Source of the DNA: an uncultured virus (IMG/VR IMGVR_UViG_2558309035_000001)
Taxonomy: Duplodnaviria > Heunggongvirae > Uroviricota > Caudoviricetes
Virus record (IMG/VR): IMGVR_UViG_2558309035_000001
DNA length: 64,000 nt
Direction: 5' to 3' (one strand)
In this document: one piece after another, positions 1-64,000 of the stretch
Numbering within the stretch: position 1 is the first letter of the stretch
Layout of the letters: every line of letters starts with the position of its first letter
Notes under the pieces: generated by a model
Databases searched by the model: none
What the model was told of the DNA's origin: nothing
What the model saw: the letters and a program-made list of their open reading frames with translations, nothing else
Program-made: the position numbers and the translations under genes

Positions 1-273
1 TTAGTTCTTTGATATTTCTTGTTCGTCGTAATCCATCCCCATAAATTCAAAAGCAACTAAGTCAGTATCAATATAATTTTGTGTGTAATTATTTTCAAGT
101 ATGTATTTGTGGTGTTCAGATAAGACTAAGGATAAGTCTACTTTGTCGCAAGACGATTTTACATTACTATGTAAAATTAATTTCTTGGCATGGTACGCTT
201 CTGCAAAGGCAAATATTTCTTTGCGTGTGTCAATATCTAAATCTGATTTTTGATAAAACTCTTGTGCTTTCAT
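1..273 (-). CDS. Phage hypothetical protein (early region)
   Basis: 90-aa ORF co-oriented with the early operon; duplicated at 58809-59081. Confidence 0.6.
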   Translation of the reverse strand: MKAQEFYQKSDLDIDTRKEIFAFAEAYHAKKLILHSNVKSSCDKVDLSLVLSEHHKYILENNYTQNYIDTDLVAFEFMGMDYDEQEISKN

Positions 274-343
274 TATTGTTTAATTTTAAGTTAATATTTA
301 CTAAGGCTTGTTATTGCTATTGAAACTAATCTTACATTTTACG

Positions 344-583
344 TTATCCATCATTTGAGCTTGCTACATTCTGAACTCTATATACTTTACATGGGTACGT
401 AGCTTTTTTCTCAGCAGCGGAGAAATCAGTACCACATTCAAAAACATCTCCGTTTTTGTCTAGCCAAATCCATTGTTCGCCACCTCTAATTTTATCTGGT
501 AGTATACCAGGCACTCTGCTAATCCATTGTAATTTGCTACTGAGTTCAAAAAGAAACTCCGCATTCACCATTATTTTTTCCAT
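344..583 (-). CDS. Phage hypothetical protein
   Basis: 79-aa ORF in a tightly packed minus-strand operon; duplicated at 59152-59391. Confidence 0.65.
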   Translation of the reverse strand: MEKIMVNAEFLFELSSKLQWISRVPGILPDKIRGGEQWIWLDKNGDVFECGTDFSAAEKKATYPCKVYRVQNVASSNDG

Positions 584-762
584 TGCTGATTGTTTACTAT
601 TAATTGATCATTGCATTTACTTTTATCATGCAGCGCCTTGCAGTTCCAGCAGACGAGGGCACCGGTGACGGCATCTCTAAAACCATTGAACAATACATCG
701 TTCTTTGGTTTGGATGCTGTACCGCAATAGCTGCACGTTTTTATATTACTGAAGAGATTCAT
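571..762 (-). CDS. Small zinc-finger-like phage protein
   Basis: CxxC...CxxC (CSYC, CWNC); overlaps both neighbours; duplicated at 59379-59570. Confidence 0.6.
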   Translation of the reverse strand: MNLFSNIKTCSYCGTASKPKNDVLFNGFRDAVTGALVCWNCKALHDKSKCNDQLIVNNQQWKK

Positions 763-2127
763 TTCATTTCATCCATTTCAATCTCACTAAAATCAATCCC
801 TTCAACACTGATTAGTTTAATTCCATAACTTCCATCTAACTCAGGAAATCCTTCCGCATCTTCAAAATCAGACAACACACCTCTTAAATTATGAACATTA
901 GTGGTCGCAAACACATTGCTGTTCTACAATACAACCTACCCAGTTCATCATAAATGTTTTTTTCCAAGTCCCAATCCCAAGAGAAGAATTCTAATAACAT
1001 TTTCGCATCACCTTCAGATAATTTCTCAATATCAATTTCTAAATGGCAGAAGCATCTCCCAGTTATATTCGTACTTATATGTTTTAATTTTCATTTTCTA
1101 ATTTATTTTTTTTACGGTCAACCAACAACTAATAACGAACATCTGACCAATGAATAATCCTTCCTTTAAAATCTGTATTGAACCAAGTAAAGAATGCCTC
1201 TACGGTGGGGAAGCCATCGTTGAGCGCTAGTTCTGTAACGTCTGTGATCCATGCGCCATCTATAAACACCAATGGTCTTTCCAATTTACATTTGTCCTGG
1301 TCTATCCATTGTATCTCCAGCTCCTGGATCGCGGTCACTTTTTTAACCGGTGCAAAACGCATCATACTTATTTTGCGAACATCTATATAAAAGTGAATAT
1401 CCAATCCCACTTTCCAACGGTGAGCTTTGTCTTCGCGAATGGTATGCGGTTTACCGAACTCTAATTTTTTATACATAGGCATATCAAACCTATTACAAAA
1501 TAAAGCCTGTTGAAATCCGGTATCTATAGGCTCATCACCTAGACCTTTCCATAATTTCTCTACAAAATACGTTGGCTCACCTGCCAACGCTCCCATTTCT
1601 TGGGCCACTTTGTGCTAATACCTAAGATCATAATTAGTTAATTTGTTAAACCTTTTCAAAACATAGCCTTCGCTTTTTCTGGAGACCAATAACACATTAA
1701 ATCTTTTTTCATAACAAAAGCATTCCATTCCGAACTTAATAATAGTGCATCGGCATCTTTAATGTACATACTATACGGATATTTAATACCAAATTTTTAG
1801 CAATTACTACAGATAGATTATGTTCCAGCTCCTTATAGCAAGGCATTAATTTTTTAAAAGGACTAGGCATATCACCTAAGTAAGCCTCGCTTGCATCATG
1901 AAGTAGACCTGCTAATTCATCATTCGTTCCGGCTAAACAATCAGAAACATAGAATGAATGTTGCGCTACGCTATAAAAACCTTCTAAATGTCCACCAAAC
2001 CTAGGTGTATATGCTAGTGCATGAGCAATATCTTCGATACAGATAGAATCTGGATCCAGTTTTCTAATATCAAAGCATTTTCCCGTATAAGTTCTAATAC
2101 TATTCTCTGTATATTCTTGATCTAATA

Positions 2128-2334
2128 TCATACCGTTTCTTTTTTAGGGGTTTCTATTAATCCGTAGAAAGTATTGTTGCCGCATTTGGGACATACCTGT
2201 TCTTTACTATTGATCACACCTTCGGTTCTACGCCATTTACGCTCATCTGGCAAACCTTGCCATTTACAAACTCTTCTGGTACACTCGTACGCCACGGCGG
2301 TATCTCCGCTTCTAGTATATTTTCTTTTCGCCAT
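2128..2334 (-). CDS. Small zinc-ribbon phage protein
   Basis: CTRRVC...CPKC motifs; duplicated at 60942-61148. Confidence 0.65.
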   Translation of the reverse strand: MAKRKYTRSGDTAVAYECTRRVCKWQGLPDERKWRRTEGVINSKEQVCPKCGNNTFYGLIETPKKETV

Positions 2335-2392
2335 AATTGATTATTGATTATTGTTAATTTATTACTGCCAACTGTTACTGCCAACCGCCTAC

Positions 2393-2587
2393 TTATTTCG
2401 GAACCCCGTACCCTTTTTGCTTTCCCTTAAAATTAAAAATCGGATAAGGATAACTTCTTGCTTGAGCGGCATAAGCCTCTGCAGGTAGTTGCTTTCTAAA
2501 AAATTTGGTTAATCCTTCTTCAATTCTTTTGGTTACATCTACCCTTGTACCCGTGTAAAAACCGTAATCTTCCTCTTTTTTTGCCAT
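2393..2587 (-). CDS. Phage hypothetical protein
   Basis: 64-aa ORF with ATG start in the early operon; duplicated at 61207-61401. Confidence 0.6.
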   Translation of the reverse strand: MAKKEEDYGFYTGTRVDVTKRIEEGLTKFFRKQLPAEAYAAQARSYPYPIFNFKGKQKGYGVPK

Positions 2588-3368
2588 AATTATTTACTGT
2601 TTATTGATTATAAATTATTGTTCATTGGTTTTAATTTTGCTGTTTTGGTATCCAATGTTTGACCCATCTCGTTAGCCAACACTTCAAGCTCTTCCCAGGC
2701 TTGATAATATCCTTTTAATTGCGCGTGAATGTACTTGGCCGATCGTTCTATATCTGATGCTCTAGCCATATCAACAATCCAATTTTTTGTTAGACAATAT
2801 TTTATCGCAATGTCTACAGCGTATCTGCATAGCTTCACAGGTTACCGATGATGGTAACATTTCATAATACCAGTCTGTATGCCGGCACCCTAATTGATTA
2901 AGCCACCTAAGCAGTTTCCAAATTTTCATATAATTGATTTTAATGGTTATTAATACCTGCGTACAACAAAAATTTTGTCATCGTTACAAAATAATTTCAC
3001 GATTTGTAGTAGAAAATAGATGATGGTACCCAAGAAAAAAGCAAGAAAAAAGCTAACTACGATAAACGGTATCCCTATTAATTTTAGATATTTCATAACT
3101 CCGTTATTTAAATTAAGCGGCATCACTTTTGGGCGCAATCTTTGTTTTGTACAAGTGTTCGTATAATTCAAACATTTTTTTACACCATACTTTTTTCGAT
3201 GGATCGTACCGAATTTCACCTGGTTTAATCTTGATTATTTCATGCGGAAAAATTCGTGTGTTTTATTGAACTCTATCTCTAGAAAATAGTAGCCATATTT
3301 TAATACCGGATAAATACCAATCCCGTTTTTGTTGCACCGGTGCATGTACGTGTATTCTTGACGTTTGC

Positions 3369-3557
3369 TCATCGTGGTCTTCTTTTTAAGGATAGATGAC
3401 GAATACATGCATTCGCCCACAGGTTGATATACATGGGCAACGGATCGCCAAATTCATCGGCAAAATATTTAAACACCCTGCACGCCTTGAATATCTCATT
3501 AATATTCTCGCACTTTGCGAAAATGGCTGCCACTTCTAATCGCGTATATTTTTTCAT
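3369..3557 (-). CDS. Phage hypothetical protein
   Basis: 62-aa ORF overlapping the upstream stop codon; duplicated at 62184-62372. Confidence 0.55.
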   Translation of the reverse strand: MKKYTRLEVAAIFAKCENINEIFKACRVFKYFADEFGDPLPMYINLWANACIRHLSLKRRPR

Positions 3558-3802
3558 ATTTCTTTAAATTTTTCATTCCATTGAACTGGAACATATATCA
3601 TATTATTTTTTAACCAAGAAGCCAGCTCATCTACATCTGTATTCTCATGAATTTTTAAAGGTTGGTTCATAAACTCACCTGTAACCATACTCTTTAACCA
3701 AAATGGTTGACCATAATTCAACGTTTTATCGTCTAATTTCAAGTCACTGGCCGTAGCTTTTCTAACTTTCATTACTACACTACATTCTAATGTATCGCTC
3801 AT
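3554..3802 (-). CDS. Phage hypothetical protein (probable start MSDTLECS)
   Basis: The 5' extension of the track ORF to 3943 runs through the iteron array and is probably non-coding. Confidence 0.55.
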   Translation of the reverse strand: MSDTLECSVVMKVRKATASDLKLDDKTLNYGQPFWLKSMVTGEFMNQPLKIHENTDVDELASWLKNNMIYVPVQWNEKFKEI

Positions 3803-3850
3803 AAAAAAACTTTTTAATGCTCTCGCGTTATACTTAAATAACCTTTCACG

Positions 3851-4040
3851 TTTCAACACTTCAACATCATTGATAATCAGATACTTACGCTTAAAAAGGT
3901 GTTGAAAGTGTTTGAAACACAAAACAGCTTCAAACACTTTCAAACAACTTCAACACCTTTTCAACACCTTACTTTTATAGTTAATCATTTGATTTTTAGT
4001 TTATTAAGTATTATTTATTTAGGTGTTGAAACGTTTGAAG
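3851..4040. repeat. Putative phage replication origin: direct and inverted TTCAACAC/TTCAAACAC iterons with AT-rich spacers
   Basis: Many TTCAAC/TTCAAAC and GTGTTGAA/GTTTGAA copies directly downstream of the primase-helicase gene. Confidence 0.65.
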
Positions 4041-4041
4041 T

Positions 4042-7000
4042 TCAAAAGGGTAAATCTTTCTGCTCCGTATTATTTATTTTTTCTTCAGGGGTTGCAGGGG
4101 ATGGAAACAAAGAGTTCTCATTCCGCTGAAAATCAACCGCAAACTTTATCTCATCTTTAATAGGTATCTCTTGTATCTGCACCAAATAGGCAGATGTAGC
4201 CTTAGATTCTTTACCAGGCGCAAAACGGACCCCTGCGATAGTGTCTATAAATGATTTATCTTTTTTCAATGCATCCATCATTACTCCCTTAGCCGGGCGC
4301 TATCTCTGTACTGCGTATACCATTGCCGTTGTACCCGATTGTAACAGCTGGTAAAATTGAAATACAGTCTATCACCGTCAAGTTTTAAATCACGGCCGTC
4401 TCTAATTTGGTCTGCCACCGTACCTCGCATACTCGCCAAGAAACAATCCCACCAACGATTGATTACACTAGCGCTGTTCATTTTGCTCATTTGACTATCG
4501 ATAGTCTTATCGAAATGGGACATCATATCTTCATGGCTAAAAGGAAAGCTTACCTCGGGTATATTCTGAAACATCTGGTAAAATGTTCCCAGTACCGAAA
4601 GATTTTGAACCATTCTACTCTGTGCCTCTGGTCTACGTTGTGCTAGAGTGCTCTTAAATTCTCTATACCTACCCTTGAAATTATTTTTTACGGATGCCCT
4701 ATGGTGCAAGAACATATCCGTATAGCCACTGATACCTTTTTTTACAATATCACTAAGCTTCTCGTACTCTTTTGTGTCCTCGTCATCAAAAACGGTCTTA
4801 TCCATAAACTCCCAAATAAATCTTGAAATCAAAGCTTCTTGATCGGGAGCATAATTACCGGTCATAATTACACTTGAAAGAATGGGAATGCTCTCTGTAC
4901 CCACATGACTATCTATATTTCCTCTTTTATAGCCACGTCTATCCCATAATCCTTTAAGAACTCCATCTAATTTTGGATCACCGTTCTTATATTCACTTAA
5001 TTGAGAAATTAAATTACAGAACTGGGCAAATTCTCGAACCTGCGCTTTAATAGTACTTACGCCACCCTCTAAGTTAATAGCGGTCTGTGGTCTTCCTGAG
5101 AAACTCTGACATACATCCGCTAATTGATCTTTACCTGAAGAAGCAGGTCCAAATAAGAACAGCATAGGGAAAGAATTTAGCTCAGAAACAACAATATCTT
5201 GAAATATAGAAGCTATGGAGAACAGGATACCCATCATACCATGACTTCGATGAACTTTAATGAGCTGATTGGTAAAGTTTTGAAAGTTTATAGTGGGTGG
5301 CAGGGAGACCACTCTTTTTTGAGCCTCGAACTTATAGATGTTCGTACTGTATATTTTATTGGCACTAGGCACATAATACATAACGTTTTTATGTTCAAAT
5401 ACTCCGTTATCATCTATAGTGATATCATTTTCGCTAGGCACTGTTACTTTGTTGTTCCATACCCAGAACCCTTCAGGTTGCCAACCAAGCACTTCAATCT
5501 TACGACCGGTACCCATTGAATCGAACAGAAACGTTTTAAGAAGTTCGTGTTCTTTACGACCACCTTTCCATCTAAAGTTGCCGTGCGCCGTTACAGCGTT
5601 TTCAAATGACATGGGGGTGTTCATTTCAGCGCTCTGCATATCAAAAATGCGTTCAAGTTTATGCACGTTCTTAATACGTACCAGCTTCATTGGGTACTTT
5701 TCATCTTGCATATGTTGAATAATCTCAATGTCGAAATTGCTGTAACTTTTAAAAGTAAAAGGGGGTTCAGCGCCTTGCTGTACATAAATCTGATGATTGG
5801 CCATGAACATTTGATACTTTTCAATGATCGGCCTTATATTTTCCAATGGCTCTTTTACACTTTCAGGAAGGCGGTAGAAATCTTCTGAAGAAAACTCTTG
5901 TATTCGTTTGTTCTGATTTCCCTTGATATCTTTTATAAGTGATAGTTCTTTAAACCACTTATTTATTTCGGTTGGTTTTACTGAGCTTTCTTTAGTTAAC
6001 CAGTCCTTATAAATACTGCGGATGCCTTCGTCTGAAATATCACTTACCAGTTGAACTAATTCTTTAGTTGACTGCGCAATTGCAACGGCATCTTTTGCCT
6101 TAAAGCGATGTGCCATCAAGAATTTAAATCCATCTTGACGATAGTTTATATTGTCACTTAGATTGCTTAAATCGTATTTACGTGCAGCAACTTTATGATA
6201 GCGAATAAAATCGTCTGGGTCCAACTGTGGTTGGTTCACTACAAGTTGTACTCGAAACCCTTCCTTAATAAATTCAGGTATATACCTGAGCATTGCTTTT
6301 TTACCAGGTCCGTCTGGGTCAAAATTAAAAATGATACGATCGCATAATTTTTTTAGCAAACGGATTTGACCGATTGCAATAGCTGTGCCACACCCAGCAA
6401 TGGTATTGGGTATACCGTTGGTTTGCCAGGCAATTACATCATTATACCCTTCGACCAACCAGGCTTCGCCCTTTTTAACTATCGCTTCACGAGCTTTGTC
6501 CAGTCCGTACCAAAAAATTCCTTTTTTGTATAGCTCACTATCTGCAGAATTTATCCATTTAGCGTACTTTTTATTGTCTACCAATGCCCTACCTGCGATA
6601 CCTACCGGTAGTAATGAAGTGCCTTTACGCTCAACCAAAGGATAAATAACTCTGTTATGCCATTTATCACCCGTATCCGATATTAAGCCCAATGTAATGG
6701 CATCTGCCTTTCTACCGTTGGCTACACATAAATCATAAAGAAACTTGCCACCAGGTGCATATCCAATCCTATAGTCTTCGACAATATCATTAGAATACTC
6801 TCGTTTACCGAATACCTCCAATTTAGCAGGGTGGTCTTCAGGTAGTTCTTGAAATGCTTGTTCAAATTTTCTTAAACTACTTTCTAATAAAGGGCGAAGG
6901 GCTTCCTTTTTTTCTTGCTTTTCATGATAAGCCCTGGTGGCCTTATTATCTTCATATTGTAACTCTACATTATATTTTTTCGCCAACCACTCAATCGCTT

Positions 7001-7250
7001 CAGGGTATGTGATACCCTCTTTTTTCATTAGAAAACTAACTGCAGAGTTGCCACTATTTCCATTGCTAAAATCTTTCCAAATTCCCTTTGCAGGTGAAAC
7101 CATAAAACTTCCTGAAGATTCATTTATCCATGGGCTTAGTCCTTTAAATTGCGCCCCTGCTTTTTTAAGTTCAACAAAATCCTTAATGACTTCAACCATA
7201 TCGGAAATTTCCCAAACCTTTTCGATTGAATCTTTTGATATAAATGGCAT
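4042..7250 (-). CDS. DnaG-type primase (zinc-binding/TOPRIM) fused to a C-terminal P-loop helicase, ~1069 aa; frameshifted here by a homopolymer error near 4295
   Basis: KWINS, LVEGYNDV, FDPDGPG, DPDD and Walker A GPASSGKD; the second copy (62857-63981) reads through into the 4042-4281 ORF. Confidence 0.9.
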
Positions 7251-7253
7251 TGT

Positions 7254-7520
7254 TTACTTGTTTTTTTCGTTATAACCTTCCACTTCCGCGTTCCAAAAAT
7301 TCCTCAATTGTTCGTCTATTATCGAGGGCCACATTACTATTTCGTCTTCAGGTAACTTCGATTCAGCAATTAAATCCACATGAAATGAAGATATACCTGC
7401 CACAAAAGCCTTTTTCATTTCGGATAATTGAACAGGATTAATTTTGCTCTTATCCACATTTGATAATTTCAAATAGTGGTCGAACCATGATTGTATATTG
7501 AATTCTGGTTTAGTAGCCAT
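7254..7520 (-). CDS. Phage hypothetical protein
   Basis: 88-aa ORF directly upstream of the primase. Confidence 0.65.
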   Translation of the reverse strand: MATKPEFNIQSWFDHYLKLSNVDKSKINPVQLSEMKKAFVAGISSFHVDLIAESKLPEDEIVMWPSIIDEQLRNFWNAEVEGYNEKNK

Positions 7521-7738
7521 TACTTCGCTTTATTTAATTGAAAAAACATTCTTTTCGTTGCCTTGGCATCTATGATGGTGAACACTGCCATACCGAACAG
7601 GAAGCCAGCCGATAAGAACATTGTGATATAGATAATTAGATTCATAAGGTTTGGTTTAAAAACCCTGCTGCCCCAACAGCAGGGTAACTAACTAATATAT
7701 AATAGCCGGCGTGTGCTCCAGCTGCACCTAGGATTCTC

Positions 7739-8299
7739 CTAGATAAGATTAAGGCGTTGGCCTATTATTGTTGATTCTTGCTTGGTCTGTACACCAAGCT
7801 TTTGATATAGTTTCTTTTTAGCAAGGTGAAAAGAGCCTAAAGGCAGGTTCATTTCACTTGCGATAACATCATTGGTGTTATTGGTAGACAACATTTGTAC
7901 TAGCGTAATATCTTGATGATCTAACCGCGCACCGTTATACTGAACCGCTTTACACAATACCCCTTCTGATGCACATGTACCACGCAAAGGGCACGGCCAC
8001 CATTCACCATCTTGAACCCCATCGGTAGACATATCGGCTTTATAGTCCAACCCACCAAAACGGCATTTTACAAATTGCTCTAATCGTTTGTAGCTACTCG
8101 CTGGGTGCATATCGAACAGGTGAATTTTAACCTCATGATCTTTATCGATTTCATCTTGCAACATTTGCATATAAGAGAAAGGAAGTTGAGTTAAATCCAT
8201 CACGCTACCATTGGTAATCGCTTTAATATTATCGTTATCGATAAAAAATTCAACAGCATCGCTGGTGAGTCCGGGTAATAATTTGTTCTGGTTTGTCAT
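7739..8299 (-). CDS. Transcriptional regulator with C-terminal LuxR-type HTH and a Cys-rich segment
   Basis: CPLRGTC...C; TNDVIASEMNLPLGSFHLAKKKLYQKLGVQTK resembles a LuxR HTH. Confidence 0.75.
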   Translation of the reverse strand: MTNQNKLLPGLTSDAVEFFIDNDNIKAITNGSVMDLTQLPFSYMQMLQDEIDKDHEVKIHLFDMHPASSYKRLEQFVKCRFGGLDYKADMSTDGVQDGEWWPCPLRGTCASEGVLCKAVQYNGARLDHQDITLVQMLSTNNTNDVIASEMNLPLGSFHLAKKKLYQKLGVQTKQESTIIGQRLNLI

Positions 8300-8310
8300 A
8301 ACAGTTTTAT

Positions 8311-8580
8311 TTAGTGGTTACTGATTAAATTGCTCACGGTTCTTTTTGCCGTTTTATTTTCAAGTGCGATCTCTGCCAAGACGTTTAACACTATCCAATC
8401 TTCGACAATACCGCTTTTGATATTGCGTATACTACCAGAAGAATAAGTAAGCTGCTTTTTAGCCAGACGGCTTTTCGCTTCTTTTACATACCCATATTTA
8501 AGGTGCTCTTTTAGAAAATCAAGAACCTCTTTATGCGAATGCACATTCTCTGCAGGTGTATTTTTAATTATATTTGTCAA
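8311..8580 (-). CDS. Cro-like early regulator
   Basis: Divergent from the CI-like gene; HTH-like segment YSSGSIRNIKSG; start codon uncertain. Confidence 0.55.
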   Translation of the reverse strand: MTNIIKNTPAENVHSHKEVLDFLKEHLKYGYVKEAKSRLAKKQLTYSSGSIRNIKSGIVEDWIVLNVLAEIALENKTAKRTVSNLISNH

Positions 8581-8673
8581 GGTTTGTCTATTTATGTCAA
8601 CAAATATATTCTAATCTGTCTATTATTTACAAATAATATATTCTTATTTGTCTAATTTATAATTGTTCTAAAT
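8581..8673. promoter_or_regulatory. Lysis/lysogeny switch region with two 18-bp operator-like repeats
   Basis: TATATTCTAATCTGTCTA (8605-8622) and TATATTCTTATTTGTCTA (8637-8654) between divergent HTH genes. Confidence 0.65.
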
Positions 8674-8997
8674 ATGGAATTTGGGGAAAAAATGCGAGAA
8701 CTAATTGATAAAAAGGGACTTACACAAAAGGAGTTTGCCCATGAGATCAATATGAACTATGCTCATACGAACAAGTTCTTTACAGGTCGTACACCGAATA
8801 TGGAGTTCATATTAAAAGTGGTAAAACGTTTTCCTGAAATAGATTTGAATTGGTTGCTATTGCCACACGAGCATCGCAAAATAAATGATCGTGTCGCAGA
8901 GCAACCTGCCGATTACAATGCGTCTAAAGCCATGCAGTACATTACCGGAGTAGAAGAAAAACTAGAAGAATTAAAGAAATATTTGACACAAATTTGA
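8674..8997 (+). CDS. XRE-family CI-like phage repressor
   Basis: GLTQKEFAHEINM...GRTPNMEFILKV...IDLNWLL; divergent from the early operon and next to att. Confidence 0.85.
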   Translation: MEFGEKMRELIDKKGLTQKEFAHEINMNYAHTNKFFTGRTPNMEFILKVVKRFPEIDLNWLLLPHEHRKINDRVAEQPADYNASKAMQYITGVEEKLEELKKYLTQI

Positions 8998-9001
8998 CAC
9001 A
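8982..9001 (+). repeat. Phage integrase arm-type repeats (TTTGACACA x2)
   Basis: Two direct copies ~50 bp before the att core; matching pair at 20257-20277. Confidence 0.6.
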
Positions 9002-9052
9002 CAAATTTTATAACGCCATTGATTACTAACTCGTTACATTCTGAAAATAAAC

Positions 9053-9066
9053 CCTGTCGAGGTCAC
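9053..9066 (+). repeat. att core CCTGTCGAGGTCAC (3' end of tRNA-Arg); phage/satellite junction 1
   Basis: Exact 14-bp direct repeat of 20145-20158. Confidence 0.9.
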
Positions 9067-9073
9067 TAAAAAC

Positions 9074-9111
9074 AAAGGGGTTTACAAAGATTTATTTTGT
9101 AGCCCCTTTTT
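9074..9111 (+). terminator. Terminator-like hairpin right after the att core (satellite-supplied tRNA terminator)
   Basis: AAAGGGGTTTACAAA...TTTGTAGCCCCTTTTT. Confidence 0.6.
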
Positions 9112-9113
9112 CA

Positions 9114-9133
9114 TTTGCCCACTATTTACCCAT
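9114..9133 (+). repeat. Satellite integrase arm-type repeats (TTTGCCCAC, TTTACCCAT)
   Basis: Same motif occurs three times at 19967-19996 at the other end of the element. Confidence 0.65.
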
Positions 9134-9134
9134 T

Positions 9135-9707
9135 TTAAGTGGTTTTTACGGAATTTCTACCTGCTTTATTCCTCCTTACCCCCTCTATTAAAAGTTTTGC
9201 TCTTCCAATATATTGATCAACAGTAATTTTTTTTTCATTGTGCTCCTCCCAAATATCCCCATAACTCTCACTAAATTCATTCAACTTATCTTGAGATAAA
9301 TTATTAAGTTCCTCTGGGGTCATACCTAATAATATATAATCTACCTCAAATGGCATATAATAATCGGTTTCCGCTAAATTCTGGAATATTTGACTATAGC
9401 TATATACTTTATCTAGTTCTATGAGGTATTGTTTAAACTGTGCATCATGAAATCCAAGATTCTCTATAATACACTCAATAGCAGTATAAAAGATATCGGT
9501 TTTTATTCGTTGTGGTGATTCCAATTTTTCAATTGTTTTATTGATTGTGTCTGCTAAATCCACAAAGTTCAAAACCTCTAATGCAGATTTAAATTTTTCC
9601 TTTTGACCACCATACTTTAATCTATTAGTTTCCAATACCATATAATTATACGGGTTGTCGATGATTGTTTTAGCTACTTCAATTGATCTTGCTCCTGATA
9701 ATACCAT
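9135..9707 (-). CDS. Hypothetical protein (satellite cargo)
   Basis: 190-aa ORF, no motif recognised. Confidence 0.7.
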   Translation of the reverse strand: MVLSGARSIEVAKTIIDNPYNYMVLETNRLKYGGQKEKFKSALEVLNFVDLADTINKTIEKLESPQRIKTDIFYTAIECIIENLGFHDAQFKQYLIELDKVYSYSQIFQNLAETDYYMPFEVDYILLGMTPEELNNLSQDKLNEFSESYGDIWEEHNEKKITVDQYIGRAKLLIEGVRRNKAGRNSVKTT

Positions 9708-9727
9708 AATGTTTGATTTTTAAATTG

Positions 9728-10030
9728 TTATTTGATTCTTATTAAATTTTTCTTTTTAAATGTTTTGACTTGAATAAAGAAATTCTCGGCTTTCTCTTTG
9801 TATGACAATGAGCCATCGTTACCTACGGATTCAAATATGGATAAATATTCATCTTCTTTACCTTTTACGGTTCTTGGGTCAAATCCAAAAAGTATCTGTA
9901 TGTATGGATTTACATTTATATCAGAATCATTACTGGTCTTACAAATATTATTTATTTGTTCAGATACATAATACTGTCTAAATAATCCCGTCAACAATTC
10001 GATTTTTAAGTTTTTTTTGATTGCTTTCAT
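9728..10030 (-). CDS. Hypothetical protein (satellite cargo)
   Basis: 100-aa ORF co-oriented with 9135-9707. Confidence 0.6.
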   Translation of the reverse strand: MKAIKKNLKIELLTGLFRQYYVSEQINNICKTSNDSDINVNPYIQILFGFDPRTVKGKEDEYLSIFESVGNDGSLSYKEKAENFFIQVKTFKKKNLIRIK

Positions 10031-10219
10031 TTTAATTGATTTTTACTATTTGTTATTTGAATTTTTAATGTCCACTTAAATATTTTAAATATTATTTTGG
10101 GTTGTATTTCTGATTGTCTTTCCATCGCTTTATCCCAGATGTCTTCAAACTCTTCATTCGTGAAATATCCCCTGTTTAATATATCTTCCATACTTTAAAT
10201 GTTAATTATTTATTCAAAT

Positions 10220-10299
10220 ATACATTACAAGTATATTATATACAAATAAAAATATACTTTATTTGTATTTTTTAACATATTTATATACATTTGAAGTAT
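10220..10299. promoter_or_regulatory. Three ATAC-N7-GTAT palindromic operator-like sites
   Basis: At 10220-10234, 10254-10268 and 10285-10299, between the XRE gene and the divergent cargo genes. Confidence 0.55.
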
Positions 10300-10311
10300 T
10301 AAAGAGAAGAT

Positions 10312-10599
10312 ATGTTTAGGATTAAAGAGGTATTAAAAGAAAAGAATATGACGTCTATTGCACTTGCGGATGGTGTAGGTGTTGCCAGTAATACTATAGC
10401 ACGGATAAATAGCGGTGTAGCAAAACCAAGTATAGAACTATTAGAAAAGATTTCCGATACATTGGATGTTGATATTAGGGAACTGTTTAAGCCTGGTAAA
10501 GGTCATTCTTTACTTAATGGTTTTGTAGAGTATAAGAATACTATATACCGTATAGAAACAAAGGAGGATTTAGAAACCCTACTAAACAAGCTTAATTAA
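10312..10599 (+). CDS. XRE-family HTH transcriptional regulator
   Basis: RIKEVLKEKNMTSIALADGVGVASNTIARINSG...PSIELLEKISDTLDVDIRELF. Confidence 0.9.
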   Translation: MFRIKEVLKEKNMTSIALADGVGVASNTIARINSGVAKPSIELLEKISDTLDVDIRELFKPGKGHSLLNGFVEYKNTIYRIETKEDLETLLNKLN

Positions 10600-10738
10600 T
10601 ATGGAATCAGATAAGTTTCAAAAAAATATGATTTGGTTTATCTTCGGGATATGTGGATTGATGGTATTCATTACTAAATGTGAATGGGGTTAAAGTACAG
10701 GGCTGTACTATTATAGTTTGTATTACTCCTTTAATAAT

Positions 10739-11281
10739 TTATCTTCCCTTACCTTTTCCTTTTCCCTTACCTCTCCTTTGGTAACTAGATTTTACTGGGT
10801 TCTTTTTAGCTACTCTAATTTTATCTTCTTGTACGTAGTCAATTTGTTTAGTAGAAGGAATCCGAAATGTAAAACAAGATGTACCTTTAAAATTAGTGAA
10901 TGCAAAATCTCCTAAAGAAATAATATCCATACCAATTAACATCTCAGTATTACCAGATAGAATAGCTTCAACAACTTTAACACCTACAACATTTATTTTA
11001 TTAGGTAAATAAATATTTACAAGATAAGTATTAACTCTGTGTGAACCACCAGCGTGGTGAGAGGTAACTACTCCAGTTGGCTTTAACCCGAGCTCCTTTG
11101 CAACCTTAGCGGTAATGACTGTTCCTGTAGCACCAGTATCCCAGATTGCTTCATATTCTTTTAATACTAATGGATTAGCGGATCCGCCTCCTAAAGGAAC
11201 AGCATCTGAAACTCCACATTTTGTTTTCAGTACATTTATTCGGTGTGGTACTTTTAAAGTAAACGCTTTAATTTTAGTCAT
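10739..11281 (-). CDS. Retropepsin-like (clan AA) aspartyl protease with a basic C-terminal tail
   Basis: AIWDTGATGTVIT catalytic motif and LIGMDII. Confidence 0.85.
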   Translation of the reverse strand: MTKIKAFTLKVPHRINVLKTKCGVSDAVPLGGGSANPLVLKEYEAIWDTGATGTVITAKVAKELGLKPTGVVTSHHAGGSHRVNTYLVNIYLPNKINVVGVKVVEAILSGNTEMLIGMDIISLGDFAFTNFKGTSCFTFRIPSTKQIDYVQEDKIRVAKKNPVKSSYQRRGKGKGKGKGR

Positions 11282-11513
11282 TAATTACAACTCTAGAATG
11301 ATAAGTTTCAGTATAATCTTCATCTCCTGGGCTACATTTTTGAATTAAAAATGTACCAACCTCGTTACTTTTTCTAGATTCTGTAAGAGCTTCAATTTCT
11401 GAATTATAACTACCTAAAACTTCGTTACCTTTTATAACAATAAAACTACCTCCATAAGTTTCCAACAGAGCAGACTGATTGTCTAAGTAAAACTTAAATT
11501 CTTTTTCTAACAT
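11274..11513 (-). CDS. DUF5678-like small protein
   Basis: EFKFYLDNQSALLETYGGSFIVIKGNEVLGSY pattern; overlaps the protease start by 8 nt. Confidence 0.65.
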   Translation of the reverse strand: MLEKEFKFYLDNQSALLETYGGSFIVIKGNEVLGSYNSEIEALTESRKSNEVGTFLIQKCSPGDEDYTETYHSRVVIND

Positions 11514-11736
11514 AATTTATTTTTGCAATTATCAATTTACAAAAAGGGTTGCAAATCTACGAATTATTTACATATCAATGCTTTAACCAAATATAATACC
11601 AAATATTGTATTAATTAGATTAATTACCCATTTAGTAAGATAGATTTATTTTTATTTTATCAGCTCTCGAAAACGATAATAAAAAATTAAGGTTTTGTAA
11701 GCTATTTGTAAGCACGTAATGACACTAAAAAACTCC

Positions 11737-12270
11737 TTAACCCTGCTGCGTTACTTTCATTATACAATACCCATCATCATAAGAATATGTAATAAAGGGT
11801 TTGTATTTGGGTATATTACGATACACCTTCCACGCTTCATAGCTTGGATAATCACGTCTTCGACTACCTAAGTAGTTTCTATCGATCATCATAACAACAA
11901 GTGATCCGGGTAAGTTGTAATTTACTATTGGTAACGGAGCGGATAAATCAATAGTTCTGGTAACGTTATCTTGTAGATTATCGAATATTTCGTCGAAAAC
12001 CCTAACCATTTTCCAACCTCTTCCCCGTTCCGGTTCATTATCAAAATGTGTGTAATATTTCTTTGAAGGATTAATATGGCGATAACTCCAAGCAGCAACA
12101 ATTCTAAAACTTTGATAAATCCTATTGTCATTAAAGTGCATATCCTCCATTTCGGACATTCTAATATCTAATTTAATGCCCTTACTCGCATTCTTTAATT
12201 TGCCATTTGACAATACCTGTATTCCCGGCCCACCACCACCCTCGGTGTACAACTTCATTTCAACTTCCAT
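11737..12270 (-). CDS. Hypothetical protein (satellite cargo)
   Basis: 177-aa ORF, no family recognised. Confidence 0.55.
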   Translation of the reverse strand: MEVEMKLYTEGGGGPGIQVLSNGKLKNASKGIKLDIRMSEMEDMHFNDNRIYQSFRIVAAWSYRHINPSKKYYTHFDNEPERGRGWKMVRVFDEIFDNLQDNVTRTIDLSAPLPIVNYNLPGSLVVMMIDRNYLGSRRRDYPSYEAWKVYRNIPKYKPFITYSYDDGYCIMKVTQQG

Positions 12271-12306
12271 AATTTTATCTATTTATTAATTTTATACTTT
12301 TACCCA

Positions 12307-12516
12307 ATGGGTATATTTATCTTACTTTTAATTATAATTGGTTTTGGGGCATTTGGTTATTTTATACTCACTTCCATTTTTGATTTATTCATTGGTTCTA
12401 ATAAAGAACCCAAAACAAGCACCTACATAGATAACTCCGTTCACTATCATCAACATTTAACTATTGTTAAAAAAGATGAGACTATAACTGAAACTAGAAC
12501 AGAGATAAAGTATTAA
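12307..12516 (+). CDS. Small membrane protein
   Basis: N-terminal hydrophobic helix. Confidence 0.55.
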   Translation: MGIFILLLIIIGFGAFGYFILTSIFDLFIGSNKEPKTSTYIDNSVHYHQHLTIVKKDETITETRTEIKY

Positions 12517-12662
12517 TGATTATTGGAGATACAAGTCGCTAAATCACTTTTATTAATTTAATTATGTAAATTCTTTGAATTATAATTGAATTTACCGTTA
12601 CTGAAAACTATGTAAATAGAATAATCCCCACCGTATGGCAGGAATTATTCTTAGTATCCTAC

Positions 12663-12956
12663 TTAAAGCCCCATAGAATTAATTATCCTATCTAATTCTT
12701 CTGATGAAGGCTCTTTTTCAATGTCTGTCCTTGGTTGCTCTCCAACCATATTCAGGTATCTATTCTCGTGAATTTTAAATATATCCTCCAAATGATTGTG
12801 ATTATCAATTTTAACATCACTTAGGAACACCTCTTTTAAATGCTCTGGTATTTGACTATTGTTAAACATTTCATTGATTTTAGTCGTCATTGAGGAAATT
12901 TCAAACAGGCTAATATCAGTTCCTTTCAATTTTCTTGTAATACTTTCAATTTTCAT
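12663..12956 (-). CDS. Hypothetical protein (last gene of the satellite core operon)
   Basis: 97-aa ORF followed by a hairpin at ~12620-12650. Confidence 0.65.
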   Translation of the reverse strand: MKIESITRKLKGTDISLFEISSMTTKINEMFNNSQIPEHLKEVFLSDVKIDNHNHLEDIFKIHENRYLNMVGEQPRTDIEKEPSSEELDRIINSMGL

Positions 12957-12961
12957 AATTC

Positions 12962-13633
12962 TTATTTTTTAGTTAATTGCAAACTCCTTTGTAATTTATT
13001 TTCCACGTGATAAATACCCCTTGCGAATGGAACATACTTATATTCAGAATCAATATCCTTTCTTTCAGGTTTCACTATCAAGAATTTTTGTTCTACATTA
13101 GAATTACCATGCCAACTAACACCTTTTGGGGCACCTGGATGCAAATCACAATAATCAATAAAGTTCTTTTCATTCTCTTTTAAAATGTTGCAAATTTTCA
13201 GGGCAAAATCTAAAATTTCATTCTGCTTAACATTTTGTGTAAAGTATGTAAAATCGTTTTCTATGGACGCCTTACCTTGATTTGTCATAACTAAATCTGT
13301 TCCAGATAAAGACAATTCACTTCCATTAAATTGATTCACCATATTCTGCAAACTTCTTTCTAAAGAAGGGGGGTCTACTCCTAACAATCTATAATTTTCG
13401 GAATTCGACGCTTTAGGAAACGGAAACTTATTTTCTATAGTCTCTAGAAAATACTGGTAACCCCTACTTAAAAGTCTTTTTCTGACCTCATTAGAAGGTT
13501 TCTCGTCTAACATTCTTTCAGCTTTAACCAATACCGAAATAATAGATTTCTTCAAATCTTCATTTTTCCTGATTCTCGATTCAATACCATTGTAATCAAC
13601 CTCTATTATTCGAGGTGCAAATTTTTCACTCAT
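12962..13633 (-). CDS. Hypothetical protein (satellite)
   Basis: 223-aa ORF in the core operon. Confidence 0.7.
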   Translation of the reverse strand: MSEKFAPRIIEVDYNGIESRIRKNEDLKKSIISVLVKAERMLDEKPSNEVRKRLLSRGYQYFLETIENKFPFPKASNSENYRLLGVDPPSLERSLQNMVNQFNGSELSLSGTDLVMTNQGKASIENDFTYFTQNVKQNEILDFALKICNILKENEKNFIDYCDLHPGAPKGVSWHGNSNVEQKFLIVKPERKDIDSEYKYVPFARGIYHVENKLQRSLQLTKK

Positions 13634-13665
13634 ACTATTTATATTTAAAAATTAAACTCTATTTA

Positions 13666-13809
13666 CTATTCAAAAAAGTCCTCTATTTCCGCTGAAAACT
13701 TTCGCATTAAACTATTTCCTTGTTCAGTTCCCTGCTCTATTCCTAAACTATCGCAGTGCTTGACAAATTCATCGTATGTTTTAGGTACATACACTTCTCT
13801 ATTTTTCAT
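13666..13809 (-). CDS. 47-aa small protein not in the ORF track (MKNREVYVPKTYDEFVKHC...)
   Basis: ATG overlaps the upstream gene end and the ORF fills the intergenic gap. Confidence 0.5.
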   Translation of the reverse strand: MKNREVYVPKTYDEFVKHCDSLGIEQGTEQGNSLMRKFSAEIEDFFE

Positions 13810-14470
13810 TTTTAATGTTATTGGATATTAATTTTTCTATCTGTTCTATTGTTTCAAATGGCAATTGCTCAAACTCATCTTTAGATATCTTTAGATTGTT
13901 AATTTGTATGTAGTTATTTATGTTCGTAGATGGCTCTTTTTCGATACCTCCTGACAGCTCTATAAAGCTTTTTAATGCACTAGCGTTGTTATCTTTTACG
14001 CCTATTAAGTAAAGTTTAGATAATGCGTTAGCCGCCATGAATTTCAACTTACCTTTTAGGAGACTATTGAACTCGGATTTTAAACCATCTTTTAAATGCC
14101 TGTAGACTGTCATTCTGGAAAGCCCCAATTCTTTTATCACCAACGAACTAGGTGGAAAAGAGCCGTATTCCAAAATGTGGTTATGAATACATCTAGAAAT
14201 TAAATAATGATGCATTTCATACGTTGAATTCCTAAATCTCTCCAACTCTTCAACATCACCACCTATACTACAAACCTCAGCTATCATTTCACAAATGCGG
14301 TATTCTTTCCCGTCTTTGACCGTCATGCTGTGGTTATATTCTTTAATTAAATAACTCAAAAGATTCTTCCAGTCATTAGGTCTTTTTTCAAGATGTACAA
14401 TTACTTCCTTCTTTGTTGTAATCGTTTCAAATTCTGTAACACTTTGTAACGTTTTAGATTCTGCTTCCAT
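13799..14470 (-). CDS. HTH protein with a terminase-small-subunit-like C-terminus
   Basis: VIKELGLSRMTVYRHLK HTH followed by ALSKLYLIGVKDNNASALKSFIEL helices. Confidence 0.5.
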   Translation of the reverse strand: MEAESKTLQSVTEFETITTKKEVIVHLEKRPNDWKNLLSYLIKEYNHSMTVKDGKEYRICEMIAEVCSIGGDVEELERFRNSTYEMHHYLISRCIHNHILEYGSFPPSSLVIKELGLSRMTVYRHLKDGLKSEFNSLLKGKLKFMAANALSKLYLIGVKDNNASALKSFIELSGGIEKEPSTNINNYIQINNLKISKDEFEQLPFETIEQIEKLISNNIKNEK

Positions 14471-14510
14471 TTTAATTATCGTTCTATTCGTATTTTTAAA
14501 TCCTTTTAGA

Positions 14511-14807
14511 TTAAACTATATTAAGTTTCTTACTCAATTCCTTAATCCTTGCCTTTCGTTGATTAGGTGTCATCTTGTCTATATTTAAATTATCTGTAAT
14601 TTCTGTCCTGTTTAATTTAGGAAGGGAGTACTCTAACAATTTGATAATAGTATCTACCCTATCTTTTGATGACAATGATTTAATGTCTTCCTGTATTGAA
14701 TCCCAATTGTCATCTATTAACATATTTACATTAGCCCTTAAGGCTTCTGTCTTCTTATTAGGTGTTCCTTTAGGTCTACCTGCATTCTCTCTTTTTCCTC
14801 CTCGCAT
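14511..14807 (-). CDS. TerS-like small DNA-binding protein
   Basis: N-terminal RGGKRENAGRPKGTPNK motif, common in phage terminase small subunits. Confidence 0.55.
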   Translation of the reverse strand: MRGGKRENAGRPKGTPNKKTEALRANVNMLIDDNWDSIQEDIKSLSSKDRVDTIIKLLEYSLPKLNRTEITDNLNIDKMTPNQRKARIKELSKKLNIV

Positions 14808-14829
14808 AATGATTTATATTGATTGTTTT

Positions 14830-16068
14830 TCAATTATTTAAAATATCCTGATAAGTTTTTAGATCATCATAATAGGGTCTAATTACCTTTTCGTTTACAC
14901 CACTATTTAAAATATTCAGATAGCTTTTTATAGTCTTATCAGGTTCCGACCATACCACACCTTTAGATATCTCCACCGCAGCTAAGCCTTTTAAATCAAG
15001 CTTTGAGAAATATTCCGTTATACTGATAAGTTGCTTATCAAATTCAGACTTCTCAGCAACTACAGAAATTTGTTCAAATTCACTTTCATCAAATGTTGGG
15101 TCATACTTTATTATAGACGGTTGTTCCTGCTTTCTAAATTTTTCTAATGGAATATTGATTAAGAAGTCAGCTAAATCATAGCCGTTCAATCTCTGTTCTT
15201 CTGTAGCTTTTATTTCAAGAATCTTTGAAACTTCATATTTTGCACCAGGTTCTAAATCCGAAATTTTATTTAGCCAATTTTCATACTGCCCTAGGTCAGG
15301 GTATAAGGTTACATTACGCCCCTTCAACACCTTGGTCTTTTCATGATTTAGACCGTTTGCGTTACCCGCTGCCAACCAAACAAATTCATTGATATAGACA
15401 CTAGCGATTATTGCCGTTTTCTCGGATTCGACAATTGCAACCTTTTTGTCTGGGTATCGTTTCAATAAATGTTCGCCAAAGAAACATTGTACCAAATTGT
15501 AATTAGGATATTTACTTTTAGGAAAAGTGAAATAAACGTTTTGTTTTTTTCCCGTTAATGGGTCATAACCCATATTCTTTAATTGCCTGACATTGTTGTT
15601 TAAATCGACTTGAAAGAAGTCTACTCGGTTGTTATCCCTTTCACTTGTTCCTATTAAATACTCTTTCTTCAGTTGCTCCATCTGTTCCCTACCAAATAGC
15701 GATACCATGTATTTTAAAAAGTTATTTTCTCCTGTTCTTTTGAAACTTTCTGACAGTATTTCCCTATCTAAATTAGTGGTGGGTAATTGCTTATTATATC
15801 GGTTTAAGAGGGGTGTTATAGGTTTAACGTTTTGAACCGATAAATTCGGAGTTTGCCCAAACCTATCAAACCTTTGTAAGTATTCTTTTGGCGTCAAATG
15901 ATAACCGCATTTTTCTAACCTGTTGCATATACCTACATTATCGTTAACGTATTCACTAACCTCAATGTTTACGTACCTTGTGAATTGATTAGCCTTATTA
16001 CAACTAGGGCAATGATATCTGCTTTTGCTGCTTTTATACGGTTCCAAAATGTATTTATAATCTTTCAT
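14830..16068 (-). CDS. DUF6371/TOPRIM primase-like replication protein with an N-terminal zinc finger
   Basis: CPSC...CNRLEKCGYH; QCFFGEHLL, AIVESEKTA, VTLYPD, DLADF. Confidence 0.85.
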   Translation of the reverse strand: MKDYKYILEPYKSSKSRYHCPSCNKANQFTRYVNIEVSEYVNDNVGICNRLEKCGYHLTPKEYLQRFDRFGQTPNLSVQNVKPITPLLNRYNKQLPTTNLDREILSESFKRTGENNFLKYMVSLFGREQMEQLKKEYLIGTSERDNNRVDFFQVDLNNNVRQLKNMGYDPLTGKKQNVYFTFPKSKYPNYNLVQCFFGEHLLKRYPDKKVAIVESEKTAIIASVYINEFVWLAAGNANGLNHEKTKVLKGRNVTLYPDLGQYENWLNKISDLEPGAKYEVSKILEIKATEEQRLNGYDLADFLINIPLEKFRKQEQPSIIKYDPTFDESEFEQISVVAEKSEFDKQLISITEYFSKLDLKGLAAVEISKGVVWSEPDKTIKSYLNILNSGVNEKVIRPYYDDLKTYQDILNN

Positions 16069-16077
16069 AATTCTATC

Positions 16078-16165
16078 GGTTCAATAGGTTCAAACCTTAT
16101 TTTAAACTTATAAACGCCCTTAGGTTCATCGGTTTAACCGCCTATATAGTAGGCGGTATTAAACC
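16078..16165. repeat. Putative satellite origin: GGTTCA repeats plus hairpin ACCGCCTA-N5-TAGGCGGT
   Basis: Intergenic between the helicase and primase genes. Confidence 0.45.
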
Positions 16166-17304
16166 TATAGGATATCACTAGTATATTTACCTAATGTATA
16201 TGGCTTCCTTTCTGCATCTTGAACTACCCAACCTTCGTTTTTACATTGATCTACTAACTTCTTTGATTTAGCATCTGATAACTCCTTTTCTATTTGCCTT
16301 TTATGCTCTGTCTGTAAAGCAATCCAAAGCTCTTTATAGGTGTAGCTTAATTTCTTTGAGAAAATGGATGTAAGGAGCTGAAACTTCTTAAAATCATCTA
16401 GCTCTATACTATTACCACCTCTTTTATTTGATGCTGTTCTAACTTCCCAGTTTTCTGCTAGTATTGGAAGCCCTTCTTCGTTAATCTCAAAAGCAAATGG
16501 TTCAGGTTCTCTATCCCTACAGTATTCAGCTTCTACAATCGATATATCTTTGTTCTGGGGGCTTTTAGTTACTGATAAAGTAGTTTCTGCCTTATTGACT
16601 AATTCAGCCCCTAAATGCCCTCTAGCGTTATTATCGTTTTTATTTTGATGTAGCACAACCACGATATGAATATTTAACTCTTCAGTCCATTTGAGTAAAA
16701 GACTGGTCATATTACTGGCTTGGTCTTCATCATTAATAGAGGTTACCAGATCTCTTATCCCATCTATAACAACTAAACCTAAATTTGGTGAGTTGTAAAT
16801 TTTTTGTTCAATCATTTTAACCCTGTCTATGGCTTTAAACTTTCTTAACCCATAAGCTTTAAAGTTGTTTGGGTTTGAAGTGTTTGAAAGTTTACATATT
16901 CTATTTACAGTTTTTTGTAGGTGATACTTACCCTGTTCCGTATCGAATAATATTGCTTCGTTCTTACCTTTTTTAGCTGTTCCTTTTATTGTTTCCAATA
17001 TTTCAGAATTAGTAATGAATGAAGCTAATTTTGAACCAATTAGAAAAGTTTTTCTACTTTTTGCCTTACCAATCAATAAACTAAAGTTTCCAAGTGTAGC
17101 AATAACAGAAGGTGTTCCATTAGATATTATCTGAAGACAGTTTTCAGGTGGTGGTAATTGTTCTAATGGATTTATTAAAACAGTTTCAAGATCAACCATT
17201 AATGAATTTGAAACATCACCTTCTATAGTTATTACCTCGTCTAATATATCTGCTAAAACTAAATCTGAGGATTGTTTTAATTCTGTATTTATTGTATCTT
17301 GCAT
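16165..17304 (-). CDS. AAA_25/RepA-like helicase (P-loop ATPase)
   Basis: Walker A GKAKSRKT, FDTEQ, VVIDGIRDL, LHQNK...RGHLG. Confidence 0.85.
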   Translation of the reverse strand: MQDTINTELKQSSDLVLADILDEVITIEGDVSNSLMVDLETVLINPLEQLPPPENCLQIISNGTPSVIATLGNFSLLIGKAKSRKTFLIGSKLASFITNSEILETIKGTAKKGKNEAILFDTEQGKYHLQKTVNRICKLSNTSNPNNFKAYGLRKFKAIDRVKMIEQKIYNSPNLGLVVIDGIRDLVTSINDEDQASNMTSLLLKWTEELNIHIVVVLHQNKNDNNARGHLGAELVNKAETTLSVTKSPQNKDISIVEAEYCRDREPEPFAFEINEEGLPILAENWEVRTASNKRGGNSIELDDFKKFQLLTSIFSKKLSYTYKELWIALQTEHKRQIEKELSDAKSKKLVDQCKNEGWVVQDAERKPYTLGKYTSDIL

Positions 17305-17363
17305 CTTCTAGAAATAAAGATTTTTAGCCCCAATATGTCCGTCCAAGACATGGGGCTTTTTTA

Positions 17364-17705
17364 TTATGCTGTTCTTATAGATTTTCGGGAAAGTAAATTG
17401 TCAGTTTCCTGTTGTATATGCTTTTCGGAATTACTGTTGCCTGACTTTATCCATTCAAGGAGTTCTGATTTAAAAAAATATAACCTACCATTCTTTTTAT
17501 GACATGGTATCAATCCTTTACGAGCTTTTTTATATAAGCTATCCTTACTTTCCTTTAAATAAGAACATGCTTCATCAATCTCTATAGGTTGTTCTATTTC
17601 ATCTTTAGATAGATTGGTAAAAGAAAATTTTTCTAAAAAAAGATCTAATTTTTTATTTAATTCTAACACCATTCTAGGTGTTTGCTCAAGTGTGGGTGTT
17701 TCCAT
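17364..17705 (-). CDS. Excisionase-like HTH_17 DNA-binding protein
   Basis: IDEACSYLKESKDSLYKKARKGLIPCHKKNGRLYFFKSELLEWI. Confidence 0.85.
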   Translation of the reverse strand: METPTLEQTPRMVLELNKKLDLFLEKFSFTNLSKDEIEQPIEIDEACSYLKESKDSLYKKARKGLIPCHKKNGRLYFFKSELLEWIKSGNSNSEKHIQQETDNLLSRKSIRTA

Positions 17706-17781
17706 TTATCTTGTTTTAATTCTACAAGACAAATTTGGGAAATAGTGGAGGTGGTAACTGGTTTACACTAGTTTAGAAAAT

Positions 17782-18690
17782 TTAATTATCCAAAATAAAA
17801 GTCTCAATAATACTTAAAGCTGAATCTACTTCCTTAGTACTAAATTCTTTATAAACTAGCAGTTCCTTAGTATTTCTGTAAATTTTCCTTAAAGCAAAAA
17901 TTTGCTTTCTATTTTTAGAATTACATAATGTGGATACATTATTATAATAGTCTTCATATTCCTTATAGTATTCTAAAAATTTTTGTGTAGAATTATTTTT
18001 TGAAACTTTTAATTTTTTTTGTGCATTACCTCTAGTTACCTTTTCGTTTATAAACAAATAGTATAGAGCAAGTGACCTTCCCTCTGCATCATAAATAGGA
18101 TCTAACTCATTTACGACATCAGTTAACTCTTCATCATAAGCACTACTTAACCCTACAGTAGATTCATCAAGTTCAATTTTTAAAAATTCCTTTATAAAAT
18201 CATTAGCATATCCTTTCAAATCTAGGTAGTTACTTTCCCATTTATAAGAATTATCATGTTTAAGTTTTAAGTATTTATTTGCTATTATTTGACCTTTAAT
18301 AAAATAGATATCATCATCATTAATAAATTGATGAAGTAAAACGCTAGTTAGCCTATCCGATTTAATTTTCCGAACTCTATCAGTCAGGTGTCCAGAAAAA
18401 ACCTTAGCATACCTTTCCATACTACCTAATTCTTTATAATCGTTTTCAAAAACAGATTCTTTAAACGTTTTTACCATTACACTTAATGTTGCTAAAGAAT
18501 TCATAATATCTAATAAAACTATATGAGAAGGTTTAGAGAATTTTTTACACTCCGTTATGTATTCCTGATATAAATAATTTCTTAGCTCCTTATCGTTTTG
18601 AAACAATTCGATGTAAGGAATTTCATCAACTCCAATCCTATTCTTTCTATTTTCGTACAATTGACTGAGAAAAGTTCGTTGTAATTCCAT
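17782..18690 (-). CDS. Hypothetical protein downstream of the satellite integrase
   Basis: 302-aa ORF starting 2 nt after the integrase stop. Confidence 0.7.
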   Translation of the reverse strand: MELQRTFLSQLYENRKNRIGVDEIPYIELFQNDKELRNYLYQEYITECKKFSKPSHIVLLDIMNSLATLSVMVKTFKESVFENDYKELGSMERYAKVFSGHLTDRVRKIKSDRLTSVLLHQFINDDDIYFIKGQIIANKYLKLKHDNSYKWESNYLDLKGYANDFIKEFLKIELDESTVGLSSAYDEELTDVVNELDPIYDAEGRSLALYYLFINEKVTRGNAQKKLKVSKNNSTQKFLEYYKEYEDYYNNVSTLCNSKNRKQIFALRKIYRNTKELLVYKEFSTKEVDSALSIIETFILDN

Positions 18691-18692
18691 TT

Positions 18693-19949
18693 TTAAAAAT
18701 CCATTAATTTATCTGCAAATTCTTTCTTTGTTTTATCCTCAAAACCATCAAAATAGTTTTGTGTTACCGAAATATCAGAATGATTTAAAGCTTCGCTAAC
18801 GAACTCTATAGATGCCCCCATATTAATCATATTGGTGGCATAGCTATGTCTAGCCCAATAGCTCGAAAACTCTTTAGGGAACTCATATTCCTTAGCAATA
18901 TTTTTTAGTTGTTGGTTAATAGCTCTAGTAAAGTTTTTGACCTTTGTATAAATGACTTCGGCAGAATCACCATCATCAAGAATTGGAAAAACATAAGATT
19001 GTTCACCTCTATACTCAGTTTTGTATTTCTCAAGTATTCTCTTTGTAACCTTATTTAATTGAAAGGATATTTTCTTTTTATTCGTTCTCTTCTTTATCTT
19101 AGTTTTCTCCCTATAGTATGAAATTTCATCATCTTTTAGGTTCTCATATTTCAACATAGCAATATCTTTAAAATTCATACCGCTGCATCCATAACTAAAG
19201 AACCAGTAGTCTCTAGCCCTATCCTGTAGTTGTGGCAACTTAGAATGATACAATAGTGTTACTTGTTCCCTACTTAAAGTTTTCTTTACCTTTTTTTCTT
19301 CAGGAATTTCATATTTCTTTCTACCAAAAGGATAATACTTTTTATCCAAATCATTATCGGTTATAGCATTGTTAAAAATGACCCTAAGAGTACGAGTATA
19401 GATTGCCACGGTGGTTAAACTTCTACCTTTATCATCTATCATAAAACTTTCATAGTCCTCAAGCCATTTAGGAGTAATCTCTAAAAATGATAGGGTATTT
19501 TTACTAACCTTAGTTCTTTGGGCTTCATATTTTAAAAGAGATTTTAATGCAGCGTTATAGCTCTCAGCTGCTCCTATTCTTTCTTTACTTCTAAACTCGT
19601 CTACGGTTTTGTTGAAGTGATAAATAACACTTGTTTTATCTGAACTTTTTCTAAGTAGTTTTTGTTCAAAGTTTTCAAAATCAAAATATTCTAAAGATTC
19701 GGCTGCTTCCTCTGCTCTTTTCAATAAATATGATAATTGCTCATAATCTTTTTTAGCAACTCCTTTCAACTTATGAGAACCAATATTAGAGTTCCATGCA
19801 GATTCAAATCTAATTTCACTCATATTAAGCCCTGTGGTGATTCTCTTTGCTTTTTTAAGTTCATTAGACCATATTCTAACCTTTACTGGATAAGTACCGT
19901 CCTTTAGCTTTCTACGCTTATCCTGTACTATGGTTATTTTGCTATTCAT
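18693..19949 (-). CDS. int: Tyrosine integrase of the satellite (Arm-DNA-binding, SAM-like and catalytic domains)
   Basis: N-terminal DGTYPVKVRI arm domain; GMNFKDI, YWARHSYAT, LNHSDISVTQNY. Confidence 0.93.
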   Translation of the reverse strand: MNSKITIVQDKRRKLKDGTYPVKVRIWSNELKKAKRITTGLNMSEIRFESAWNSNIGSHKLKGVAKKDYEQLSYLLKRAEEAAESLEYFDFENFEQKLLRKSSDKTSVIYHFNKTVDEFRSKERIGAAESYNAALKSLLKYEAQRTKVSKNTLSFLEITPKWLEDYESFMIDDKGRSLTTVAIYTRTLRVIFNNAITDNDLDKKYYPFGRKKYEIPEEKKVKKTLSREQVTLLYHSKLPQLQDRARDYWFFSYGCSGMNFKDIAMLKYENLKDDEISYYREKTKIKKRTNKKKISFQLNKVTKRILEKYKTEYRGEQSYVFPILDDGDSAEVIYTKVKNFTRAINQQLKNIAKEYEFPKEFSSYWARHSYATNMINMGASIEFVSEALNHSDISVTQNYFDGFEDKTKKEFADKLMDF

Positions 19950-19966
19950 TTATCATTAAAATTACA

Positions 19967-19996
19967 TTTGCCCACAATTTACCCACATTTACCCAC
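19967..19996 (+). repeat. Satellite integrase arm-type repeats (TTTGCCCAC, TTTACCCAC x2)
   Basis: Three direct repeats at 10-11-bp spacing between the int start and the att core. Confidence 0.65.
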
Positions 19997-20110
19997 AAAA
20001 TGAAATATTATTAACTACTATTAACCAGATGTTATTAACATATATACTTGAATAACAGCCGTAATTTATAATAATATCTAATATTAAATATATTTGAATC
20101 TAAGGTATCC

Positions 20111-20158
20111 CTTGATTACGGCTCAAGAGGTTACAGGTTTGAATCCTGTCGAGGTCAC
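20111..20158 (+). tRNA. 3' fragment of tRNA-Arg(ACG) forming an att site (not a complete tRNA)
   Basis: Anticodon arm CTTGA-TTACGGC-TCAAG, T arm ACAGG-TTTGAAT-CCTGT, acceptor 3' strand CGAGGTC-A; no D arm or 5' acceptor strand upstream. Confidence 0.85.
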
Positions 20159-20180
20159 AAAAATCTATTGTATAATAGTT

Positions 20181-20230
20181 AAAGGCGTGTGCAACAGTTA
20201 ACTAACTGGTATCACACGCCTTTATTTTTT
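20181..20230 (+). terminator. Terminator-like hairpin after the att core (phage-supplied tRNA terminator)
   Basis: AAAGGCGTGTG...CACACGCCTTT followed by a T-rich tract. Confidence 0.65.
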
Positions 20231-20235
20231 CTATT

Positions 20236-21423
20236 ATGAGCCACTTTTCGACGAGTTTTGACACAGAATTGGACACAAAAAAAATCTTTGTGACAATCAA
20301 AACCAAATTTATCCTTAGGGATTACGTAAACCAAAGCGGTAAAAGTCCGCTATATATGTTCATTAGCTCCCCTGGAGACCGCAAAAGACCTAAAACAGAG
20401 CTTGAATTCTACCCTAAAGACTGGGACCAGAAAACTGAACGGGTAAAATCTACCGCTCATAATTCCGAGACCTATAATCTTATTCTTGAAAATTTAGAAG
20501 CCAAGGTTTCTAAAATTAAAACGGTGTACTTACTAAATGAAAAACCGCTGACAGCCACAAAACTTGCAGAAGAACTAAAAGAGACCACCGAACGTGTAGA
20601 TTTCAAGATATTCTTTAAAAAACAACTAGCGAAAGAAGCTAAATTATATAGCAAAGGCTATTTGAAACGGATGAATACGGTTCTTAATAAACTTCAGAAG
20701 TACCCCCATGAGATAATGTTCTCTGATATTACTCCTGAATTCGAAAACAAGTACAGAATATATCTGGCATCGAAAGGAAATATTTCGACAACCGTTAACT
20801 CGAATCTAGCAACAATTAAAAAGTTTCTCTTAAAAGCCCAGAAAGCAGGTATTAAATTACCAATAGAAGCTACAGATGTTAAAGTTGGTAGAACCCACGG
20901 CAACCGCATGGACCTAAAACCGCATGAGCTTGAGCGATTTTACAAGTATTATTTTTCTGAATTCATCACAGATGAATGGAAATTGATACTCGGTTACTTT
21001 TTATTTTCATGCTTTACCAGTATTAGATGGGGCAATATCATGGATTTAAAACGGCAAGATATTATCGAGCATCGCTTTGTTCGCTTTCACGTAAGCAAAA
21101 CGAACAATTTACAGACAATTATCATAAATGAAAAGGCACTCAATATTGTTTCTCACCATCCTCAATTGTTCGTGAATGAAATAAGTGATGTTCATATGAA
21201 CCGAGAAATCAAAAAAATTGCCAAACATTTAGGCTATAACCATAAGATAAGCTTCCATGTTGCCCGACATACTTTTGCTACCAATTTTATTCGCATGAAG
21301 GGCGGTTTAATGAAGCTCAAAGAAATTATGGGGCATTCAGATATAAAGACCACCATGATCTACGTACATATTGTAGAACAAGAAGCCAATGAAGACATGG
21401 CTTTGATGGATAAACTATTTTAG
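20236..21423 (+). CDS. int: Phage tyrosine integrase (true start may be GTG at 20290, after the arm repeats)
   Basis: Arm domain GKSPLY; FSCFTSIRWGNI, SFHVARHTFAT, MGHSDIKTTMIY. Confidence 0.93.
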   Translation: MSHFSTSFDTELDTKKIFVTIKTKFILRDYVNQSGKSPLYMFISSPGDRKRPKTELEFYPKDWDQKTERVKSTAHNSETYNLILENLEAKVSKIKTVYLLNEKPLTATKLAEELKETTERVDFKIFFKKQLAKEAKLYSKGYLKRMNTVLNKLQKYPHEIMFSDITPEFENKYRIYLASKGNISTTVNSNLATIKKFLLKAQKAGIKLPIEATDVKVGRTHGNRMDLKPHELERFYKYYFSEFITDEWKLILGYFLFSCFTSIRWGNIMDLKRQDIIEHRFVRFHVSKTNNLQTIIINEKALNIVSHHPQLFVNEISDVHMNREIKKIAKHLGYNHKISFHVARHTFATNFIRMKGGLMKLKEIMGHSDIKTTMIYVHIVEQEANEDMALMDKLF

Positions 21424-23295
21424 GCTCTCCAGTTCCAACTCCACTTGAAACACATCTTTACCCGGCAAATTCACCTTATTAAGCGTTTTAATAAGGTGAA
21501 AATTGTTGTACATGAACACCTTATCATAAGTGGTAACTCCCTGCATTCGTTGTTTAGCTACATTAAATTGTGTGGTGAACCCTTGTGAACGCAAACGGAA
21601 CGATAGCCATTTGCTCCAATGATTCTCATAAACAGCAGGTAACATGACATCGGTATCTTCTTGTGCAATATTATCGATACCTGTAGCACCATTATATAAC
21701 ACGGTACAGAAATCGCTCTTACCGTCGTTCACCGCCAATGCCGTGGTAACATCGCCCCTATACACCAATGGCAATGGTATTGCATCTATATCAATTTCGT
21801 TGGTCTTATCATCTGTAGTAAAACCTGAAGTCTGTACACCATCGATATCTACGAACAATTGTCCCCTGGTATAATTTTCATTGTCCACATCTTTAAATTG
21901 CAACAAAAAAGAATCTCCCTGATCATATCTTCTACGCGGCTCACGCAAATTGAAATTACCGAAATCAATTGCCTCACTGACATTCAATTGAGGTTCTATG
22001 TAATTCATATGCACCTCATTACCATAGATGCGGAAATCCATATTCTTCCAATTCTTTACCATTTTCACCAGCTCACCAAACGTTTTATCAGGAACACAAT
22101 GGGTAAGGTCGAGCTTTTCGGTCGTAATCAATGGTGGAATCAAATCACCGTTCTCATCGTAAATAGCCAATGGTGTAATTGTTAAGTCTACCATATTCAA
22201 TTGGCGGTCTACCTGATCATTGGTGAATCCGTAATTAATTTGGTTCGATTCTATGATTAACTTATCATTTAAATTATCGACATCGATTACCAGATCCACA
22301 TATTTTATTTTCTCTGAAAACCCCGACCGCAACAATCCTTCATACGCCCGCCACATCTGAGCATTTTTAAAATATATTTTTGCTTCTGCCTCAGAATCAT
22401 CTCTACGTAAATAAATATTACCGGTAATTTTATATCTACCTCTTTTCGGAAAAGTATATTCATGCTCGTACCTGCCCAAAGTAGTAGTAATTGAACTAGC
22501 ACTTAAAAAACCGAAGGTATAACGCTGTTGATACAAGTTTTGGTATTCATCTGTAGTGGTTACATACTCTTCACCCTCTATTCTAGCATTGATATATTCT
22601 TCAGCTTCTTTGACGAAAACAATTTTCAACAATTCTGGATCGGTCAATACATCACCCTTCAGTTCATAACCAGCATCTTGAAAACCTGCTATCAATACAT
22701 GCATGAGATAGGGAAAGGGTATCATGATATTTCTGTTGTAGGTAAGGTCTTCGGCAACATCAAATTCGTTCAATAAAAACACCCCTGCTTTTCTATTGTT
22801 GATGATACCTTCAAAACCTAACCACCTATCTTCCTCCGCATTGAAACTATCTGTATGCACTTGTACAAAATTATAGTTGACCGCCGGATAGGTCTGCGTT
22901 ATAATACCCTCTGCATGGTCAAATAACGATTCGCCAAGCTCTTGCTTCTGTAACGGCAATTCGCTTAGCCTGGTATCCCAATTAGGAAACTCATCCAAGC
23001 CGTAGCTAATTTCTATAGTAGCGGTTTTACCTTTTACATCTTTAATCTCCAACACAGCCTCTTCATGACCGCCGTCAATAAAGAAATATCCGTTGTATAC
23101 AGTCACCGGCGATTCAATATTATAATCTAAAATGCCGCCAAAATAACGATTGATTTCATCGGTTATCTTTAGCTCGAACGGAAAGGTATATTTGGTAAAG
23201 AAATCATCTGAAAACCATTGGTTCTCCTCTACCCTATCTATTTGATAACTGGTTAGGTCCAGCATAAAATTATCGTGGATAAACTTTTGCATCAT
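21415..23295 (-). CDS. Phage tail tip/baseplate-hub-like protein
   Basis: 626 aa, last gene of the tail operon; positional call. Confidence 0.65.
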   Translation of the reverse strand: MMQKFIHDNFMLDLTSYQIDRVEENQWFSDDFFTKYTFPFELKITDEINRYFGGILDYNIESPVTVYNGYFFIDGGHEEAVLEIKDVKGKTATIEISYGLDEFPNWDTRLSELPLQKQELGESLFDHAEGIITQTYPAVNYNFVQVHTDSFNAEEDRWLGFEGIINNRKAGVFLLNEFDVAEDLTYNRNIMIPFPYLMHVLIAGFQDAGYELKGDVLTDPELLKIVFVKEAEEYINARIEGEEYVTTTDEYQNLYQQRYTFGFLSASSITTTLGRYEHEYTFPKRGRYKITGNIYLRRDDSEAEAKIYFKNAQMWRAYEGLLRSGFSEKIKYVDLVIDVDNLNDKLIIESNQINYGFTNDQVDRQLNMVDLTITPLAIYDENGDLIPPLITTEKLDLTHCVPDKTFGELVKMVKNWKNMDFRIYGNEVHMNYIEPQLNVSEAIDFGNFNLREPRRRYDQGDSFLLQFKDVDNENYTRGQLFVDIDGVQTSGFTTDDKTNEIDIDAIPLPLVYRGDVTTALAVNDGKSDFCTVLYNGATGIDNIAQEDTDVMLPAVYENHWSKWLSFRLRSQGFTTQFNVAKQRMQGVTTYDKVFMYNNFHLIKTLNKVNLPGKDVFQVELELESLK

Positions 23296-25006
23296 TGTCT
23301 GGGTTAATAGTGAATTCTATATCATAAGCATAGGTTGCCTGGTCGCTATCATAATTTGACAGCTTTTTACCTTGTGGTACCAGAGCAATCTTGTAATCGG
23401 TATTCGGCAAGAACAGCCACACCCGTTTACTACGCATAAGACTATCGAGCAACACATGGTTGTCCTTTAATATCCAGCCGGTATTCGCTACCAATGGTTG
23501 TGATTTATCCGTCTGCAGTATTTCTTTTACGTTCACCAGATTTTTATAAACGTTATTCTCTATACGTTCATATTCCGTTTCAATCGAATACCCGCCCGTA
23601 AATTCCAACAGATCCAACTGTTCATGTTCCGTAACCCAAGCGAGATGATACGATTCTTTGTTTTCGGGAAATACATAGAAACGGCGTTCAAAGAATCCTT
23701 CATTCTCATTTTCAATTTTCAAGTAGACCAAATCGCCAGGCTTATAGGTATGAAAGCTGAATATCATGCCAAATACACTATCATTAACGGTATCGTGAAC
23801 TATGTTTCTTTTCAGCACTCCGTTAACATGCACCTCTATATTATGTACACCGCTACGTTTTATAAAGTTTATGATGCCATAACTATTAGGCGTAACACGC
23901 ACTGGATAATCACTGAGCATAACCCCTGCATCATTGGCAAATTGATTGGGCTTGGTACCTTTTACAAACAAAAGGTTATTGATTTCCTTTGTCTCCACTA
24001 AACCGCCATCTGAATAGTTGCGTTGCTCCATTGAGATATCCAAACTTGCAGGTGTATAATAATCAAAAGGTTTATCTACCCTACTTTCTAAATCGGCAGG
24101 TATAAACTGTTCAATATCGGTAAGGCTATCCATAATACTATGAATAAATTCCCCCGGATGGAATTCTGCCTGACCGTTAAAAATTGGTATATGCTGCGGA
24201 TATTCGGTCACCGTTGCCACATCCTTAAAATTATACCAGGTAAGCCCTAGCACGGCACGAAGATACACCCCGGTATTTTTCGTAGCCAAATTAACGAATA
24301 GCTGATCTTTGGTAAAGTTAATTTTGTTGGGCTGCAGCTCCGTGAATGAATTTGCCTTGATGGTGTAGGTAACCGGAACAACTACCGTACCTTCATCTGA
24401 TGTCAGTTTAATTTCACCGGAATACACACCAGGCGAAAAGTTTTCTGAATCTGCAGGGTCTATCAAACCCGAAAAGGAACTGCCCAACACACCCGACACC
24501 CTATTGATGGTTAACCAACCCGATATCTCGTACGTGTACGGCAATGGCGAACTGATACGTATTGCCTGAGACGGCGATTCCTCCACGCCTTGAATAGCCT
24601 CAAAACTAAAAGAAGATGGCACCACCTTTATTTCTCTACTATCTAACACCGAAACGACCGTTTCCACTATTTTAGTACCATCAAAAGTAACTACCGAAAT
24701 GGCATAACTCTGATTACGGGCACCGTTGTTCTCAATAGATCGATCTAAACCAACGTTTATCGTTTTTATGCCCGAGCCACTTTTAATATTAATATCTCGC
24801 GTACTACGATCAATGAGTCCGCTGCCATTTACAATCAACTCTTTGGCATATTTTATGGTATAATTACCCGTATCGTTTATCACCACCTCTTGGGTTGCCG
24901 GCAACGCCTCACCAATAACATGTTCAAAATAAAGCTCAGTAGGTTTCACGTAAACAGCACTAGGTGCTACCACCGTAAGTTCAATGGGTAATACAATTCT
25001 ATCCAT
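23270..25006 (-). CDS. Tail protein with Ig-like (BACON-like) repeats
   Basis: PSSFSFEAIQG...WLTI...PGVYSGEIKLT; downstream of the tape measure gene. Confidence 0.65.
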   Translation of the reverse strand: MDRIVLPIELTVVAPSAVYVKPTELYFEHVIGEALPATQEVVINDTGNYTIKYAKELIVNGSGLIDRSTRDINIKSGSGIKTINVGLDRSIENNGARNQSYAISVVTFDGTKIVETVVSVLDSREIKVVPSSFSFEAIQGVEESPSQAIRISSPLPYTYEISGWLTINRVSGVLGSSFSGLIDPADSENFSPGVYSGEIKLTSDEGTVVVPVTYTIKANSFTELQPNKINFTKDQLFVNLATKNTGVYLRAVLGLTWYNFKDVATVTEYPQHIPIFNGQAEFHPGEFIHSIMDSLTDIEQFIPADLESRVDKPFDYYTPASLDISMEQRNYSDGGLVETKEINNLLFVKGTKPNQFANDAGVMLSDYPVRVTPNSYGIINFIKRSGVHNIEVHVNGVLKRNIVHDTVNDSVFGMIFSFHTYKPGDLVYLKIENENEGFFERRFYVFPENKESYHLAWVTEHEQLDLLEFTGGYSIETEYERIENNVYKNLVNVKEILQTDKSQPLVANTGWILKDNHVLLDSLMRSKRVWLFLPNTDYKIALVPQGKKLSNYDSDQATYAYDIEFTINPDNDAKVYPR

Positions 25007-25869
25007 TAACCCCTACTACCTGTACGAGCATCTATGCCCGAAACTTGAAAACCGACATTGGCGCTATACTTACCGGGATCGATCAACTGAAAATTGACAA
25101 AAGAAATATTAAGTGTCTGATCTAATGGATTACCACTAATTTGATGCACTGTATTGCCACCAATATCTGCACTAAAAAAAGGAGAAATCAATCCGTTACC
25201 TTTACCAATATTGCTTATAACTTCAACCTGATAATCGGAATAATTCGAAAATTTATCATCGGTCTTATAATTTTTAATAATGGTAGCGACATCTATGTCG
25301 GCAGGAACCGCCTCACCTTGTGTCCATCTCACATTTACCTTATTTGGACTAAACAGCCACGATTGGTTGTATAGCACCGTACTGCCCGGATTAAATATTT
25401 GATCATAGTTATGCACCATTGGCGGTGTACCAATTGCCAAATCTCCCGATGGTTGATAATACGTTAACAGGTTTGCTGGTATTTCATCTCGCTCTTGCAT
25501 TTCTATACCATAACGCACCTCTCTATTTAAAACAGTGGTAATCAACCATATTTCTATATATACATTACCGGTAAGCACTACCTGAATTACTTCTTTATAG
25601 GCGATAATACCTGAAGGAGACAACAAACTTGACAACCTACCCACCAAAAAAGCATACATATCTTCATCTGTAGTTACAAAAGAAATATTTCTAATATTCT
25701 TATTTTCGGTGGGCACTTGCAAATATGAAGCCGCTGCACCAGATAACACAAAAGCTTCGTTTGTTGTAACCAAACCAAATTTAACTTGCAACGCTTCTAT
25801 TATCTTATTACAAGCAGTTGTAGCCGCTGCAGATTCAAAAATTGAATTATTATATGCGTTATACCCCAT
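25006..25869 (-). CDS. Tail-associated protein; probably the N-terminal part of 23270-25006
   Basis: Follows the tape measure gene; an Ig-like domain is split across the junction. Confidence 0.6.
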   Translation of the reverse strand: MGYNAYNNSIFESAAATTACNKIIEALQVKFGLVTTNEAFVLSGAAASYLQVPTENKNIRNISFVTTDEDMYAFLVGRLSSLLSPSGIIAYKEVIQVVLTGNVYIEIWLITTVLNREVRYGIEMQERDEIPANLLTYYQPSGDLAIGTPPMVHNYDQIFNPGSTVLYNQSWLFSPNKVNVRWTQGEAVPADIDVATIIKNYKTDDKFSNYSDYQVEVISNIGKGNGLISPFFSADIGGNTVHQISGNPLDQTLNISFVNFQLIDPGKYSANVGFQVSGIDARTGSRG

Positions 25870-28800
25870 TACTTTTTGTTTTTATTTCTGAGTTTGTTGT
25901 AATCGTTTATATCTTCCTGTAAATCTTTGGCGGTACGGAAACTACGTACCAAGAACGCCTCAATACCTTCTCTCTGAATCCTGTCCAACACCTCATTGGT
26001 ACGTGCCAATGTTGCCATTAGCATTACATCGTTGCTACCAGAAGACGATGCCTGAGATCCTTCATTTTGATAATACCCACCTTCATACCCTTTTACACGG
26101 GCGATTTCTCTGTACAATGAATTTTTAAATTCTGGATTGAAATTTTTGAACGCCCTACCGTCGATAATCATTTCCGGGAAATCTTTACCGCCCTCACCTG
26201 CCAAGAAATATTTTGGCTGGTCTACCAACTGGGTAGAAGGCTTGCCACCGTAACCGGCATTGAATACTTTACCATCTTGTTCACGTTGCACGGGCATATT
26301 GCCATAATACCCCATTTCATAGCCTTTAGCGGGTAACGGTGTAGCAGCTACCATACCCGCCTGTAAGAGTCCGAGTCCGCCAACGAACGCCGTCATAAGA
26401 CCTGCAGAAATACCAAAATCGAATTTCGGTACCTGTGCCCATATACCCATAATAGCAGCTGCGGTATTGATCGCAATATTCGCCAGAGCCTGCACCTTGT
26501 TTCTTTTCGCCTGTTGATATTCTGCCTCTGCCCTACGAGCCTCAGTTTCCTGTTCTATAGCACGTACACTTTCATTATACTGGCGTTGGTTTACATAGCC
26601 CGATTCTAGATTACGCTCTAGGGCATCTTTCTTTTTTTGCTGTGCCTTTTCGAAATTGGCAAGCTCTATCTGTGTTTTGTTATTTACAAAATCGTTATAC
26701 TGTCCAAAGGCATTGCTCATTGCTGTAGCAACCACAACTGCAGCCTGCATTTTTTCGTTAACGGTATCGAGACTATCAAAGGTTTCGCTCCATTGTTGGG
26801 GCGTAAAGCCAAATATATCGGTACTTTCAAAACTTTGCGCCAACGAATTACCGGCATCAACATCACTTTCAGAGCCTGCACTGGGTTTACCCAGCGCTGC
26901 CTTGGCAACTCCAATTTCAGAAAGCTTTAAGATAAGGTCATCGGCAAGCGACTCAAACACCTGTATTTGCTCAGGCGTCAACAAATCTAGATTTACACCG
27001 CCAAAATAACCACTATCCTTAATCTCATCGACAATGCGCAAGAGCTCTTGCAACTGCTTTTCTTCTTCGACCAGCTCTCGCTTGTTGTAATCTTCTTGAA
27101 GGGCAAGTTTCTTTTTCTCGTTATCGCCCAAGGCGGCAAGCTGTTGGTTGTGCTGTACCAATCGCAATTGCTTTTCGCGCTCATAGCCATCGCCCAGTTT
27201 TTCAATACGATCCTGTATGCCGTTCTCTACAATGGTACCAACCTTTAGGTTGTTGATTTCGTTCTGTACGGCAATCTGCCTATTGATTTCGGCATTGACC
27301 TCTGTAGCGCCTGCGGTCCCTGTCTGTTTTTGCGACTGCAGATCGGCAATTTTACGCTCATGGGCAATACGCTGTAGCTCCAGTTCTTTTAAATAGCTAT
27401 CTGATATGAGTTCAAGACGAGCATCTTCTGTCTCGCGCTGAAAATCAAGTAATGACTTTCGGGCTTCTTTTTGGGCAGGTGTACCACCTGAGGGTGTTTT
27501 AAACTTATCGCCATTATCCAACCCGCCTGCATTGAACGTGCCTAATAACGGACCCGCTGCAGCTTCATCTCCGTTATTGGTCTTGAAGAGGTTATCTACA
27601 TCGGCTTCAGAGAAATTAAGTTCTTTTAATTGTACCAAGAATTCGGCAACACGTTCTTTCTGTGTTTCGATATCATCGGATAATTTGATATAAGCAGTAG
27701 AAACTTTATTGAGTTCTTGTACTTCTGGCAACCCTCTTTGAAAATCATCTTGAGGAACGGTAGTGCCGAACGGTGCCAATGCTTTTCTAGCCAACCTGGT
27801 TCTACCTTCTAATGTAGGCTGCAATGCTTTTTGTCTTTGCTCTAAAAGTTTAATCTCATCTTGAGCACCTTTTAAACGACTGGCAATGGTAGCGGCATCT
27901 TCATCTGCAGCAAAGCGCTTTAATTTTATCTGTTCCCGTACCGCCTCGGTATTTAAGGTAAGCGCACCTGTCTCTTTATCGATGGCAATAACCGAATCGC
28001 CCAGGTTATCGGACAATATCAAGGTAATTTCGTCCAATCTTTTCTTCGATTCGGTGGTGGGGTCCACACCTTCATCCATCAAAGCTTCATACTCTTCTAA
28101 TAAATCGGAACTAGATTCAGCCAATGCCCTGTTCGCCTTGGTATTCTCAAAAAGCTGTTTGCTTTCTTTATCAAAAGCTTCGTTCAAATCATCGGCAATA
28201 CCTAATAAATCAGCAAGGCTCATGATGAGACCTTTCACGCCCCCAACTATGGGACCGCTAACAAAAATACCCATGAAATATTTCTGCAACTTATCTAAGG
28301 TAGCGGCAAAATTGGTATTCTTAATATTGTATTCATTAACGAGCGAAGTACCCTCGCGCATAGCATCGTTACTAAGGTTTAGCAAACCCCTGAACCTATC
28401 TGTATTACTGGACAGGGCACCCAACACTTTATTGGCACCGTCTGCCTGTACGCCCAAATAATTTAAGGTCTCGGCGGTATCGGTAGCGTTCATACCATCT
28501 AGCCCCTCTGCAAATTTGATCATGAACTCCAACGGGTCATCGTTAATGAGTCTTGCCACTTCATCTGCAGTAATACCCATTACCTCGCCAAACTTTTCGG
28601 TATTGGTAGCCGCTTGGTTCAAGAGAATACTATAGGCACGCCCGGCAATTTCCGCTTGAATACCGCTTTCCTCAAAACCTGCACCCAATGCCAGCGCATC
28701 TGCAATGCTCGGTTTTAGCGCATCTGGCAACGAACCTACACGGGTAGCAAAATTGGCAATATTACTCTCTGTAGCCACACCATTTGCACCAAGCTCATTA

Positions 28801-29681
28801 ATGGCACTACCTATGGCATTGTAAGCTTCATCGACACTTTGTTCTTTGGTCTCCTTGAACAGCAACTTTAGTTTACCGAGTTTAGAAGCCGTTTCTTCTA
28901 CCCCACCAGGGAAAGAATCGCCCAAAGCAACAACCGCTTTATCCATAACTTCGACAAAATCTTCAATTTCATCTTTGGCGATACCGATACGACCACCCTC
29001 TTCGGCAATCTTTAATTTGTTGATACGACTGGTACGGCTATCCAAAGCCCCAAAGGACTTGGTAAGTTCGTCTACTTCTTCTTTGTTAAGCCCCGTAGTT
29101 TTTTGCACATCTGACTGGGCATCTGACAGTTTACCGTTGATGTCTATCAACTTTTGCATACTGAATACCAAACCGGTAACCGTAGCAATGGCAGATGCAC
29201 CAAGTGCAGCGTATTTATTGAAGCCGTTGGCGAGACTGCCCAAAGAGAACTGAGATGCCTTGCTTTGATTACGAAGCTCAGATAATCTGGTATTGACCGC
29301 CCCTAATTCAGTATTGAACTTTTTAAATTGAGCGGAGCCCGGCACCATGTTATGCAACTGCAACCGAAGTTCTGCAGCTTTCTTTTTTAATTGCGCCATG
29401 GTCAACCCCGTAACACCTATCTGTTCTTGCAAGGCTTTCATTTGCGCCTTGTTAGATTTGATTACGGCATTGTTCTGTTTGATCTCTGCAGACAATGCCT
29501 TATATGCCGCACTGCTCTTTTGCCCAGATGCTACAAGCTTAGCCTGTTCTGCTCGGAGTTCTTTGTTACGACTGGTTAGGTCTCTGGTAGATTTTTCGAG
29601 GTCGTAGAGTTCTTTTTGTGCCTTATCGCCATTGACCACAATGGTGAACCTCATTTCTTCGTCTACGATACGTTTAGCCAT
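25869..29681 (-). CDS. Tail tape measure protein
   Basis: 1270-aa coiled-coil, Ala-rich protein with a TP901-type core (SDVQKTTGL...AEEGGRIGIA) and C-terminal AGEGG..PEMII. Confidence 0.92.
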   Translation of the reverse strand: MAKRIVDEEMRFTIVVNGDKAQKELYDLEKSTRDLTSRNKELRAEQAKLVASGQKSSAAYKALSAEIKQNNAVIKSNKAQMKALQEQIGVTGLTMAQLKKKAAELRLQLHNMVPGSAQFKKFNTELGAVNTRLSELRNQSKASQFSLGSLANGFNKYAALGASAIATVTGLVFSMQKLIDINGKLSDAQSDVQKTTGLNKEEVDELTKSFGALDSRTSRINKLKIAEEGGRIGIAKDEIEDFVEVMDKAVVALGDSFPGGVEETASKLGKLKLLFKETKEQSVDEAYNAIGSAINELGANGVATESNIANFATRVGSLPDALKPSIADALALGAGFEESGIQAEIAGRAYSILLNQAATNTEKFGEVMGITADEVARLINDDPLEFMIKFAEGLDGMNATDTAETLNYLGVQADGANKVLGALSSNTDRFRGLLNLSNDAMREGTSLVNEYNIKNTNFAATLDKLQKYFMGIFVSGPIVGGVKGLIMSLADLLGIADDLNEAFDKESKQLFENTKANRALAESSSDLLEEYEALMDEGVDPTTESKKRLDEITLILSDNLGDSVIAIDKETGALTLNTEAVREQIKLKRFAADEDAATIASRLKGAQDEIKLLEQRQKALQPTLEGRTRLARKALAPFGTTVPQDDFQRGLPEVQELNKVSTAYIKLSDDIETQKERVAEFLVQLKELNFSEADVDNLFKTNNGDEAAAGPLLGTFNAGGLDNGDKFKTPSGGTPAQKEARKSLLDFQRETEDARLELISDSYLKELELQRIAHERKIADLQSQKQTGTAGATEVNAEINRQIAVQNEINNLKVGTIVENGIQDRIEKLGDGYEREKQLRLVQHNQQLAALGDNEKKKLALQEDYNKRELVEEEKQLQELLRIVDEIKDSGYFGGVNLDLLTPEQIQVFESLADDLILKLSEIGVAKAALGKPSAGSESDVDAGNSLAQSFESTDIFGFTPQQWSETFDSLDTVNEKMQAAVVVATAMSNAFGQYNDFVNNKTQIELANFEKAQQKKKDALERNLESGYVNQRQYNESVRAIEQETEARRAEAEYQQAKRNKVQALANIAINTAAAIMGIWAQVPKFDFGISAGLMTAFVGGLGLLQAGMVAATPLPAKGYEMGYYGNMPVQREQDGKVFNAGYGGKPSTQLVDQPKYFLAGEGGKDFPEMIIDGRAFKNFNPEFKNSLYREIARVKGYEGGYYQNEGSQASSSGSNDVMLMATLARTNEVLDRIQREGIEAFLVRSFRTAKDLQEDINDYNKLRNKNKK

Positions 29682-29697
29682 TACTAATTGCTTTCAG

Positions 29698-29738
29698 CAA
29701 GTTTAGCCAAATGCAATTGCCTTTCATGTAACATGAAG
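29698..29738 (-). promoter_or_regulatory. Late promoter motif CTTCATGTTACA-N21-TAAACTTG upstream of the tape measure gene
   Basis: One of five same-spacing copies, all upstream of late minus-strand operons. Confidence 0.65.
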
Positions 29739-29778
29739 AAGCCCCGATGTCTTCGACTACGCTCAGACACCGGGGCTT
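29739..29778. terminator. Hairpin containing a REP-like core CTTCGACTACGCTCAG
   Basis: AAGCCCCG...CGGGGCTT stem downstream of the 56-aa ORF. Confidence 0.5.
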
Positions 29779-29799
29779 AAAATTTAACTTATAAGTTAA

Positions 29800-29970
29800 C
29801 TATTCTACTTCTATAAAGTTCATGGTCAACTTATGTTCTATGTAGCGGTCATCATCAACGAGGACCAATAGGTTTTGTTCTTTTTGTTCCCAAAGGCTAT
29901 CGCTATCGATAACTTCACCGTCATCTGTATAAATGGTATCGGTGTTTCTAAAGAATGTTTTGTTTGACAT
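29800..29970 (-). CDS. 56-aa acidic small protein not in the ORF track (MSNKTFFRNTDTIYTDDGEVIDS...)
   Basis: ATG to TAG ORF directly after the structured leader and before a hairpin. Confidence 0.55.
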   Translation of the reverse strand: MSNKTFFRNTDTIYTDDGEVIDSDSLWEQKEQNLLVLVDDDRYIEHKLTMNFIEVE

Positions 29971-30104
29971 AGTATAATTCGACGGCGGAAGGCGCTGTCA
30001 GGTTACACATGCATAATGCGAAGATATAGACCCCCGACCCTTACGGGTTACGGACGCCTTCCGGTAAATATTCAGTTTAAAAAACTGCATGTGTAATTCG
30101 ACAA
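29971..30104 (-). ncRNA. C4-like structured RNA leader
   Basis: TTACACATGCA/TGCATGTGTAA and CGGAAGGCG/CGCCTTCCG complementary pairs; GTCGAATTA occurs twice; -7-like TATCTTCG at 30107-30114. Confidence 0.5.
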
Positions 30105-30153
30105 GGCGAAGATAGGAAAGTAATTCCTATAAGAAAATATGTAGATTAATTTA

Positions 30154-30669
30154 TTAAGGTTCTATAAAATCTTCATAGTCCTCAAAATATTCGGAAAGGT
30201 TTTCTTGAGATATAACAGTGACTCCAAATTCAACCGCTAAATCCATTTTTTTAGGACCTGGTGAATTCCCTATAATCAATATTTTAGTATTCTTACTTAC
30301 ACCACTATCCACGTCGGCACCAACTTCCCATAATTTTTTAACCAAAATATTGCGGTCATAAAAATCATCAAACACACCTGTTACCACCACTTTCTTACCA
30401 TAAAAAAAATGAGTCTTATCATCTAAATCTTTTCTAGGCTGCAGATAATTGCTTTTTATCTTTCTGCTTTTAAACTCAGCAATATCCTCGTAAGCTTCTA
30501 TTTTAGCACTTTCGGCATATTCTTCATTTTTAAAAATAGGTTTAGAAGAAACAGACTTAAGATTATTTTCAGTTTCAATTATATCTAAAGATTTGGGCTT
30601 TTTATATAAAAGGGTTGCCACAAAAAAACCTAATAATCCACCTACGAAAAATGCTATGATAGTATCCAT
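30154..30669 (-). CDS. Membrane-anchored BRCT-domain protein (moron)
   Basis: N-terminal TM helix; FYGKKVVVTG...GADVDSGVSKNTKILIIG.SPGPKK BRCT signature. Confidence 0.8.
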   Translation of the reverse strand: MDTIIAFFVGGLLGFFVATLLYKKPKSLDIIETENNLKSVSSKPIFKNEEYAESAKIEAYEDIAEFKSRKIKSNYLQPRKDLDDKTHFFYGKKVVVTGVFDDFYDRNILVKKLWEVGADVDSGVSKNTKILIIGNSPGPKKMDLAVEFGVTVISQENLSEYFEDYEDFIEP

Positions 30670-30673
30670 TTTT

Positions 30674-31072
30674 TTATTTTAATGAAATCTCTCCATTCTT
30701 AAAAGCTGCATTTATATTTATACAGAAATACTTGGTAAAAAGGTAATGTACTCCGTCCTGTTCCTTAAAAAACTTCACTTTCTGCTTCTTAAATGCAGCT
30801 CTACTATCTGCATTTTGAATAGGCTCATTAAAATTATTTACAAACTGAACGTACCTAAAAGAACCGTCTTGGTTTACCCCTTCATTAATTTGTATCTCGT
30901 CACCTATATCGATAACATGACCATCAAGAGTCTCTATAGGTTCTTTTATTTTCTTCTTCCAACTAACACTAGCCCCTTGAGCAGATGACAAATTAATCAT
31001 CAGCCCCATAAAAAATAATAATGCATAAAAAACATATCCTTTTGGATTGTTCGAATTCTGATCGTATTTCAT
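30674..31072 (-). CDS. Secreted hypothetical protein (moron)
   Basis: Signal-peptide-like N-terminus ending SSA-Q. Confidence 0.65.
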   Translation of the reverse strand: MKYDQNSNNPKGYVFYALLFFMGLMINLSSAQGASVSWKKKIKEPIETLDGHVIDIGDEIQINEGVNQDGSFRYVQFVNNFNEPIQNADSRAAFKKQKVKFFKEQDGVHYLFTKYFCININAAFKNGEISLK

Positions 31073-31075
31073 ATT

Positions 31076-31447
31076 CTAATTTTGTAAATGGTTTAATTGT
31101 CTTACCAATAACTTTTCGTTATAACCGTCTGTTATAGAAAGTAATTTCTTGAACTGCTTTACCAATAGAATAATCTCGGTTCTATTCTGGTGGTCATCAG
31201 CATCTGAAGACTCCAAGAACGTAAATAGAAGCGTATCTAAAGTTTGTAATTGGTTAGACGCCCTATCATTGCTCAACAATTCGTTCAGCCAAACTTTGAC
31301 CTCTCTCATATAGTTTGAACTATGCTTGTATTCTGCCTCTACATTTTCAATGAGCCTCTTATAATCTTCATTTTGAAGTTTACCTTCTACATGAAGCTCT
31401 TCTGCAACTTGTAGTACTAATGCTAACTGTTTTAAATTACTTGCCAT
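31076..31447 (-). CDS. Helical hypothetical protein coupled to the upstream membrane gene
   Basis: 123 aa; overlaps the upstream gene by 11 nt. Confidence 0.65.
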   Translation of the reverse strand: MASNLKQLALVLQVAEELHVEGKLQNEDYKRLIENVEAEYKHSSNYMREVKVWLNELLSNDRASNQLQTLDTLLFTFLESSDADDHQNRTEIILLVKQFKKLLSITDGYNEKLLVRQLNHLQN

Positions 31448-31925
31448 TCTCCAACACTATCTTTTTTGCCTGCTCAATTTTTTGGGCAACATGGCGTCTT
31501 AACAACCACCACATACCCAATAAAGCCAACATGGTTAATACTGTAGTACCAACGACATATACCTGCAAATAACTGTCATCTACTATCTTGAAATCAAAAA
31601 ATATAAAATATAACTGCAACACATAACAGTACACCGGTACCGCATGTATTAACAAATGTGTTTTAAACAAACGGGTACTCAACGCCCAGATTGCAGGGCT
31701 AATGGTCTGTGAACAGAACCAAACAAAGGTGGGAAAGTCCATACCTGCAGCTGCCCACTTTTCGGGCACGATAAACTGCATCCCTAGAAAAGAGAAAACC
31801 TTATCAGAATACAAAATGAATCCTGATAAGGCTACCAATAAATTTCCTAACAAAGAACTGCGAGAGGTATTAGTTACCCCCGCTAGAACCTGGTCTTTTA
31901 ATTTTTGAACCGTCAACGCTTTCAA
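31437..31925 (-). CDS. Multi-pass (~4 TM) membrane protein
   Basis: Four hydrophobic segments; TTG start lies inside the upstream lipopeptide ORF. Confidence 0.7.
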   Translation of the reverse strand: MKALTVQKLKDQVLAGVTNTSRSSLLGNLLVALSGFILYSDKVFSFLGMQFIVPEKWAAAGMDFPTFVWFCSQTISPAIWALSTRLFKTHLLIHAVPVYCYVLQLYFIFFDFKIVDDSYLQVYVVGTTVLTMLALLGMWWLLRRHVAQKIEQAKKIVLENGK

Positions 31926-32016
31926 TTTGATTTAATGTATCTTCTTCTTCAATACTATCATTGGTACAAGCACTAACAGCAACAATGAACAACAACGCAA
32001 ATACTACTTTTTTCAT
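31870..32016 (-). CDS. 48-aa lipoprotein/peptide precursor not in the ORF track (MKKVVFALLFIVAVSA-CTNDSIEEEDTLNQIESVDGSKIKRPGSSGGN)
   Basis: SPII signal with lipobox VSAC and acidic residues after the Cys; TACCTTTG promoter at 32109-32116. Confidence 0.7.
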   Translation of the reverse strand: MKKVVFALLFIVAVSACTNDSIEEEDTLNQIESVDGSKIKRPGSSGGN

Positions 32017-32216
32017 TTTAAACTTATTTTAGGGTTATTCCCTAAAGTTCAGAAATGAAATTGCGTAAATAAACGGGGGAGAATTTATTTATTAAAAAGT
32101 TGTTCAAGCAAAGGTAAAAATCTTACAACACCAAACAACTAGGAAAACCTCTGGTTTTAAGAGGACATTCTATTATTACGGTTTGAGGTAAAAATAATCG
32201 ATGAAATGCAACATTA

Positions 32217-32492
32217 TCATTTATCCTTAAAACCCGTAAAATGTTTTGATTGGGTAATTTCAATTAAAGCTGCCGAGAAAAACTGAGGTGCTCCAGACTT
32301 TTTATAAATAGAAAGCTCATCTTTAATTAACTTCAAAGCTTCAAACTCATTTATATTATTATTCACCATTACCTTGTCTATAATATCAACAAATGGTTTT
32401 ATTTTAGAATTGTAGTCAGAACCCAGCTTTTTCTTTACTGATTTCTGAACATTTTTTAAAACTACTAAGTTTTGAAAAGTTGATTTTTCCAT
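32217..32492 (-). CDS. Hypothetical protein
   Basis: 91-aa AT-rich ORF. Confidence 0.6.
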   Translation of the reverse strand: MEKSTFQNLVVLKNVQKSVKKKLGSDYNSKIKPFVDIIDKVMVNNNINEFEALKLIKDELSIYKKSGAPQFFSAALIEITQSKHFTGFKDK

Positions 32493-32502
32493 TGTATCTT
32501 GA

Positions 32503-32880
32503 TTATTCTAAACCTCCCATAATTTCCCTGGTACTTTCCGTAAAGCCAAATGACAACCTACGAACAATGTTATTGGCATAACCATAGAGTAGGCGGTTAT
32601 GTATAGCGTAGTTCTTTTTCTTTACCACACCAGTCGTGGTACGCCTACGTTTCATATCTATAAAACGGTGTTTCATTAAATGATCAAAAGAAAGCACGGT
32701 ATCGGTAGCATCTATTTTACGATCGGCAAAAAGCTCACGACTTTGAAAGCCACTACGGTTCATTTTCTTGGTCTGCGTTGCCATCATATCATTACCTTCT
32801 TCACGCAATACAGTACGTATGAACCGGCGTTCTAAAATCAAATTCTCTTGCGATGCCTTACGGCGTTCTAGTCTTGTCAT
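32503..32880 (-). CDS. Putative tail completion/neck protein
   Basis: Basic 125-aa protein (RFIDMK) positioned between head-tail and tape-measure genes. Confidence 0.5.
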   Translation of the reverse strand: MTRLERRKASQENLILERRFIRTVLREEGNDMMATQTKKMNRSGFQSRELFADRKIDATDTVLSFDHLMKHRFIDMKRRRTTTGVVKKKNYAIHNRLLYGYANNIVRRLSFGFTESTREIMGGLE

Positions 32881-33097
32881 TTATAACCGGGTGTATATCT
32901 GTTGTTGTAATTACGACATTCTGAAATTTTAAGTAACCAAGCTTACCAAGTACTTCTAGCATTACACCTAAAGATGTCTTTTTCCTTTTTGGATGGCGCC
33001 AATTATACAATTGATCTTTGCTTGCACCTAAAGGTTTAATTAAATCGTTATCGGTAACAACCTTCATAAAAAGCTGTTTAATCTGCTCGTCTTTCAT
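32858..33097 (-). CDS. Small HTH-like protein
   Basis: LGASKDQLYNWR...SLGVMLEVLGKLG. Confidence 0.45.
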   Translation of the reverse strand: MKDEQIKQLFMKVVTDNDLIKPLGASKDQLYNWRHPKRKKTSLGVMLEVLGKLGYLKFQNVVITTTDIHPVINDKTRTP

Positions 33098-33123
33098 AGT
33101 CGTCTAAGGTACGACTATTTTTT

Positions 33124-33585
33124 TTATAATTCAGTTCGTAAATTAAACGATACCATATAGCCATTGCAACCTGCTTTTGCCCAGACAGGGGTAATTTTTT
33201 CACTACCTTCTTTTAAATATGCAAATGTAGGACAGGTATTCGAATTCATTTTTTCGGTGTACACATACGTAAGAAACTTACGTGCAGCCATTAAAGTTTC
33301 TTGCATAACGGCATTAAAGTCGCTTTGATTCAAATCTGCATACTCCACTTTTTTAAGGATAAGAAAATCTAACCCATTATCATACATTGGTGCGTCGTCA
33401 TCTCTATAATCACCACCATAATCTGGCAACACACCGTATAACAATAAATTATCGGCTACATGTACATCATTTATTCTATTGGCTAATTGAGAATCATCGA
33501 TAATCATTTCTATATGATTAATTTCATCAATCGCATCTTTGCAGGCAGCCAAAAACAACATTAACTCATTCGGTGTAATTATCAT
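33124..33585 (-). CDS. Putative tail terminator-like protein
   Basis: Acidic 153-aa protein ending CNGYMVSFNL; positional call. Confidence 0.5.
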   Translation of the reverse strand: MIITPNELMLFLAACKDAIDEINHIEMIIDDSQLANRINDVHVADNLLLYGVLPDYGGDYRDDDAPMYDNGLDFLILKKVEYADLNQSDFNAVMQETLMAARKFLTYVYTEKMNSNTCPTFAYLKEGSEKITPVWAKAGCNGYMVSFNLRTEL

Positions 33586-34490
33586 GATTTCGTTTTTAAA
33601 GCGTCTTGCTGGACTTTGAAGTCCTTATCTCGCTTGGTTAGATCGTACATGCGCATTAAAATTTCCCAAAGGTTTTCTTTCTCCAGCTCCTTTTTTGAGC
33701 CAAACACTCCGCTTTCTGCCAGCGTAAACAAAATACTCTTCATCCCTATACCAGGCACATCAGATTGCTTGCTTTCGGGGTCCGCCTCAAACAATATACT
33801 AAGATCAAGCTCTCTACCTTGCCAGTATATCTTTGCCGATGCTATATATTTTTGAAAGGATGCAAACAATAGGTAAAAACCATATACCTGTCCGAAATAC
33901 AGCTTTTTAAAATGTTTGGCGCGATCTTCTACACCGTGTTGATTATACGCTTTACGAGCATCACCATTAATTTCTTCATTAGAAACGCCTATTTTGAATA
34001 TCGATTTTGGTCTACGATATAACGTAGCCATTAATTGATACAGGCATTCATTATCATTTGTGGCATTGAATTCAGAGAATAGGTGAAGTGCATCTATGTA
34101 TTCGCCAAACTGAATATTTTCGAATCCGTCTGCAGGTCCGTAATAATTACTGCCCAAGAGCTTTATCTTGGCGATAGGATTATGTACATAGTATTGTTTT
34201 AGAATACGAATATCACCTTCTCCATCTTCAAAAAAATCATCTACAAGCTCTGATAGCTTATAGATGTTTGCCATTTTATCTTCTTGAGCACCGGTATCAT
34301 CATCTTCAACAGGCTTCATATTTAAAAGAGCATACACGGCATGTACCCGAAATACCTCATAAGACATTTGCTGTGTCTGCAATTGGTATATCAGCATAGA
34401 CAGCTCATAATACTGCCTGGTATCGCACTCCGATAAATCTTCGGGCATATAAAGCTTGGTGCCGGTATGTGGAATTTCTATAGAAATCAT
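33582..34490 (-). CDS. Phage morphogenesis protein (tail assembly chaperone-like)
   Basis: 302 aa in the structural operon; FGEYIDA, LMATLYR, LAESGVFG. Confidence 0.5.
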   Translation of the reverse strand: MISIEIPHTGTKLYMPEDLSECDTRQYYELSMLIYQLQTQQMSYEVFRVHAVYALLNMKPVEDDDTGAQEDKMANIYKLSELVDDFFEDGEGDIRILKQYYVHNPIAKIKLLGSNYYGPADGFENIQFGEYIDALHLFSEFNATNDNECLYQLMATLYRRPKSIFKIGVSNEEINGDARKAYNQHGVEDRAKHFKKLYFGQVYGFYLLFASFQKYIASAKIYWQGRELDLSILFEADPESKQSDVPGIGMKSILFTLAESGVFGSKKELEKENLWEILMRMYDLTKRDKDFKVQQDALKTKS

Positions 34491-34795
34491 TGCGCGAATT
34501 GTAGGCTATAATTTACATTGACCTTTAAAGGCTCCATTCTACTACGAAACCTGTTATATACACCTTCTACAATTTGCCGACGTATGTTCATTGGTATGTG
34601 CTTACTACGTGGGTTAACCTTGAATTCTGACTGTATATATTCGAGAATTTCTTTTTTTAGTTCAGTACGCTCTTTGATGTCTTTAATTTGAGCTTTAAAT
34701 AATTTATTGGTCAATCGGTCATTGGTTCGCATTTGAAAATAATCTTTCCATTGCTGCAGCCAGTTTTTAAAAAAACGAGTGATTTTTTTTAACAT
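34487..34795 (-). CDS. Hypothetical protein
   Basis: 102-aa ORF in the structural operon. Confidence 0.6.
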   Translation of the reverse strand: MLKKITRFFKNWLQQWKDYFQMRTNDRLTNKLFKAQIKDIKERTELKKEILEYIQSEFKVNPRSKHIPMNIRRQIVEGVYNRFRSRMEPLKVNVNYSLQFAQ

Positions 34796-34804
34796 TATTT
34801 TAGT

Positions 34805-35761
34805 TTAAGTAGTTACGAAATTGTCATCTTCATTGAATCCGTATTTCTCGGTATCGGTTTCTGCTTCGGACGGTTCCTCTTCCTCTAGAACAGGTTCAGC
34901 TACCATTTCCTCTATTTTTATGAGGATATCATTGGCATCGTTCATGAATTCTTGAGCTGCCCAGGCATATTCGTTCTGTAATGGTGGTTTTTTGCCTTGA
35001 GTAGTGGTTCTATCGCTAACAAAACGTTGCAACACCCCTTCAGGAAACAAGGTTACCGTTAACCGACCTCTCATTGCCCACGATAATGCCCAATACACGC
35101 ACGCTTCTTTAATAAGCATATACAAATCTTCATTGTCTTGGGGAGCAGCTTTTACCGTCGCCATCATTTCTGTACCGATACGAGGCAGAATAGCACGGCG
35201 CTCTGCCTGTCTTAAACCTGGTGTTAGTTTTAGAAGAAGATATCTAGAGCTACTGATATCGAACCACTCTTGAACATCTGAAGTTTTTGAAACAAATAAT
35301 GCGTTCAGTTTTTTATAAGCATCTGAAGTTTTCCAAGAAGCAAGCGTTTCCAATTCATTCAATAATTGATCAACGGACAGATAAAACATACGTTCCATAT
35401 TGCTGTTGTCGCGATCAATCATCCATTCAAAGGCTTGTTTTTCATGTTCGTCCATTCGCATACGCCTGCCGTTTTGCGTATGCCCCACATCTTTGGATGG
35501 CACATATCTGCGATATGCCTCAATAGCAATTGCATCTTGTAACATGGTGATGTAACCAGTATTCACAGCAGAAGGAATGCCTGCAGCATACATAGCATAA
35601 ATAGCCTCATAAGTCGGTTGCCCTATAATTTCAATTAAAGTCAAACAGGCATTACGAATGAATCGGTCTAAATTAGCGTAGCCAATACTTTTATCTATAA
35701 AGCCAAGATGTTGTTTCATCTCTTGATCACCGGCACCATCTTTATTAAAAATAATATTCAT
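34805..35761 (-). CDS. Head-tail adaptor (DUF6712-like)
   Basis: Two internally similar helical halves (IIGQPTY/RIGTEM) directly after the portal. Confidence 0.6.
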   Translation of the reverse strand: MNIIFNKDGAGDQEMKQHLGFIDKSIGYANLDRFIRNACLTLIEIIGQPTYEAIYAMYAAGIPSAVNTGYITMLQDAIAIEAYRRYVPSKDVGHTQNGRRMRMDEHEKQAFEWMIDRDNSNMERMFYLSVDQLLNELETLASWKTSDAYKKLNALFVSKTSDVQEWFDISSSRYLLLKLTPGLRQAERRAILPRIGTEMMATVKAAPQDNEDLYMLIKEACVYWALSWAMRGRLTVTLFPEGVLQRFVSDRTTTQGKKPPLQNEYAWAAQEFMNDANDILIKIEEMVAEPVLEEEEPSEAETDTEKYGFNEDDNFVTT

Positions 35762-35762
35762 G

Positions 35763-37124
35763 CTATTGATTTTTGATTCTTTTGCTTGGCGTTATATCTT
35801 CTTCTCTTTCGGGTTCGGTGTGATAAAAGCCCATTTTTGTTTTTTTGTTCGGCCAATTTGCTGCTATAGCGAAATTGATACCCTTACATACGATCATTTC
35901 AGCAATGTCAACTCCCGTTTCCAGATATTCCTTCATCGCATACAACTTTTCACTACCACCGCTTGAACGACCACTTTCTGAAACATTACCTAATACGGTA
36001 CCTATTCCGATACCTGAACTCACTGCATGGTCTGCACGTTCAGAGATTTTTATTTGAGATTCGATAAACTCTTTGGTATTGCTCGGTATTTCCTTAATCT
36101 CCCAACCATGTTCTTTCATGTTGGTACCTTCAATTTCTATCTCCTTGGTAGAATGCCAGAACTTACCGGTATTAGATTCACCGGACAATACCTTACTTAT
36201 AGTTTTTAGGAAATCGTTTTTATAATTATTGAAATCTTTCTGTTTGAATTTCTTACCACGAGCCGTAGCATCATCTTCAAGCATTTTCTTTTTATCATCC
36301 CAGAATTTTTGAGGCGATATAACATGATATTTTGCCGAGATTCCTTTTTGAGACAATGCCCTAAGGATTGCCGGTATTGCGGTAGACCTACGTAGCCATT
36401 CAAACGAACCATATATATCAGGTACTGTATAGTAATCTGAACAGAAACTATACATATTGCTATATAGAATACTATTCTTGTGCGCAAACGGATTCTTATA
36501 GTCAAAAATAGGATAGACCTTTGGATTAAGAATAGCATTAATCATTTCAAAGTTCCAATCAGTAACTACAACATGAGTAGCTTTATTACTTGTATCAGTT
36601 AGTTCAGCTGCCAATCTACTTTTATCGGGCATGCTATGCTCCAACTTAGCAATAGATGGTTTACCTATACGTCCGCCCCTGCTCAAATAGAACTTAGTAA
36701 ATACACCCTCTATATGGTTATAATCTACACATGCCTTGGTCAGGTACTCTTCACCATCCCACGACTGGAACCATTTCCATATCTCATCATCTTCAACCCA
36801 TTCTTTAACAAGCTTACCCTCTACTACTTTCTCAATATAGAGCTTAGGTCCTTTACCCCATAACCATTGTGTCTTTTTCTTAACTAAACCAGGAGCAATG
36901 TAGTTCTCTTGAACTATATCTCTTATTTGTTTAGGTAATTGATTGTCATTACCATAAGGAAATACACGCCAACCACCTAGATGGTATCTGTTATCTGTCC
37001 AATCCAATGTCTGTTGATCGACACGATAAGAGTCAAAGCTTCGCGGATTGTCCGATACTTCGAACGTAAAAGCGTTCTGACCATCATCTACTACCGCATT
37101 ATTACCTATGTATTCAATATTCAT
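35763..37124 (-). CDS. Portal protein
   Basis: 453 aa; PYGNDNQLP, LWGKGP, YYTVPD, SGGSEK motifs; position in the head module. Confidence 0.8.
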   Translation of the reverse strand: MNIEYIGNNAVVDDGQNAFTFEVSDNPRSFDSYRVDQQTLDWTDNRYHLGGWRVFPYGNDNQLPKQIRDIVQENYIAPGLVKKKTQWLWGKGPKLYIEKVVEGKLVKEWVEDDEIWKWFQSWDGEEYLTKACVDYNHIEGVFTKFYLSRGGRIGKPSIAKLEHSMPDKSRLAAELTDTSNKATHVVVTDWNFEMINAILNPKVYPIFDYKNPFAHKNSILYSNMYSFCSDYYTVPDIYGSFEWLRRSTAIPAILRALSQKGISAKYHVISPQKFWDDKKKMLEDDATARGKKFKQKDFNNYKNDFLKTISKVLSGESNTGKFWHSTKEIEIEGTNMKEHGWEIKEIPSNTKEFIESQIKISERADHAVSSGIGIGTVLGNVSESGRSSGGSEKLYAMKEYLETGVDIAEMIVCKGINFAIAANWPNKKTKMGFYHTEPEREEDITPSKRIKNQ

Positions 37125-37399
37125 GGTGTTACTTTCATCCCGTTAAACTTCATTAATAAAGGCAGATAGAACCATCTAGGTAAGGTTTCAGGCTCTACTG
37201 TATATCCAATAAGTATTTCACTTTTATCCGATTGCTCTCTTGAGTACCCAGTACGTAATAATGCTTTAGCAACTTTCTTTGTTCCCTCGCTATAACCTTT
37301 AGAACTATTAAATGTTATGTATTCAAATGAGAATGGTGCACCAATCTTGGTGAGCTCTCGCATCTGTTTTAATGCATCATAGATATTAACTGTGTTCAT
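37121..37399 (-). CDS. Phage protein upstream of the portal (probable start MNTVNIYDAL)
   Basis: A late-promoter motif lies within the track ORF's 5' extension, favouring the ATG at 37399. Confidence 0.6.
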   Translation of the reverse strand: MNTVNIYDALKQMRELTKIGAPFSFEYITFNSSKGYSEGTKKVAKALLRTGYSREQSDKSEILIGYTVEPETLPRWFYLPLLMKFNGMKVTP

Positions 37400-37416
37400 G
37401 CAATTGCTATATGACA

Positions 37417-37457
37417 CAATTATACTAATAGGATTCATTGTTGTTTGTAACATGAAG
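37417..37457 (-). promoter_or_regulatory. Late promoter motif CTTCATGTTACA-N21-TATAATTG
   Basis: Same motif and spacing as at 29727, 45040, 49115 and 58143. Confidence 0.65.
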
Positions 37458-37804
37458 AGCGACAACAACAATAAGTACTGGTGGTGGTGTGATTCAATGC
37501 TTAGTCATATTTCGCAGATTCAGCCGCACAGGCAATTGCATTTACGTTTTTCAGCGGGTCGGTGTCTTGATTCACTCAAATCAACTCACCACCTAAATAT
37601 TTTAGGTTAGTTCATTGATTTTCAGAATGTTTAATTTTTAAAATATTTTTTAACCTCTGATTTTCTAACAAAATATATAGGCAATCATACATTATTTAGA
37701 AGTGATCTAAACTAGATTATTCCCTGCTTTTTTACATATAAATACTCGCCTATTAGACGATATTTTATTATCTTTAAGTATTGATAATCAAATAATTATA
37801 AGTT

Positions 37805-38200
37805 ATGAGTAACACAAAAACGAGTGCAAAAACAGCAACCGAAAAAGCAACCCCACAAAAAGTTGCAACAGAGTCAACCGCCAAGGATTCAGAAAAAATG
37901 AGCCGTTCAACTGTTGAAGAAATTCTAAACCCTAGCGCAAGCGCAAGGATTAAAAAAATGGAAAACTTTCAGCTATTGGCAAACCGTTATCAGTTTTTAG
38001 CGGACAAAAAAGATCAGCTAGATAAATTTATTATTTCAAGTGATGGCACAAAAGAAAATATAACTCTTAAAAATGCCGAGGGTTATGAGTTTACCGTGTC
38101 CAATTCTCAAGTAGTGGAAGAAGTAGTAAAAGTGATGCAAGAAAAATTAAGCCTTTTTATTGCACATTCAGAAAACGAAATTTTAAAATATAATATCTAA
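37805..38200 (+). CDS. Hypothetical protein, first gene of the reverse-strand cassette
   Basis: 131 aa, followed by a terminator hairpin. Confidence 0.7.
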   Translation: MSNTKTSAKTATEKATPQKVATESTAKDSEKMSRSTVEEILNPSASARIKKMENFQLLANRYQFLADKKDQLDKFIISSDGTKENITLKNAEGYEFTVSNSQVVEEVVKVMQEKLSLFIAHSENEILKYNI

Positions 38201-38208
38201 CAAATAAT

Positions 38209-38244
38209 AAAGCCCGTTTAACTGGCAGGTTTTACGGGCTTTTT
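38209..38244 (+). terminator. Rho-independent terminator-like hairpin
   Basis: AAAGCCCGT...ACGGGCTTTTT. Confidence 0.55.
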
Positions 38245-38263
38245 ATCAATAATCTAATCTGTT

Positions 38264-38485
38264 ATGACGAACGAAATTAGAAAGGATAAAAATAACCCTT
38301 TCCTACTCTCCGAACAAGTTAAATCGATTCTACATAAAAAAGGATTGAGCAAAATTTTCAATTACACCGATTACGAAATTTTTAAAGCTCGATGCAAAAA
38401 AACATTTAACAAAGCACAAGCCATTGCGGACCAATTCCAAAACGAAACAGAACAACAAAGCGATTTTAACGAATATATTTTTTAA
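38264..38485 (+). CDS. Hypothetical protein
   Basis: 73-aa ORF in the reverse-strand cassette. Confidence 0.6.
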   Translation: MTNEIRKDKNNPFLLSEQVKSILHKKGLSKIFNYTDYEIFKARCKKTFNKAQAIADQFQNETEQQSDFNEYIF

Positions 38486-38487
38486 TC

Positions 38488-38877
38488 ATGGAGACAGCAC
38501 AAAAAACAACAATACAGCAAAAAAGAGAAATATTAAAAGACTTTTCAAGTAGAGCAAAAGCAATACGAGAAGAACTTATAAATCAATGCAAGCACCCAGA
38601 AGAAGAGGAACTAATTGAAGCAATGACAATTAACCAATTAATTGTAGAGCATATCTACACCGACGAAATTCACCACAAATTTAACACGTTCAAAGGCTGG
38701 ATAAAAAACGGCTTCGTAGTAAAAAAAGGTGAAAAGGCTTTTTTATTATGGGGCAGAAAAAAACAAGAGGTTGAGAAACCCAACGGAGAACAAAAAACCG
38801 AGGAACTCGATTTCTTTCCGATCACTTTCGTTTTTTCTAATAACCAAGTAGAGCCGTTAAAAAATGCCAAAGACTAG
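38488..38877 (+). CDS. ArdC N-terminal-like (ssDNA-binding antirestriction) protein
   Basis: FNTFKGWIKNGFVVKKGEKA...VFSNNQV signature. Confidence 0.8.
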   Translation: METAQKTTIQQKREILKDFSSRAKAIREELINQCKHPEEEELIEAMTINQLIVEHIYTDEIHHKFNTFKGWIKNGFVVKKGEKAFLLWGRKKQEVEKPNGEQKTEELDFFPITFVFSNNQVEPLKNAKD

Positions 38878-39508
38878 AGAAGTACCAGGAGAATTAAAAG
38901 AGTTTAATAAATTCTTTAATCAATTGACATACCGCCACGATGTGAGCACCGTTTTTGATGATTTTCTAACCATTTTCATATGTGTATTCGCTAGAGAGAC
39001 ACAAGAACCGCTATATTTTGAAACAATAAAACGATACAATAAAAAGGAGTTAAACCACTTCGCAAAAATGATGGGCGAACTTTTAATACTGTATAACAAT
39101 GCAAAATTAAATAAAGATTGGATCGACCCATTAGGCGACTACTACGAAATTTTAGCCGGACAATATAAAAAAAGTAGGCTAGGTCAATTCTTTACGCCTA
39201 AAAGTTTATGCGATATTATGGCATCTATTACTTTAACTGGCGCAACATGGGGCAACAATATAAACGATCCAACGTGTGGAAGCGGTCGCCTGCTCTTAGC
39301 TTCAAATAAAGCCGTTCAAGGCAATTACTATGTAGCGCAAGACCTTGATTCTATTTGTTGTAAAATGACCGCTATTAATCTATGTATGCATCAAATAAGG
39401 GGCGAAGTTCACCACATGGACACGCTAAGAATGACAGCACCGCACCGCAGCTATGCAATAAACCCAAATTTTCATCAACATAAAACCTTATTGATTTTAA
39501 TTAAATAA
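38864..39508 (+). CDS. N-6 DNA methylase-like protein (HsdM-like SAM-binding half)
   Basis: LGQFFTP, INDPTCGSGRLLL, QDLDSICCKMTAINL; no canonical NPPF/Y. Confidence 0.75.
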   Translation: MPKTREVPGELKEFNKFFNQLTYRHDVSTVFDDFLTIFICVFARETQEPLYFETIKRYNKKELNHFAKMMGELLILYNNAKLNKDWIDPLGDYYEILAGQYKKSRLGQFFTPKSLCDIMASITLTGATWGNNINDPTCGSGRLLLASNKAVQGNYYVAQDLDSICCKMTAINLCMHQIRGEVHHMDTLRMTAPHRSYAINPNFHQHKTLLILIK

Positions 39509-39700
39509 CACCTAGTGCAGAGGATGAATTTTGTTAGCATTGCTTTTGAGACGACCTCATTAAAAAAAACCTGAAAATGCAAGCCGTAACATAGTGGGAA
39601 CGGAAAAACCCGACAACCGACCGAAAACGGTTAAACCCATTTTTCCAATGCTAGTAAGGGCGAGAAATTTTTTCGCCCTTACGGGCGGGCTTGGTCTTCT

Positions 39701-40267
39701 TTAGCAATTGTAGTTATCTACAAATGCATGAAGCTTATTACTTGCATACTCAAATGAACCTCTCAACGCAATATGCCAAGGTTCTGTGATAAAAAATTGT
39801 TGATATTCAAATTGCTTTGGTATTGAATATTCATATCCTGTACTTTTATCGGGATAGTCACCAAATGGATCATTATGCAAAAAAACTGGAACTCCAGCTT
39901 GTTTTAAAACCTCAAATTTTCTTTTTAATTGCAGACCTAAAACGTCCCTGTAATTAAAATCAAGACCAGATTCCAACCTCTCTGTTTTAAATTTCAACAA
40001 CTCAATACTCAATTCATCAAATCTCCTAAAGTTATCAGGCTTTATATCTTTCTCCAGCACCACTTTGTTCGCAAAAAGAGGATATCTATATCGGTACTCA
40101 TCTACATGAATCGGACTTTTCTCAGCCAATTCTTGCATAAAGGTTTTATGTTCAGGAAAATTCAAATGTTCACGTTTCCAAGACTCAATATCACTTGACT
40201 TATAATAACTATGCATGTCATCTTGCATTCTAGTTTTCTTTTCCCAATTCGTAGAAGTTCCATACAT
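39701..40267 (-). CDS. Hypothetical protein (moron downstream of the terminase)
   Basis: 188-aa ORF. Confidence 0.65.
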   Translation of the reverse strand: MYGTSTNWEKKTRMQDDMHSYYKSSDIESWKREHLNFPEHKTFMQELAEKSPIHVDEYRYRYPLFANKVVLEKDIKPDNFRRFDELSIELLKFKTERLESGLDFNYRDVLGLQLKRKFEVLKQAGVPVFLHNDPFGDYPDKSTGYEYSIPKQFEYQQFFITEPWHIALRGSFEYASNKLHAFVDNYNC

Positions 40268-40288
40268 ACTATAAATTTACAAAAATTT

Positions 40289-41995
40289 CTAATCCATCAC
40301 ACTAGGTTCCATCATGGCGCCGCCTTTCTTATTGCTCGCTACTTTCACCCATTCTGGTCTCCACATTAAATATTTAAACGCATCACTGAAATTGGTAGAT
40401 TGCATCGGCAATTTCTTCAGATCCAGCTTTTCGCTGCTCTTATCTTTCAACACTTCAATACTGCCGGTACGGGTATTCTTTTTCATTTTCGTTTTTGAAA
40501 GTTCCAGACTACTTTTCAATTCGCGGCACTGGTACCTGTCTATTTTTAATTTCGGAATGCCGTCATAATACTCCCCCATTAACTTTTTGGCGTAGTTGAA
40601 TTCTTCATCATGGTAAATGGTACGTTGGTTCTTGCTTTTTAATACTACTGTCCAACCCGTTGCCACTCCGTCATATTTTTCAATATGGTTCTGCAGCTCC
40701 GTTGCCCAATCCTTTTTCATTTGGGCGTACTGGTTACCACTACGGTCATAATAAAGGTTCAGAACCTTCTTTTTATGATGTTTATTAAAATCGATAAACT
40801 GTTTCGCCAATTCTTTCAAGTTATCTGGCGCCAATGTGTATAGATTTTTAAGGCAATAGTAGTATCTGCCTAATTCCTGACCGAGAACCATGCTGCACAT
40901 GTTCCCAAAATCTACACCGGCATCGAGCTCTTTGTCCAGGTTAATATATTTGAGCGCCAAGCTCGTCTCTTCAATTTCTTCACCAATGGCATAATCGTTA
41001 TAAAAATCGGAGAAAACCCCGTCATCATAAAAGTGATGTTTGCCCAGGTTAATGTAGAACCGCTCGCCCTTCTTCAATTCTGCCTTTAAAGACAGAATAC
41101 TGGCTTTGAACTCCTCGATACCCAATGCTTTCAGCGAATCGGTAAAATAACCGCTTGTAAGCACATCTACGTTCACATAACTACTTACGACATAGAAGAA
41201 GGTAGAATCTTTACGAGCGCGCACCCAACGTTCCGTCCAACGCTCTAAATTTCTTCTAAGGTTACCTGTTTTAATTCTATCATTATCACGAATGGCATTA
41301 TACAGCTCTTTTTTAATCTCATTTAATACAAGAGCAACTTGAAGAGCGAGTTTTATCTGCTCCAAGTCCATATTTTTTTCTTCGTCTAAACACCAATCAT
41401 AATCACCCTCTGCAACATTAGGCATATCAGTTGTAAATGTCCTACCTCTATAATAAACAGAATGTCCAAAACGCACATATTCACCACGTAATGCTGGAGT
41501 TAACTTCTTTAATTTATTTGGATCTATATATCTAACTTCATCACCGAACAAATGTTGGTAACTGTTTCCAGCTGCACCTGCAGGTTGGTCCATGGAAACC
41601 AGGTTATAAAAACACCCATTAAATACACTGATGGTATGCTTGTACTGACTTACCGGTTTATACGGAAGTTTAAAGTGTGCAGGCGGCCGCTCATCGGTAA
41701 CGTAGTGGGTTCCTTCTCTCCACCCTTTGCGCTCCCAACCTTCTAACAAGGTTGGCACCACGTTCTTTAACGCATTTACATACGTGTCCGCGACAAATAC
41801 CTGATAACTCCCTGGCATATCATAACAAACTTCAATACTCCGTTCCGCATGAATATCACCAGTTTTAGAAGTTCCACGCCCACCAATAAATATCAATGTT
41901 TTGGGAGATATCAGGTCAATACTCATTTTAACCCAAGAGCCAAATCTACCTTCTACATCTAGGTTTTTATGATTTACGTGCGTCTTCCGAGCCAT
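40289..41995 (-). CDS. terL: Terminase large subunit
   Basis: Walker A GGRGTSKT, Walker B LFGDE, nuclease GVDFGN, YYDRSGN, TNFSDAFKY. Confidence 0.88.
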   Translation of the reverse strand: MARKTHVNHKNLDVEGRFGSWVKMSIDLISPKTLIFIGGRGTSKTGDIHAERSIEVCYDMPGSYQVFVADTYVNALKNVVPTLLEGWERKGWREGTHYVTDERPPAHFKLPYKPVSQYKHTISVFNGCFYNLVSMDQPAGAAGNSYQHLFGDEVRYIDPNKLKKLTPALRGEYVRFGHSVYYRGRTFTTDMPNVAEGDYDWCLDEEKNMDLEQIKLALQVALVLNEIKKELYNAIRDNDRIKTGNLRRNLERWTERWVRARKDSTFFYVVSSYVNVDVLTSGYFTDSLKALGIEEFKASILSLKAELKKGERFYINLGKHHFYDDGVFSDFYNDYAIGEEIEETSLALKYINLDKELDAGVDFGNMCSMVLGQELGRYYYCLKNLYTLAPDNLKELAKQFIDFNKHHKKKVLNLYYDRSGNQYAQMKKDWATELQNHIEKYDGVATGWTVVLKSKNQRTIYHDEEFNYAKKLMGEYYDGIPKLKIDRYQCRELKSSLELSKTKMKKNTRTGSIEVLKDKSSEKLDLKKLPMQSTNFSDAFKYLMWRPEWVKVASNKKGGAMMEPSVMD

Positions 41996-42599
41996 CTACG
42001 AATATTTTTACGGGTAATACTGCAGCTTCACGCTTGATCATTTCACGTTCCTTTTCGCTCAGCTCGGGCAAATTGTCTATCTGCTCCGCCAATTTGTGCC
42101 TGTTTACGGTAGGCAAGCCTAAGAATTCGGCATCCATCGCATAAAGCTTCCAAGGTTTTGCGAACCATTCTTCCGGTAGTTCCTCTTTATCGGCAACGTG
42201 CAGCTGTCTAAGACTGGCAAGGTCCATTCTCATTTTAGAAATCTTTGCCAGATCGCTTACATCTTTTGCCAGAGCTCTTGCCAGGGCAATATCTTTTTCC
42301 TGGTCTTCGGCATACATATTTATGTACGCCTCTTTAGTAATTTTGGTATCGCAATAAAAGTACTGGGTAGCGTCATTGTAGAATTGGGTAGCCAAGTAAC
42401 GGGAGAACCCGTCTACCTTCATTAAATGTTTAATGATGTGGTCTTTACTGGGAAAATTGCTAAAACGCAAGCGCATACCGCGCACTTTGTCCAGCACCTC
42501 TAAATATTCCACAATGGCGGGATCTGCTTTATCGGGATTGCCGTTCTCTATAAAGTCATAGAGAATATCCAACGATATATCTTCCAATTTCAATCTCAT
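41967..42599 (-). CDS. Terminase-associated hypothetical protein
   Basis: 210 aa overlapping the terL start. Confidence 0.55.
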   Translation of the reverse strand: MRLKLEDISLDILYDFIENGNPDKADPAIVEYLEVLDKVRGMRLRFSNFPSKDHIIKHLMKVDGFSRYLATQFYNDATQYFYCDTKITKEAYINMYAEDQEKDIALARALAKDVSDLAKISKMRMDLASLRQLHVADKEELPEEWFAKPWKLYAMDAEFLGLPTVNRHKLAEQIDNLPELSEKEREMIKREAAVLPVKIFVDGSEDARKS

Positions 42600-42910
42600 T
42601 CCGTACCAAAATAAATTTGTTCCTTCAGGTTTTCTACCTGAACACGCTCCCGGTTCTTTTCAAATATCTGTGCTGCAGTAATATTACCACTACGGGCATT
42701 CTCCAATAATTTCTGGTTGATCTCAAAATCAGCAACCAGCTGACCCCTATCATAGTGATGACGTACCAAACTATTGAGATTCTCCCAATCGATCCGAAAT
42801 TCCTTTTTGTCTAGGCTTAAATACATCGCAATTTTATCGACACCATAATTCGCCGCCGATAAATCTTCAATCTGTTCATACTCCTCTTGAGATAGTTTCA
42901 TTTTATCCAA
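42596..42910 (-). CDS. Terminase small subunit-like protein
   Basis: HTH (VDKIAMYLSLD) followed by YDRGQL...LLENARSGNITAAQIF. Confidence 0.6.
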   Translation of the reverse strand: MDKMKLSQEEYEQIEDLSAANYGVDKIAMYLSLDKKEFRIDWENLNSLVRHHYDRGQLVADFEINQKLLENARSGNITAAQIFEKNRERVQVENLKEQIYFGTE

Positions 42911-43119
42911 TAATTATAAATTCCTTGACTCCATGAATACGTATAGAAAAGTGTCATTATTAAGATTCCCCATTGCTCATTAACTACGGATGAATAAATC
43001 CAAAAAGGCTGACCTAGCAAACCTAAAATATAGCCCCACCGTTTCCAGCTTTCTTTACGCCCCACAAACCAAATAGCCGAAGCCCCAAAAATCATAATAC
43101 CTATCTGAGCTATATCCAT
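42898..43119 (-). CDS. Small 3-TM membrane protein (PnuC/DUF2842-like)
   Basis: RWGYILGLLGQPFW...WSQGIYNYW. Confidence 0.6.
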   Translation of the reverse strand: MDIAQIGIMIFGASAIWFVGRKESWKRWGYILGLLGQPFWIYSSVVNEQWGILIMTLFYTYSWSQGIYNYWIK

Positions 43120-43148
43120 ACTTTGTACTTAATACTTTTATCTTAATA

Positions 43149-43230
43149 CCAACAACGAACAACCAACAACCACCAACGAACAACCAACAACCATCAACCA
43201 ACAACCAACAACTAACAACCATCAAACAAC
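43149..43230. repeat. Degenerate 7-bp tandem repeat (CCAACAA/CGAACAA)
   Basis: About 11 imperfect units between the PLD-like gene and the small membrane gene. Confidence 0.75.
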
Positions 43231-43808
43231 TCCCTCCTAAACTCAAACAACCCTTTACTATTCGCAAACACATATTGTTCATAGTGTGCGTTCTCGCTCC
43301 AATTGCCACTGCCTTCAATACAGTAATGGGCATCCATGGTCTCCAGTAAACAGATTTTAGCGTGTGTCCATGCATATTTTACACAGATATTAGGTCTTGA
43401 CTTTACCAATCCATTCAGTAAATCGATCGTTACCGGATTCCGTTTCGGCATACTTTCATTGATCAACAGCGTTATCTTTTCGATAACCCCTGCATCGTGC
43501 AGTTCTACCATGGCTTCAATAGTTCGCCGACTAATACTATAGGTACTGGCGAACAATTCTTTAATAGCGTAGTTACGGGCAACAAAGGGTATGAACGTAA
43601 AGGCATTAAAAGCCCCGTCTGTCTGCAGAAAGAAAAATTCTTCTTTACTGGGCAACCTGCCCAGGTCTTTATCTAGCTGCTTTATTTTTTGATAATGCCC
43701 CAATAAATACTTAGAAGTAAAATTGGGGCTCTTATCGTTTACAACATCGTTTTTCGCACTCGCCTGTCGTAAATCAAAAAATTTATTTTTTCTTTCCGAT
43801 GCGCTCAT
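43212..43808 (-). CDS. Phospholipase D-fold (single HxK motif) nuclease-like protein
   Basis: THAKICLL...IEGSGNWSEN...EQ. Confidence 0.7.
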   Translation of the reverse strand: MSASERKNKFFDLRQASAKNDVVNDKSPNFTSKYLLGHYQKIKQLDKDLGRLPSKEEFFFLQTDGAFNAFTFIPFVARNYAIKELFASTYSISRRTIEAMVELHDAGVIEKITLLINESMPKRNPVTIDLLNGLVKSRPNICVKYAWTHAKICLLETMDAHYCIEGSGNWSENAHYEQYVFANSKGLFEFRRELFDGC

Positions 43809-44976
43809 CCAATAGGTTCAACTCTTGATTCAACTCTTGAATTTTTCCCTTTATCTTGGTTGCTGCAGCTTCATCTTTTGCAGATTTCAATTTCTTGTTT
43901 TCTTTACTGATATAGCTACGCACGTTTTTCTGGCGGTTCACCAAATCTACATCGCTCATAGCGGCAACCTTTTCTTTTAGTTGATCATCGGCAAAAATGG
44001 GGTGATTACCCAAAACCTCTTTATGCTCGTTGTAGAACTCCAGCTCATCCCAAATACTTTGTTTTAATTGGAAGGCATCAATAGTTTCTTTTCCTATTGC
44101 ATAGATTTCAGCATCCGTTAACGTACGGTTATCTTTTCCTTCTTCCGTAACTATAAGCAAAGCAGCATGCCCCGCTTTAAAAGCATCTAAAGCTGTAAAA
44201 AAATCATTAATTAGTATTTTAAACTTATCCGGACAATCCGTTTCTCCCAAGAATGCAAAACGCTCTCTTACTTTTAATCCACTTTTAACTTCTTCTGATG
44301 CAGACTCTAATTCACTTATAAGTGAATTTGTTCCGTTTTTCGCAACATATGTATCGTTATTCAGGATATCTGCACTCTTATTTAGCGTATTTGCTAAATC
44401 AATAGATCCTGCAGAACCTGGTCCAGATTGTTCTTGAATTATACCAGTAATCTTATCAGCAAAGGCATTAACCAAATTATTCTCATCTTTCCAATCTGCA
44501 ATAGACACATAAATGGTTTTAAATATTTCCTCTTCGCTCATCGGCGTCTTATCCGGCATTAAGAATACAGCTTTATGCTTTTCTACAAATTCAGATAATG
44601 GTTTGAATAATACCTTTGTTTCCGCAGGATAATCTCCTGCAGGCATATTCGCAATGAAAACAACAATAGCCTTTATTTCATCAGGCACCAACGCCAAAAC
44701 AGCATCTAAAGAGTCACCATCATCAGACTTCGTACTTTGTACTTTTGGCTTTTTATTTTTAGAACTTGCCATCTCCACATCACTCACCCCATGCAATTGC
44801 TGCAGGTCATAACAGATGTTTTTGAGATTCGTTTCCGTGAAGCCACTACGGTAATAACTATTTACCTGGGCTACACTCTTACCCTCACTTTTTTGTAATA
44901 AGGCCATAGCCTCATTATAACGCTCTTCCGGCACTCCGGACCCATCCTTTAAAAAGGCTAAAACTTTATCTTTCAT
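43783..44976 (-). CDS. Phage hypothetical protein (first gene of the packaging operon)
   Basis: 397 aa directly downstream of a late promoter motif. Confidence 0.7.
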   Translation of the reverse strand: MKDKVLAFLKDGSGVPEERYNEAMALLQKSEGKSVAQVNSYYRSGFTETNLKNICYDLQQLHGVSDVEMASSKNKKPKVQSTKSDDGDSLDAVLALVPDEIKAIVVFIANMPAGDYPAETKVLFKPLSEFVEKHKAVFLMPDKTPMSEEEIFKTIYVSIADWKDENNLVNAFADKITGIIQEQSGPGSAGSIDLANTLNKSADILNNDTYVAKNGTNSLISELESASEEVKSGLKVRERFAFLGETDCPDKFKILINDFFTALDAFKAGHAALLIVTEEGKDNRTLTDAEIYAIGKETIDAFQLKQSIWDELEFYNEHKEVLGNHPIFADDQLKEKVAAMSDVDLVNRQKNVRSYISKENKKLKSAKDEAAATKIKGKIQELNQELNLLDERIGKKK

Positions 44977-45010
44977 ATTGTGATCAGATTTTATTTGTAC
45001 TTGCTTACTT

Positions 45011-45051
45011 CAAATATGGCAATTGCCAATTGCAAACGGTGTAACATGAAG
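45011..45051 (-). promoter_or_regulatory. Late promoter motif CTTCATGTTACA-N21-CATATTTG
   Basis: Conserved motif and spacing. Confidence 0.65.
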
Positions 45052-45102
45052 AAAACAGGGCATGTCGAAACAATGTCGAACATTTGTCTAACATTTGTCC
45101 AT

Positions 45103-45136
45103 AAAAAAAATCCCCTACACTCCTGCAGGGGATTTT
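45103..45136 (-). terminator. Terminator after the capsid/major tail genes
   Basis: AAAATCCCCT...AGGGGATTTT with an 8-nt U tract on the minus strand. Confidence 0.65.
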
Positions 45137-45167
45137 CAATCTAAACAACCAAACTAACTCAAACTAA

Positions 45168-45995
45168 TTAAGCTCTTTTCTGTTCTATTAAATAGGTAGT
45201 TGCACCAGCTTTGTAGACCTTTAAATCTAACACCGCATTTTTGGTCGCAGCCCAATCTGTACCGTTCGCTAAAATAACCGTTGCAGCTGTAGCCGCACCG
45301 CCGCTTAGCACATAAGGGTCAGCACCACCGTCACCAATTAAACTCACCACAGCACCATGGTCAAGGTCGATAGCGGCAATATCTAATGCCGTACCTAATG
45401 CGTTGGCTGCCAATTGGTATTGAGAACCGTTCGCTTTCAACAACGAAATGTTTTCATCGGCAACCTCAAAAGGATCTGCCATTACAATAGCACCTCTAAA
45501 CAATGCAGGTAAATACCCCGTTGCCAAAGGTTGCTCGAACATAAGGTCATGTGCCGTTCTGGTATCATCGATAACACCGGTAGGCTTCATACGTAATGGT
45601 GAACATGGCGTACCATATTGGTCATACTCCGCACCTTGGCAATCACCAGATAACAAAATTACATCTTTACCCAGTGTATTCTGAATGAACTCACGAAGCT
45701 CTAAACTGTTACCAGGCGAAGAGCCTTCAAATTTTTGTGGTACAACTTCCGCATCTACATCGCCCTCACCGGTATAACCAGGCTTTTGCTTTTTAGGTGT
45801 CATGTAAATTTGATGCATACTGGTACCAGGTTTCATCACAAAGTTTCCGTCTAGCAGAATTCCCCCTGCATCACGTACTGGCCATGATAAAATATCATCT
45901 ACGAATATGATGGTCACATTCGGATTCTTTGGTTTCGCTGCACCTGGGGCAATCCCTACAGGAGCCGGAACCGATTTTCTTGTATATATTGGCAT
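45168..45995 (-). CDS. Probable major tail protein with a C-terminal beta-rich decoration domain
   Basis: Directly after the capsid gene; GTPCSPL motif; positional call. Confidence 0.6.
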   Translation of the reverse strand: MPIYTRKSVPAPVGIAPGAAKPKNPNVTIIFVDDILSWPVRDAGGILLDGNFVMKPGTSMHQIYMTPKKQKPGYTGEGDVDAEVVPQKFEGSSPGNSLELREFIQNTLGKDVILLSGDCQGAEYDQYGTPCSPLRMKPTGVIDDTRTAHDLMFEQPLATGYLPALFRGAIVMADPFEVADENISLLKANGSQYQLAANALGTALDIAAIDLDHGAVVSLIGDGGADPYVLSGGAATAATVILANGTDWAATKNAVLDLKVYKAGATTYLIEQKRA

Positions 45996-46052
45996 AACTT
46001 TTTAAGTATTAAAAGTCCCCCCGTAAAAAACAGAAGGACTATAGATTAATGA

Positions 46053-48179
46053 TTAGGCGATATCCCTTTCAGATTCGTACCATACTCCGCCTACATTGAC
46101 TAAAGTCACGTAGTCTGCCGCAAGGGCAAGAACAGCATTAGCAGTAACATCTATATTACCGGCAACATCACTTACCGTAAGTGTTACACCAGCAGCGGCA
46201 TTACCATAAATAGTAACCGAATCGCCTTCTACACCTTTAAGTATAGCTTCTAGTACATCGCTAGCCGCACCGGTAAATCTGAATACGCTACCATTGCTGG
46301 CATCGATCGTATCACCGTCAAAGTTTACATCTTCGTCTGCAGCTACAGCTGGCGGTCCTGCAGTTCTGCTCAATTCTGTAATTGTACCGTCGTTCTTAAC
46401 GAATAGTGTTAGAATGCCACCACTTTTTAGATCGAACGTAGCAGTTAACGTTAGGTTGCCCGTAGAATTTACATTCTTACTGGCTGCCATATTTGTATTA
46501 CCTTCTAACTTAATGATCTGACCAGGTTGTGCACCTTCAATATGTGTTATTGGCGTTGCCCAAGCAGCGTCAACTTTCATATAGCCATACTTCGCTTTAA
46601 TGGTACCCGTGGCATCATCAAACAGCGGAATGTTCACATCGCTCTTAAAGATCGGCACATCGTTCGTCCAAACACTTTGTACTTTAAATTCTAATGGATC
46701 ACCATCTTTAATCTTGTTACCCACATGGATCAAACGAATACCTTGCTTGTAATCTGCCCATATGTACATGATTCTTTTTAGGTACTCAAAATGATATAAT
46801 GATTTTTCTTTCGGAATGTTTTCCAACAATTCAATGTTATCATCAAAGGTGATGAACATGACATCTAAACCTTCTAAATCTGGCATCACTTCGAACTGAA
46901 CGTTGCTGTAATCCTTAGGGTTTACAGGATAACCCGTATAGTTGTTCTGTGTACCGTGAATTTGCTCATATCTACGCTTGTAGGCTTTGATCCAATATGG
47001 CGAAATGTAGAACACCAAATTTGGCATAACACGCACATCTAAATCCAAACTTTCTATCATTTTGTCTACATAATCGACAATGTTAGAAGTGGTAGGCGTA
47101 CCTACTGCAAACGGCTTGAATTTTTTGGTAATGAACCTACCTTTGTACAATTGGTATAACAGACCATCTTGTCTGTTAATGAATTTACCGGGAGTAGTAG
47201 CATCTTCAGGAGTAGCAACGTGAATACCTTTTACAGTAGAGATACGATCTTCAACACGCGCTTTTTTATCCAATTCAGATACCAAGAACATTACAAAAGA
47301 CTCTTTGTAAGGCTGAGAACCTTCTTTATTCCATTTGTTCAACCAGCTAGCTTCCATTTTCTGTAAGTAGTAACCAATGAACTCAATGTCTATTTGTACA
47401 GGGAATATTTGACCTTCCTCTGCCTGGATCATTTGTTTGTTCTTCGGTAACCAAGGCAGTTTTCTAGCTTGGGTAATAGGTGCCGAAACTATGTTACCGT
47501 CACTTACCTTATCATCTACGTTAAAACGTTTGGGCCAAAACGATGGTAAACCAAAATTATCTCTATGTAGTGATTTAATAGTTTCAGGATTCTCTCTAAA
47601 ATAATGATCCAAATCATCGTTCAATTTCTCAACGATCACTTTATCACTGAACTCCGTTGCATCGGTTACGATACCTGCAGCTCTTTGGTTCCATGGTCTA
47701 CCCGCAAAAGCGTTGTAAGCTTTGTTGTCTCCCCATAAATGGGTAGCACTGTGCATTGCTTTTTTACCTGGTGATGGAACTATAGCTAAGGGAGCATCAG
47801 GTTCAGATTCGTTTATCAACTTATCTATCTGTTGCTTCATTAACTTGTTACTGGCATTAAGCGCAGCAATTTGTCCGGGTACATCGCCTTCGGCGATTTT
47901 AGCATCCACTTCCTCTTCAGTATGTCCGGCTTCTTGCAATGCCGTTTTCAATTCACTGTTTAAACGAGCCTCACGCTGGGCATCGGTTTCCATCTTTGCG
48001 AGATCACGATTAAAAGCGTTTATCGCTTCATCTACATCACTCTCAGCCTCTAGCCGTTTCGCTAATTGCTGTTTTTGGTCATCTGTAAAATTGACCTTTC
48101 CCTCCAATACCGGAATTTCTCCGATACCGAGGATCCCACAAACAATTGTGGCTAAATTTGCTGCTAATGTCCATTTCAT
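46053..48179 (-). CDS. Major capsid protein with an N-terminal scaffold-like region and two C-terminal decoration domains
   Basis: 708 aa, follows the S49 protease; N-terminal coiled coil, central capsid-like region. Confidence 0.75.
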   Translation of the reverse strand: MKWTLAANLATIVCGILGIGEIPVLEGKVNFTDDQKQQLAKRLEAESDVDEAINAFNRDLAKMETDAQREARLNSELKTALQEAGHTEEEVDAKIAEGDVPGQIAALNASNKLMKQQIDKLINESEPDAPLAIVPSPGKKAMHSATHLWGDNKAYNAFAGRPWNQRAAGIVTDATEFSDKVIVEKLNDDLDHYFRENPETIKSLHRDNFGLPSFWPKRFNVDDKVSDGNIVSAPITQARKLPWLPKNKQMIQAEEGQIFPVQIDIEFIGYYLQKMEASWLNKWNKEGSQPYKESFVMFLVSELDKKARVEDRISTVKGIHVATPEDATTPGKFINRQDGLLYQLYKGRFITKKFKPFAVGTPTTSNIVDYVDKMIESLDLDVRVMPNLVFYISPYWIKAYKRRYEQIHGTQNNYTGYPVNPKDYSNVQFEVMPDLEGLDVMFITFDDNIELLENIPKEKSLYHFEYLKRIMYIWADYKQGIRLIHVGNKIKDGDPLEFKVQSVWTNDVPIFKSDVNIPLFDDATGTIKAKYGYMKVDAAWATPITHIEGAQPGQIIKLEGNTNMAASKNVNSTGNLTLTATFDLKSGGILTLFVKNDGTITELSRTAGPPAVAADEDVNFDGDTIDASNGSVFRFTGAASDVLEAILKGVEGDSVTIYGNAAAGVTLTVSDVAGNIDVTANAVLALAADYVTLVNVGGVWYESERDIA

Positions 48180-48199
48180 GGCTTTCTATAATTAAGGGT

Positions 48200-49081
48200 T
48201 TAAATAATTCTCTTTAATTCTGTTCGTAATTGTATTTTATCGATCATACCGATCGCTTCTTTTATACTACCAATGCCGTCTATCATTCCCAAGCCTAAAG
48301 AGGTATCGGCATCATAAGTTTTACCATTGAGCACCCCCGGTTCTTCTTTAAGGTTAGGTCTACCGGCACGCACACCAGCTTGAAATTTTTGAGCAAGTGG
48401 AGATAGCTGCTCTGTCTTTATCATATCATATTTACCCTCTAGCGCCAAACGAAAAGCTTCGTTTTTGTTCGCACTTTCATCTGGATAAATTTCATGGAAC
48501 ACGATCCCCTGTTCTTTATAGTAAGGCTTCACATCTTGAAACGATGCTACTACGCCAACGCTACCAAAACGGGCGCTTACATCATTATCTGCCATTAAGT
48601 AATCGCAGACCGCACACGCCGTCCAATAGTGTAAGCTCATACAGGCATCTGCCAAACCGATAACGGGCTTGGTCTTCGTTTTCGCAAATTGCAAAAACGG
48701 ACCTATAGCACTCACCGCGCCCCCTGGTCCATCGATATTTAAAATACTTCCTTTAATATTGGGGTTGTTCTCTGCCATTTGCAGCGCCCCAACAATTTCA
48801 TCTGCACCATAAGTACACCAATCGCCATATTTAATGACCGCCCCCATCATATCTACCACGGCAACGGAACCTTCTGGGATATCCATATCTCCGTCATCAT
48901 TGGCACGCACACGGTTACCGTTTGGGTCCATGATCTTTACCAGGGCAGTAGTACTGTTTTCAAATTCCACATTCTGCCCGCTGACGATTTTATGCACCGT
49001 TTCACCAAACCCCAATAGGTAGCTTGGTTCCAATAACCAAACCCCTCTAATAACTTCCGATAATAGACGATTTACTTTCAC
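48200..49081 (-). CDS. S49-family prohead protease
   Basis: ILNIDGPGGAV, CMSLHYW, FGSVGV, GMIDGIG. Confidence 0.88.
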   Translation of the reverse strand: MKVNRLLSEVIRGVWLLEPSYLLGFGETVHKIVSGQNVEFENSTTALVKIMDPNGNRVRANDDGDMDIPEGSVAVVDMMGAVIKYGDWCTYGADEIVGALQMAENNPNIKGSILNIDGPGGAVSAIGPFLQFAKTKTKPVIGLADACMSLHYWTACAVCDYLMADNDVSARFGSVGVVASFQDVKPYYKEQGIVFHEIYPDESANKNEAFRLALEGKYDMIKTEQLSPLAQKFQAGVRAGRPNLKEEPGVLNGKTYDADTSLGLGMIDGIGSIKEAIGMIDKIQLRTELKRII

Positions 49082-49085
49082 AACG

Positions 49086-49121
49086 TAAAAATGGGAAGAA
49101 CTGAGCGTTAAGCGTGTAACA
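49086..49121 (-). promoter_or_regulatory. Late promoter motif TGTTACA-N21-CATTTTTA upstream of the protease/capsid operon
   Basis: Same spacing, shorter core match. Confidence 0.5.
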
Positions 49122-49131
49122 CCAAAATCAC

Positions 49132-49159
49132 GTCATTGCGAGCGAAGCGCGGCAATCTG
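49132..49159. repeat. REP-like element GTCATTGCGAGCGAAGCGCGGCAATCTG
   Basis: Resembles the GTCATTGCGAG..GCAATC repeats common in Bacteroidota genomes. Confidence 0.45.
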
Positions 49160-49175
49160 TTTGTTAGGGACACGC

Positions 49176-49745
49176 TTAGTAATTGGTAACCCTATTACTC
49201 TTCTTATGCTGAAACCTGGTCAGTTTATTTTCCTTACTGGTTTCACGGTAATAGAGAATACGCAACGCCTCGGTATCGAAACCAAGTTCTAGCAGGTCGT
49301 ACTCATCCATAAAATCGTTGATGACCTCTTTTACGCCAATATTGGTAAACTGCTTGCTACCGTTAACATAGAAGATGAATGCAGTACGGAAAATGTCTTC
49401 AAAGAAACTATTGATATAGGTGTTGTCAGATTCTGTAAACCTCAAAATTTCATGCACATCTTTACGACTTTTAAAAAGTGAGCTCTCGAACTTTTTACCG
49501 CCCTGCACCATGCGAATACTGAACTGTATTCTATAATCGTACAAATGAGTACTGTCTTCGTACTTAGCATGAATAAGGTTGATAATACGGCAAATGCTAC
49601 TGGTACGGTTCAACTTTATGGCCTTGGTCTGCAGACGTGGCATCATCACCACCTCCTCGGCTTTAAATTCATTGAAAAGAAATGGTACCAGGTGATCTCG
49701 CAACCTGAAGGGAACTAACTGTATTTCTTTTCCTTTATACGTCAA
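49176..49745 (-). CDS. Phage hypothetical protein (candidate late regulator)
   Basis: 189 aa between the lysis and head modules. Confidence 0.55.
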   Translation of the reverse strand: MTYKGKEIQLVPFRLRDHLVPFLFNEFKAEEVVMMPRLQTKAIKLNRTSSICRIINLIHAKYEDSTHLYDYRIQFSIRMVQGGKKFESSLFKSRKDVHEILRFTESDNTYINSFFEDIFRTAFIFYVNGSKQFTNIGVKEVINDFMDEYDLLELGFDTEALRILYYRETSKENKLTRFQHKKSNRVTNY

Positions 49746-49748
49746 ACG

Positions 49749-50210
49749 CTATTTTTTAGAACGGTTAATTAATAAGTACAAGCTAAAACATACCACTACC
49801 ACCAAACCGCCCCACAAATACGGATTCGGTTTTTTCGTCTCCACTTCAACAGCTTTCTTTTTGGATTTTAATTTGCTTTCAATCTTTTCTGCTTTAGCAG
49901 AAACAGACCGGTCAGTGCCCGTAGCCGAACTGTCTTTTTTTGAACTGTCAAATATTATTTTACTGTTGGTGAACTTGGTCGTGTTACCGGCACTGTCCGT
50001 AAAGGTGCTTTCCTTTGTTGGATCCACCGGTTCTAGCGTGGTCATGTTATACGCCTTGGTGTACCGTACATTCGAGGTAATGTCATTTTTAGTTTCAACA
50101 CGAGTTTCTTTTTTTTCCTCCAGTTCAAGTTTTTCTAAATCCATCGCACGTTTACGGGTACCACAGCTCGTGCAGATGATAAAAACTAAAAACAGGATCC
50201 CGATTCTCAT
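49749..50210 (-). CDS. Lipoprotein with a C-terminal TM helix (unimolecular-spanin-like)
   Basis: Lipobox CTSC plus C-terminal hydrophobic helix; downstream of the endolysin. Confidence 0.65.
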   Translation of the reverse strand: MRIGILFLVFIICTSCGTRKRAMDLEKLELEEKKETRVETKNDITSNVRYTKAYNMTTLEPVDPTKESTFTDSAGNTTKFTNSKIIFDSSKKDSSATGTDRSVSAKAEKIESKLKSKKKAVEVETKKPNPYLWGGLVVVVCFSLYLLINRSKK

Positions 50211-50351
50211 ACAATGTCTATTAATATATACGTTGGAAACGCTTTATAAAAAGCAGATTCAACCTCTTTTATATTCGCACCTCTCATGTTCATTAAGCCT
50301 GGTCTGTAATCATCTTCTGATACCTTATATGTAATACAGTAATTATACATT

Positions 50352-50474
50352 TTAACATGGTATATTCCTTAACAAATGTTCCTCACAGATAAAATCACCT
50401 GGTCGTATTTCGTAAGCTCCTTTAGTACCACAGATACCGCAATATTTTTGATGATAGAATAGAATGTCGTTCAT
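50352..50474 (-). CDS. 40-aa zinc-finger-like micro-protein not in the ORF track
   Basis: MNDILFYHQKYCGICG...FICEEH; ATG overlaps the endolysin stop. Confidence 0.4.
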   Translation of the reverse strand: MNDILFYHQKYCGICGTKGAYEIRPGDFICEEHLLRNIPC

Positions 50475-50911
50475 TAAGCTTCTCTTTTTATGTGTGTTTG
50501 CCTTACCCATTTACTGTTGTAGACATAAGCATCATTCTGAGCGTTTTTATAATCTCCATGGATAAAACCATTATAGATTGCTAAACGTGTGTACCTAGTA
50601 ACAGCAATTAAGGCTTCAAGTAATATTCCTTGATTTTCTTTAAAGTTATCGCAAGTAATATCACAAGCACCCAAAAAATTATAGGTATGTTCTGAATAAC
50701 CGCTACGACCTTTTGATTTTTCCCACTCAACACTTCTGTAGCTACTTTTAAGTGATACATAAATTTTAATATCACATTTGTACTTTTCTTTTATCCATTG
50801 CTCCACAAGTTTTAGTGGTGCCATATGAGCAACATAAGCAACGGTCTCCACTTTAGAAGGAAGACCATCGCCTTTAATGTCATAGCTGTTTATATTATGT
50901 ATGCTGTTCAT
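50474..50911 (-). CDS. Peptidase M15-family endolysin
   Basis: SSYRS, SEH-x6-D (SEHTYNFLGACD) and FIHGD zinc-ligand pattern. Confidence 0.75.
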   Translation of the reverse strand: MNSIHNINSYDIKGDGLPSKVETVAYVAHMAPLKLVEQWIKEKYKCDIKIYVSLKSSYRSVEWEKSKGRSGYSEHTYNFLGACDITCDNFKENQGILLEALIAVTRYTRLAIYNGFIHGDYKNAQNDAYVYNSKWVRQTHIKREA

Positions 50912-50928
50912 TATTTAGGTAAATTATT

Positions 50929-52644
50929 CTAGTACCCGTAAAATTTAACTTCTGCTACGTCTAAATCCGCAACCTCCCCATACATTCTAATATATCTATA
51001 AGGTGTTGTATCTGTGATTATTAATTTTGTATATTCTCCACTTACTGGATCTGTACCAGTCGATGGCCCTATATCTACAAACCCATCTGTAGTACTTGTA
51101 TTACTCCCTTGTGGTGTAAGATTATGTGATCTATCACCAAAGCTAGTCCTGGGATATATATATACTTTTGTAATTACTTTTTCGTTACCAACACCTAAAT
51201 CAAGCCCTATATATTTATTAATAGACCCTCCTGAACCTTCTGAACTAAAAAATGTAGATGTATTGTTATCAAAAGCCTTTTCATCAGAATAAACATCATT
51301 AGAACCTTCTAGATAATATGGAGAACTAAAAGAAGTACCTGTTAATTCAGTACCTAACTGATCTATATTCACCCCTATAGCTTCCGCTACCTCAAGTGCT
51401 ATAGTGTTTATTCCAGAAGCATTATAATGTACATTATCCGCTTGAGTAGTGGCTGCATCCGTATCTATTAGAACATTATATGGCTGTGCAGCTACAGTTT
51501 CCTGAATCGCTCGTATAGTATTTCTTTGTAATTCTGTATATAAAGTCTGGTTATTGCTCATCCTACAAATAAGGAAAGGCATTTGAGGGTAATTGTAATA
51601 AGCTCGTTTTGCTGCAATAAAAGCTTCTAAATTAGCTTGGTAAGTATCTAAATTATCTTGTTGTATATCTTCCTCTCCTTGAATCCAAACATAATAAGCA
51701 GGGGCTAATTGACTAGGCATTAATGCTACCGCTGCATCATGATGACCATTACTATCTAAATATAAATCATCTACAGAATTAATATTCCAATCCGCAGCAG
51801 CTACAGTTTCAAGCCCTGTTGATCCCTCGGATGTTTTTATGAAGTAAAAATCTTCTCCAAATGTATCTACCAATACTTCTGCCAGCCTTAACTCTATACC
51901 GAAATTACCAAATGTATTAGTACCGTTCCATCCTTTACTATTCGTATAGCTTAAAGTTTCTAGTGTCATAGATTCATAACTACCGTCTTTACCACCTATA
52001 GCCATATAAGCCCCAGTTATAGGTATAGAAAGTTCTCCAGGCAATCCAGAACTAGGAGCAAATCCGAATGCATTACTTTGACCGCCTATTTCTATTAGAT
52101 TAGGGTTGTAAGCCAATTCAACTACTACGTCTGGCTCATCAACTCCAGCACTTGTTACCCAATTAGTTCCATTATACCATATCGGATAACCTAATGTTGA
52201 ATCAAAAAAACTTTCCCCCGTAGAAGCATTTTCTGGTCTTTCTGTACTTGCACCAGAACCAGGGGAAGACACCACATCCCCATCACTCTCACCCAAACTA
52301 TCTTCTGCCCATTGCTCCAACTCGTTGTAATTGGAGAAGGTACTGCCGTAGGTGTTGAACAAGGGGTCTTTTGGGGAGAGCTTTATTTTACCCAGCTTAA
52401 AACCTTCTTTACTGACCATGTACTCTTGCGTAGGTACCACAACAAAGGCAACACGGTTACCGCTTAGACGTTCCCAGGTCATATCTTGTGCCGGGTTTTG
52501 TTGGTCGGGACCGAAATAGGTACGTATTCTAAAATTCTTGGCATCGCCAATGACTCCGATTTCTATAACGGCATCTTTACTCAGCTCTTGTGCGGTCGCC
52601 AAACAACCGAACATTAATACCAGGGCAACTACTATCTTTTTCAT
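50929..52644 (-). CDS. Signal-peptide protein with an SGNH sialate-O-acetylesterase-like (SASA) domain and a C-terminal F5/8 discoidin domain
   Basis: GGQSNA, WIQGEED, DNVHY; KAFDNNTSTF...YRYIRM..VAEVKFYG. Confidence 0.8.
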   Translation of the reverse strand: MKKIVVALVLMFGCLATAQELSKDAVIEIGVIGDAKNFRIRTYFGPDQQNPAQDMTWERLSGNRVAFVVVPTQEYMVSKEGFKLGKIKLSPKDPLFNTYGSTFSNYNELEQWAEDSLGESDGDVVSSPGSGASTERPENASTGESFFDSTLGYPIWYNGTNWVTSAGVDEPDVVVELAYNPNLIEIGGQSNAFGFAPSSGLPGELSIPITGAYMAIGGKDGSYESMTLETLSYTNSKGWNGTNTFGNFGIELRLAEVLVDTFGEDFYFIKTSEGSTGLETVAAADWNINSVDDLYLDSNGHHDAAVALMPSQLAPAYYVWIQGEEDIQQDNLDTYQANLEAFIAAKRAYYNYPQMPFLICRMSNNQTLYTELQRNTIRAIQETVAAQPYNVLIDTDAATTQADNVHYNASGINTIALEVAEAIGVNIDQLGTELTGTSFSSPYYLEGSNDVYSDEKAFDNNTSTFFSSEGSGGSINKYIGLDLGVGNEKVITKVYIYPRTSFGDRSHNLTPQGSNTSTTDGFVDIGPSTGTDPVSGEYTKLIITDTTPYRYIRMYGEVADLDVAEVKFYGY

Positions 52645-52695
52645 TTTAATCTACTTTTGTTACTGGGCAGGGAGTCGAACCCCACCCAGTTAGTT

Positions 52696-53022
52696 TTATA
52701 CTTCACTTGTTACCGATCGGTACAGTTGGTTTAAGAATACCGAACCAAGTCCTGTTAAGAACATGACAATAAAATTGCCGTCGCTCGCCAACGTACCTAA
52801 GTAGGCAGATGCCGTGGCTATCAAAGGCACCACAATCAACGTGGTCGTGCCGGTAACGAACGGGGCTATCTTTTTTACGAGCCACGTTACGCCCAATGTA
52901 ATAAGTGGCATAAGCCATGTTAATACCGATGTGGCATTATCGAATTCAATGCTTTCTTCTTGCGCCAATAACGCCATAGGTGCCAATAGCACCACTACTA
53001 ATAATTTTAAACTGTTTTTCAT
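52696..53022 (-). CDS. Membrane protein, holin-like
   Basis: Signal-like N-terminus plus about 3 TM helices, in the lysis region. Confidence 0.5.
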   Translation of the reverse strand: MKNSLKLLVVVLLAPMALLAQEESIEFDNATSVLTWLMPLITLGVTWLVKKIAPFVTGTTTLIVVPLIATASAYLGTLASDGNFIVMFLTGLGSVFLNQLYRSVTSEV

Positions 53023-53033
53023 GATACTTCTAT

Positions 53034-53747
53034 TTAATTAATAATTATCGTGTCTTGCACCGCATTTGCACTATCGGTTACAATCTCTATGACTTCCATT
53101 TTCCCTTGAGCATCAATAACCTTTACCAACAACTCTAAAGGAGCACTAAAACCGAACATTCTGTTCTTATAATATTTGCTACGCCATTTATGGCTATACA
53201 ATAGCGTTTTACTGCTGTCTGGCCACATCCACGGTTCTACGTCATCTTCAGGTTCTCCGCTGCTTAATACCTTACGGTCCATCGCCTCAAAAACCACAGC
53301 CACTTCATAGGGCACTAGATCAAAATTGGTTTTACCTAAACTCTTCACTCTGTCGAGTCCGAATACTTCCTCGTACTTTTCGTTCATGCCCGTAATGCGA
53401 ATACTATCGCCACGTTGAGTTTTCTCGTACCAGGCAATATCGAGCTCATCCATCTCAATGTTTCTACCGATATTGGCGGTGACCAAAAAAGCATTGGTAA
53501 CCGCTAGTTGTTCGCTCTTGGTACGCCACTTATCGCGCTTACCGGTCATTACCCACAACTGTACGGTAGTCGTAGCCAATGGCACCAGAACCAACCAACC
53601 TTTATTCTTTTTTATGAACGTATGTAGCCTGGTCTTTATAAACCGGCGCTCTTTTGATCGCAACCACCACCTGTATTTGATCCACAGTCTAAGCAGTAGT
53701 TTTTTGGGGGAATTCTCAGGCATGCGCTTATTATGCTTTATCGGCAT
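53034..53747 (-). CDS. Membrane-anchored PAS-domain protein
   Basis: MNEKYEEVFGLDRVKSLGKTNFDLVPYEVAVVFEAMDRKVL PAS signature after a hydrophobic segment. Confidence 0.65.
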   Translation of the reverse strand: MPIKHNKRMPENSPKKLLLRLWIKYRWWLRSKERRFIKTRLHTFIKKNKGWLVLVPLATTTVQLWVMTGKRDKWRTKSEQLAVTNAFLVTANIGRNIEMDELDIAWYEKTQRGDSIRITGMNEKYEEVFGLDRVKSLGKTNFDLVPYEVAVVFEAMDRKVLSSGEPEDDVEPWMWPDSSKTLLYSHKWRSKYYKNRMFGFSAPLELLVKVIDAQGKMEVIEIVTDSANAVQDTIIIN

Positions 53748-53809
53748 GATCAGAGAGCAATATTACTATTGCCACCAACACACTAACTATTGTTGTAACC
53801 AATATCATC

Positions 53810-54166
53810 TTAATTCAATTTTTGCAATAACCGTATCAATTTCGCTACAATAAAACCACCACCGAGTCCGCTAATAGCAGCCAAAAAATGATCAATAGGT
53901 GTTTGAATATCAACAGGAATACTAACGAAGTAATCAGCAAAAGGTAGTCCAACCTCTACTATAAATGATAGTACTAGATAACCGCTTAAAATCTGATATA
54001 AATAGTTTTTCCAAGTACCTTTAAAGTAATTATCTACACCGTATAAATTCTTTTGAGTTATACCCGTACCTATAGCCATTATAGTTACAAGTATACCACC
54101 AGTACATACCCATATCATAGACCAGTCTAATTCCTGATACCAAAACTTTTCGACAATTTCTCCCAT
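53810..54166 (-). CDS. 3-TM membrane protein, holin-like
   Basis: Three hydrophobic segments. Confidence 0.5.
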   Translation of the reverse strand: MGEIVEKFWYQELDWSMIWVCTGGILVTIMAIGTGITQKNLYGVDNYFKGTWKNYLYQILSGYLVLSFIVEVGLPFADYFVSIPVDIQTPIDHFLAAISGLGGGFIVAKLIRLLQKLN

Positions 54167-54257
54167 AATTATTTACTATTTCTATATTGATACCATAACT
54201 TACCCAACACTATAAAAGCTATATACACTATTACGAATGTTAGATAATTGGTCATTT

Positions 54258-55151
54258 TTAATTGTTCCTTTTCTTGTTCAGCATCAATTGTTGCTCTATA
54301 GGTTTAAATTCTAAAGGTGCAGGTGTTGGAACGGTAATATCACCGTCAATTGATAGCCCCAAAGGACTCACATCTTCATATTCCCCACCACTACCTTTCC
54401 ATACTTTAAATGTATCATAGTGCGCTTCGCCTGTTGAATTACTAGGGCCGTAGTATAACCCTAACTTTACATATCCCGCAGGGTCTTTTTGGCTTCCGTC
54501 ATGAGCCTTGTTATAAGTAGTAGTACCTACATGATTTAAAACTACATCACCATTACACCATATTCTTACAAAACCGTTATCAGGATCTAATTTAAAGTTG
54601 ATAACAATATCATACCACTCACCAAGCTCATAAGGGTATTCATAAACTATACTTCCGCTTATTGCTCCACTAGGAAACGTTGTATTTTTTGCGCTTGCAT
54701 TTGTATTCCACAAAAAACCAAATTTGTTTCCAGATAAATTTCTTAATGTATATGGATTAGTACCGCTTGTGTTCGTGTAATTATGAGTGTGTGGTCTGAA
54801 TTGAGTAAGTATAGCATAACCACTAACAGGTTCTACAACTCTAATAGAGTAACCTATCCAATATTCTGTGTACCAATCATAAAAACCATTTGCAGCATTT
54901 GGGGCGTCATTATACTGTCTTGTAATCTCTGATCTAATACCCCCTAAATCATTTGTCAACCTAACATAACCTATGCCCTGTCTTGCTGTTCCATCTGTAA
55001 TAATACCACTATCAAAAGTACCTATATCATTACGCCAATCGGTAGAACCGTTACTACCTAATTCACTAGAGCTATCAAACGGACTATCTAGTATAATAGA
55101 GCCTTGTGCAGCTATTAAAAAAGGAAATAATAAGAATAATATGTATTTCAT
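54258..55151 (-). CDS. Secreted polysaccharide-lyase-like jelly-roll protein (heparin lyase I/PF14099-like)
   Basis: Signal peptide; RSEI, YWIGYS, ILTQF, GEWYDIVI..K...GFVRIWCNG, YVKLGLY. Confidence 0.75.
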   Translation of the reverse strand: MKYILFLLFPFLIAAQGSIILDSPFDSSSELGSNGSTDWRNDIGTFDSGIITDGTARQGIGYVRLTNDLGGIRSEITRQYNDAPNAANGFYDWYTEYWIGYSIRVVEPVSGYAILTQFRPHTHNYTNTSGTNPYTLRNLSGNKFGFLWNTNASAKNTTFPSGAISGSIVYEYPYELGEWYDIVINFKLDPDNGFVRIWCNGDVVLNHVGTTTYNKAHDGSQKDPAGYVKLGLYYGPSNSTGEAHYDTFKVWKGSGGEYEDVSPLGLSIDGDITVPTPAPLEFKPIEQQLMLNKKRNN

Positions 55152-56984
55152 TTACAACGCTTTTAAACTAATTTTAATCTGCATTATATCACCTATACTA
55201 CCAGTGGTATTATTAGGGTATGCGTCAAGTTGAAAACCTGTAGCTGTACTTTCAAATACATGAGATAACAGAACCCATTCGCTAGAATTAAGATTTAACC
55301 ATTGAAAACCATCAGCTCCAACATTTAATTTGATTCTTCCATCATTACCTTGAATCATTCTGTAATAAACATCAACCCTGTAATCTGTACTGTTCAAAAT
55401 AGTTACACTTGGTCTTGCACGACCACCACTAGCATTACTTTCTATTTGATATACGTAGCTCCAATCATCAAAACCAGTAACCACCACACTAGATGTAGTT
55501 GCGTTAATTGTAGTTATTTCACTTGGTGAGGTAGCTGCATTGGTTTCATTAGGTGGAAAAGCTGCTGCACCTATATTCCATAATTCTGGATTACTGTTGT
55601 TTTGATTTGTATAAGGGAAATTTGAACCATTTGAAGCTAAACCACTTGTTTCGATCCAAAAGGTAGTAGCATCTAATTTAATAACGTTTGCAGTTTCATA
55701 AGGACTTAGTTCTATTTGTGAATCAACATCTAAAGCTGTTTTAAACCCATCTTCATTAAGGGCATAACCTGAAAAGTCATAACCACTTTCTGGTTTTAAA
55801 GTAACAGCACCGTTACCGCTATTGTTAAAATCTGCCCATGTATTTAATTGTGTGACAGCAGAACCAAAAGTCAACTCACCTACATCCGCTTTGTAATTAT
55901 TTACCTTTTTTCCACTAGATATAAAGTTTGAATTATTTATTGTTATATCACCTGTTGTAAGGTTGTTTCTTACTGATTGTATTGAACTTGCTGAACCTGC
56001 TATTTCATCAATAGCATCTTGTACGTCCGTTGCTGTTAATCCGCTTGTTGTTGGGTCGTAGGTTACTTCGGATGCGTCATTATTACTAATAGCTGTATCA
56101 ACATAGAGTTTAGTCGCTAAATGCAAGTCATGCTCTATAATTCCATCATGAGCAATAAAAGCTCTGTTAATAGATGAACCAGCAGAACTATTCCTAAATG
56201 CTAAATCACCTGAATAAGTACTAGCTGTTTGCTCTGTAATATCCCATGTTCCAGTATCAGAATTTTTATCTGACAAATTTAATATTCCGACATTCAATAC
56301 ATCTTCCCCACCGGCATCATTACCTTCTGTTAATACTTCCGGTAATGTTTGATCGTCTGTGCCACCGCCTGAACCTAATGCATCTACATAACCCTTAGTA
56401 GCTGCGTCCGTATCGTTTACAGGTGCAGCTAAGTTTTTAATAGCATTGTTCTGCATATCCAAAGGATCATCAACATCTATCTCTGTTGATAATGCATGCA
56501 AGTTTCCTGTATAGATATAGCTAGAGAAAATTTGAGAAAATGAAGCTCCTGAACTACCTAAGTCTATTGAGCCACTACTTTGAGGTAAAAGATCACCTGT
56601 AAGCCTGCGGCTGCCATCTTTTAATAAGTCGTCGTTATTATCAATATCCAAATCGGAGTACAAAGCAGACAACCAAGAGGCCGCCCTGGCATCGGTATGA
56701 TATTGTGTATGGTCATCATCGGTTAAACCAGATAATGCACCATGGTCGGTAACTCCACCGCCAACAACATCCATCAAATCCACAAACTCGGTACCGTTAT
56801 AATACCAAAGCGATTTAGTTGTACTATTACCTACCAACAACCCCTCACGCGGATTACCGATACCGTTCAACACCGTCGATGTTTTTGTATCGAGTAGCAG
56901 TCCATCTGCAGGACCAATGACATCTACCTGGGCAATACCGAATGCCGATACCAATAGGGCTATTACTATACTTAACTTTTTCAT
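55152..56984 (-). CDS. Tail-fibre/adhesin-like protein with an N-terminal signal peptide
   Basis: DHGALSGLTDDDHTQY, NLAAPVNDTDAATKGYVD and ATDVQDAIDEIA fibre motifs; CBM-like C-terminus. Confidence 0.7.
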   Translation of the reverse strand: MKKLSIVIALLVSAFGIAQVDVIGPADGLLLDTKTSTVLNGIGNPREGLLVGNSTTKSLWYYNGTEFVDLMDVVGGGVTDHGALSGLTDDDHTQYHTDARAASWLSALYSDLDIDNNDDLLKDGSRRLTGDLLPQSSGSIDLGSSGASFSQIFSSYIYTGNLHALSTEIDVDDPLDMQNNAIKNLAAPVNDTDAATKGYVDALGSGGGTDDQTLPEVLTEGNDAGGEDVLNVGILNLSDKNSDTGTWDITEQTASTYSGDLAFRNSSAGSSINRAFIAHDGIIEHDLHLATKLYVDTAISNNDASEVTYDPTTSGLTATDVQDAIDEIAGSASSIQSVRNNLTTGDITINNSNFISSGKKVNNYKADVGELTFGSAVTQLNTWADFNNSGNGAVTLKPESGYDFSGYALNEDGFKTALDVDSQIELSPYETANVIKLDATTFWIETSGLASNGSNFPYTNQNNSNPELWNIGAAAFPPNETNAATSPSEITTINATTSSVVVTGFDDWSYVYQIESNASGGRARPSVTILNSTDYRVDVYYRMIQGNDGRIKLNVGADGFQWLNLNSSEWVLLSHVFESTATGFQLDAYPNNTTGSIGDIMQIKISLKAL

Positions 56985-57217
56985 TACAACGTTTTTTTAA
57001 ATGGTATTAAATTGCCTTCCTCATCGCTGAAGACGGTCTCGTTCTCTTTATTGATAATAGTAACATTGCTCTCCCCTTTTTTGATCACGGGCACATGCTC
57101 GTCATCTGCCAGAACCGGTATCTCTGCCTTATACTTTTTTTGAAGCTTCAAAATCAAATTGCCAAGCCATATAAGCGCCACGATCATAAATGCTATTAGT
57201 ACCCCTATTGCTATCAT
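56984..57217 (-). CDS. Small membrane protein
   Basis: N-terminal TM helix. Confidence 0.6.
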   Translation of the reverse strand: MIAIGVLIAFMIVALIWLGNLILKLQKKYKAEIPVLADDEHVPVIKKGESNVTIINKENETVFSDEEGNLIPFKKTL

Positions 57218-57588
57218 GTTAATCGTATTTTACCGTTCGTTTTAAAGAAGACATCTTTATCTTCTAGATCCGCAACGCCCGTAAAAGCATTGTTCATGAG
57301 TATACCCTCTATCCATTCTTCTTTAGTAGCATCATCTACCCAGGCCTCAATTTTATCGTTCTGCTGAAATGCAGCAATATCCGTATTGCCGTTACCTTTA
57401 CGTATATGCCATACCTTACCGTTGCTATCGGCTAAATACATACTACGCCCGTGCAGCTCTATAAGCGCCAACCGCATTTCATTGAAGTCCGTCGCCAACC
57501 ATTTGCTTTTCAACGGTACATTGGCAAGCTCCAGCAAACGTGCCGGCGAATCTTCTTTCTCGATTATGGTCAATGGAAATACACTCAT
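57214..57588 (-). CDS. Phage hypothetical protein (possible fibre anchor)
   Basis: WLATDFNEMR motif; in the fibre operon. Confidence 0.55.
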   Translation of the reverse strand: MSVFPLTIIEKEDSPARLLELANVPLKSKWLATDFNEMRLALIELHGRSMYLADSNGKVWHIRKGNGNTDIAAFQQNDKIEAWVDDATKEEWIEGILMNNAFTGVADLEDKDVFFKTNGKIRLT

Positions 57589-57589
57589 G

Positions 57590-58093
57590 CTAATAGGGTT
57601 CTAAAAATGATACGGGAAACTCATACACGAAACCATAGGCATTCGTATTCTCAAAAAAACCGATGGGAAAAATACTGGTGGACCTGAATTCAACCTCTGT
57701 CGTTTTCTCGTTGCTGGAGACCGTTACTTTCGGACTCGCATTCTGAAAAAAGTCGTTTCTACCGATGATGACCGTTTGATCATTACTGAACTTCATACTC
57801 AAAAACTTCACTTTACGAAGCTCTTCTAACCGAAGACTACGCTGCTCATCGTTACTGGGGAACTTTATAGTAACTCGCTGGGCATATAGAATTCCGTTTT
57901 TTGTTTCTGAAGTCGTTTCTTGAAATCGGGCGCTGCCGTTACTATAGTAGACGGATTTAAAGTTACCCTGACTGATGTTGGTATTATAGAACGGCTGATT
58001 GTCTAGCGTGCCGGACGCAAATTCATTACCCGAAACATCCAGTTGGATTCCGCATATATGAGGATTCGATAAAACACGTTCTGTAATCAGCAT
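57590..58093 (-). CDS. Phage structural-type hypothetical protein (first gene of the fibre/lysis operon)
   Basis: 167 aa after a late promoter motif; C-terminal GFVYEFPVSF. Confidence 0.6.
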   Translation of the reverse strand: MLITERVLSNPHICGIQLDVSGNEFASGTLDNQPFYNTNISQGNFKSVYYSNGSARFQETTSETKNGILYAQRVTIKFPSNDEQRSLRLEELRKVKFLSMKFSNDQTVIIGRNDFFQNASPKVTVSSNEKTTEVEFRSTSIFPIGFFENTNAYGFVYEFPVSFLEPY

Positions 58094-58112
58094 ATCTGTC
58101 TACTAAGATATT

Positions 58113-58154
58113 GCAAAATAGACAAATAAGCATATAATATGGTGTAACATGAAG
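58113..58154 (-). promoter_or_regulatory. Late promoter motif with an embedded CI-operator-like 18-mer
   Basis: CTTCATGTTACA at 58143-58154; TATATGCTTATTTGTCTA (58119-58136) has one mismatch to 8637-8654. Confidence 0.6.
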
Positions 58155-58316
58155 CGAAAAAGTAGACTTTTTCGAATATTGTTGAACCATTATCCGGCAA
58201 TCGCCCAAAATTAGACTTAAAATTTACCAAACGTTAAACAAAATGAAAATCATCTCGCTCTGGTCGAACAGTTTTTCTAGTAGATTTCTGTAGTCTCTGT
58301 TAAAGTGCTTTTTTTT

Positions 58317-58550
58317 TGTAACTCTGTAACTTTGTAACCTTTTTGTATAAGTTGTTGATTAACAACTATTTAAATGGAGATTTTTGAAGAGTGGTTTTTG
58401 TAACCGAGGCATATTCAAGTTTGTAGAAACTGTAACCTTTAGTAAAGGTTACAGTTTTTTTGTAACCAAGTTACAATTTTAATAAACCTTTTGTATCCGT
58501 TCAGCCCAATGACTACAAGCTTTTTCGTAAGTGGTTACAAAGTTACAATT
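58317..58550. repeat. TGTAAC/GTTACA iteron array with a perfect 15-bp inverted repeat
   Basis: About 10 copies in both orientations; AAACTGTAACCTTTA-G-TAAAGGTTACAGTTT at 58427-58457. Confidence 0.75.
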
Positions 58551-59566
58551 ATTTTCTACTAGAGCTAAGAGGGGGTTTGGGGGAGATACTGACACAATGG
58601 CGTGTGTGCCGTTTTGTCGCATTTGTTTAATGTTGTAACAATTATACGGAAGTATCTTAGTCTACTGCACCAGGCGTTCGCTACCGGGCATAAAAAAACC
58701 TCCAGTATTAGAGGTTCTATTTGAAAAGAAACGATGCGATAACAGTTGCTATAACCAAAAGCTCGTGCCTCGCTACTGGTCATAGCTTGGTGTTGTAAAA
58801 CATATTGCTTAGTTCTTTGATATTTCTTGTTCGTCGTAATCCATCCCCATAAATTCAAAAGCAACTAAGTCAGTATCAATATAATTTTGTGTGTAATTAT
58901 TTTCAAGTATGTATTTGTGGTGTTCAGATAAGACTAAGGATAAGTCTACTTTGTCGCAAGACGATTTTACATTACTATGTAAAATTAATTTCTTGGCATG
59001 GTACGCTTCTGCAAAGGCAAATATTTCTTTGCGTGTGTCAATATCTAAATCTGATTTTTGATAAAACTCTTGTGCTTTCATTATTGTTTAATTTTAAGTT
59101 AATATTTACTAAGGCTTGTTATTGCTATTGAAACTAATCTTACATTTTACGTTATCCATCATTTGAGCTTGCTACATTCTGAACTCTATATACTTTACAT
59201 GGGTACGTAGCTTTTTTCTCAGCAGCGGAGAAATCAGTACCACATTCAAAAACATCTCCGTTTTTGTCTAGCCAAATCCATTGTTCGCCACCTCTAATTT
59301 TATCTGGTAGTATACCAGGCACTCTGCTAATCCATTGTAATTTGCTACTGAGTTCAAAAAGAAACTCCGCATTCACCATTATTTTTTCCATTGCTGATTG
59401 TTTACTATTAATTGATCATTGCATTTACTTTTATCATGCAGCGCCTTGCAGTTCCAGCAGACGAGGGCACCGGTGACGGCATCTCTAAAACCATTGAACA
59501 ATACATCGTTCTTTGGTTTGGATGCTGTACCGCAATAGCTGCACGTTTTTATATTACTGAAGAGAT

Positions 59567-59905
59567 TCATTTCATTTCATCCATTTCAATCTCACTAAAA
59601 TCAATCCCTTCAACACTGATTAGTTTAATTCCATAACTTCCATCTAACTCAGGAAATCCTTCCGCATCTTCAAAATCAGACAACACACCTCTTAAATTAT
59701 GAACATTAGTGGTCGCAAAACACATTGCTGTTCTACAATACAACCTACCCAGTTCATCATAAATGTTTTTTTCCAAGTCCCAATCCCAAGAGAAGAATTC
59801 TAATAACATTTTCGCATCACCTTCAGATAATTTCTCAATATCAATTTCTAAATGGGCAGAAGCATCTCCCCAGTTATATTCGTACTTATATGTTTTAATT
59901 TTCAT
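59567..59905 (-). CDS. Phage protein, DUF2528-like (frameshifted in copy 1)
   Basis: EFFSWDW...EDAEGFPELDGSYGIKLISV. Confidence 0.55.
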   Translation of the reverse strand: MKIKTYKYEYNWGDASAHLEIDIEKLSEGDAKMLLEFFSWDWDLEKNIYDELGRLYCRTAMCFATTNVHNLRGVLSDFEDAEGFPELDGSYGIKLISVEGIDFSEIEMDEMK

Positions 59906-59939
59906 TTTCTAATTTATTTTTTTTACGGTCAACCAACAA

Positions 59940-60443
59940 CTAATAACGAACATCTGACCAATGAATAATCCTTCCTTTAAAATCTGTATTGAACCAAGTA
60001 AAGAATGCCTCTACGGTGGGGAAGCCATCGTTGAGCGCTAGTTCTGTAACGTCTGTGATCCATGCGCCATCTATAAACACCAATGGTCTTTCCAATTTAC
60101 ATTTGTCCTGGTCTATCCATTGTATCTCCAGCTCCTGGATCGCGGTCACTTTTTTAACCGGTGCAAAACGCATCATACTTATTTTGCGAACATCTATATA
60201 AAAGTGAATATCCAATCCCACTTTCCAACGGTGAGCTTTGTCTTCGCGAATGGTATGCGGTTTACCGAACTCTAATTTTTTATACATAGGCATATCAAAC
60301 CTATTACAAAATAAAGCCTGTTGAAATCCGGTATCTATAGGCTCATCACCTAGACCTTTCCATAATTTCTCTACAAAATACGTTGGCTCACCTGCCAACG
60401 CTCCCATTTTCTTGGGCCACTTTGTGCTAATACCTAAGATCAT
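59940..60443 (-). CDS. ASCH/PUA-like domain protein (copy 1 at 1129-~1631)
   Basis: KPHTIRED...RWKVG...LALNDGF...FFTWF...GRIIHW. Confidence 0.7.
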   Translation of the reverse strand: MILGISTKWPKKMGALAGEPTYFVEKLWKGLGDEPIDTGFQQALFCNRFDMPMYKKLEFGKPHTIREDKAHRWKVGLDIHFYIDVRKISMMRFAPVKKVTAIQELEIQWIDQDKCKLERPLVFIDGAWITDVTELALNDGFPTVEAFFTWFNTDFKGRIIHWSDVRY

Positions 60444-60945
60444 AATTAGTTAATTTGTTAAACCTTTTCAAAAACATAGCCTTCGCTTTTTCTGGAGACC
60501 AATAACACATTAAATCTTTTTTCATAACAAAAGCATTCCATTCCGAACTTAATAATAGTGCATCGGCATCTTTAATGTACATACTATACGGATATTTAAT
60601 ACCAAATTTTTTAGCAATTACTACAGATAGATTATGTTCCAGCTCCTTATAGCAAGGCATTAATTTTTTAAAAGGACTAGGCATATCACCTAAGTAAGCC
60701 TCGCTTGCATCATGAAGTAGACCTGCTAATTCATCATTCGTTCCGGCTAAACAATCAGAAACATAGAATGAATGTTGCGCTACGCTATAAAAACCTTCTA
60801 AATGTCCACCAAACCTAGGTGTATATGCTAGTGCATGAGCAATATCTTCGATACAGATAGAATCTGGATCCAGTTTTCTAATATCAAAGCATTTTCCCGT
60901 ATAAGTTCTAATACTATTCTCTGTATATTCTTGATCTAATATCAT
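60427..60945 (-). CDS. HD-domain 5'-deoxynucleotidase-like (YfbR/YfdR-like) protein (frameshifted in copy 1)
   Basis: IEDIAHALA..PRFGGH...YSVAQHS...LLHDASEAYLGDMPSPFK. Confidence 0.85.
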   Translation of the reverse strand: MILDQEYTENSIRTYTGKCFDIRKLDPDSICIEDIAHALAYTPRFGGHLEGFYSVAQHSFYVSDCLAGTNDELAGLLHDASEAYLGDMPSPFKKLMPCYKELEHNLSVVIAKKFGIKYPYSMYIKDADALLLSSEWNAFVMKKDLMCYWSPEKAKAMFLKRFNKLTNYDLRY

Positions 60946-61926
60946 ACCGTTTCTTTTTTAGGGGTTTCTATTAATCCGTAGAAAGTATTGTTGCCGCATT
61001 TGGGACATACCTGTTCTTTACTATTGATCACACCTTCGGTTCTACGCCATTTACGCTCATCTGGCAAACCTTGCCATTTACAAACTCTTCTGGTACACTC
61101 GTACGCCACGGCGGTATCTCCGCTTCTAGTATATTTTCTTTTCGCCATAATTGATTATTGATTATTGTTAATTTATTACTGCCAACTGTTACTGCCAACC
61201 GCCTACTTATTTCGGAACCCCGTACCCTTTTTGCTTTCCCTTAAAATTAAAAATCGGATAAGGATAACTTCTTGCTTGAGCGGCATAAGCCTCTGCAGGT
61301 AGTTGCTTTCTAAAAAATTTGGTTAATCCTTCTTCAATTCTTTTGGTTACATCTACCCTTGTACCCGTGTAAAAACCGTAATCTTCCTCTTTTTTTGCCA
61401 TAATTATTTACTGTTTATTGATTATAAATTATTGTTCATTGGTTTTAATTTTGCTGTTTTGGTATCCAATGTTTGACCCATCTCGTTAGCCAACACTTCA
61501 AGCTCTTCCCAGGCTTGATAATATCCTTTTAATTGCGCGTGAATGTACTTGGCCGATCGTTCTATATCTGATGCTCTAGCCATATCAACAATCCAATTTT
61601 TTGTTAGACAATATTTTATCGCAATGTCTACAGCGTATCTGCATAGCTTCACAGGTTACCGATGATGGTAACATTTCATAATACCAGTCTGTATGCCGGC
61701 ACCCTAATTGATTAAGCCACCTAAGCAGTTTCCAAATTTTCATATAATTGATTTTAATGGTTATTAATACCTGCGTACAACAAAAATTTTGTCATCGTTA
61801 CAAAATAATTTCACGATTTGTAGTAGAAAATAGATGATGGTACCCAAGAAAAAAGCAAGAAAAAAGCTAACTACGATAAACGGTATCCCTATTAATTTTA
61901 GATATTTCATAACTCCGTTATTTAAA

Positions 61927-62235
61927 TTAAGCGGCATCACTTTTGGGCGCAATCTTTGTTTTGTACAAGTGTTCGTATAATTCAAACATTTTTTTACACC
62001 ATACTTTTTTCGATGGATCGTACCGAATTTCACCTGGTTTAATCTTGATTATTTCATGCGGAAAAAATTCGTGTGTTTTATTGAACTCTATCTCTAGAAA
62101 ATAGTAGCCATATTTTAATACCGGATAAATACCAATCCCGTTTTTGTTGCACCGGTGCATGTACGTGTATTCTTGACGTTTGCTCATCGTGGTCTTCTTT
62201 TTAAGGATAGATGACGAATACATGCATTCGCCCAC
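61927..62235 (-). CDS. Phage hypothetical protein (frameshifted in copy 1)
   Basis: Intact 102-aa ORF in copy 2; probable start MSKRQEY. Confidence 0.55.
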   Translation of the reverse strand: MGECMYSSSILKKKTTMSKRQEYTYMHRCNKNGIGIYPVLKYGYYFLEIEFNKTHEFFPHEIIKIKPGEIRYDPSKKVWCKKMFELYEHLYKTKIAPKSDAA

Positions 62236-64000
62236 AGGTTGATATACATGGGCAACGGATCGCCAAATTCATCGGCAAAATATTTAAACACCCTGCACGC
62301 CTTGAATATCTCATTAATATTCTCGCACTTTGCGAAAATGGCTGCCACTTCTAATCGCGTATATTTTTTCATATTTCTTTAAATTTTTCATTCCATTGAA
62401 CTGGAACATATATCATATTATTTTTTAACCAAGAAGCCAGCTCATCTACATCTGTATTCTCATGAATTTTTAAAGGTTGGTTCATAAACTCACCTGTAAC
62501 CATACTCTTTAACCAAAATGGTTGACCATAATTCAACGTTTTATCGTCTAATTTCAAGTCACTGGCCGTAGCTTTTCTAACTTTCATTACTACACTACAT
62601 TCTAATGTATCGCTCATAAAAAAACTTTTTAATGCTCTCGCGTTATACTTAAATAACCTTTCACGTTTCAACACTTCAACATCATTGATAATCAGATACT
62701 TACGCTTAAAAAGGTGTTGAAAGTGTTTGAAACACAAAACAGCTTCAAACACTTTCAAACAACTTCAACACCTTTTCAACACCTTACTTTTATAGTTAAT
62801 CATTTGATTTTTAGTTTATTAAGTATTATTTATTTAGGTGTTGAAACGTTTGAAGTTCAAAAGGGTAAATCTTTCTGCTCCGTATTATTTATTTTTTCTT
62901 CAGGGGTTGCAGGGGATGGAAACAAAGAGTTCTCATTCCGCTGAAAATCAACCGCAAACTTTATCTCATCTTTAATAGGTATCTCTTGTATCTGCACCAA
63001 ATAGGCAGATGTAGCCTTAGATTCTTTACCAGGCGCAAAACGGACCCCTGCGATAGTGTCTATAAATGATTTATCTTTTTTCAATGCATCCATCATTACT
63101 CCCTTAGCCGGGGCGCTATCTCTGTACTGCGTATACCATTGCCGTTGTACCCGATTGTAACAGCTGGTAAAATTGAAATACAGTCTATCACCGTCAAGTT
63201 TTAAATCACGGCCGTCTCTAATTTGGTCTGCCACCGTACCTCGCATACTCGCCAAGAAACAATCCCACCAACGATTGATTACACTAGCGCTGTTCATTTT
63301 GCTCATTTGACTATCGATAGTCTTATCGAAATGGGACATCATATCTTCATGGCTAAAAGGAAAGCTTACCTCGGGTATATTCTGAAACATCTGGTAAAAT
63401 GTTCCCAGTACCGAAAGATTTTGAACCATTCTACTCTGTGCCTCTGGTCTACGTTGTGCTAGAGTGCTCTTAAATTCTCTATACCTACCCTTGAAATTAT
63501 TTTTTACGGATGCCCTATGGTGCAAGAACATATCCGTATAGCCACTGATACCTTTTTTTACAATATCACTAAGCTTCTCGTACTCTTTTGTGTCCTCGTC
63601 ATCAAAAACGGTCTTATCCATAAACTCCCAAATAAATCTTGAAATCAAAGCTTCTTGATCGGGAGCATAATTACCGGTCATAATTACACTTGAAAGAATG
63701 GGAATGCTCTCTGTACCCACATGACTATCTATATTTCCTCTTTTATAGCCACGTCTATCCCATAATCCTTTAAGAACTCCATCTAATTTTGGATCACCGT
63801 TCTTATATTCACTTAATTGAGAAATTAAATTACAGAACTGGGCAAATTCTCGAACCTGCGCTTTAATAGTACTTACGCCACCCTCTAAGTTAATAGCGGT
63901 CTGTGGTCTTCCTGAGAAACTCTGACATACATCCGCTAATTGATCTTTACCTGAAGAAGCAGGTCCAAATAAGAACAGCATAGGGAAAGAATTTAGCTCA

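What the first reader, a model, noticed from the sequence alone, without database searches (positions are those of the whole stretch)
8982..20277. Phage-satellite cointegrate joined at tRNA-Arg(ACG) att sites, with two independent att architectures visible
Seen: the 14-bp core CCTGTCGAGGTCAC occurs at 9053 and 20145. The second copy ends a 48-nt tRNA-Arg 3' fragment that has no 5' half. Outside the cores lie TTTGACACA-type repeats (8982-9001, 20257-20277) next to the phage repressor and integrase. Inside lie TTT[G/A]CCCAC repeats (9114-9133, 19967-19996) belonging to the second integrase. Each core is followed by its own terminator hairpin. No host genes are present. Inference: the chromosome carries tRNA-phage-satellite in tandem, and recombination between the outermost sites released both as one 58.8-kb circle. 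The satellite would then ride in cis on its putative helper and replicate with it.
Basis: partly seen in the sequence, partly recalled or inferred. Interest (0 to 1): 0.85.

Follow-up and report, generated by a model that had tools for sequence, protein, structure and literature searches.

The report
Temperate phage fused to integrative island
A 47.7-kb temperate phage of marine Flavobacteriaceae and an 11.1-kb self-replicating integrative island that both target the same arginine tRNA gene are joined into one 58.8-kb circle; the join is real, but composites of this general kind have already been described.

Summary
The window is about 1.09 copies of a 58.8-kb unit. It consists of a 47.7-kb Duneviridae-like temperate phage with an 11,092-bp island inserted exactly in its attP.

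Both parts also exist alone. The phage occurs as a solo prophage beside tRNA-Arg in three sequencing runs. A 96.5-98.6% identical island (78% of its length aligned) sits alone in a chromosomal tRNA-Arg(ACG) on a metagenome contig. A k-mer contig from run X1 crosses the island-int / tRNA-fragment / phage-int junction without a mismatch, though X1 may be the window's own sample.

The two integrase families use different parts of the tRNA:
- Island type: 45-48 nt identity blocks that start in the anticodon stem.
- Phage type: 14-22 nt at the 3' end.

The phage-side junction keeps only the 14-bp block. It was therefore made by a crossover in the phage core against a tRNA 3' end followed by island DNA.

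Two routes stay open: direct fusion of two circles by phage Int, or a chromosomal tandem excised through its outer sites. Satellite and helper status is unproven; I found no packaging genes, shared signals or relaxase.

Published precedents are HE-PICI composites and phage-ICE tandems. I rate this a new variant of a known kind, of moderate interest.

The parts
1..5184 (.). First copy of the terminal overlap. It matches 58809-64000 and lies in the phage replication region.
   Evidence: Self-BLAST gives 99.85% identity; the differences shown are single-base homopolymer deletions in this copy. This indicates a circular or concatemeric long-read contig with a 58,808-bp unit.
7739..8299 (-). Phage transcriptional regulator (phrog_10300). 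It has the same position as the LuxR-family regulator of the cultured phage FPSV-D15.
8674..8997 (+). Phage XRE/CI-like helix-turn-helix regulator, the last phage gene before attP.
   Evidence: Pfam HTH_3 and PHROG repressor families. FPSV-D15 has an XRE gene at the same place.
8982..9001 (+). Phage arm-type repeat pair, TTTGACACA x2, on the left arm of phage attP.
   Evidence: All 4 window matches to TTKGACACA flank the cores. FPSV-D15 has similar words at the same place.
9012..9052 (+). Phage-left spacer with a weak likeness to the 34-nt 5' part of the tRNA fragment; possibly a decayed tRNA remnant.
   Evidence: Local alignment score 9, reached by 20 of 2000 shuffles and 132 of 5000 random phage windows. 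It stays with the phage in solo prophages: the X10 contig covers 8478-9066 with 1 difference.
9053..9066 (+). Core copy 1. This is the junction of phage-left and island-right.
   Evidence: Contigs of runs X10, X3 and X2 follow the phage up to 9066-9068 and then diverge into other DNA.
9074..9109 (+). Hairpin plus U-run supplied by the island. It serves as terminator of the tRNA when the island is integrated.
   Evidence: Fold of -15.3 kcal/mol, z -4.1. The identical sequence follows the full tRNA in L032.
9114..9132 (+). Island arm-type repeat pair (TTTGCCCA, TTTACCCA).
   Evidence: The same words follow the tRNA in L029, L030, L031 and L032.
9135..14807 (-). Variable and accessory part of the island. 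It holds unknown ORFs of 190, 100, 177, 97, 223, 223 and 98 aa, a retropepsin-like aspartyl protease (10739-11281) and an XRE HTH gene (10312-10599, + strand).
   Evidence: Part of it (10570-12547) is replaced by other genes in the near-identical island L032.
14830..16068 (-). Zn_ribbon_16 + DUF6371 + DUF6965 protein, a presumed primase-like replication protein of the island. The function is inferred from its position and its zinc ribbon, not tested.
   Evidence: Pfam E-values 2.9e-49 and 2.5e-23. It is always paired with the AAA_25 gene in L033, L034, L035 and L040.
16165..17304 (-). AAA_25 (RepA/DnaB-like) ATPase of the island.
   Evidence: It is 100% identical to the protein in L032.
17364..17705 (-). 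HTH_17, an excisionase/AlpA-like protein.
   Evidence: Pfam, PHROG phrog_66 and NCBIfam 'excise' domain. Conserved in L029-L031.
17782..18690 (-). Unknown 302-aa protein directly downstream of the island integrase.
   Evidence: No family found. A gene of variable sequence occupies this slot in all relatives.
18693..19949 (-). Island tyrosine integrase (Phage_int_SAM_5 + Phage_integrase).
   Evidence: It is 61-74% identical to integrases of islands at tRNA-Arg(ACG) in three Flavobacteriaceae genomes. It matches the phage integrase at only 35% over 74 aa.
19967..19995 (+). Island arm-type repeat triplet upstream of the island integrase.
   Evidence: The same triplet is present in L001, L002, L003 and L032.
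20111..20158 (+). 48-nt 3' fragment of tRNA-Arg(ACG), carried by the island. Core copy 2 lies at 20145-20158. This is the junction of island-left and phage-right.
   Evidence: The X1 contig covers 20051-20584 with 0 differences. In X3 the tRNA 5' half precedes 20111.
20180..20224 (+). Hairpin plus U-run supplied by the phage. It serves as terminator of the tRNA in the prophage state.
   Evidence: Fold of -24.3 kcal/mol, z -5.7. A hairpin stands at the same place in 11 related loci and in FPSV-D15.
20257..20277 (+). Phage arm-type repeat pair (TTTGACACA, TTGGACACA) at the start of the integrase gene.
   Evidence: The five closest relatives of the phage integrase carry TTGACAC-type pairs here, and more distant relatives carry other paired words.
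20236..21423 (+). Phage tyrosine integrase (Arm-DNA-bind_5 + SAM_5 + catalytic domain).
   Evidence: It is 70% identical to the integrase of a 47.4-kb provirus and 33-42% identical to integrases of cultured Flavobacterium and Cellulophaga phages.
21415..58808 (-). Remainder of the phage. It includes the tape measure protein (25869-29681), an S49 prohead protease (48200-49081), depolymerase-like tail genes, and the replication module that continues at 1-8580.

Best explanation
**What it is.** The window is a circular or concatemeric 58.8-kb composite of two independent mobile elements of marine Flavobacteriaceae.
- The first is a 47.7-kb Duneviridae-like temperate siphophage. Its attP holds a 14-bp copy of the 3' end of tRNA-Arg(ACG) between TTGACACA arm sites.
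- The second is an 11.1-kb integrative island with its own integrase, an excisionase-like protein and an AAA_25 plus Zn-ribbon/DUF6371 replication module. Its attP holds a 48-nt copy of the tRNA 3' part between TTTRCCCA arm sites.

**What the sequence shows.** The island lies exactly in the phage attP. The phage-left junction switches from phage DNA to island DNA inside the 14-bp block. So the phage recombined in its own core with a tRNA 3' end that was followed by island DNA.

**What is inferred.**
- The enzyme was the phage integrase. The island integrase most likely crosses over in the anticodon loop, as the 5' limit of its 45-48-nt block suggests. A crossover there would have put the intact tRNA segment at the other junction.
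- The simplest route is one canonical attP x attB reaction. Phage Int used the tRNA copy on the excised, replicating island circle as a surrogate attB and fused the two circles.
- The composite then replicates as one molecule. Phage Int plus its excision factor should be able to resolve it.
- At 123% of the phage length it probably cannot be packaged whole in an unmodified capsid.
For: **Insertion at attP**
- In the cultured relative FPSV-D15 (47,249 bp), the XRE gene and int are 156 bp apart. That gap holds arm repeats, a 17-nt tRNA-Arg 3' end, a hairpin, then more arm repeats. In the window the same two genes are 11.2 kb apart.
- The phage part is collinear with a 47,403-bp provirus that shows no match to the island.

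**Each part exists alone**
- In runs X10, X3 and X2, contigs follow the phage to 9066-9068 and then diverge. They resume at 20111, preceded in X3 by the tRNA 5' half.
- L032 carries the island between a full tRNA-Arg(ACG) and the 48-nt fragment. It matches at 96.5-98.6% over 8,634 of 11,092 nt.

**The junction is real**
- An X1 contig of 534 nt covers 20051-20584 with 0 differences. No tRNA 5'-half loose end is listed for X1.

**The two integrases use different sublocations**
- Island-type blocks are 45-48 nt and start 0-3 nt before GATTACGG in L029, L030, L031, L032 and the window.
- Phage-type blocks are 14 nt (window), 17 nt (FPSV-D15), and 15, 17, 19 and 22 nt in 4 of 4 chromosomal prophages examined.
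- In 11 of 12 loci with a relative of the phage int, a full tRNA-Arg lies directly upstream.

**Separate origin**
- GC is 31.0% in the island and 38.3% in the phage. Every 11-kb window of the phage lies between 35.9% and 40.1%.

**Background from papers**
- The sublocation concept (anticodon loop, T-loop, asymmetric 3' end): passages of bioRxiv 10.1101/2020.11.02.365908.
Against: - The route cannot be read from the product. A chromosomal tandem followed by outer-site excision gives the identical circle. Such tandem excision, dependent on the phage integrase, has been shown for phage-ICE tandems (PMC13651849, section 6 read).
- The island integrase's crossover point is inferred only from the length of the identity block. 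No pair of copies differs inside the block, so nothing maps it directly.
- Only the right junction is covered by an independent contig. X1 has no cover at 8602-9135, and X1 may be the window's own sample.
- No free phage attP or free island attP joint was seen in any run (table 5).
- Nothing shows that the composite is packaged, transmitted, or more than a rare by-product.
Confidence: 0.5

Rival explanations
1. Phage and island sit in tandem at the chromosomal tRNA-Arg(ACG), in the order tRNA, phage, core, island, tRNA fragment, or in the reverse order. Recombination between the outermost tRNA-derived sites then releases both as one circle. The agent could be an integrase acting on a half-canonical pair of sites, or homologous recombination between the 48-nt repeats.
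For: - The product is identical to the observed circle (sequence logic).
- Composite excision of tandems is experimentally documented. Phage-ICE tandems excise as a unit in about 9-10% of excision events and need the phage integrase (PMC13651849, abstract and section 6).
- VGJphi-CTXphi hybrids arise from tandem prophages (PMC4246890, passages).
- An HE-PICI composite excises and replicates whole (PMC10111431, section 16).
- L045 shows a second natural junction: another element's arm repeats, then a tRNA-Arg fragment, then a phage-type int.
Against: - No chromosomal tandem of these two elements was seen. In 11 of 12 genomic loci the phage-type int follows a full tRNA, not a fragment.
- L032 and the three genome islands are solo.
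- In either order, neither integrase has both of its canonical partner sites at the outer ends. This is inference from the arm-site positions.
Confidence: 0.35
2. The island's own integrase inserted the island into the phage, using the phage attP core as a surrogate attB. This would be a satellite actively embedding itself in its helper.
For: - The phage attP carries 14 bp identical to the island's attP.
- Further left it has a weak tRNA-like stretch that includes TTGATTAC from the anticodon stem and loop.
- Satellites that integrate into helper prophages are known (PMC10111431, abstract).
Against: - A crossover in the anticodon loop would leave the intact tRNA segment at the left junction and the degenerate one at the right. 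The sequence shows the opposite.
- This rival survives only if the island integrase exchanges strands in the last 14 bp. That would leave the strict conservation of the other 34 nt in the window island and the 4 related island loci (L029-L032) unexplained.
Confidence: 0.07
3. The composite is an assembly chimera. A phage circle and an island circle, or a chromosomal array, were wrongly joined at the shared tRNA-derived repeat.
For: - The two elements share a repeat at both junctions.
- The contig shows long-read-type homopolymer errors.
- Only one of the two junctions has an independent contig.
Against: - The shared repeat is 14 bp at one junction and 48 nt at the other, far shorter than long reads.
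- A 31-mer-based contig of X1 runs unbranched from island-specific sequence through the 48-nt fragment into the phage int (20051-20584, 0 differences).
- X1 also holds island and phage pieces at 100% identity (12 of 12 laid contigs at 99% or above).
Confidence: 0.05
4. The composite is real, but the island is not a phage satellite. It belongs to a Bacteroidota family of integrative, self-replicating islands, some mobilizable by conjugation and many carrying defence genes. Its linkage to this phage is then an accident of sharing one tRNA target, not a helper relationship.
For: - The backbone int, unknown gene, HTH_17, AAA_25, Zn_ribbon_16/DUF6371 recurs in L033, L034, L035 and L040. L040 adds NikA/MobC and a MobA/VirD2 relaxase. 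L035 adds T5orf172, a DEAD helicase and an MmeI-type R-M enzyme.
- Islands with the same integrase and att module carry a reverse transcriptase, T5orf172/DUF4041 and SRAP.
- No terminase, capsid or scaffold family was found in the window island.
- No exact word of 18 nt or more is shared with the phage, and no shared protein beyond the integrase catalytic domain.
Against: - The window island has no detectable relaxase.
- Its size and layout (integration zone, replication zone, variable zone) fit satellites. These features are listed for satellites in PMC9618062 and PMC10111431 (passages and abstract read).
- Distant relatives of its integrase (25-29% identity) lie on 4-12-kb records deposited as 'Bacteriophage sp.' from human faecal samples.
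- Physical linkage to a complete phage is what a cis-hitchhiking satellite would show.
Confidence: 0.5

Closest known systems
Helper-embedded PICIs (HE-PICI; Tommasini, Mageeney & Williams 2023, PMC10111431; abstract and section 16 read)
   Same: An island of about 11 kb with an integrase, an AlpA-like protein and a replication zone sits inside a temperate phage of about 50 kb. The 61-kb composite excises and replicates as one circle. The sizes nearly match those here (58.8 = 47.7 + 11.1 kb).
   Different: HE-PICIs interrupt late genes of enterobacterial lambda-like prophages through one dedicated integrase clade, and the helper relationship is supported. Here the island lies in the intergenic attP, the sites derive from a tRNA, the host is a Flavobacteriaceae bacterium, and helper dependence is untested.
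[quoted passage not shown] 2026, PMC13651849; abstract and section 6 read)
   Same: A prophage and a second integrative element accrete at one site and can excise and circularise as a composite. The phage integrase drives tandem excision.
   Different: The partner there is a conjugative element of tens of kb in Streptococcus, and transfer is by conjugation. Here the partner is a small island without conjugation or relaxase genes, and the composite was found as a free circular or concatemeric contig.
VGJphi-CTXphi hybrid phages from tandem prophages at dif1 (review PMC4246890, passages of section 10 read)
   Same: Two elements integrated in tandem at one attachment site are released as one hybrid genome.
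   Different: Those are filamentous phages that use host XerCD. The hybrid is known to be packaged, and a filament has no capsid size limit.
Prophage plus P4-type island tandems at one tRNA gene
   Same: Two integrases use different parts of one tRNA gene, so an island's tRNA fragment becomes a second landing site and arrays form.
   Different: Those are chromosomal arrays. Here the array is closed on itself without any host DNA.
Duneviridae (Unahavirus) temperate Flavobacterium phages such as FPSV-D15 and 6H (GenBank MK764437 annotation)
   Same: The gene order around attP and the attP architecture are the same, and proteins are 41-51% identical.
   Different: Cultured members are 39-47 kb and carry nothing between the XRE gene and int.
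Marine virion-encapsidated integrative mobile elements (VEIMEs; Eppley et al. 2022, PMC9618062; passages read)
   Same: These are small integrase- and primase-bearing islands of marine bacteria, Flavobacteria included, whose helper phages are unknown.
   Different: VEIMEs were defined by being found as concatemers inside virus particles. That was not tested here. No cointegrate with a phage is mentioned in the main text: the terms 'cointegrat' and 'chimer' occur 0 times. The supplements were not looked at.
NBU-type integrative mobilizable elements of Bacteroides (recalled, not read here)
   Same: They have a tyrosine integrase of the SAM_5 type, a short core at a tRNA 3' end, excision proteins and a primase gene.
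   Different: NBU elements carry a relaxase and an oriT. The window island has no detectable relaxase.

Membership tests
Phage satellite (P4-like / PICI / VEIME sense) | Own integrase and attachment site, and found integrated on its own in host chromosomes | tested here: met
   The island integrase has arm sites at both ends. A 96.5-98.6% identical copy sits solo in tRNA-Arg(ACG) on L032, and relatives sit in 3 genomes.
Phage satellite (P4-like / PICI / VEIME sense) | Own replication module and no full set of virion genes | tested here: met
   It has AAA_25 and Zn_ribbon_16/DUF6371 genes. No structural family was found in 14-15 ORFs scanned against Pfam, PHROGs and NCBIfam. That the module replicates DNA is inferred.
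Phage satellite (P4-like / PICI / VEIME sense) | Means of hijacking packaging: terS, a cos/pac copy or capsid-remodelling genes | tested here: not met
   No such family was found. The longest exact word shared with the phage is 17 nt, about the chance level. No protein is shared except the integrase catalytic domain. Nine island ORFs (190, 100, 79, 177, 97, 223, 223, 98 and 302 aa) remain unknown, so this is a failure to find, not proof of absence.
Phage satellite (P4-like / PICI / VEIME sense) | Helper-dependent induction and encapsidation | not testable with these tools
   This needs particle DNA or induction experiments.
Helper-embedded PICI | Integration inside a helper prophage late gene by the HE-PICI integrase clade | tested here: not met
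   The insertion lies in the intergenic attP between the XRE gene and int. Integrase clade membership was not tested.
Site-specific accretion tandem / composite element | Two elements, each with its own integrase, are joined head to tail at copies of one attachment sequence | tested here: met
   There are two integrases, two arm-site families, and direct repeats of the core at both junctions.
Site-specific accretion tandem / composite element | The composite exists as an excised circle | tested here: inconclusive
   The 5.2-kb terminal overlap and the absence of host DNA support a circle or concatemer. Only one junction was confirmed by an independent contig, from a run that may be the source sample.
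NBU-type integrative mobilizable element | Relaxase (Mob) and oriT | tested here: not met
   Pfam finds no relaxase. BLASTP against the relaxase and the NikA-like protein of L040 finds nothing. oriT was not searched.
Duneviridae-like temperate flavophage (the phage part) | Shared gene order and protein similarity with cultured members | tested here: met
   The 708-aa protein is 44-51% identical and the integrase 33-42%. The attP neighbourhood is the same. Formal taxonomic assignment was not attempted.
tRNA 3'-end (asymmetric) sublocation integrases (the phage int) | A short identity block confined to the 3' end of the tRNA, with the full tRNA kept next to int | tested here: met
   Blocks measure 14, 15, 17, 17, 19 and 22 nt. 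The tRNA lies directly upstream of int in 11 of 12 loci. The strand-exchange point itself was not mapped.
Anticodon-loop sublocation integrases (the island int) | An identity block running from the anticodon stem-loop to the tRNA 3' end | tested here: met
   Blocks of 45-48 nt start 0-3 nt before GATTACGG in the window island and in L029-L032 (4 related island loci). The exchange point is inferred, not mapped.

The most novel reading that the evidence does not exclude
The island's attP, because it carries a complete copy of the tRNA 3' part, works as a decoy attB for any phage that integrates at that tRNA's 3' end. Capturing an incoming or induced phage genome onto the replicating island would have one of two effects. 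It could give the island a ride in cis and the phage a plasmid-like lysogenic state maintained by the island's replicon. Or it could trap the phage in a 123%-length genome that cannot be packaged whole, which would be a defence by fusion. Either way, this would be the first physically linked candidate island-phage pair in Bacteroidota.
Probability: 0.12. Interest if true: 0.7.

Novelty: new variant of a known kind. Interest (0 to 1): 0.45.

Why it matters
- **A candidate pair to test.** Helper phages of the many small integrative islands of marine bacteria are unknown (stated in PMC9618062, Conclusions passages). A molecule that physically links one such island to a complete temperate phage names a concrete pair for testing in Flavobacteriaceae.
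- **A general consequence of tRNA-restoring attP sites.** An island that restores the tRNA with a long 3' copy automatically carries a landing site for phages that use the tRNA's 3' end. Island and phage can therefore fuse without the chromosome.
- **Expected effects.** If such fusions are frequent, they would affect phage packaging, island spread and the reading of 'oversized' viral contigs in long-read viromes.
- **Limits.** Composite excision of a phage with a second element is already published, so the conceptual gain is limited.

Tried and rejected
**Searches that found nothing**
- The window's own genome is not held.
- Nucleotide searches of the phage part (megablast) and the island (blastn) against 50,697 phage records gave no match.
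- IMG/VR scans with the island integrase and with the primase-like protein found no relative.
- The exact 48-nt phage-left-plus-core word has 0 matches in IMG/VR. A free phage attP of this very phage was therefore not found there.
- Earlier notes of this scan hold nothing on this genome or on the island integrase.
- Rfam gives nothing at gathering score. The weak hits at the junctions, other than the sub-threshold tRNA, are chance-level.

**Island ORFs that stayed unexplained**
- PADLOC gave only generic HTH hits.
- Sequence searches against the PDB gave nothing below E = 0.08 for 6 ORFs.
- The Atlas search for the 190-aa ORF gave only low-TM helical-repeat look-alikes.
- AlphaFold of the 190-aa ORF without an alignment gave pLDDT 45.7, too poor to search with.

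**Technical failures**
- The simple terminator scan found neither hairpin, so I folded them directly.
- A first script to find tRNAs by regular expression failed; I replaced it with ARAGORN.

**Limits of the read laying**
- X1 has no contig over 8602-9135, so the left junction is unconfirmed.
- The near-absence of island cover in X2, X3 and X10, and the absence of a 9066-to-20159 joint, come from contigs only. They are not evidence of absence.
- Short high-depth pieces of X3 at 17506-18458 are 20-30-nt matches and were ignored.

**Rejected reading**
- The phage-left spacer as a clear tRNA remnant: the likeness is weak (p about 0.01-0.03).

**Seen but not followed**
- L053, a 63.7-kb provirus with an internal tRNA.
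- L046/L047, two tRNA-part copies 1.5 kb apart.

Full report
**1.

- The 14-bp word CCTGTCGAGGTCAC occurs exactly twice, at 9053 and 20145. None of 100 shuffles had a match.
- The second copy ends a 48-nt stretch (20111-20158) identical to the 3' part of a tRNA-Arg(ACG) gene, from the anticodon stem onward. The full gene is seen in locus L032.
- The window holds no complete tRNA (ARAGORN; Rfam at gathering score). Rfam gives only a sub-threshold tRNA hit at 20096-20157.
- TTKGACACA occurs four times, all as two tandem pairs at 8982/8993 and 20257/20269.
- TTTRCCCA forms a pair at 9114/9125 and a triplet at 19967/19978/19988.
- Both cores are followed by a strong hairpin and a U-run. The energies are -15.3 and -24.3 kcal/mol, and 0 of 200 shuffles fold as well in either case.

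**2. The molecule closes on itself**

- Window 1-5184 repeats 58809-64000 at 99.85% identity; the differences shown are all single-base homopolymer deletions in the first copy.
- This is the signature of a long-read contig that runs more than once round a circle or concatemer.
- The unit is 58,808 bp, the island is 11,092 bp core to core, and the phage is 47,716 bp.
- No whole genome is held for the window.

**3. The large part is a complete temperate phage**

- It has a tape measure protein, an S49 prohead protease, a DnaG-type primase and many PHROG families of flavobacterial phages.
- A 708-aa protein is 44-51% identical to proteins of Flavobacterium phages laban6-1, 23T, 2A and 6H.
- The integrase is 33-42% identical to integrases of cultured Flavobacterium and Cellulophaga phages of 39-47 kb.
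- A 47,403-bp IMG/VR provirus, 97% complete by CheckV, is collinear with window 20257 through the wrap to 8209 at about 68% nucleotide identity. It has no match to 9067-20144.
- The cultured phage FPSV-D15 (Duneviridae, 47,249 bp) has this order: LuxR-like regulator, hypothetical gene, XRE regulator, a 156-bp gap, integrase.
- That gap holds arm-like repeats, a 17-nt tRNA-Arg 3' end, a hairpin, and TTGACAC repeats.
- This is the window's phage with 9067-20144 removed. The island is therefore an insertion in the phage attP.

**4. The small part is an independent integrative island**

- From right to left it encodes a tyrosine integrase, a 302-aa unknown protein, an HTH_17 excisionase-like protein, an AAA_25 ATPase and a Zn_ribbon_16/DUF6371/DUF6965 protein.
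- A variable region follows, with a retropepsin-like protease and an XRE regulator.
- Its GC content is 31.0% against 38.3% for the phage.
- A JGI metagenome contig (L032, 12,828 bp) carries the same island at 96.5-98.6% identity over 8,634 of 11,092 nt.
  - The island there lies between a full tRNA-Arg(ACG) and the 48-nt fragment.
  - The same hairpin and the same arm repeats are present.
  - Host DNA lies outside, and part of the cargo is exchanged.
- Integrase relatives (61-74% identity) mark islands of 8.4, 16.0 and 17.5 kb. Each is bounded in the same way, in three Flavobacteriaceae genomes (Croceivirga, Arenibacter and an uncultured member). Only int and the HTH_17 gene are conserved among them.

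**5. The two integrase families use different parts of the tRNA**

- Island-type identity blocks are 45-48 nt. They start 0-3 nt before GATTACGG, inside the anticodon stem, in all five copies.
- Phage-type blocks are short:
  - 14 nt in the window;
  - 17 nt in FPSV-D15;
  - 15, 17, 19 and 22 nt in 4 of 4 chromosomal prophages whose far ends I fetched, 37-43.5 kb from the tRNA.
- In 11 of 12 Flavobacteriaceae loci with a relative of the phage integrase, a full tRNA-Arg (ACG 7, TCG 2, TCT 2) lies about 95 nt upstream of int. The twelfth locus has only 191 nt upstream.
- The tandem repeats before int change with the integrase clade, as arm sites should.
- Block lengths of these two kinds are what is expected for an anticodon-loop sublocation and the asymmetric 3'-end sublocation (passages of bioRxiv 10.1101/2020.11.02.365908).
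- The exchange points themselves were not mapped here.

**6. What the junctions say**

- Write the tRNA 3' part as A (34 nt) plus B (14 nt).
- The left junction reads phage-left, a degenerate A-like spacer, B, island-right.
- The right junction reads island-left, intact A, B, phage-right.
- The switch from phage to island DNA therefore lies inside B.
- A crossover in the anticodon loop would have put intact A at the left junction and the degenerate spacer at the right. The sequence shows the opposite.
- So whatever the route, the phage recombined in its own 14-bp core with a tRNA 3' end that was followed by island DNA. This step is read directly from the sequence.
- That phage Int did it is an inference. 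So is the view that the island Int exchanges at the anticodon loop.
- The degenerate spacer's likeness to A is weak: score 9, reached by 20 of 2000 shuffles.
- The spacer belongs to the phage, because solo prophages carry it (X10 contig 8478-9066, 1 difference).

**7. Evidence from sequencing runs**

- All four runs laid are Logan contigs.
- X1 is a very small run. All 12 of its laid contigs are at least 99% identical to the window.
  - It holds island pieces, phage pieces and a 534-nt contig over 20051-20584 with no difference.
  - That contig runs from island-specific sequence through the fragment and core into the phage integrase.
  - No tRNA 5'-half loose end is listed for X1.
  - X1 may be the window's own sample, so this supports the reads behind the junction, not an independent occurrence.
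  - X1 has no contig over the left junction.
- In X10, X3 and X2, contigs follow a close phage relative up to 9066-9068 and then diverge.
- They pick up again at 20111. In X3 the tRNA 5' half precedes that position.
- These are solo prophages at tRNA-Arg without the island.

**8. Route**

- *Direct fusion.* One canonical reaction, phage attP by a surrogate attB on the excised island circle, gives both junctions at once.
- *Tandem routes.* The chromosomal orders tRNA-phage-island-fragment, or the reverse, give the same circle.
  - In both, the outer pair of sites is canonical for neither integrase. This follows from the arm-site positions.
  - Composite excision of such tandems is nevertheless documented for phage-ICE tandems, at about 9-10% of excision events and dependent on the phage integrase (PMC13651849, section 6).
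  - It is also documented for VGJphi-CTXphi hybrids (PMC4246890).
- I rate the direct route slightly higher, and I cannot decide between them from the product.
- A second natural junction of this type lies at the end of IMG/VR contig L045. It reads another element's arm repeats, a 46-nt tRNA-Arg fragment without its 5' half, then a phage-type integrase.

**9. Satellite or not**

- The island has the integration and replication zones and the size of known satellites.
- I found no terminase, capsid or scaffold family.
- No exact word of 18 nt or more is shared with the phage, and no shared protein beyond 35% identity over 74 aa of the integrases.
- The same backbone occurs with defence genes (L035: T5orf172, DEAD helicase, MmeI-type enzyme). 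In 1 of 4 context loci it occurs with NikA/MobC and a relaxase (L040).
- The window island has no detectable relaxase.
- Helper dependence is therefore open.
- At 58.8 kb the composite exceeds all listed relatives (39-47 kb). I infer that an unmodified capsid could not hold a full copy. This was not tested.

**10. Comparison and verdict**

- The closest precedents are:
  - HE-PICI composites, a 61-kb composite of a 50-kb helper and an 11-kb satellite that excises and replicates whole (PMC10111431);
  - phage-ICE accretion tandems.
- What differs here:
  - the island sits in the phage attP itself;
  - the two partners use two sublocations of one tRNA;
  - the host is a marine Flavobacteriaceae bacterium;
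  - the composite was caught as a closed molecule.
- My literature searches turned up no report of a phage fused to a satellite-like island at attP. Those searches cover only the held library, and I read no supplements.
- I rate it a real, well-supported composite and a new variant of a known kind, with moderate interest.

Noticed in passing
window 1-5184 versus 58809-64000: The first copy of the overlap carries single-base homopolymer deletions. They break reading frames there; for example, the primase gene reads 4042-4281 plus 4281-7250 in copy one but runs on as one frame from 62857 in copy two. X1 contigs also differ from the window by 1-nt indels at 13863, 21755 and 22809. The window therefore still has a few consensus errors.
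   Followed up: partly
L045 2250-2706 (IMG/VR contig end): A second example of the junction type. Tandem TTTGCAGAAA repeats of some other element are followed by a 46-nt tRNA-Arg(ACG) fragment without a 5' half, a hairpin, and a phage-type integrase (33% identical) with its own AACTACGCG repeats.
   Followed up: partly
L048 2250-2800 (13.8-kb IMG/VR contig): This looks like the attP of yet another small element. It has a 45-nt tRNA-Arg(ACG) fragment flanked on both sides by CGACAAGGTA-type repeats. tRNA-Arg(ACG) seems to be an integration hot spot for several integrase types in Flavobacteriaceae.
   Followed up: no
window 9012-9052: The phage-left spacer shares TTGATTAC, CTC, GTTACA and TGAA, in order, with the 34-nt 5' part of the tRNA fragment. 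It may be a decayed tRNA copy left from an ancestor with a longer identity block. The likeness is statistically weak.
   Followed up: partly
window 10739-11281 (-): The island encodes a retropepsin-like aspartyl protease (Asp_protease_2, E = 2e-9), preceded by a 79-aa ORF. In the near-identical island L032 this region is replaced by other genes, including a HicA-toxin-like ORF.
   Followed up: no
window 37805-39508 (+): A small cluster on the opposite strand to the rest of the phage. It has positive AT skew and holds an ArdC-N-like ORF and a short N6-methylase-domain ORF (214 aa). It looks like a moron or anti-restriction module.
   Followed up: no
window 50929-52644 and 54258-55151 (-): These phage genes carry SASA (sialate O-acetylesterase-like) plus F5/8 type C domains, and a polysaccharide lyase domain. 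They are probably receptor-degrading tail proteins.
   Followed up: no
window 58427-58457 and 43148-43225: A 31-bp near-perfect palindrome lies in an ORF-poor stretch, and a 35-bp tandem duplication lies inside a gene. Both turned up in the self-BLAST. Their role is unknown.
   Followed up: no
L035 6246-12102; L031 653-2377; L030 1585-3033: Islands with the same backbone or the same integrase carry defence-type cargo. L035 has an MmeI-type R-M enzyme, a DEAD helicase and T5orf172. L031 has a reverse transcriptase. L030 has DUF4041/T5orf172. L029 and L031 also carry SRAP.
   Followed up: no
phage records MT836474, MT836212, MT838459 and others: The nearest phage-database relatives of the island integrase (25-29% identity) lie on 4-12-kb 'Bacteriophage sp.' records from human faecal samples. 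These may be small Bacteroidota islands recovered with virus particles.
   Followed up: no

Follow-up and report, generated by a model that had tools for sequence, protein, structure and literature searches.

A kinase-free peptide cassette, with predicted ligand tail and membrane protein encoded in overlapping frames, as a candidate signalling system of Flavobacteriaceae and their temperate phages

In agr, an exported peptide is read by a two-component membrane sensor. ComQXPA of Bacillus subtilis is likewise a system of peptide quorum sensing (PMC10075063), and RRNPP/arbitrium systems are recognized by a propeptide of 10–100 aa that carries a Sec signal and adjoins the gene of a 250–500-aa cytosolic TPR receptor. 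The same source describes peptide quorum sensing and peptide-guided phage decisions for Gram-positive Bacillota (PMC10075063). For the marine flavophages, Duneviridae and Helgolandviridae are known to carry LuxR-type genes, from which their authors proposed density sensing, and density sensing by temperate phages of Flavobacteriaceae has been proposed only from such annotations (PMC8776804). In open-access papers we found no description of a system like the one reported here, and the cassette belongs to no known family among those searched.

The DNA analysed, hereafter the window, is a stretch of 64,000 nt from an uncultured virus (IMG/VR IMGVR_UViG_2558309035_000001). The phage record is 67,115 nt long; it contains an 8.3-kb end repeat, which leaves about 58.8 kb of unique sequence. 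Profile searches with Pfam and PHROGs find integrases, a primase, a head protease and a tape-measure protein, and the adaptor gene has matches in records of Flavobacterium phage 6H-like and Cellulophaga phage Ingeline, of which Ingeline_1 is classified in Duneviridae; the source virus is a Duneviridae-like temperate phage of marine flavobacteria. Between its integrase and a repressor-like gene, a region of lower GC (window 9135-19949) holds a second integrase and genes for AAA_25 and DUF6371 proteins, and resembles an integrative element of its own that has inserted into the phage; within that region, at 10739-11513, a small ORF is followed by a gene for a retropepsin-like aspartyl protease. 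The features that the argument needs are the following.

32109..32138, minus strand: predicted Bacteroidota housekeeping promoter (TTG, 19 nt, TACCTTTG)
32089..32106, minus strand: conserved element of 18 nt that immediately follows the promoter box, common to the window and loci L002, L036 and L019
31870..32016, minus strand: 48-aa exported propeptide, predicted from its LPAM_1 match, dN/dS and conserved tail residues
31870..31925, minus strand: 56-nt dual-coding overlap, peptide tail and membrane-protein N-terminus in different frames
31437..31925, minus strand: 162-aa four-helix membrane protein starting at TTG 31925, predicted from its model, charge distribution and phmmer relatives
31076..31447, minus strand: 123-aa all-helical soluble protein, whose start overlaps the membrane gene stop by 11 nt
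30154..31072, minus strand: variable cargo, a 132-aa protein with a hydrophobic N-terminus and a 171-aa BRCT protein
8674..8997, plus strand: XRE repressor-like gene of the phage, outside the cassette (HTH_3, E 2.7e-6)

Each of the described signalling systems shares something with this cassette and departs from it elsewhere. As in RRNPP/arbitrium (AimP–AimR), a small and predictedly Sec-exported propeptide, here of 48 aa, adjoins its partner gene, the active part is predicted to be C-terminal, the tail may be repeated, and both chromosomes and temperate phages are carriers. The partner, however, is a 162-aa membrane protein rather than a 250–500-aa cytosolic TPR receptor, the other neighbour has 123 aa, no TPR is found (Pfam, E 0.01), the genes overlap by 56 nt, the host is a diderm, and there is no link in sequence or fold. 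With ComQXPA and agr the cassette would share an exported peptide (here predicted) read by a membrane sensor, the two varying together as linked specificity groups, but it lacks a histidine kinase, a response regulator and a maturation enzyme among the window ORFs scanned around it, and its predicted output passes by way of a small helical protein to an XRE repressor. The LuxR-type flavophage genes come from the same phage group and also gave rise to a proposal of density sensing; that proposal, however, stems from LuxR annotation, and the gene of the window with a weak GerE match (7739-8299, E 0.014) is separate from the cassette.

The peptide gene is preceded, as the preliminary description held, by a predicted promoter: TACCTTTG occupies 32116-32109 and is preceded at a distance of 19 nt by TTG, an arrangement that we take to be the Bacteroidota housekeeping consensus. 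Alone, the 8-mer is common (80 sites in 67 kb); it recurs at −100 to −102 from the start of the peptide gene in L002, L036 and L019, is also present in L113, and lies upstream in 63 of 82 family loci as against 15 of 82 in-gene control windows. A sigma-70 scan, which is poorly suited to this phylum, stays at chance level, and Rfam gives no match. The 18-nt element behind the box has a single exact site in the window and two exact matches in viral contigs, those of the L002 and L036 records, and is possibly an operator or a start-site element.

The 48-aa product had been read as a lipopeptide with a lipobox, an acidic linker and a basic, glycine-bearing tail, and this layout holds: a signal peptide (residues 1–16) is followed by the lipobox Cys17 (Pfam LPAM_1, 21.1 bits with a cut-off of 20), an acidic linker and a basic/Gly tail at residues 35–48, the predicted ligand. 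Compared with a TARA relative (L113), the peptide has a dN/dS of 0.115 (6 synonymous and 3 non-synonymous changes), and D35, R41, P42 and G43 are conserved in at least 90% of 20 relatives. The mature peptide comprises 32 hydrophilic residues without a folded domain, and its other profile matches are weak and fall in the signal-peptide region (phrog_8372, E 0.0096; NF050142, 19 bits with a cut-off of 50). Over 83 peptide–receptor pairs (22 phage-type and 61 chromosomal), the set behind the later counts, the mean charge is +1.9 in the tail and −2.7 in the linker. Six peptides (L012, L017, L030, L092, L047, L048) carry two to four tandem copies of the tail, and such repeats are a feature of pheromone precursors. 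The polar and then acidic residues after Cys17 resemble LES surface-export signals, the exact consensus of which, K-(D/E)2, Q-A-(D/E)2 or S-D-D-type just after Cys+1 in Bacteroidota surface lipoproteins (PMC5080379), is absent.

Export of the peptide is well supported, and the lipobox is retained in 19 of the 22 phage-type peptides. It is absent from 30 of the 83 (27/61 chromosomal, 3/22 phage-type), 29 of which retain the tail motif, and the lipid anchor is therefore dispensable. A peptide of such size should not cross the outer membrane unaided, so that the signal may stay within one cell. In a different account, the cassette would be a tethered envelope sensor acting in one cell, without any cell-to-cell signal: the anchored lipopeptide would engage the membrane protein only upon a change in lipoprotein sorting or in envelope integrity, as RcsF engages IgaA under such changes. 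The lipobox of most phage-type peptides fits this account, as do the lack of a processing protease or exporter in the cassette, the fixed stoichiometry that the gene overlap would enforce, and the location of chromosomal copies near porX, an envelope-secretion regulator. The thirty peptides without a lipobox do not fit it, and the tail repeats, together with the diversity of tails in tandem cassettes, suit specificity variants better than a single stress cue; on balance we regard a tethered sensor as unlikely.

The membrane gene had been proposed to begin at a TTG 56 nt inside the peptide ORF. The ORF is found there, and the sequences of the family favour the overlapped start at TTG 31925. The peptide stop lies within 50 nt of helix 1 in 61 of the 83 pairs, all 61 sharing the same relative frame, and the tail is encoded inside the membrane gene in 61/83 pairs. 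Over the last 17 codons the receptor frame of the close pairs contains 0 stops, with 34.4 expected under synonymous resampling; the shared frame and the missing stops indicate that the overlap is selected. Among the 22 separated pairs, 10 have stops (12.9 expected), and on sequence grounds the overlap is lost in part of the chromosomal set. Relative to L113, dS is about 0.08 in the overlap as against 0.36–0.49 outside it (Fisher p 0.056). Could the small ORF nevertheless be incidental, with the membrane gene starting after the peptide stop? Public gene calls for close relatives of the membrane protein include both 162-aa and 138-aa forms, and the shorter form fits an in-frame TTG just after the peptide stop. 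No start codon follows the peptide stop, however, in 18 of the 22 phage-type loci, the window being among the four with a late TTG or GTG, and in view also of the peptide's dN/dS and of the stop-free overlapped frame an incidental ORF is barely credible.

The overlapping gene encodes, in line with the four or so transmembrane helices first noted, a protein modelled as four long helices (AlphaFold2, 58-row alignment, pLDDT 89.9) with moderate hydropathy peaks; its dN/dS against L113 is 0.10. Under the positive-inside rule, by which topology is read from charge, both ends and loop 2 are assigned to the cytoplasmic side and loops 1 and 3, which are acidic, to the outer side, and model and charges together predict an inner-membrane receptor with cytoplasmic ends and acidic outer loops. 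The protein has no family in Pfam (E 0.01), PHROGs, NCBIfam, PADLOC or PDB sequences; tblastn against GenBank phages returned nothing, and scans of viral contigs with close alignments gave no relatives. Fold searches with the model yielded no clear match, which does not establish a new fold: with SMR/EamA transporters the best comparison (VIA, Z 6.7, rmsd 5.0 over 92 residues) is tied with unrelated helical proteins, Foldseek gives E 0.85 and Pfam no match, and the atlas matches are unnamed clusters with scores under 0.9, to be taken as leads only.

Relatives of the membrane protein are widespread in one bacterial family. A phmmer search returned 67 clusters at 50% identity, the named members being 'hypothetical protein' entries in Maribacter, Winogradskyella and Tenacibaculum, and a profile of 58 rows had matches in 149 of the 401 Flavobacteriaceae genomes searched. 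These matches split into 17 strong ones (phage-type) and many weak ones (chromosomal-type), the latter a homologous subfamily (hhalign probability 98.2, E 3.6e-14). In a phylum-wide sample, 7 of 301 genomes matched, all of them already in the Flavobacteriaceae draw, and the family was not found outside Flavobacteriaceae among those 301. Pairing was read on 90 non-redundant single-domain loci (23 phage-type), contig-edge loci being left out and chromosomal loci taken mainly from the top of the profile ranking rather than from all matches. A small exported peptide stands directly upstream of the membrane gene in 22/22 phage-type and 61/67 chromosomal-type loci, as against 2/177 control ORFs; the pick at L083 failed the rule and was dropped, though a true lipopeptide is present there, and three 'misses' also have peptides. 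When the search starts from the peptide tail alone, the membrane gene is overlapped in 3/3 loci, two of which are one phage. Homologues of the membrane protein thus carry an exported peptide upstream, which was one of the checks proposed in the preliminary description; the small ORF is conserved beside them.

Most copies reside on host chromosomes. The module is therefore not a phage invention, contrary to its first reading as specifically a phage module; rather, a phage has likely taken up the cassette from a family common on Flavobacteriaceae chromosomes. Where context was read, chromosomal-type copies lie between tsaE and an alanine-dehydrogenase-like gene (scoring below the NCBIfam cut-off), near porX, and the locus often has an XRE gene facing one to three double-domain proteins of 390–435 aa. 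In L041-L049 the order is porX, XRE facing one to three such peptide-less proteins, tsaE, peptide, membrane protein and alanine-dehydrogenase-like gene (for example L044 3799-7250). The 390–435-aa homologues were considered as histidine kinases and rejected as such: they mostly consist of two copies of the membrane domain, and L044, which was scanned, gives no kinase match. They are possibly orphan receptors, and the locus may be connected with the control of type IX secretion. Some phage-type copies neighbour prophage-like loci that bear transposases, and others a conjugative-transposon region or a grasp-with-spasm cluster. Several peptide genes or complete cassettes form arrays in L049 (5369-6299), L059 (7147-7758), L024, L041 and L099, each cassette of the L024 array having its own promoter box. 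Such collections recall toxin–immunity pairs, in which the tail would be antibacterial, the membrane protein would confer immunity, and the tandem cassettes (L024, L041, L099) and peptide-less double-domain proteins, up to three orphans per locus, would be collected immunities; the tight gene linkage and the copy beside a grasp-with-spasm peptide cluster are in keeping with this. Yet the tail is short, polar, rich in Gly and Pro and not amphipathic, the signal is of the Sec/lipoprotein kind and not a bacteriocin leader, and each cassette has its own promoter and a linkage to XRE genes, so that a toxin–immunity pair seems very unlikely.

If the tail is read by the membrane protein, the two should differ together between lineages, and co-varying C-termini had been proposed as a check. 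The five receptors of the window clade (support 100/88) go with tails ending K-R-P-G-S, and the nine of a second phage-type clade (support 98/90) with tails of the form E/Q-R-P/A-G-x-Q. Tail class agrees with the nearest receptor in 22/22 phage-type pairs, a value reached by 0 of 10,000 permutations, with the class label chosen after inspection of the tree and the rows related rather than independent. A partial Mantel correlation of tail with receptor, given the signal peptide, is 0.33 (p 0.005) for the phage-type pairs and 0.06 (p 0.135) for the 61 chromosomal pairs, where tails are highly variable and their anchoring crude. The co-variation is thus seen in the phage-type set and not detected in the chromosomal one. 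In the tandem cassettes of L024 and L099, signal peptide and linker are shared, the tails differ, and the receptors are 44–70% identical. Linkage alone could produce part of the tail–receptor co-variation.

The third gene, described beforehand as a 123-aa helical protein overlapping the membrane gene, is confirmed in its 11-nt overlap and is all-helical in a low-confidence model (pTM 0.38), with which fold searches gave no clear match. Relative to L113, dS is saturated in this gene, the changes numbering 64.5 synonymous and 35.5 non-synonymous. Of the 23 phage-type loci, 17 have a third gene and 6 lack it; its members form one loose family with a helix-Gly-helix hairpin, and the window protein matches a leave-one-out profile of that family (E 5.4e-8). 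The N-terminal hairpin is SHOCT-like, and sub-threshold SHOCT matches occur in the third genes of L011 and L013; the window protein itself has no Pfam SHOCT match, and the SHOCT domain has no settled function (PMC3581485). Copies in the tail slot carry an added C-terminal module. A stand-alone ORF homologous to the C-terminal half occupies the same accessory slot in L036 (6288-6599), near a divergent KilA-N gene (E 7.6e-10). The idea that the third gene is a split-off C-terminus of the long membrane homologues was rejected, the likeness not being significant (best E 0.016). We predict the third protein to be the relay. The cargo behind it (30154..31072) is likely on the same transcript and lies outside the conserved trio; it is swapped for DUF4468 proteins in L002 and L036 and for another protein in L114. 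In tail-slot phages the gene right after the trio is exported-looking and of varying family, DUF4468 in two:

30674-31072 of the window, minus strand; L002 6542-7096; L036 4772-5287; L114 1608-2117: post-trio gene

The cassette, on the minus strand, is flanked by a conserved 125-aa gene on one side and by the tape-measure gene on the other. Ingeline_1 has an empty slot, with a 126-aa gene at the matching position directly abutting its tape-measure gene, and the slot is therefore accessory. The trio is also found in the matching tail slot of L001, L002, L036, L038, L113 and L114, of which L002 was recovered through the flanking gene, and L112-L114 through the peptide tail alone, that is, independently of the membrane protein; L112 and L113 are one phage, L112 stopping inside the membrane gene. 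Next to the tape-measure gene, and just ahead of it, an acidic ORF of 56 aa (window 29800-29970) is retained in L113 and L114, and L036 has a similar-looking ORF at that position. Immediately upstream of the cassette, the contigs from X2 and X3, two sequencing runs, skip 293 nt and with them a 91-aa ORF, for which L113 has a different ORF. In run X2 the cassette region (window 29903-32210) shows 30 differences in 2308 nt and the virion genes upstream of it (32504-33600) 75 differences in 1097 nt; X3 has the same pattern, which suggests a recent exchange of the cassette block. Contigs of run X12 depart from the reference at 29921 and 32504, none spanning, which hints at most that the slot can hold different cargo.

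This setting recalls the exclusion morons of the Ltp type, which share with our cassette a prophage lipoprotein, a promoter of its own (here predicted) and an accessory slot (PMC3952083), and superinfection exclusion was the alternative offered by the preliminary description. A complex of lipopeptide and membrane protein would then block adsorption or DNA entry of related phages, and the third protein would serve as scaffold or as abortive effector. There are known examples of lipoproteins acting as exclusion factors (PMC3952083), the slot is empty in Ingeline_1 and holds changing cargo elsewhere, and no repressor adjoins the window cassette. The cassette differs from Ltp-type exclusion in its unfolded mature part of 32 residues, its obligate membrane partner, its mostly chromosomal carriage and its many peptide relatives without a lipid anchor. 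Homology to a known exclusion family was not found: PHROGs and NCBIfam matches are weak and confined to the signal-peptide region, and PADLOC has none. With a fixed chromosomal locus in many genomes and an XRE gene converging on the cassette at 10 of the 18 other loci also against it, exclusion or defence is decidedly unlikely, and less likely than a pair of signal and receptor.

The XRE linkage is what points from a signal and receptor towards an output. Counted with a leave-one-out profile for which the XREs were chosen from these very loci, a convergent XRE gene accompanies 10/18 phage-type loci outside the tail slot, with a weak one in 3 more, and 0/5 tail-slot loci tested, of which L001 has only 508 nt downstream. 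L013, the nearest relative of the window clade, has the convergent XRE (PF07022), which suggests that the tail-slot arrangement is derived. As no repressor adjoins the cassette in the five tail-slot loci, an arbitrium-like role becomes weaker for the window copy. The XRE gene of the phage (8674..8997), 22 kb from the cassette and divergent from a small ORF at 8311-8580, is on its sequence a candidate target in trans; its homologues in G690 and G691 are also far from the cassette. No operator-like word shared between the cassette promoter and the phage repressor region was found, since 17 and 14 of 30 shuffles reach the match.

How might the parts work together? Sec would export the propeptide, lipidated in the window copy; the basic tail of about 12 residues would be released or presented in the periplasm; and the membrane protein would bind the tail through its acidic outer loops and through polar residues conserved in its helices. 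We regard these three steps as rather probable. The cytoplasmic C-terminal helix of the receptor would then alter the state of the 123-aa protein, which would act on an XRE repressor, a relay that we hold as tentative and somewhat doubtful. In the window phage an XRE is not a neighbour of the cassette, so that any output would need to reach its target in trans, be it the phage repressor at 8674-8997 or a host XRE, for instance the one next to porX. Tail release, binding, the relay and its target we infer; in the three cassette genes Pfam and NCBIfam find neither a kinase nor a DNA-binding or enzyme domain, and the output is therefore read from neighbours in other genomes. In the proposed sequence of signal, receptor and effector, signal and receptor are the best reading, given the peptide pairing and the phage-type tail co-variation, and the effector output is borrowed from neighbours elsewhere. 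Taken as a whole, the proposal that the cassette is a kinase-free peptide ligand–receptor pair with a cytoplasmic relay is evenly balanced. Through the overlap, ligand tail and receptor would be passed on together as a single unit, and a conserved out-of-frame overlap of the two is an unusual way of locking partners together.

Beyond the single cell, the cassette may belong to an undescribed kinase-free system of cell-to-cell peptide signalling in marine Flavobacteriaceae, composed of an exported peptide, a four-helix receptor, a helical anti-repressor and an XRE repressor, with specificity groups locked by the overlap; the phage variant would count lysogens or tap the host circuit for the lysis–lysogeny choice. 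This wider picture is a minority prospect, and control of the lysis–lysogeny choice in the window phage itself is fairly unlikely. If true, it would be an analogue of arbitrium in a Gram-negative host, built from unrelated parts, in a family that together with its phages dominates algal-bloom turnover. The family offers a candidate ligand of about 12 residues, easily synthesised, and a candidate receptor of no known family or clear fold, and as the chromosomal locus lies beside the type IX secretion regulator porX, the question can be put to the test in culturable strains.
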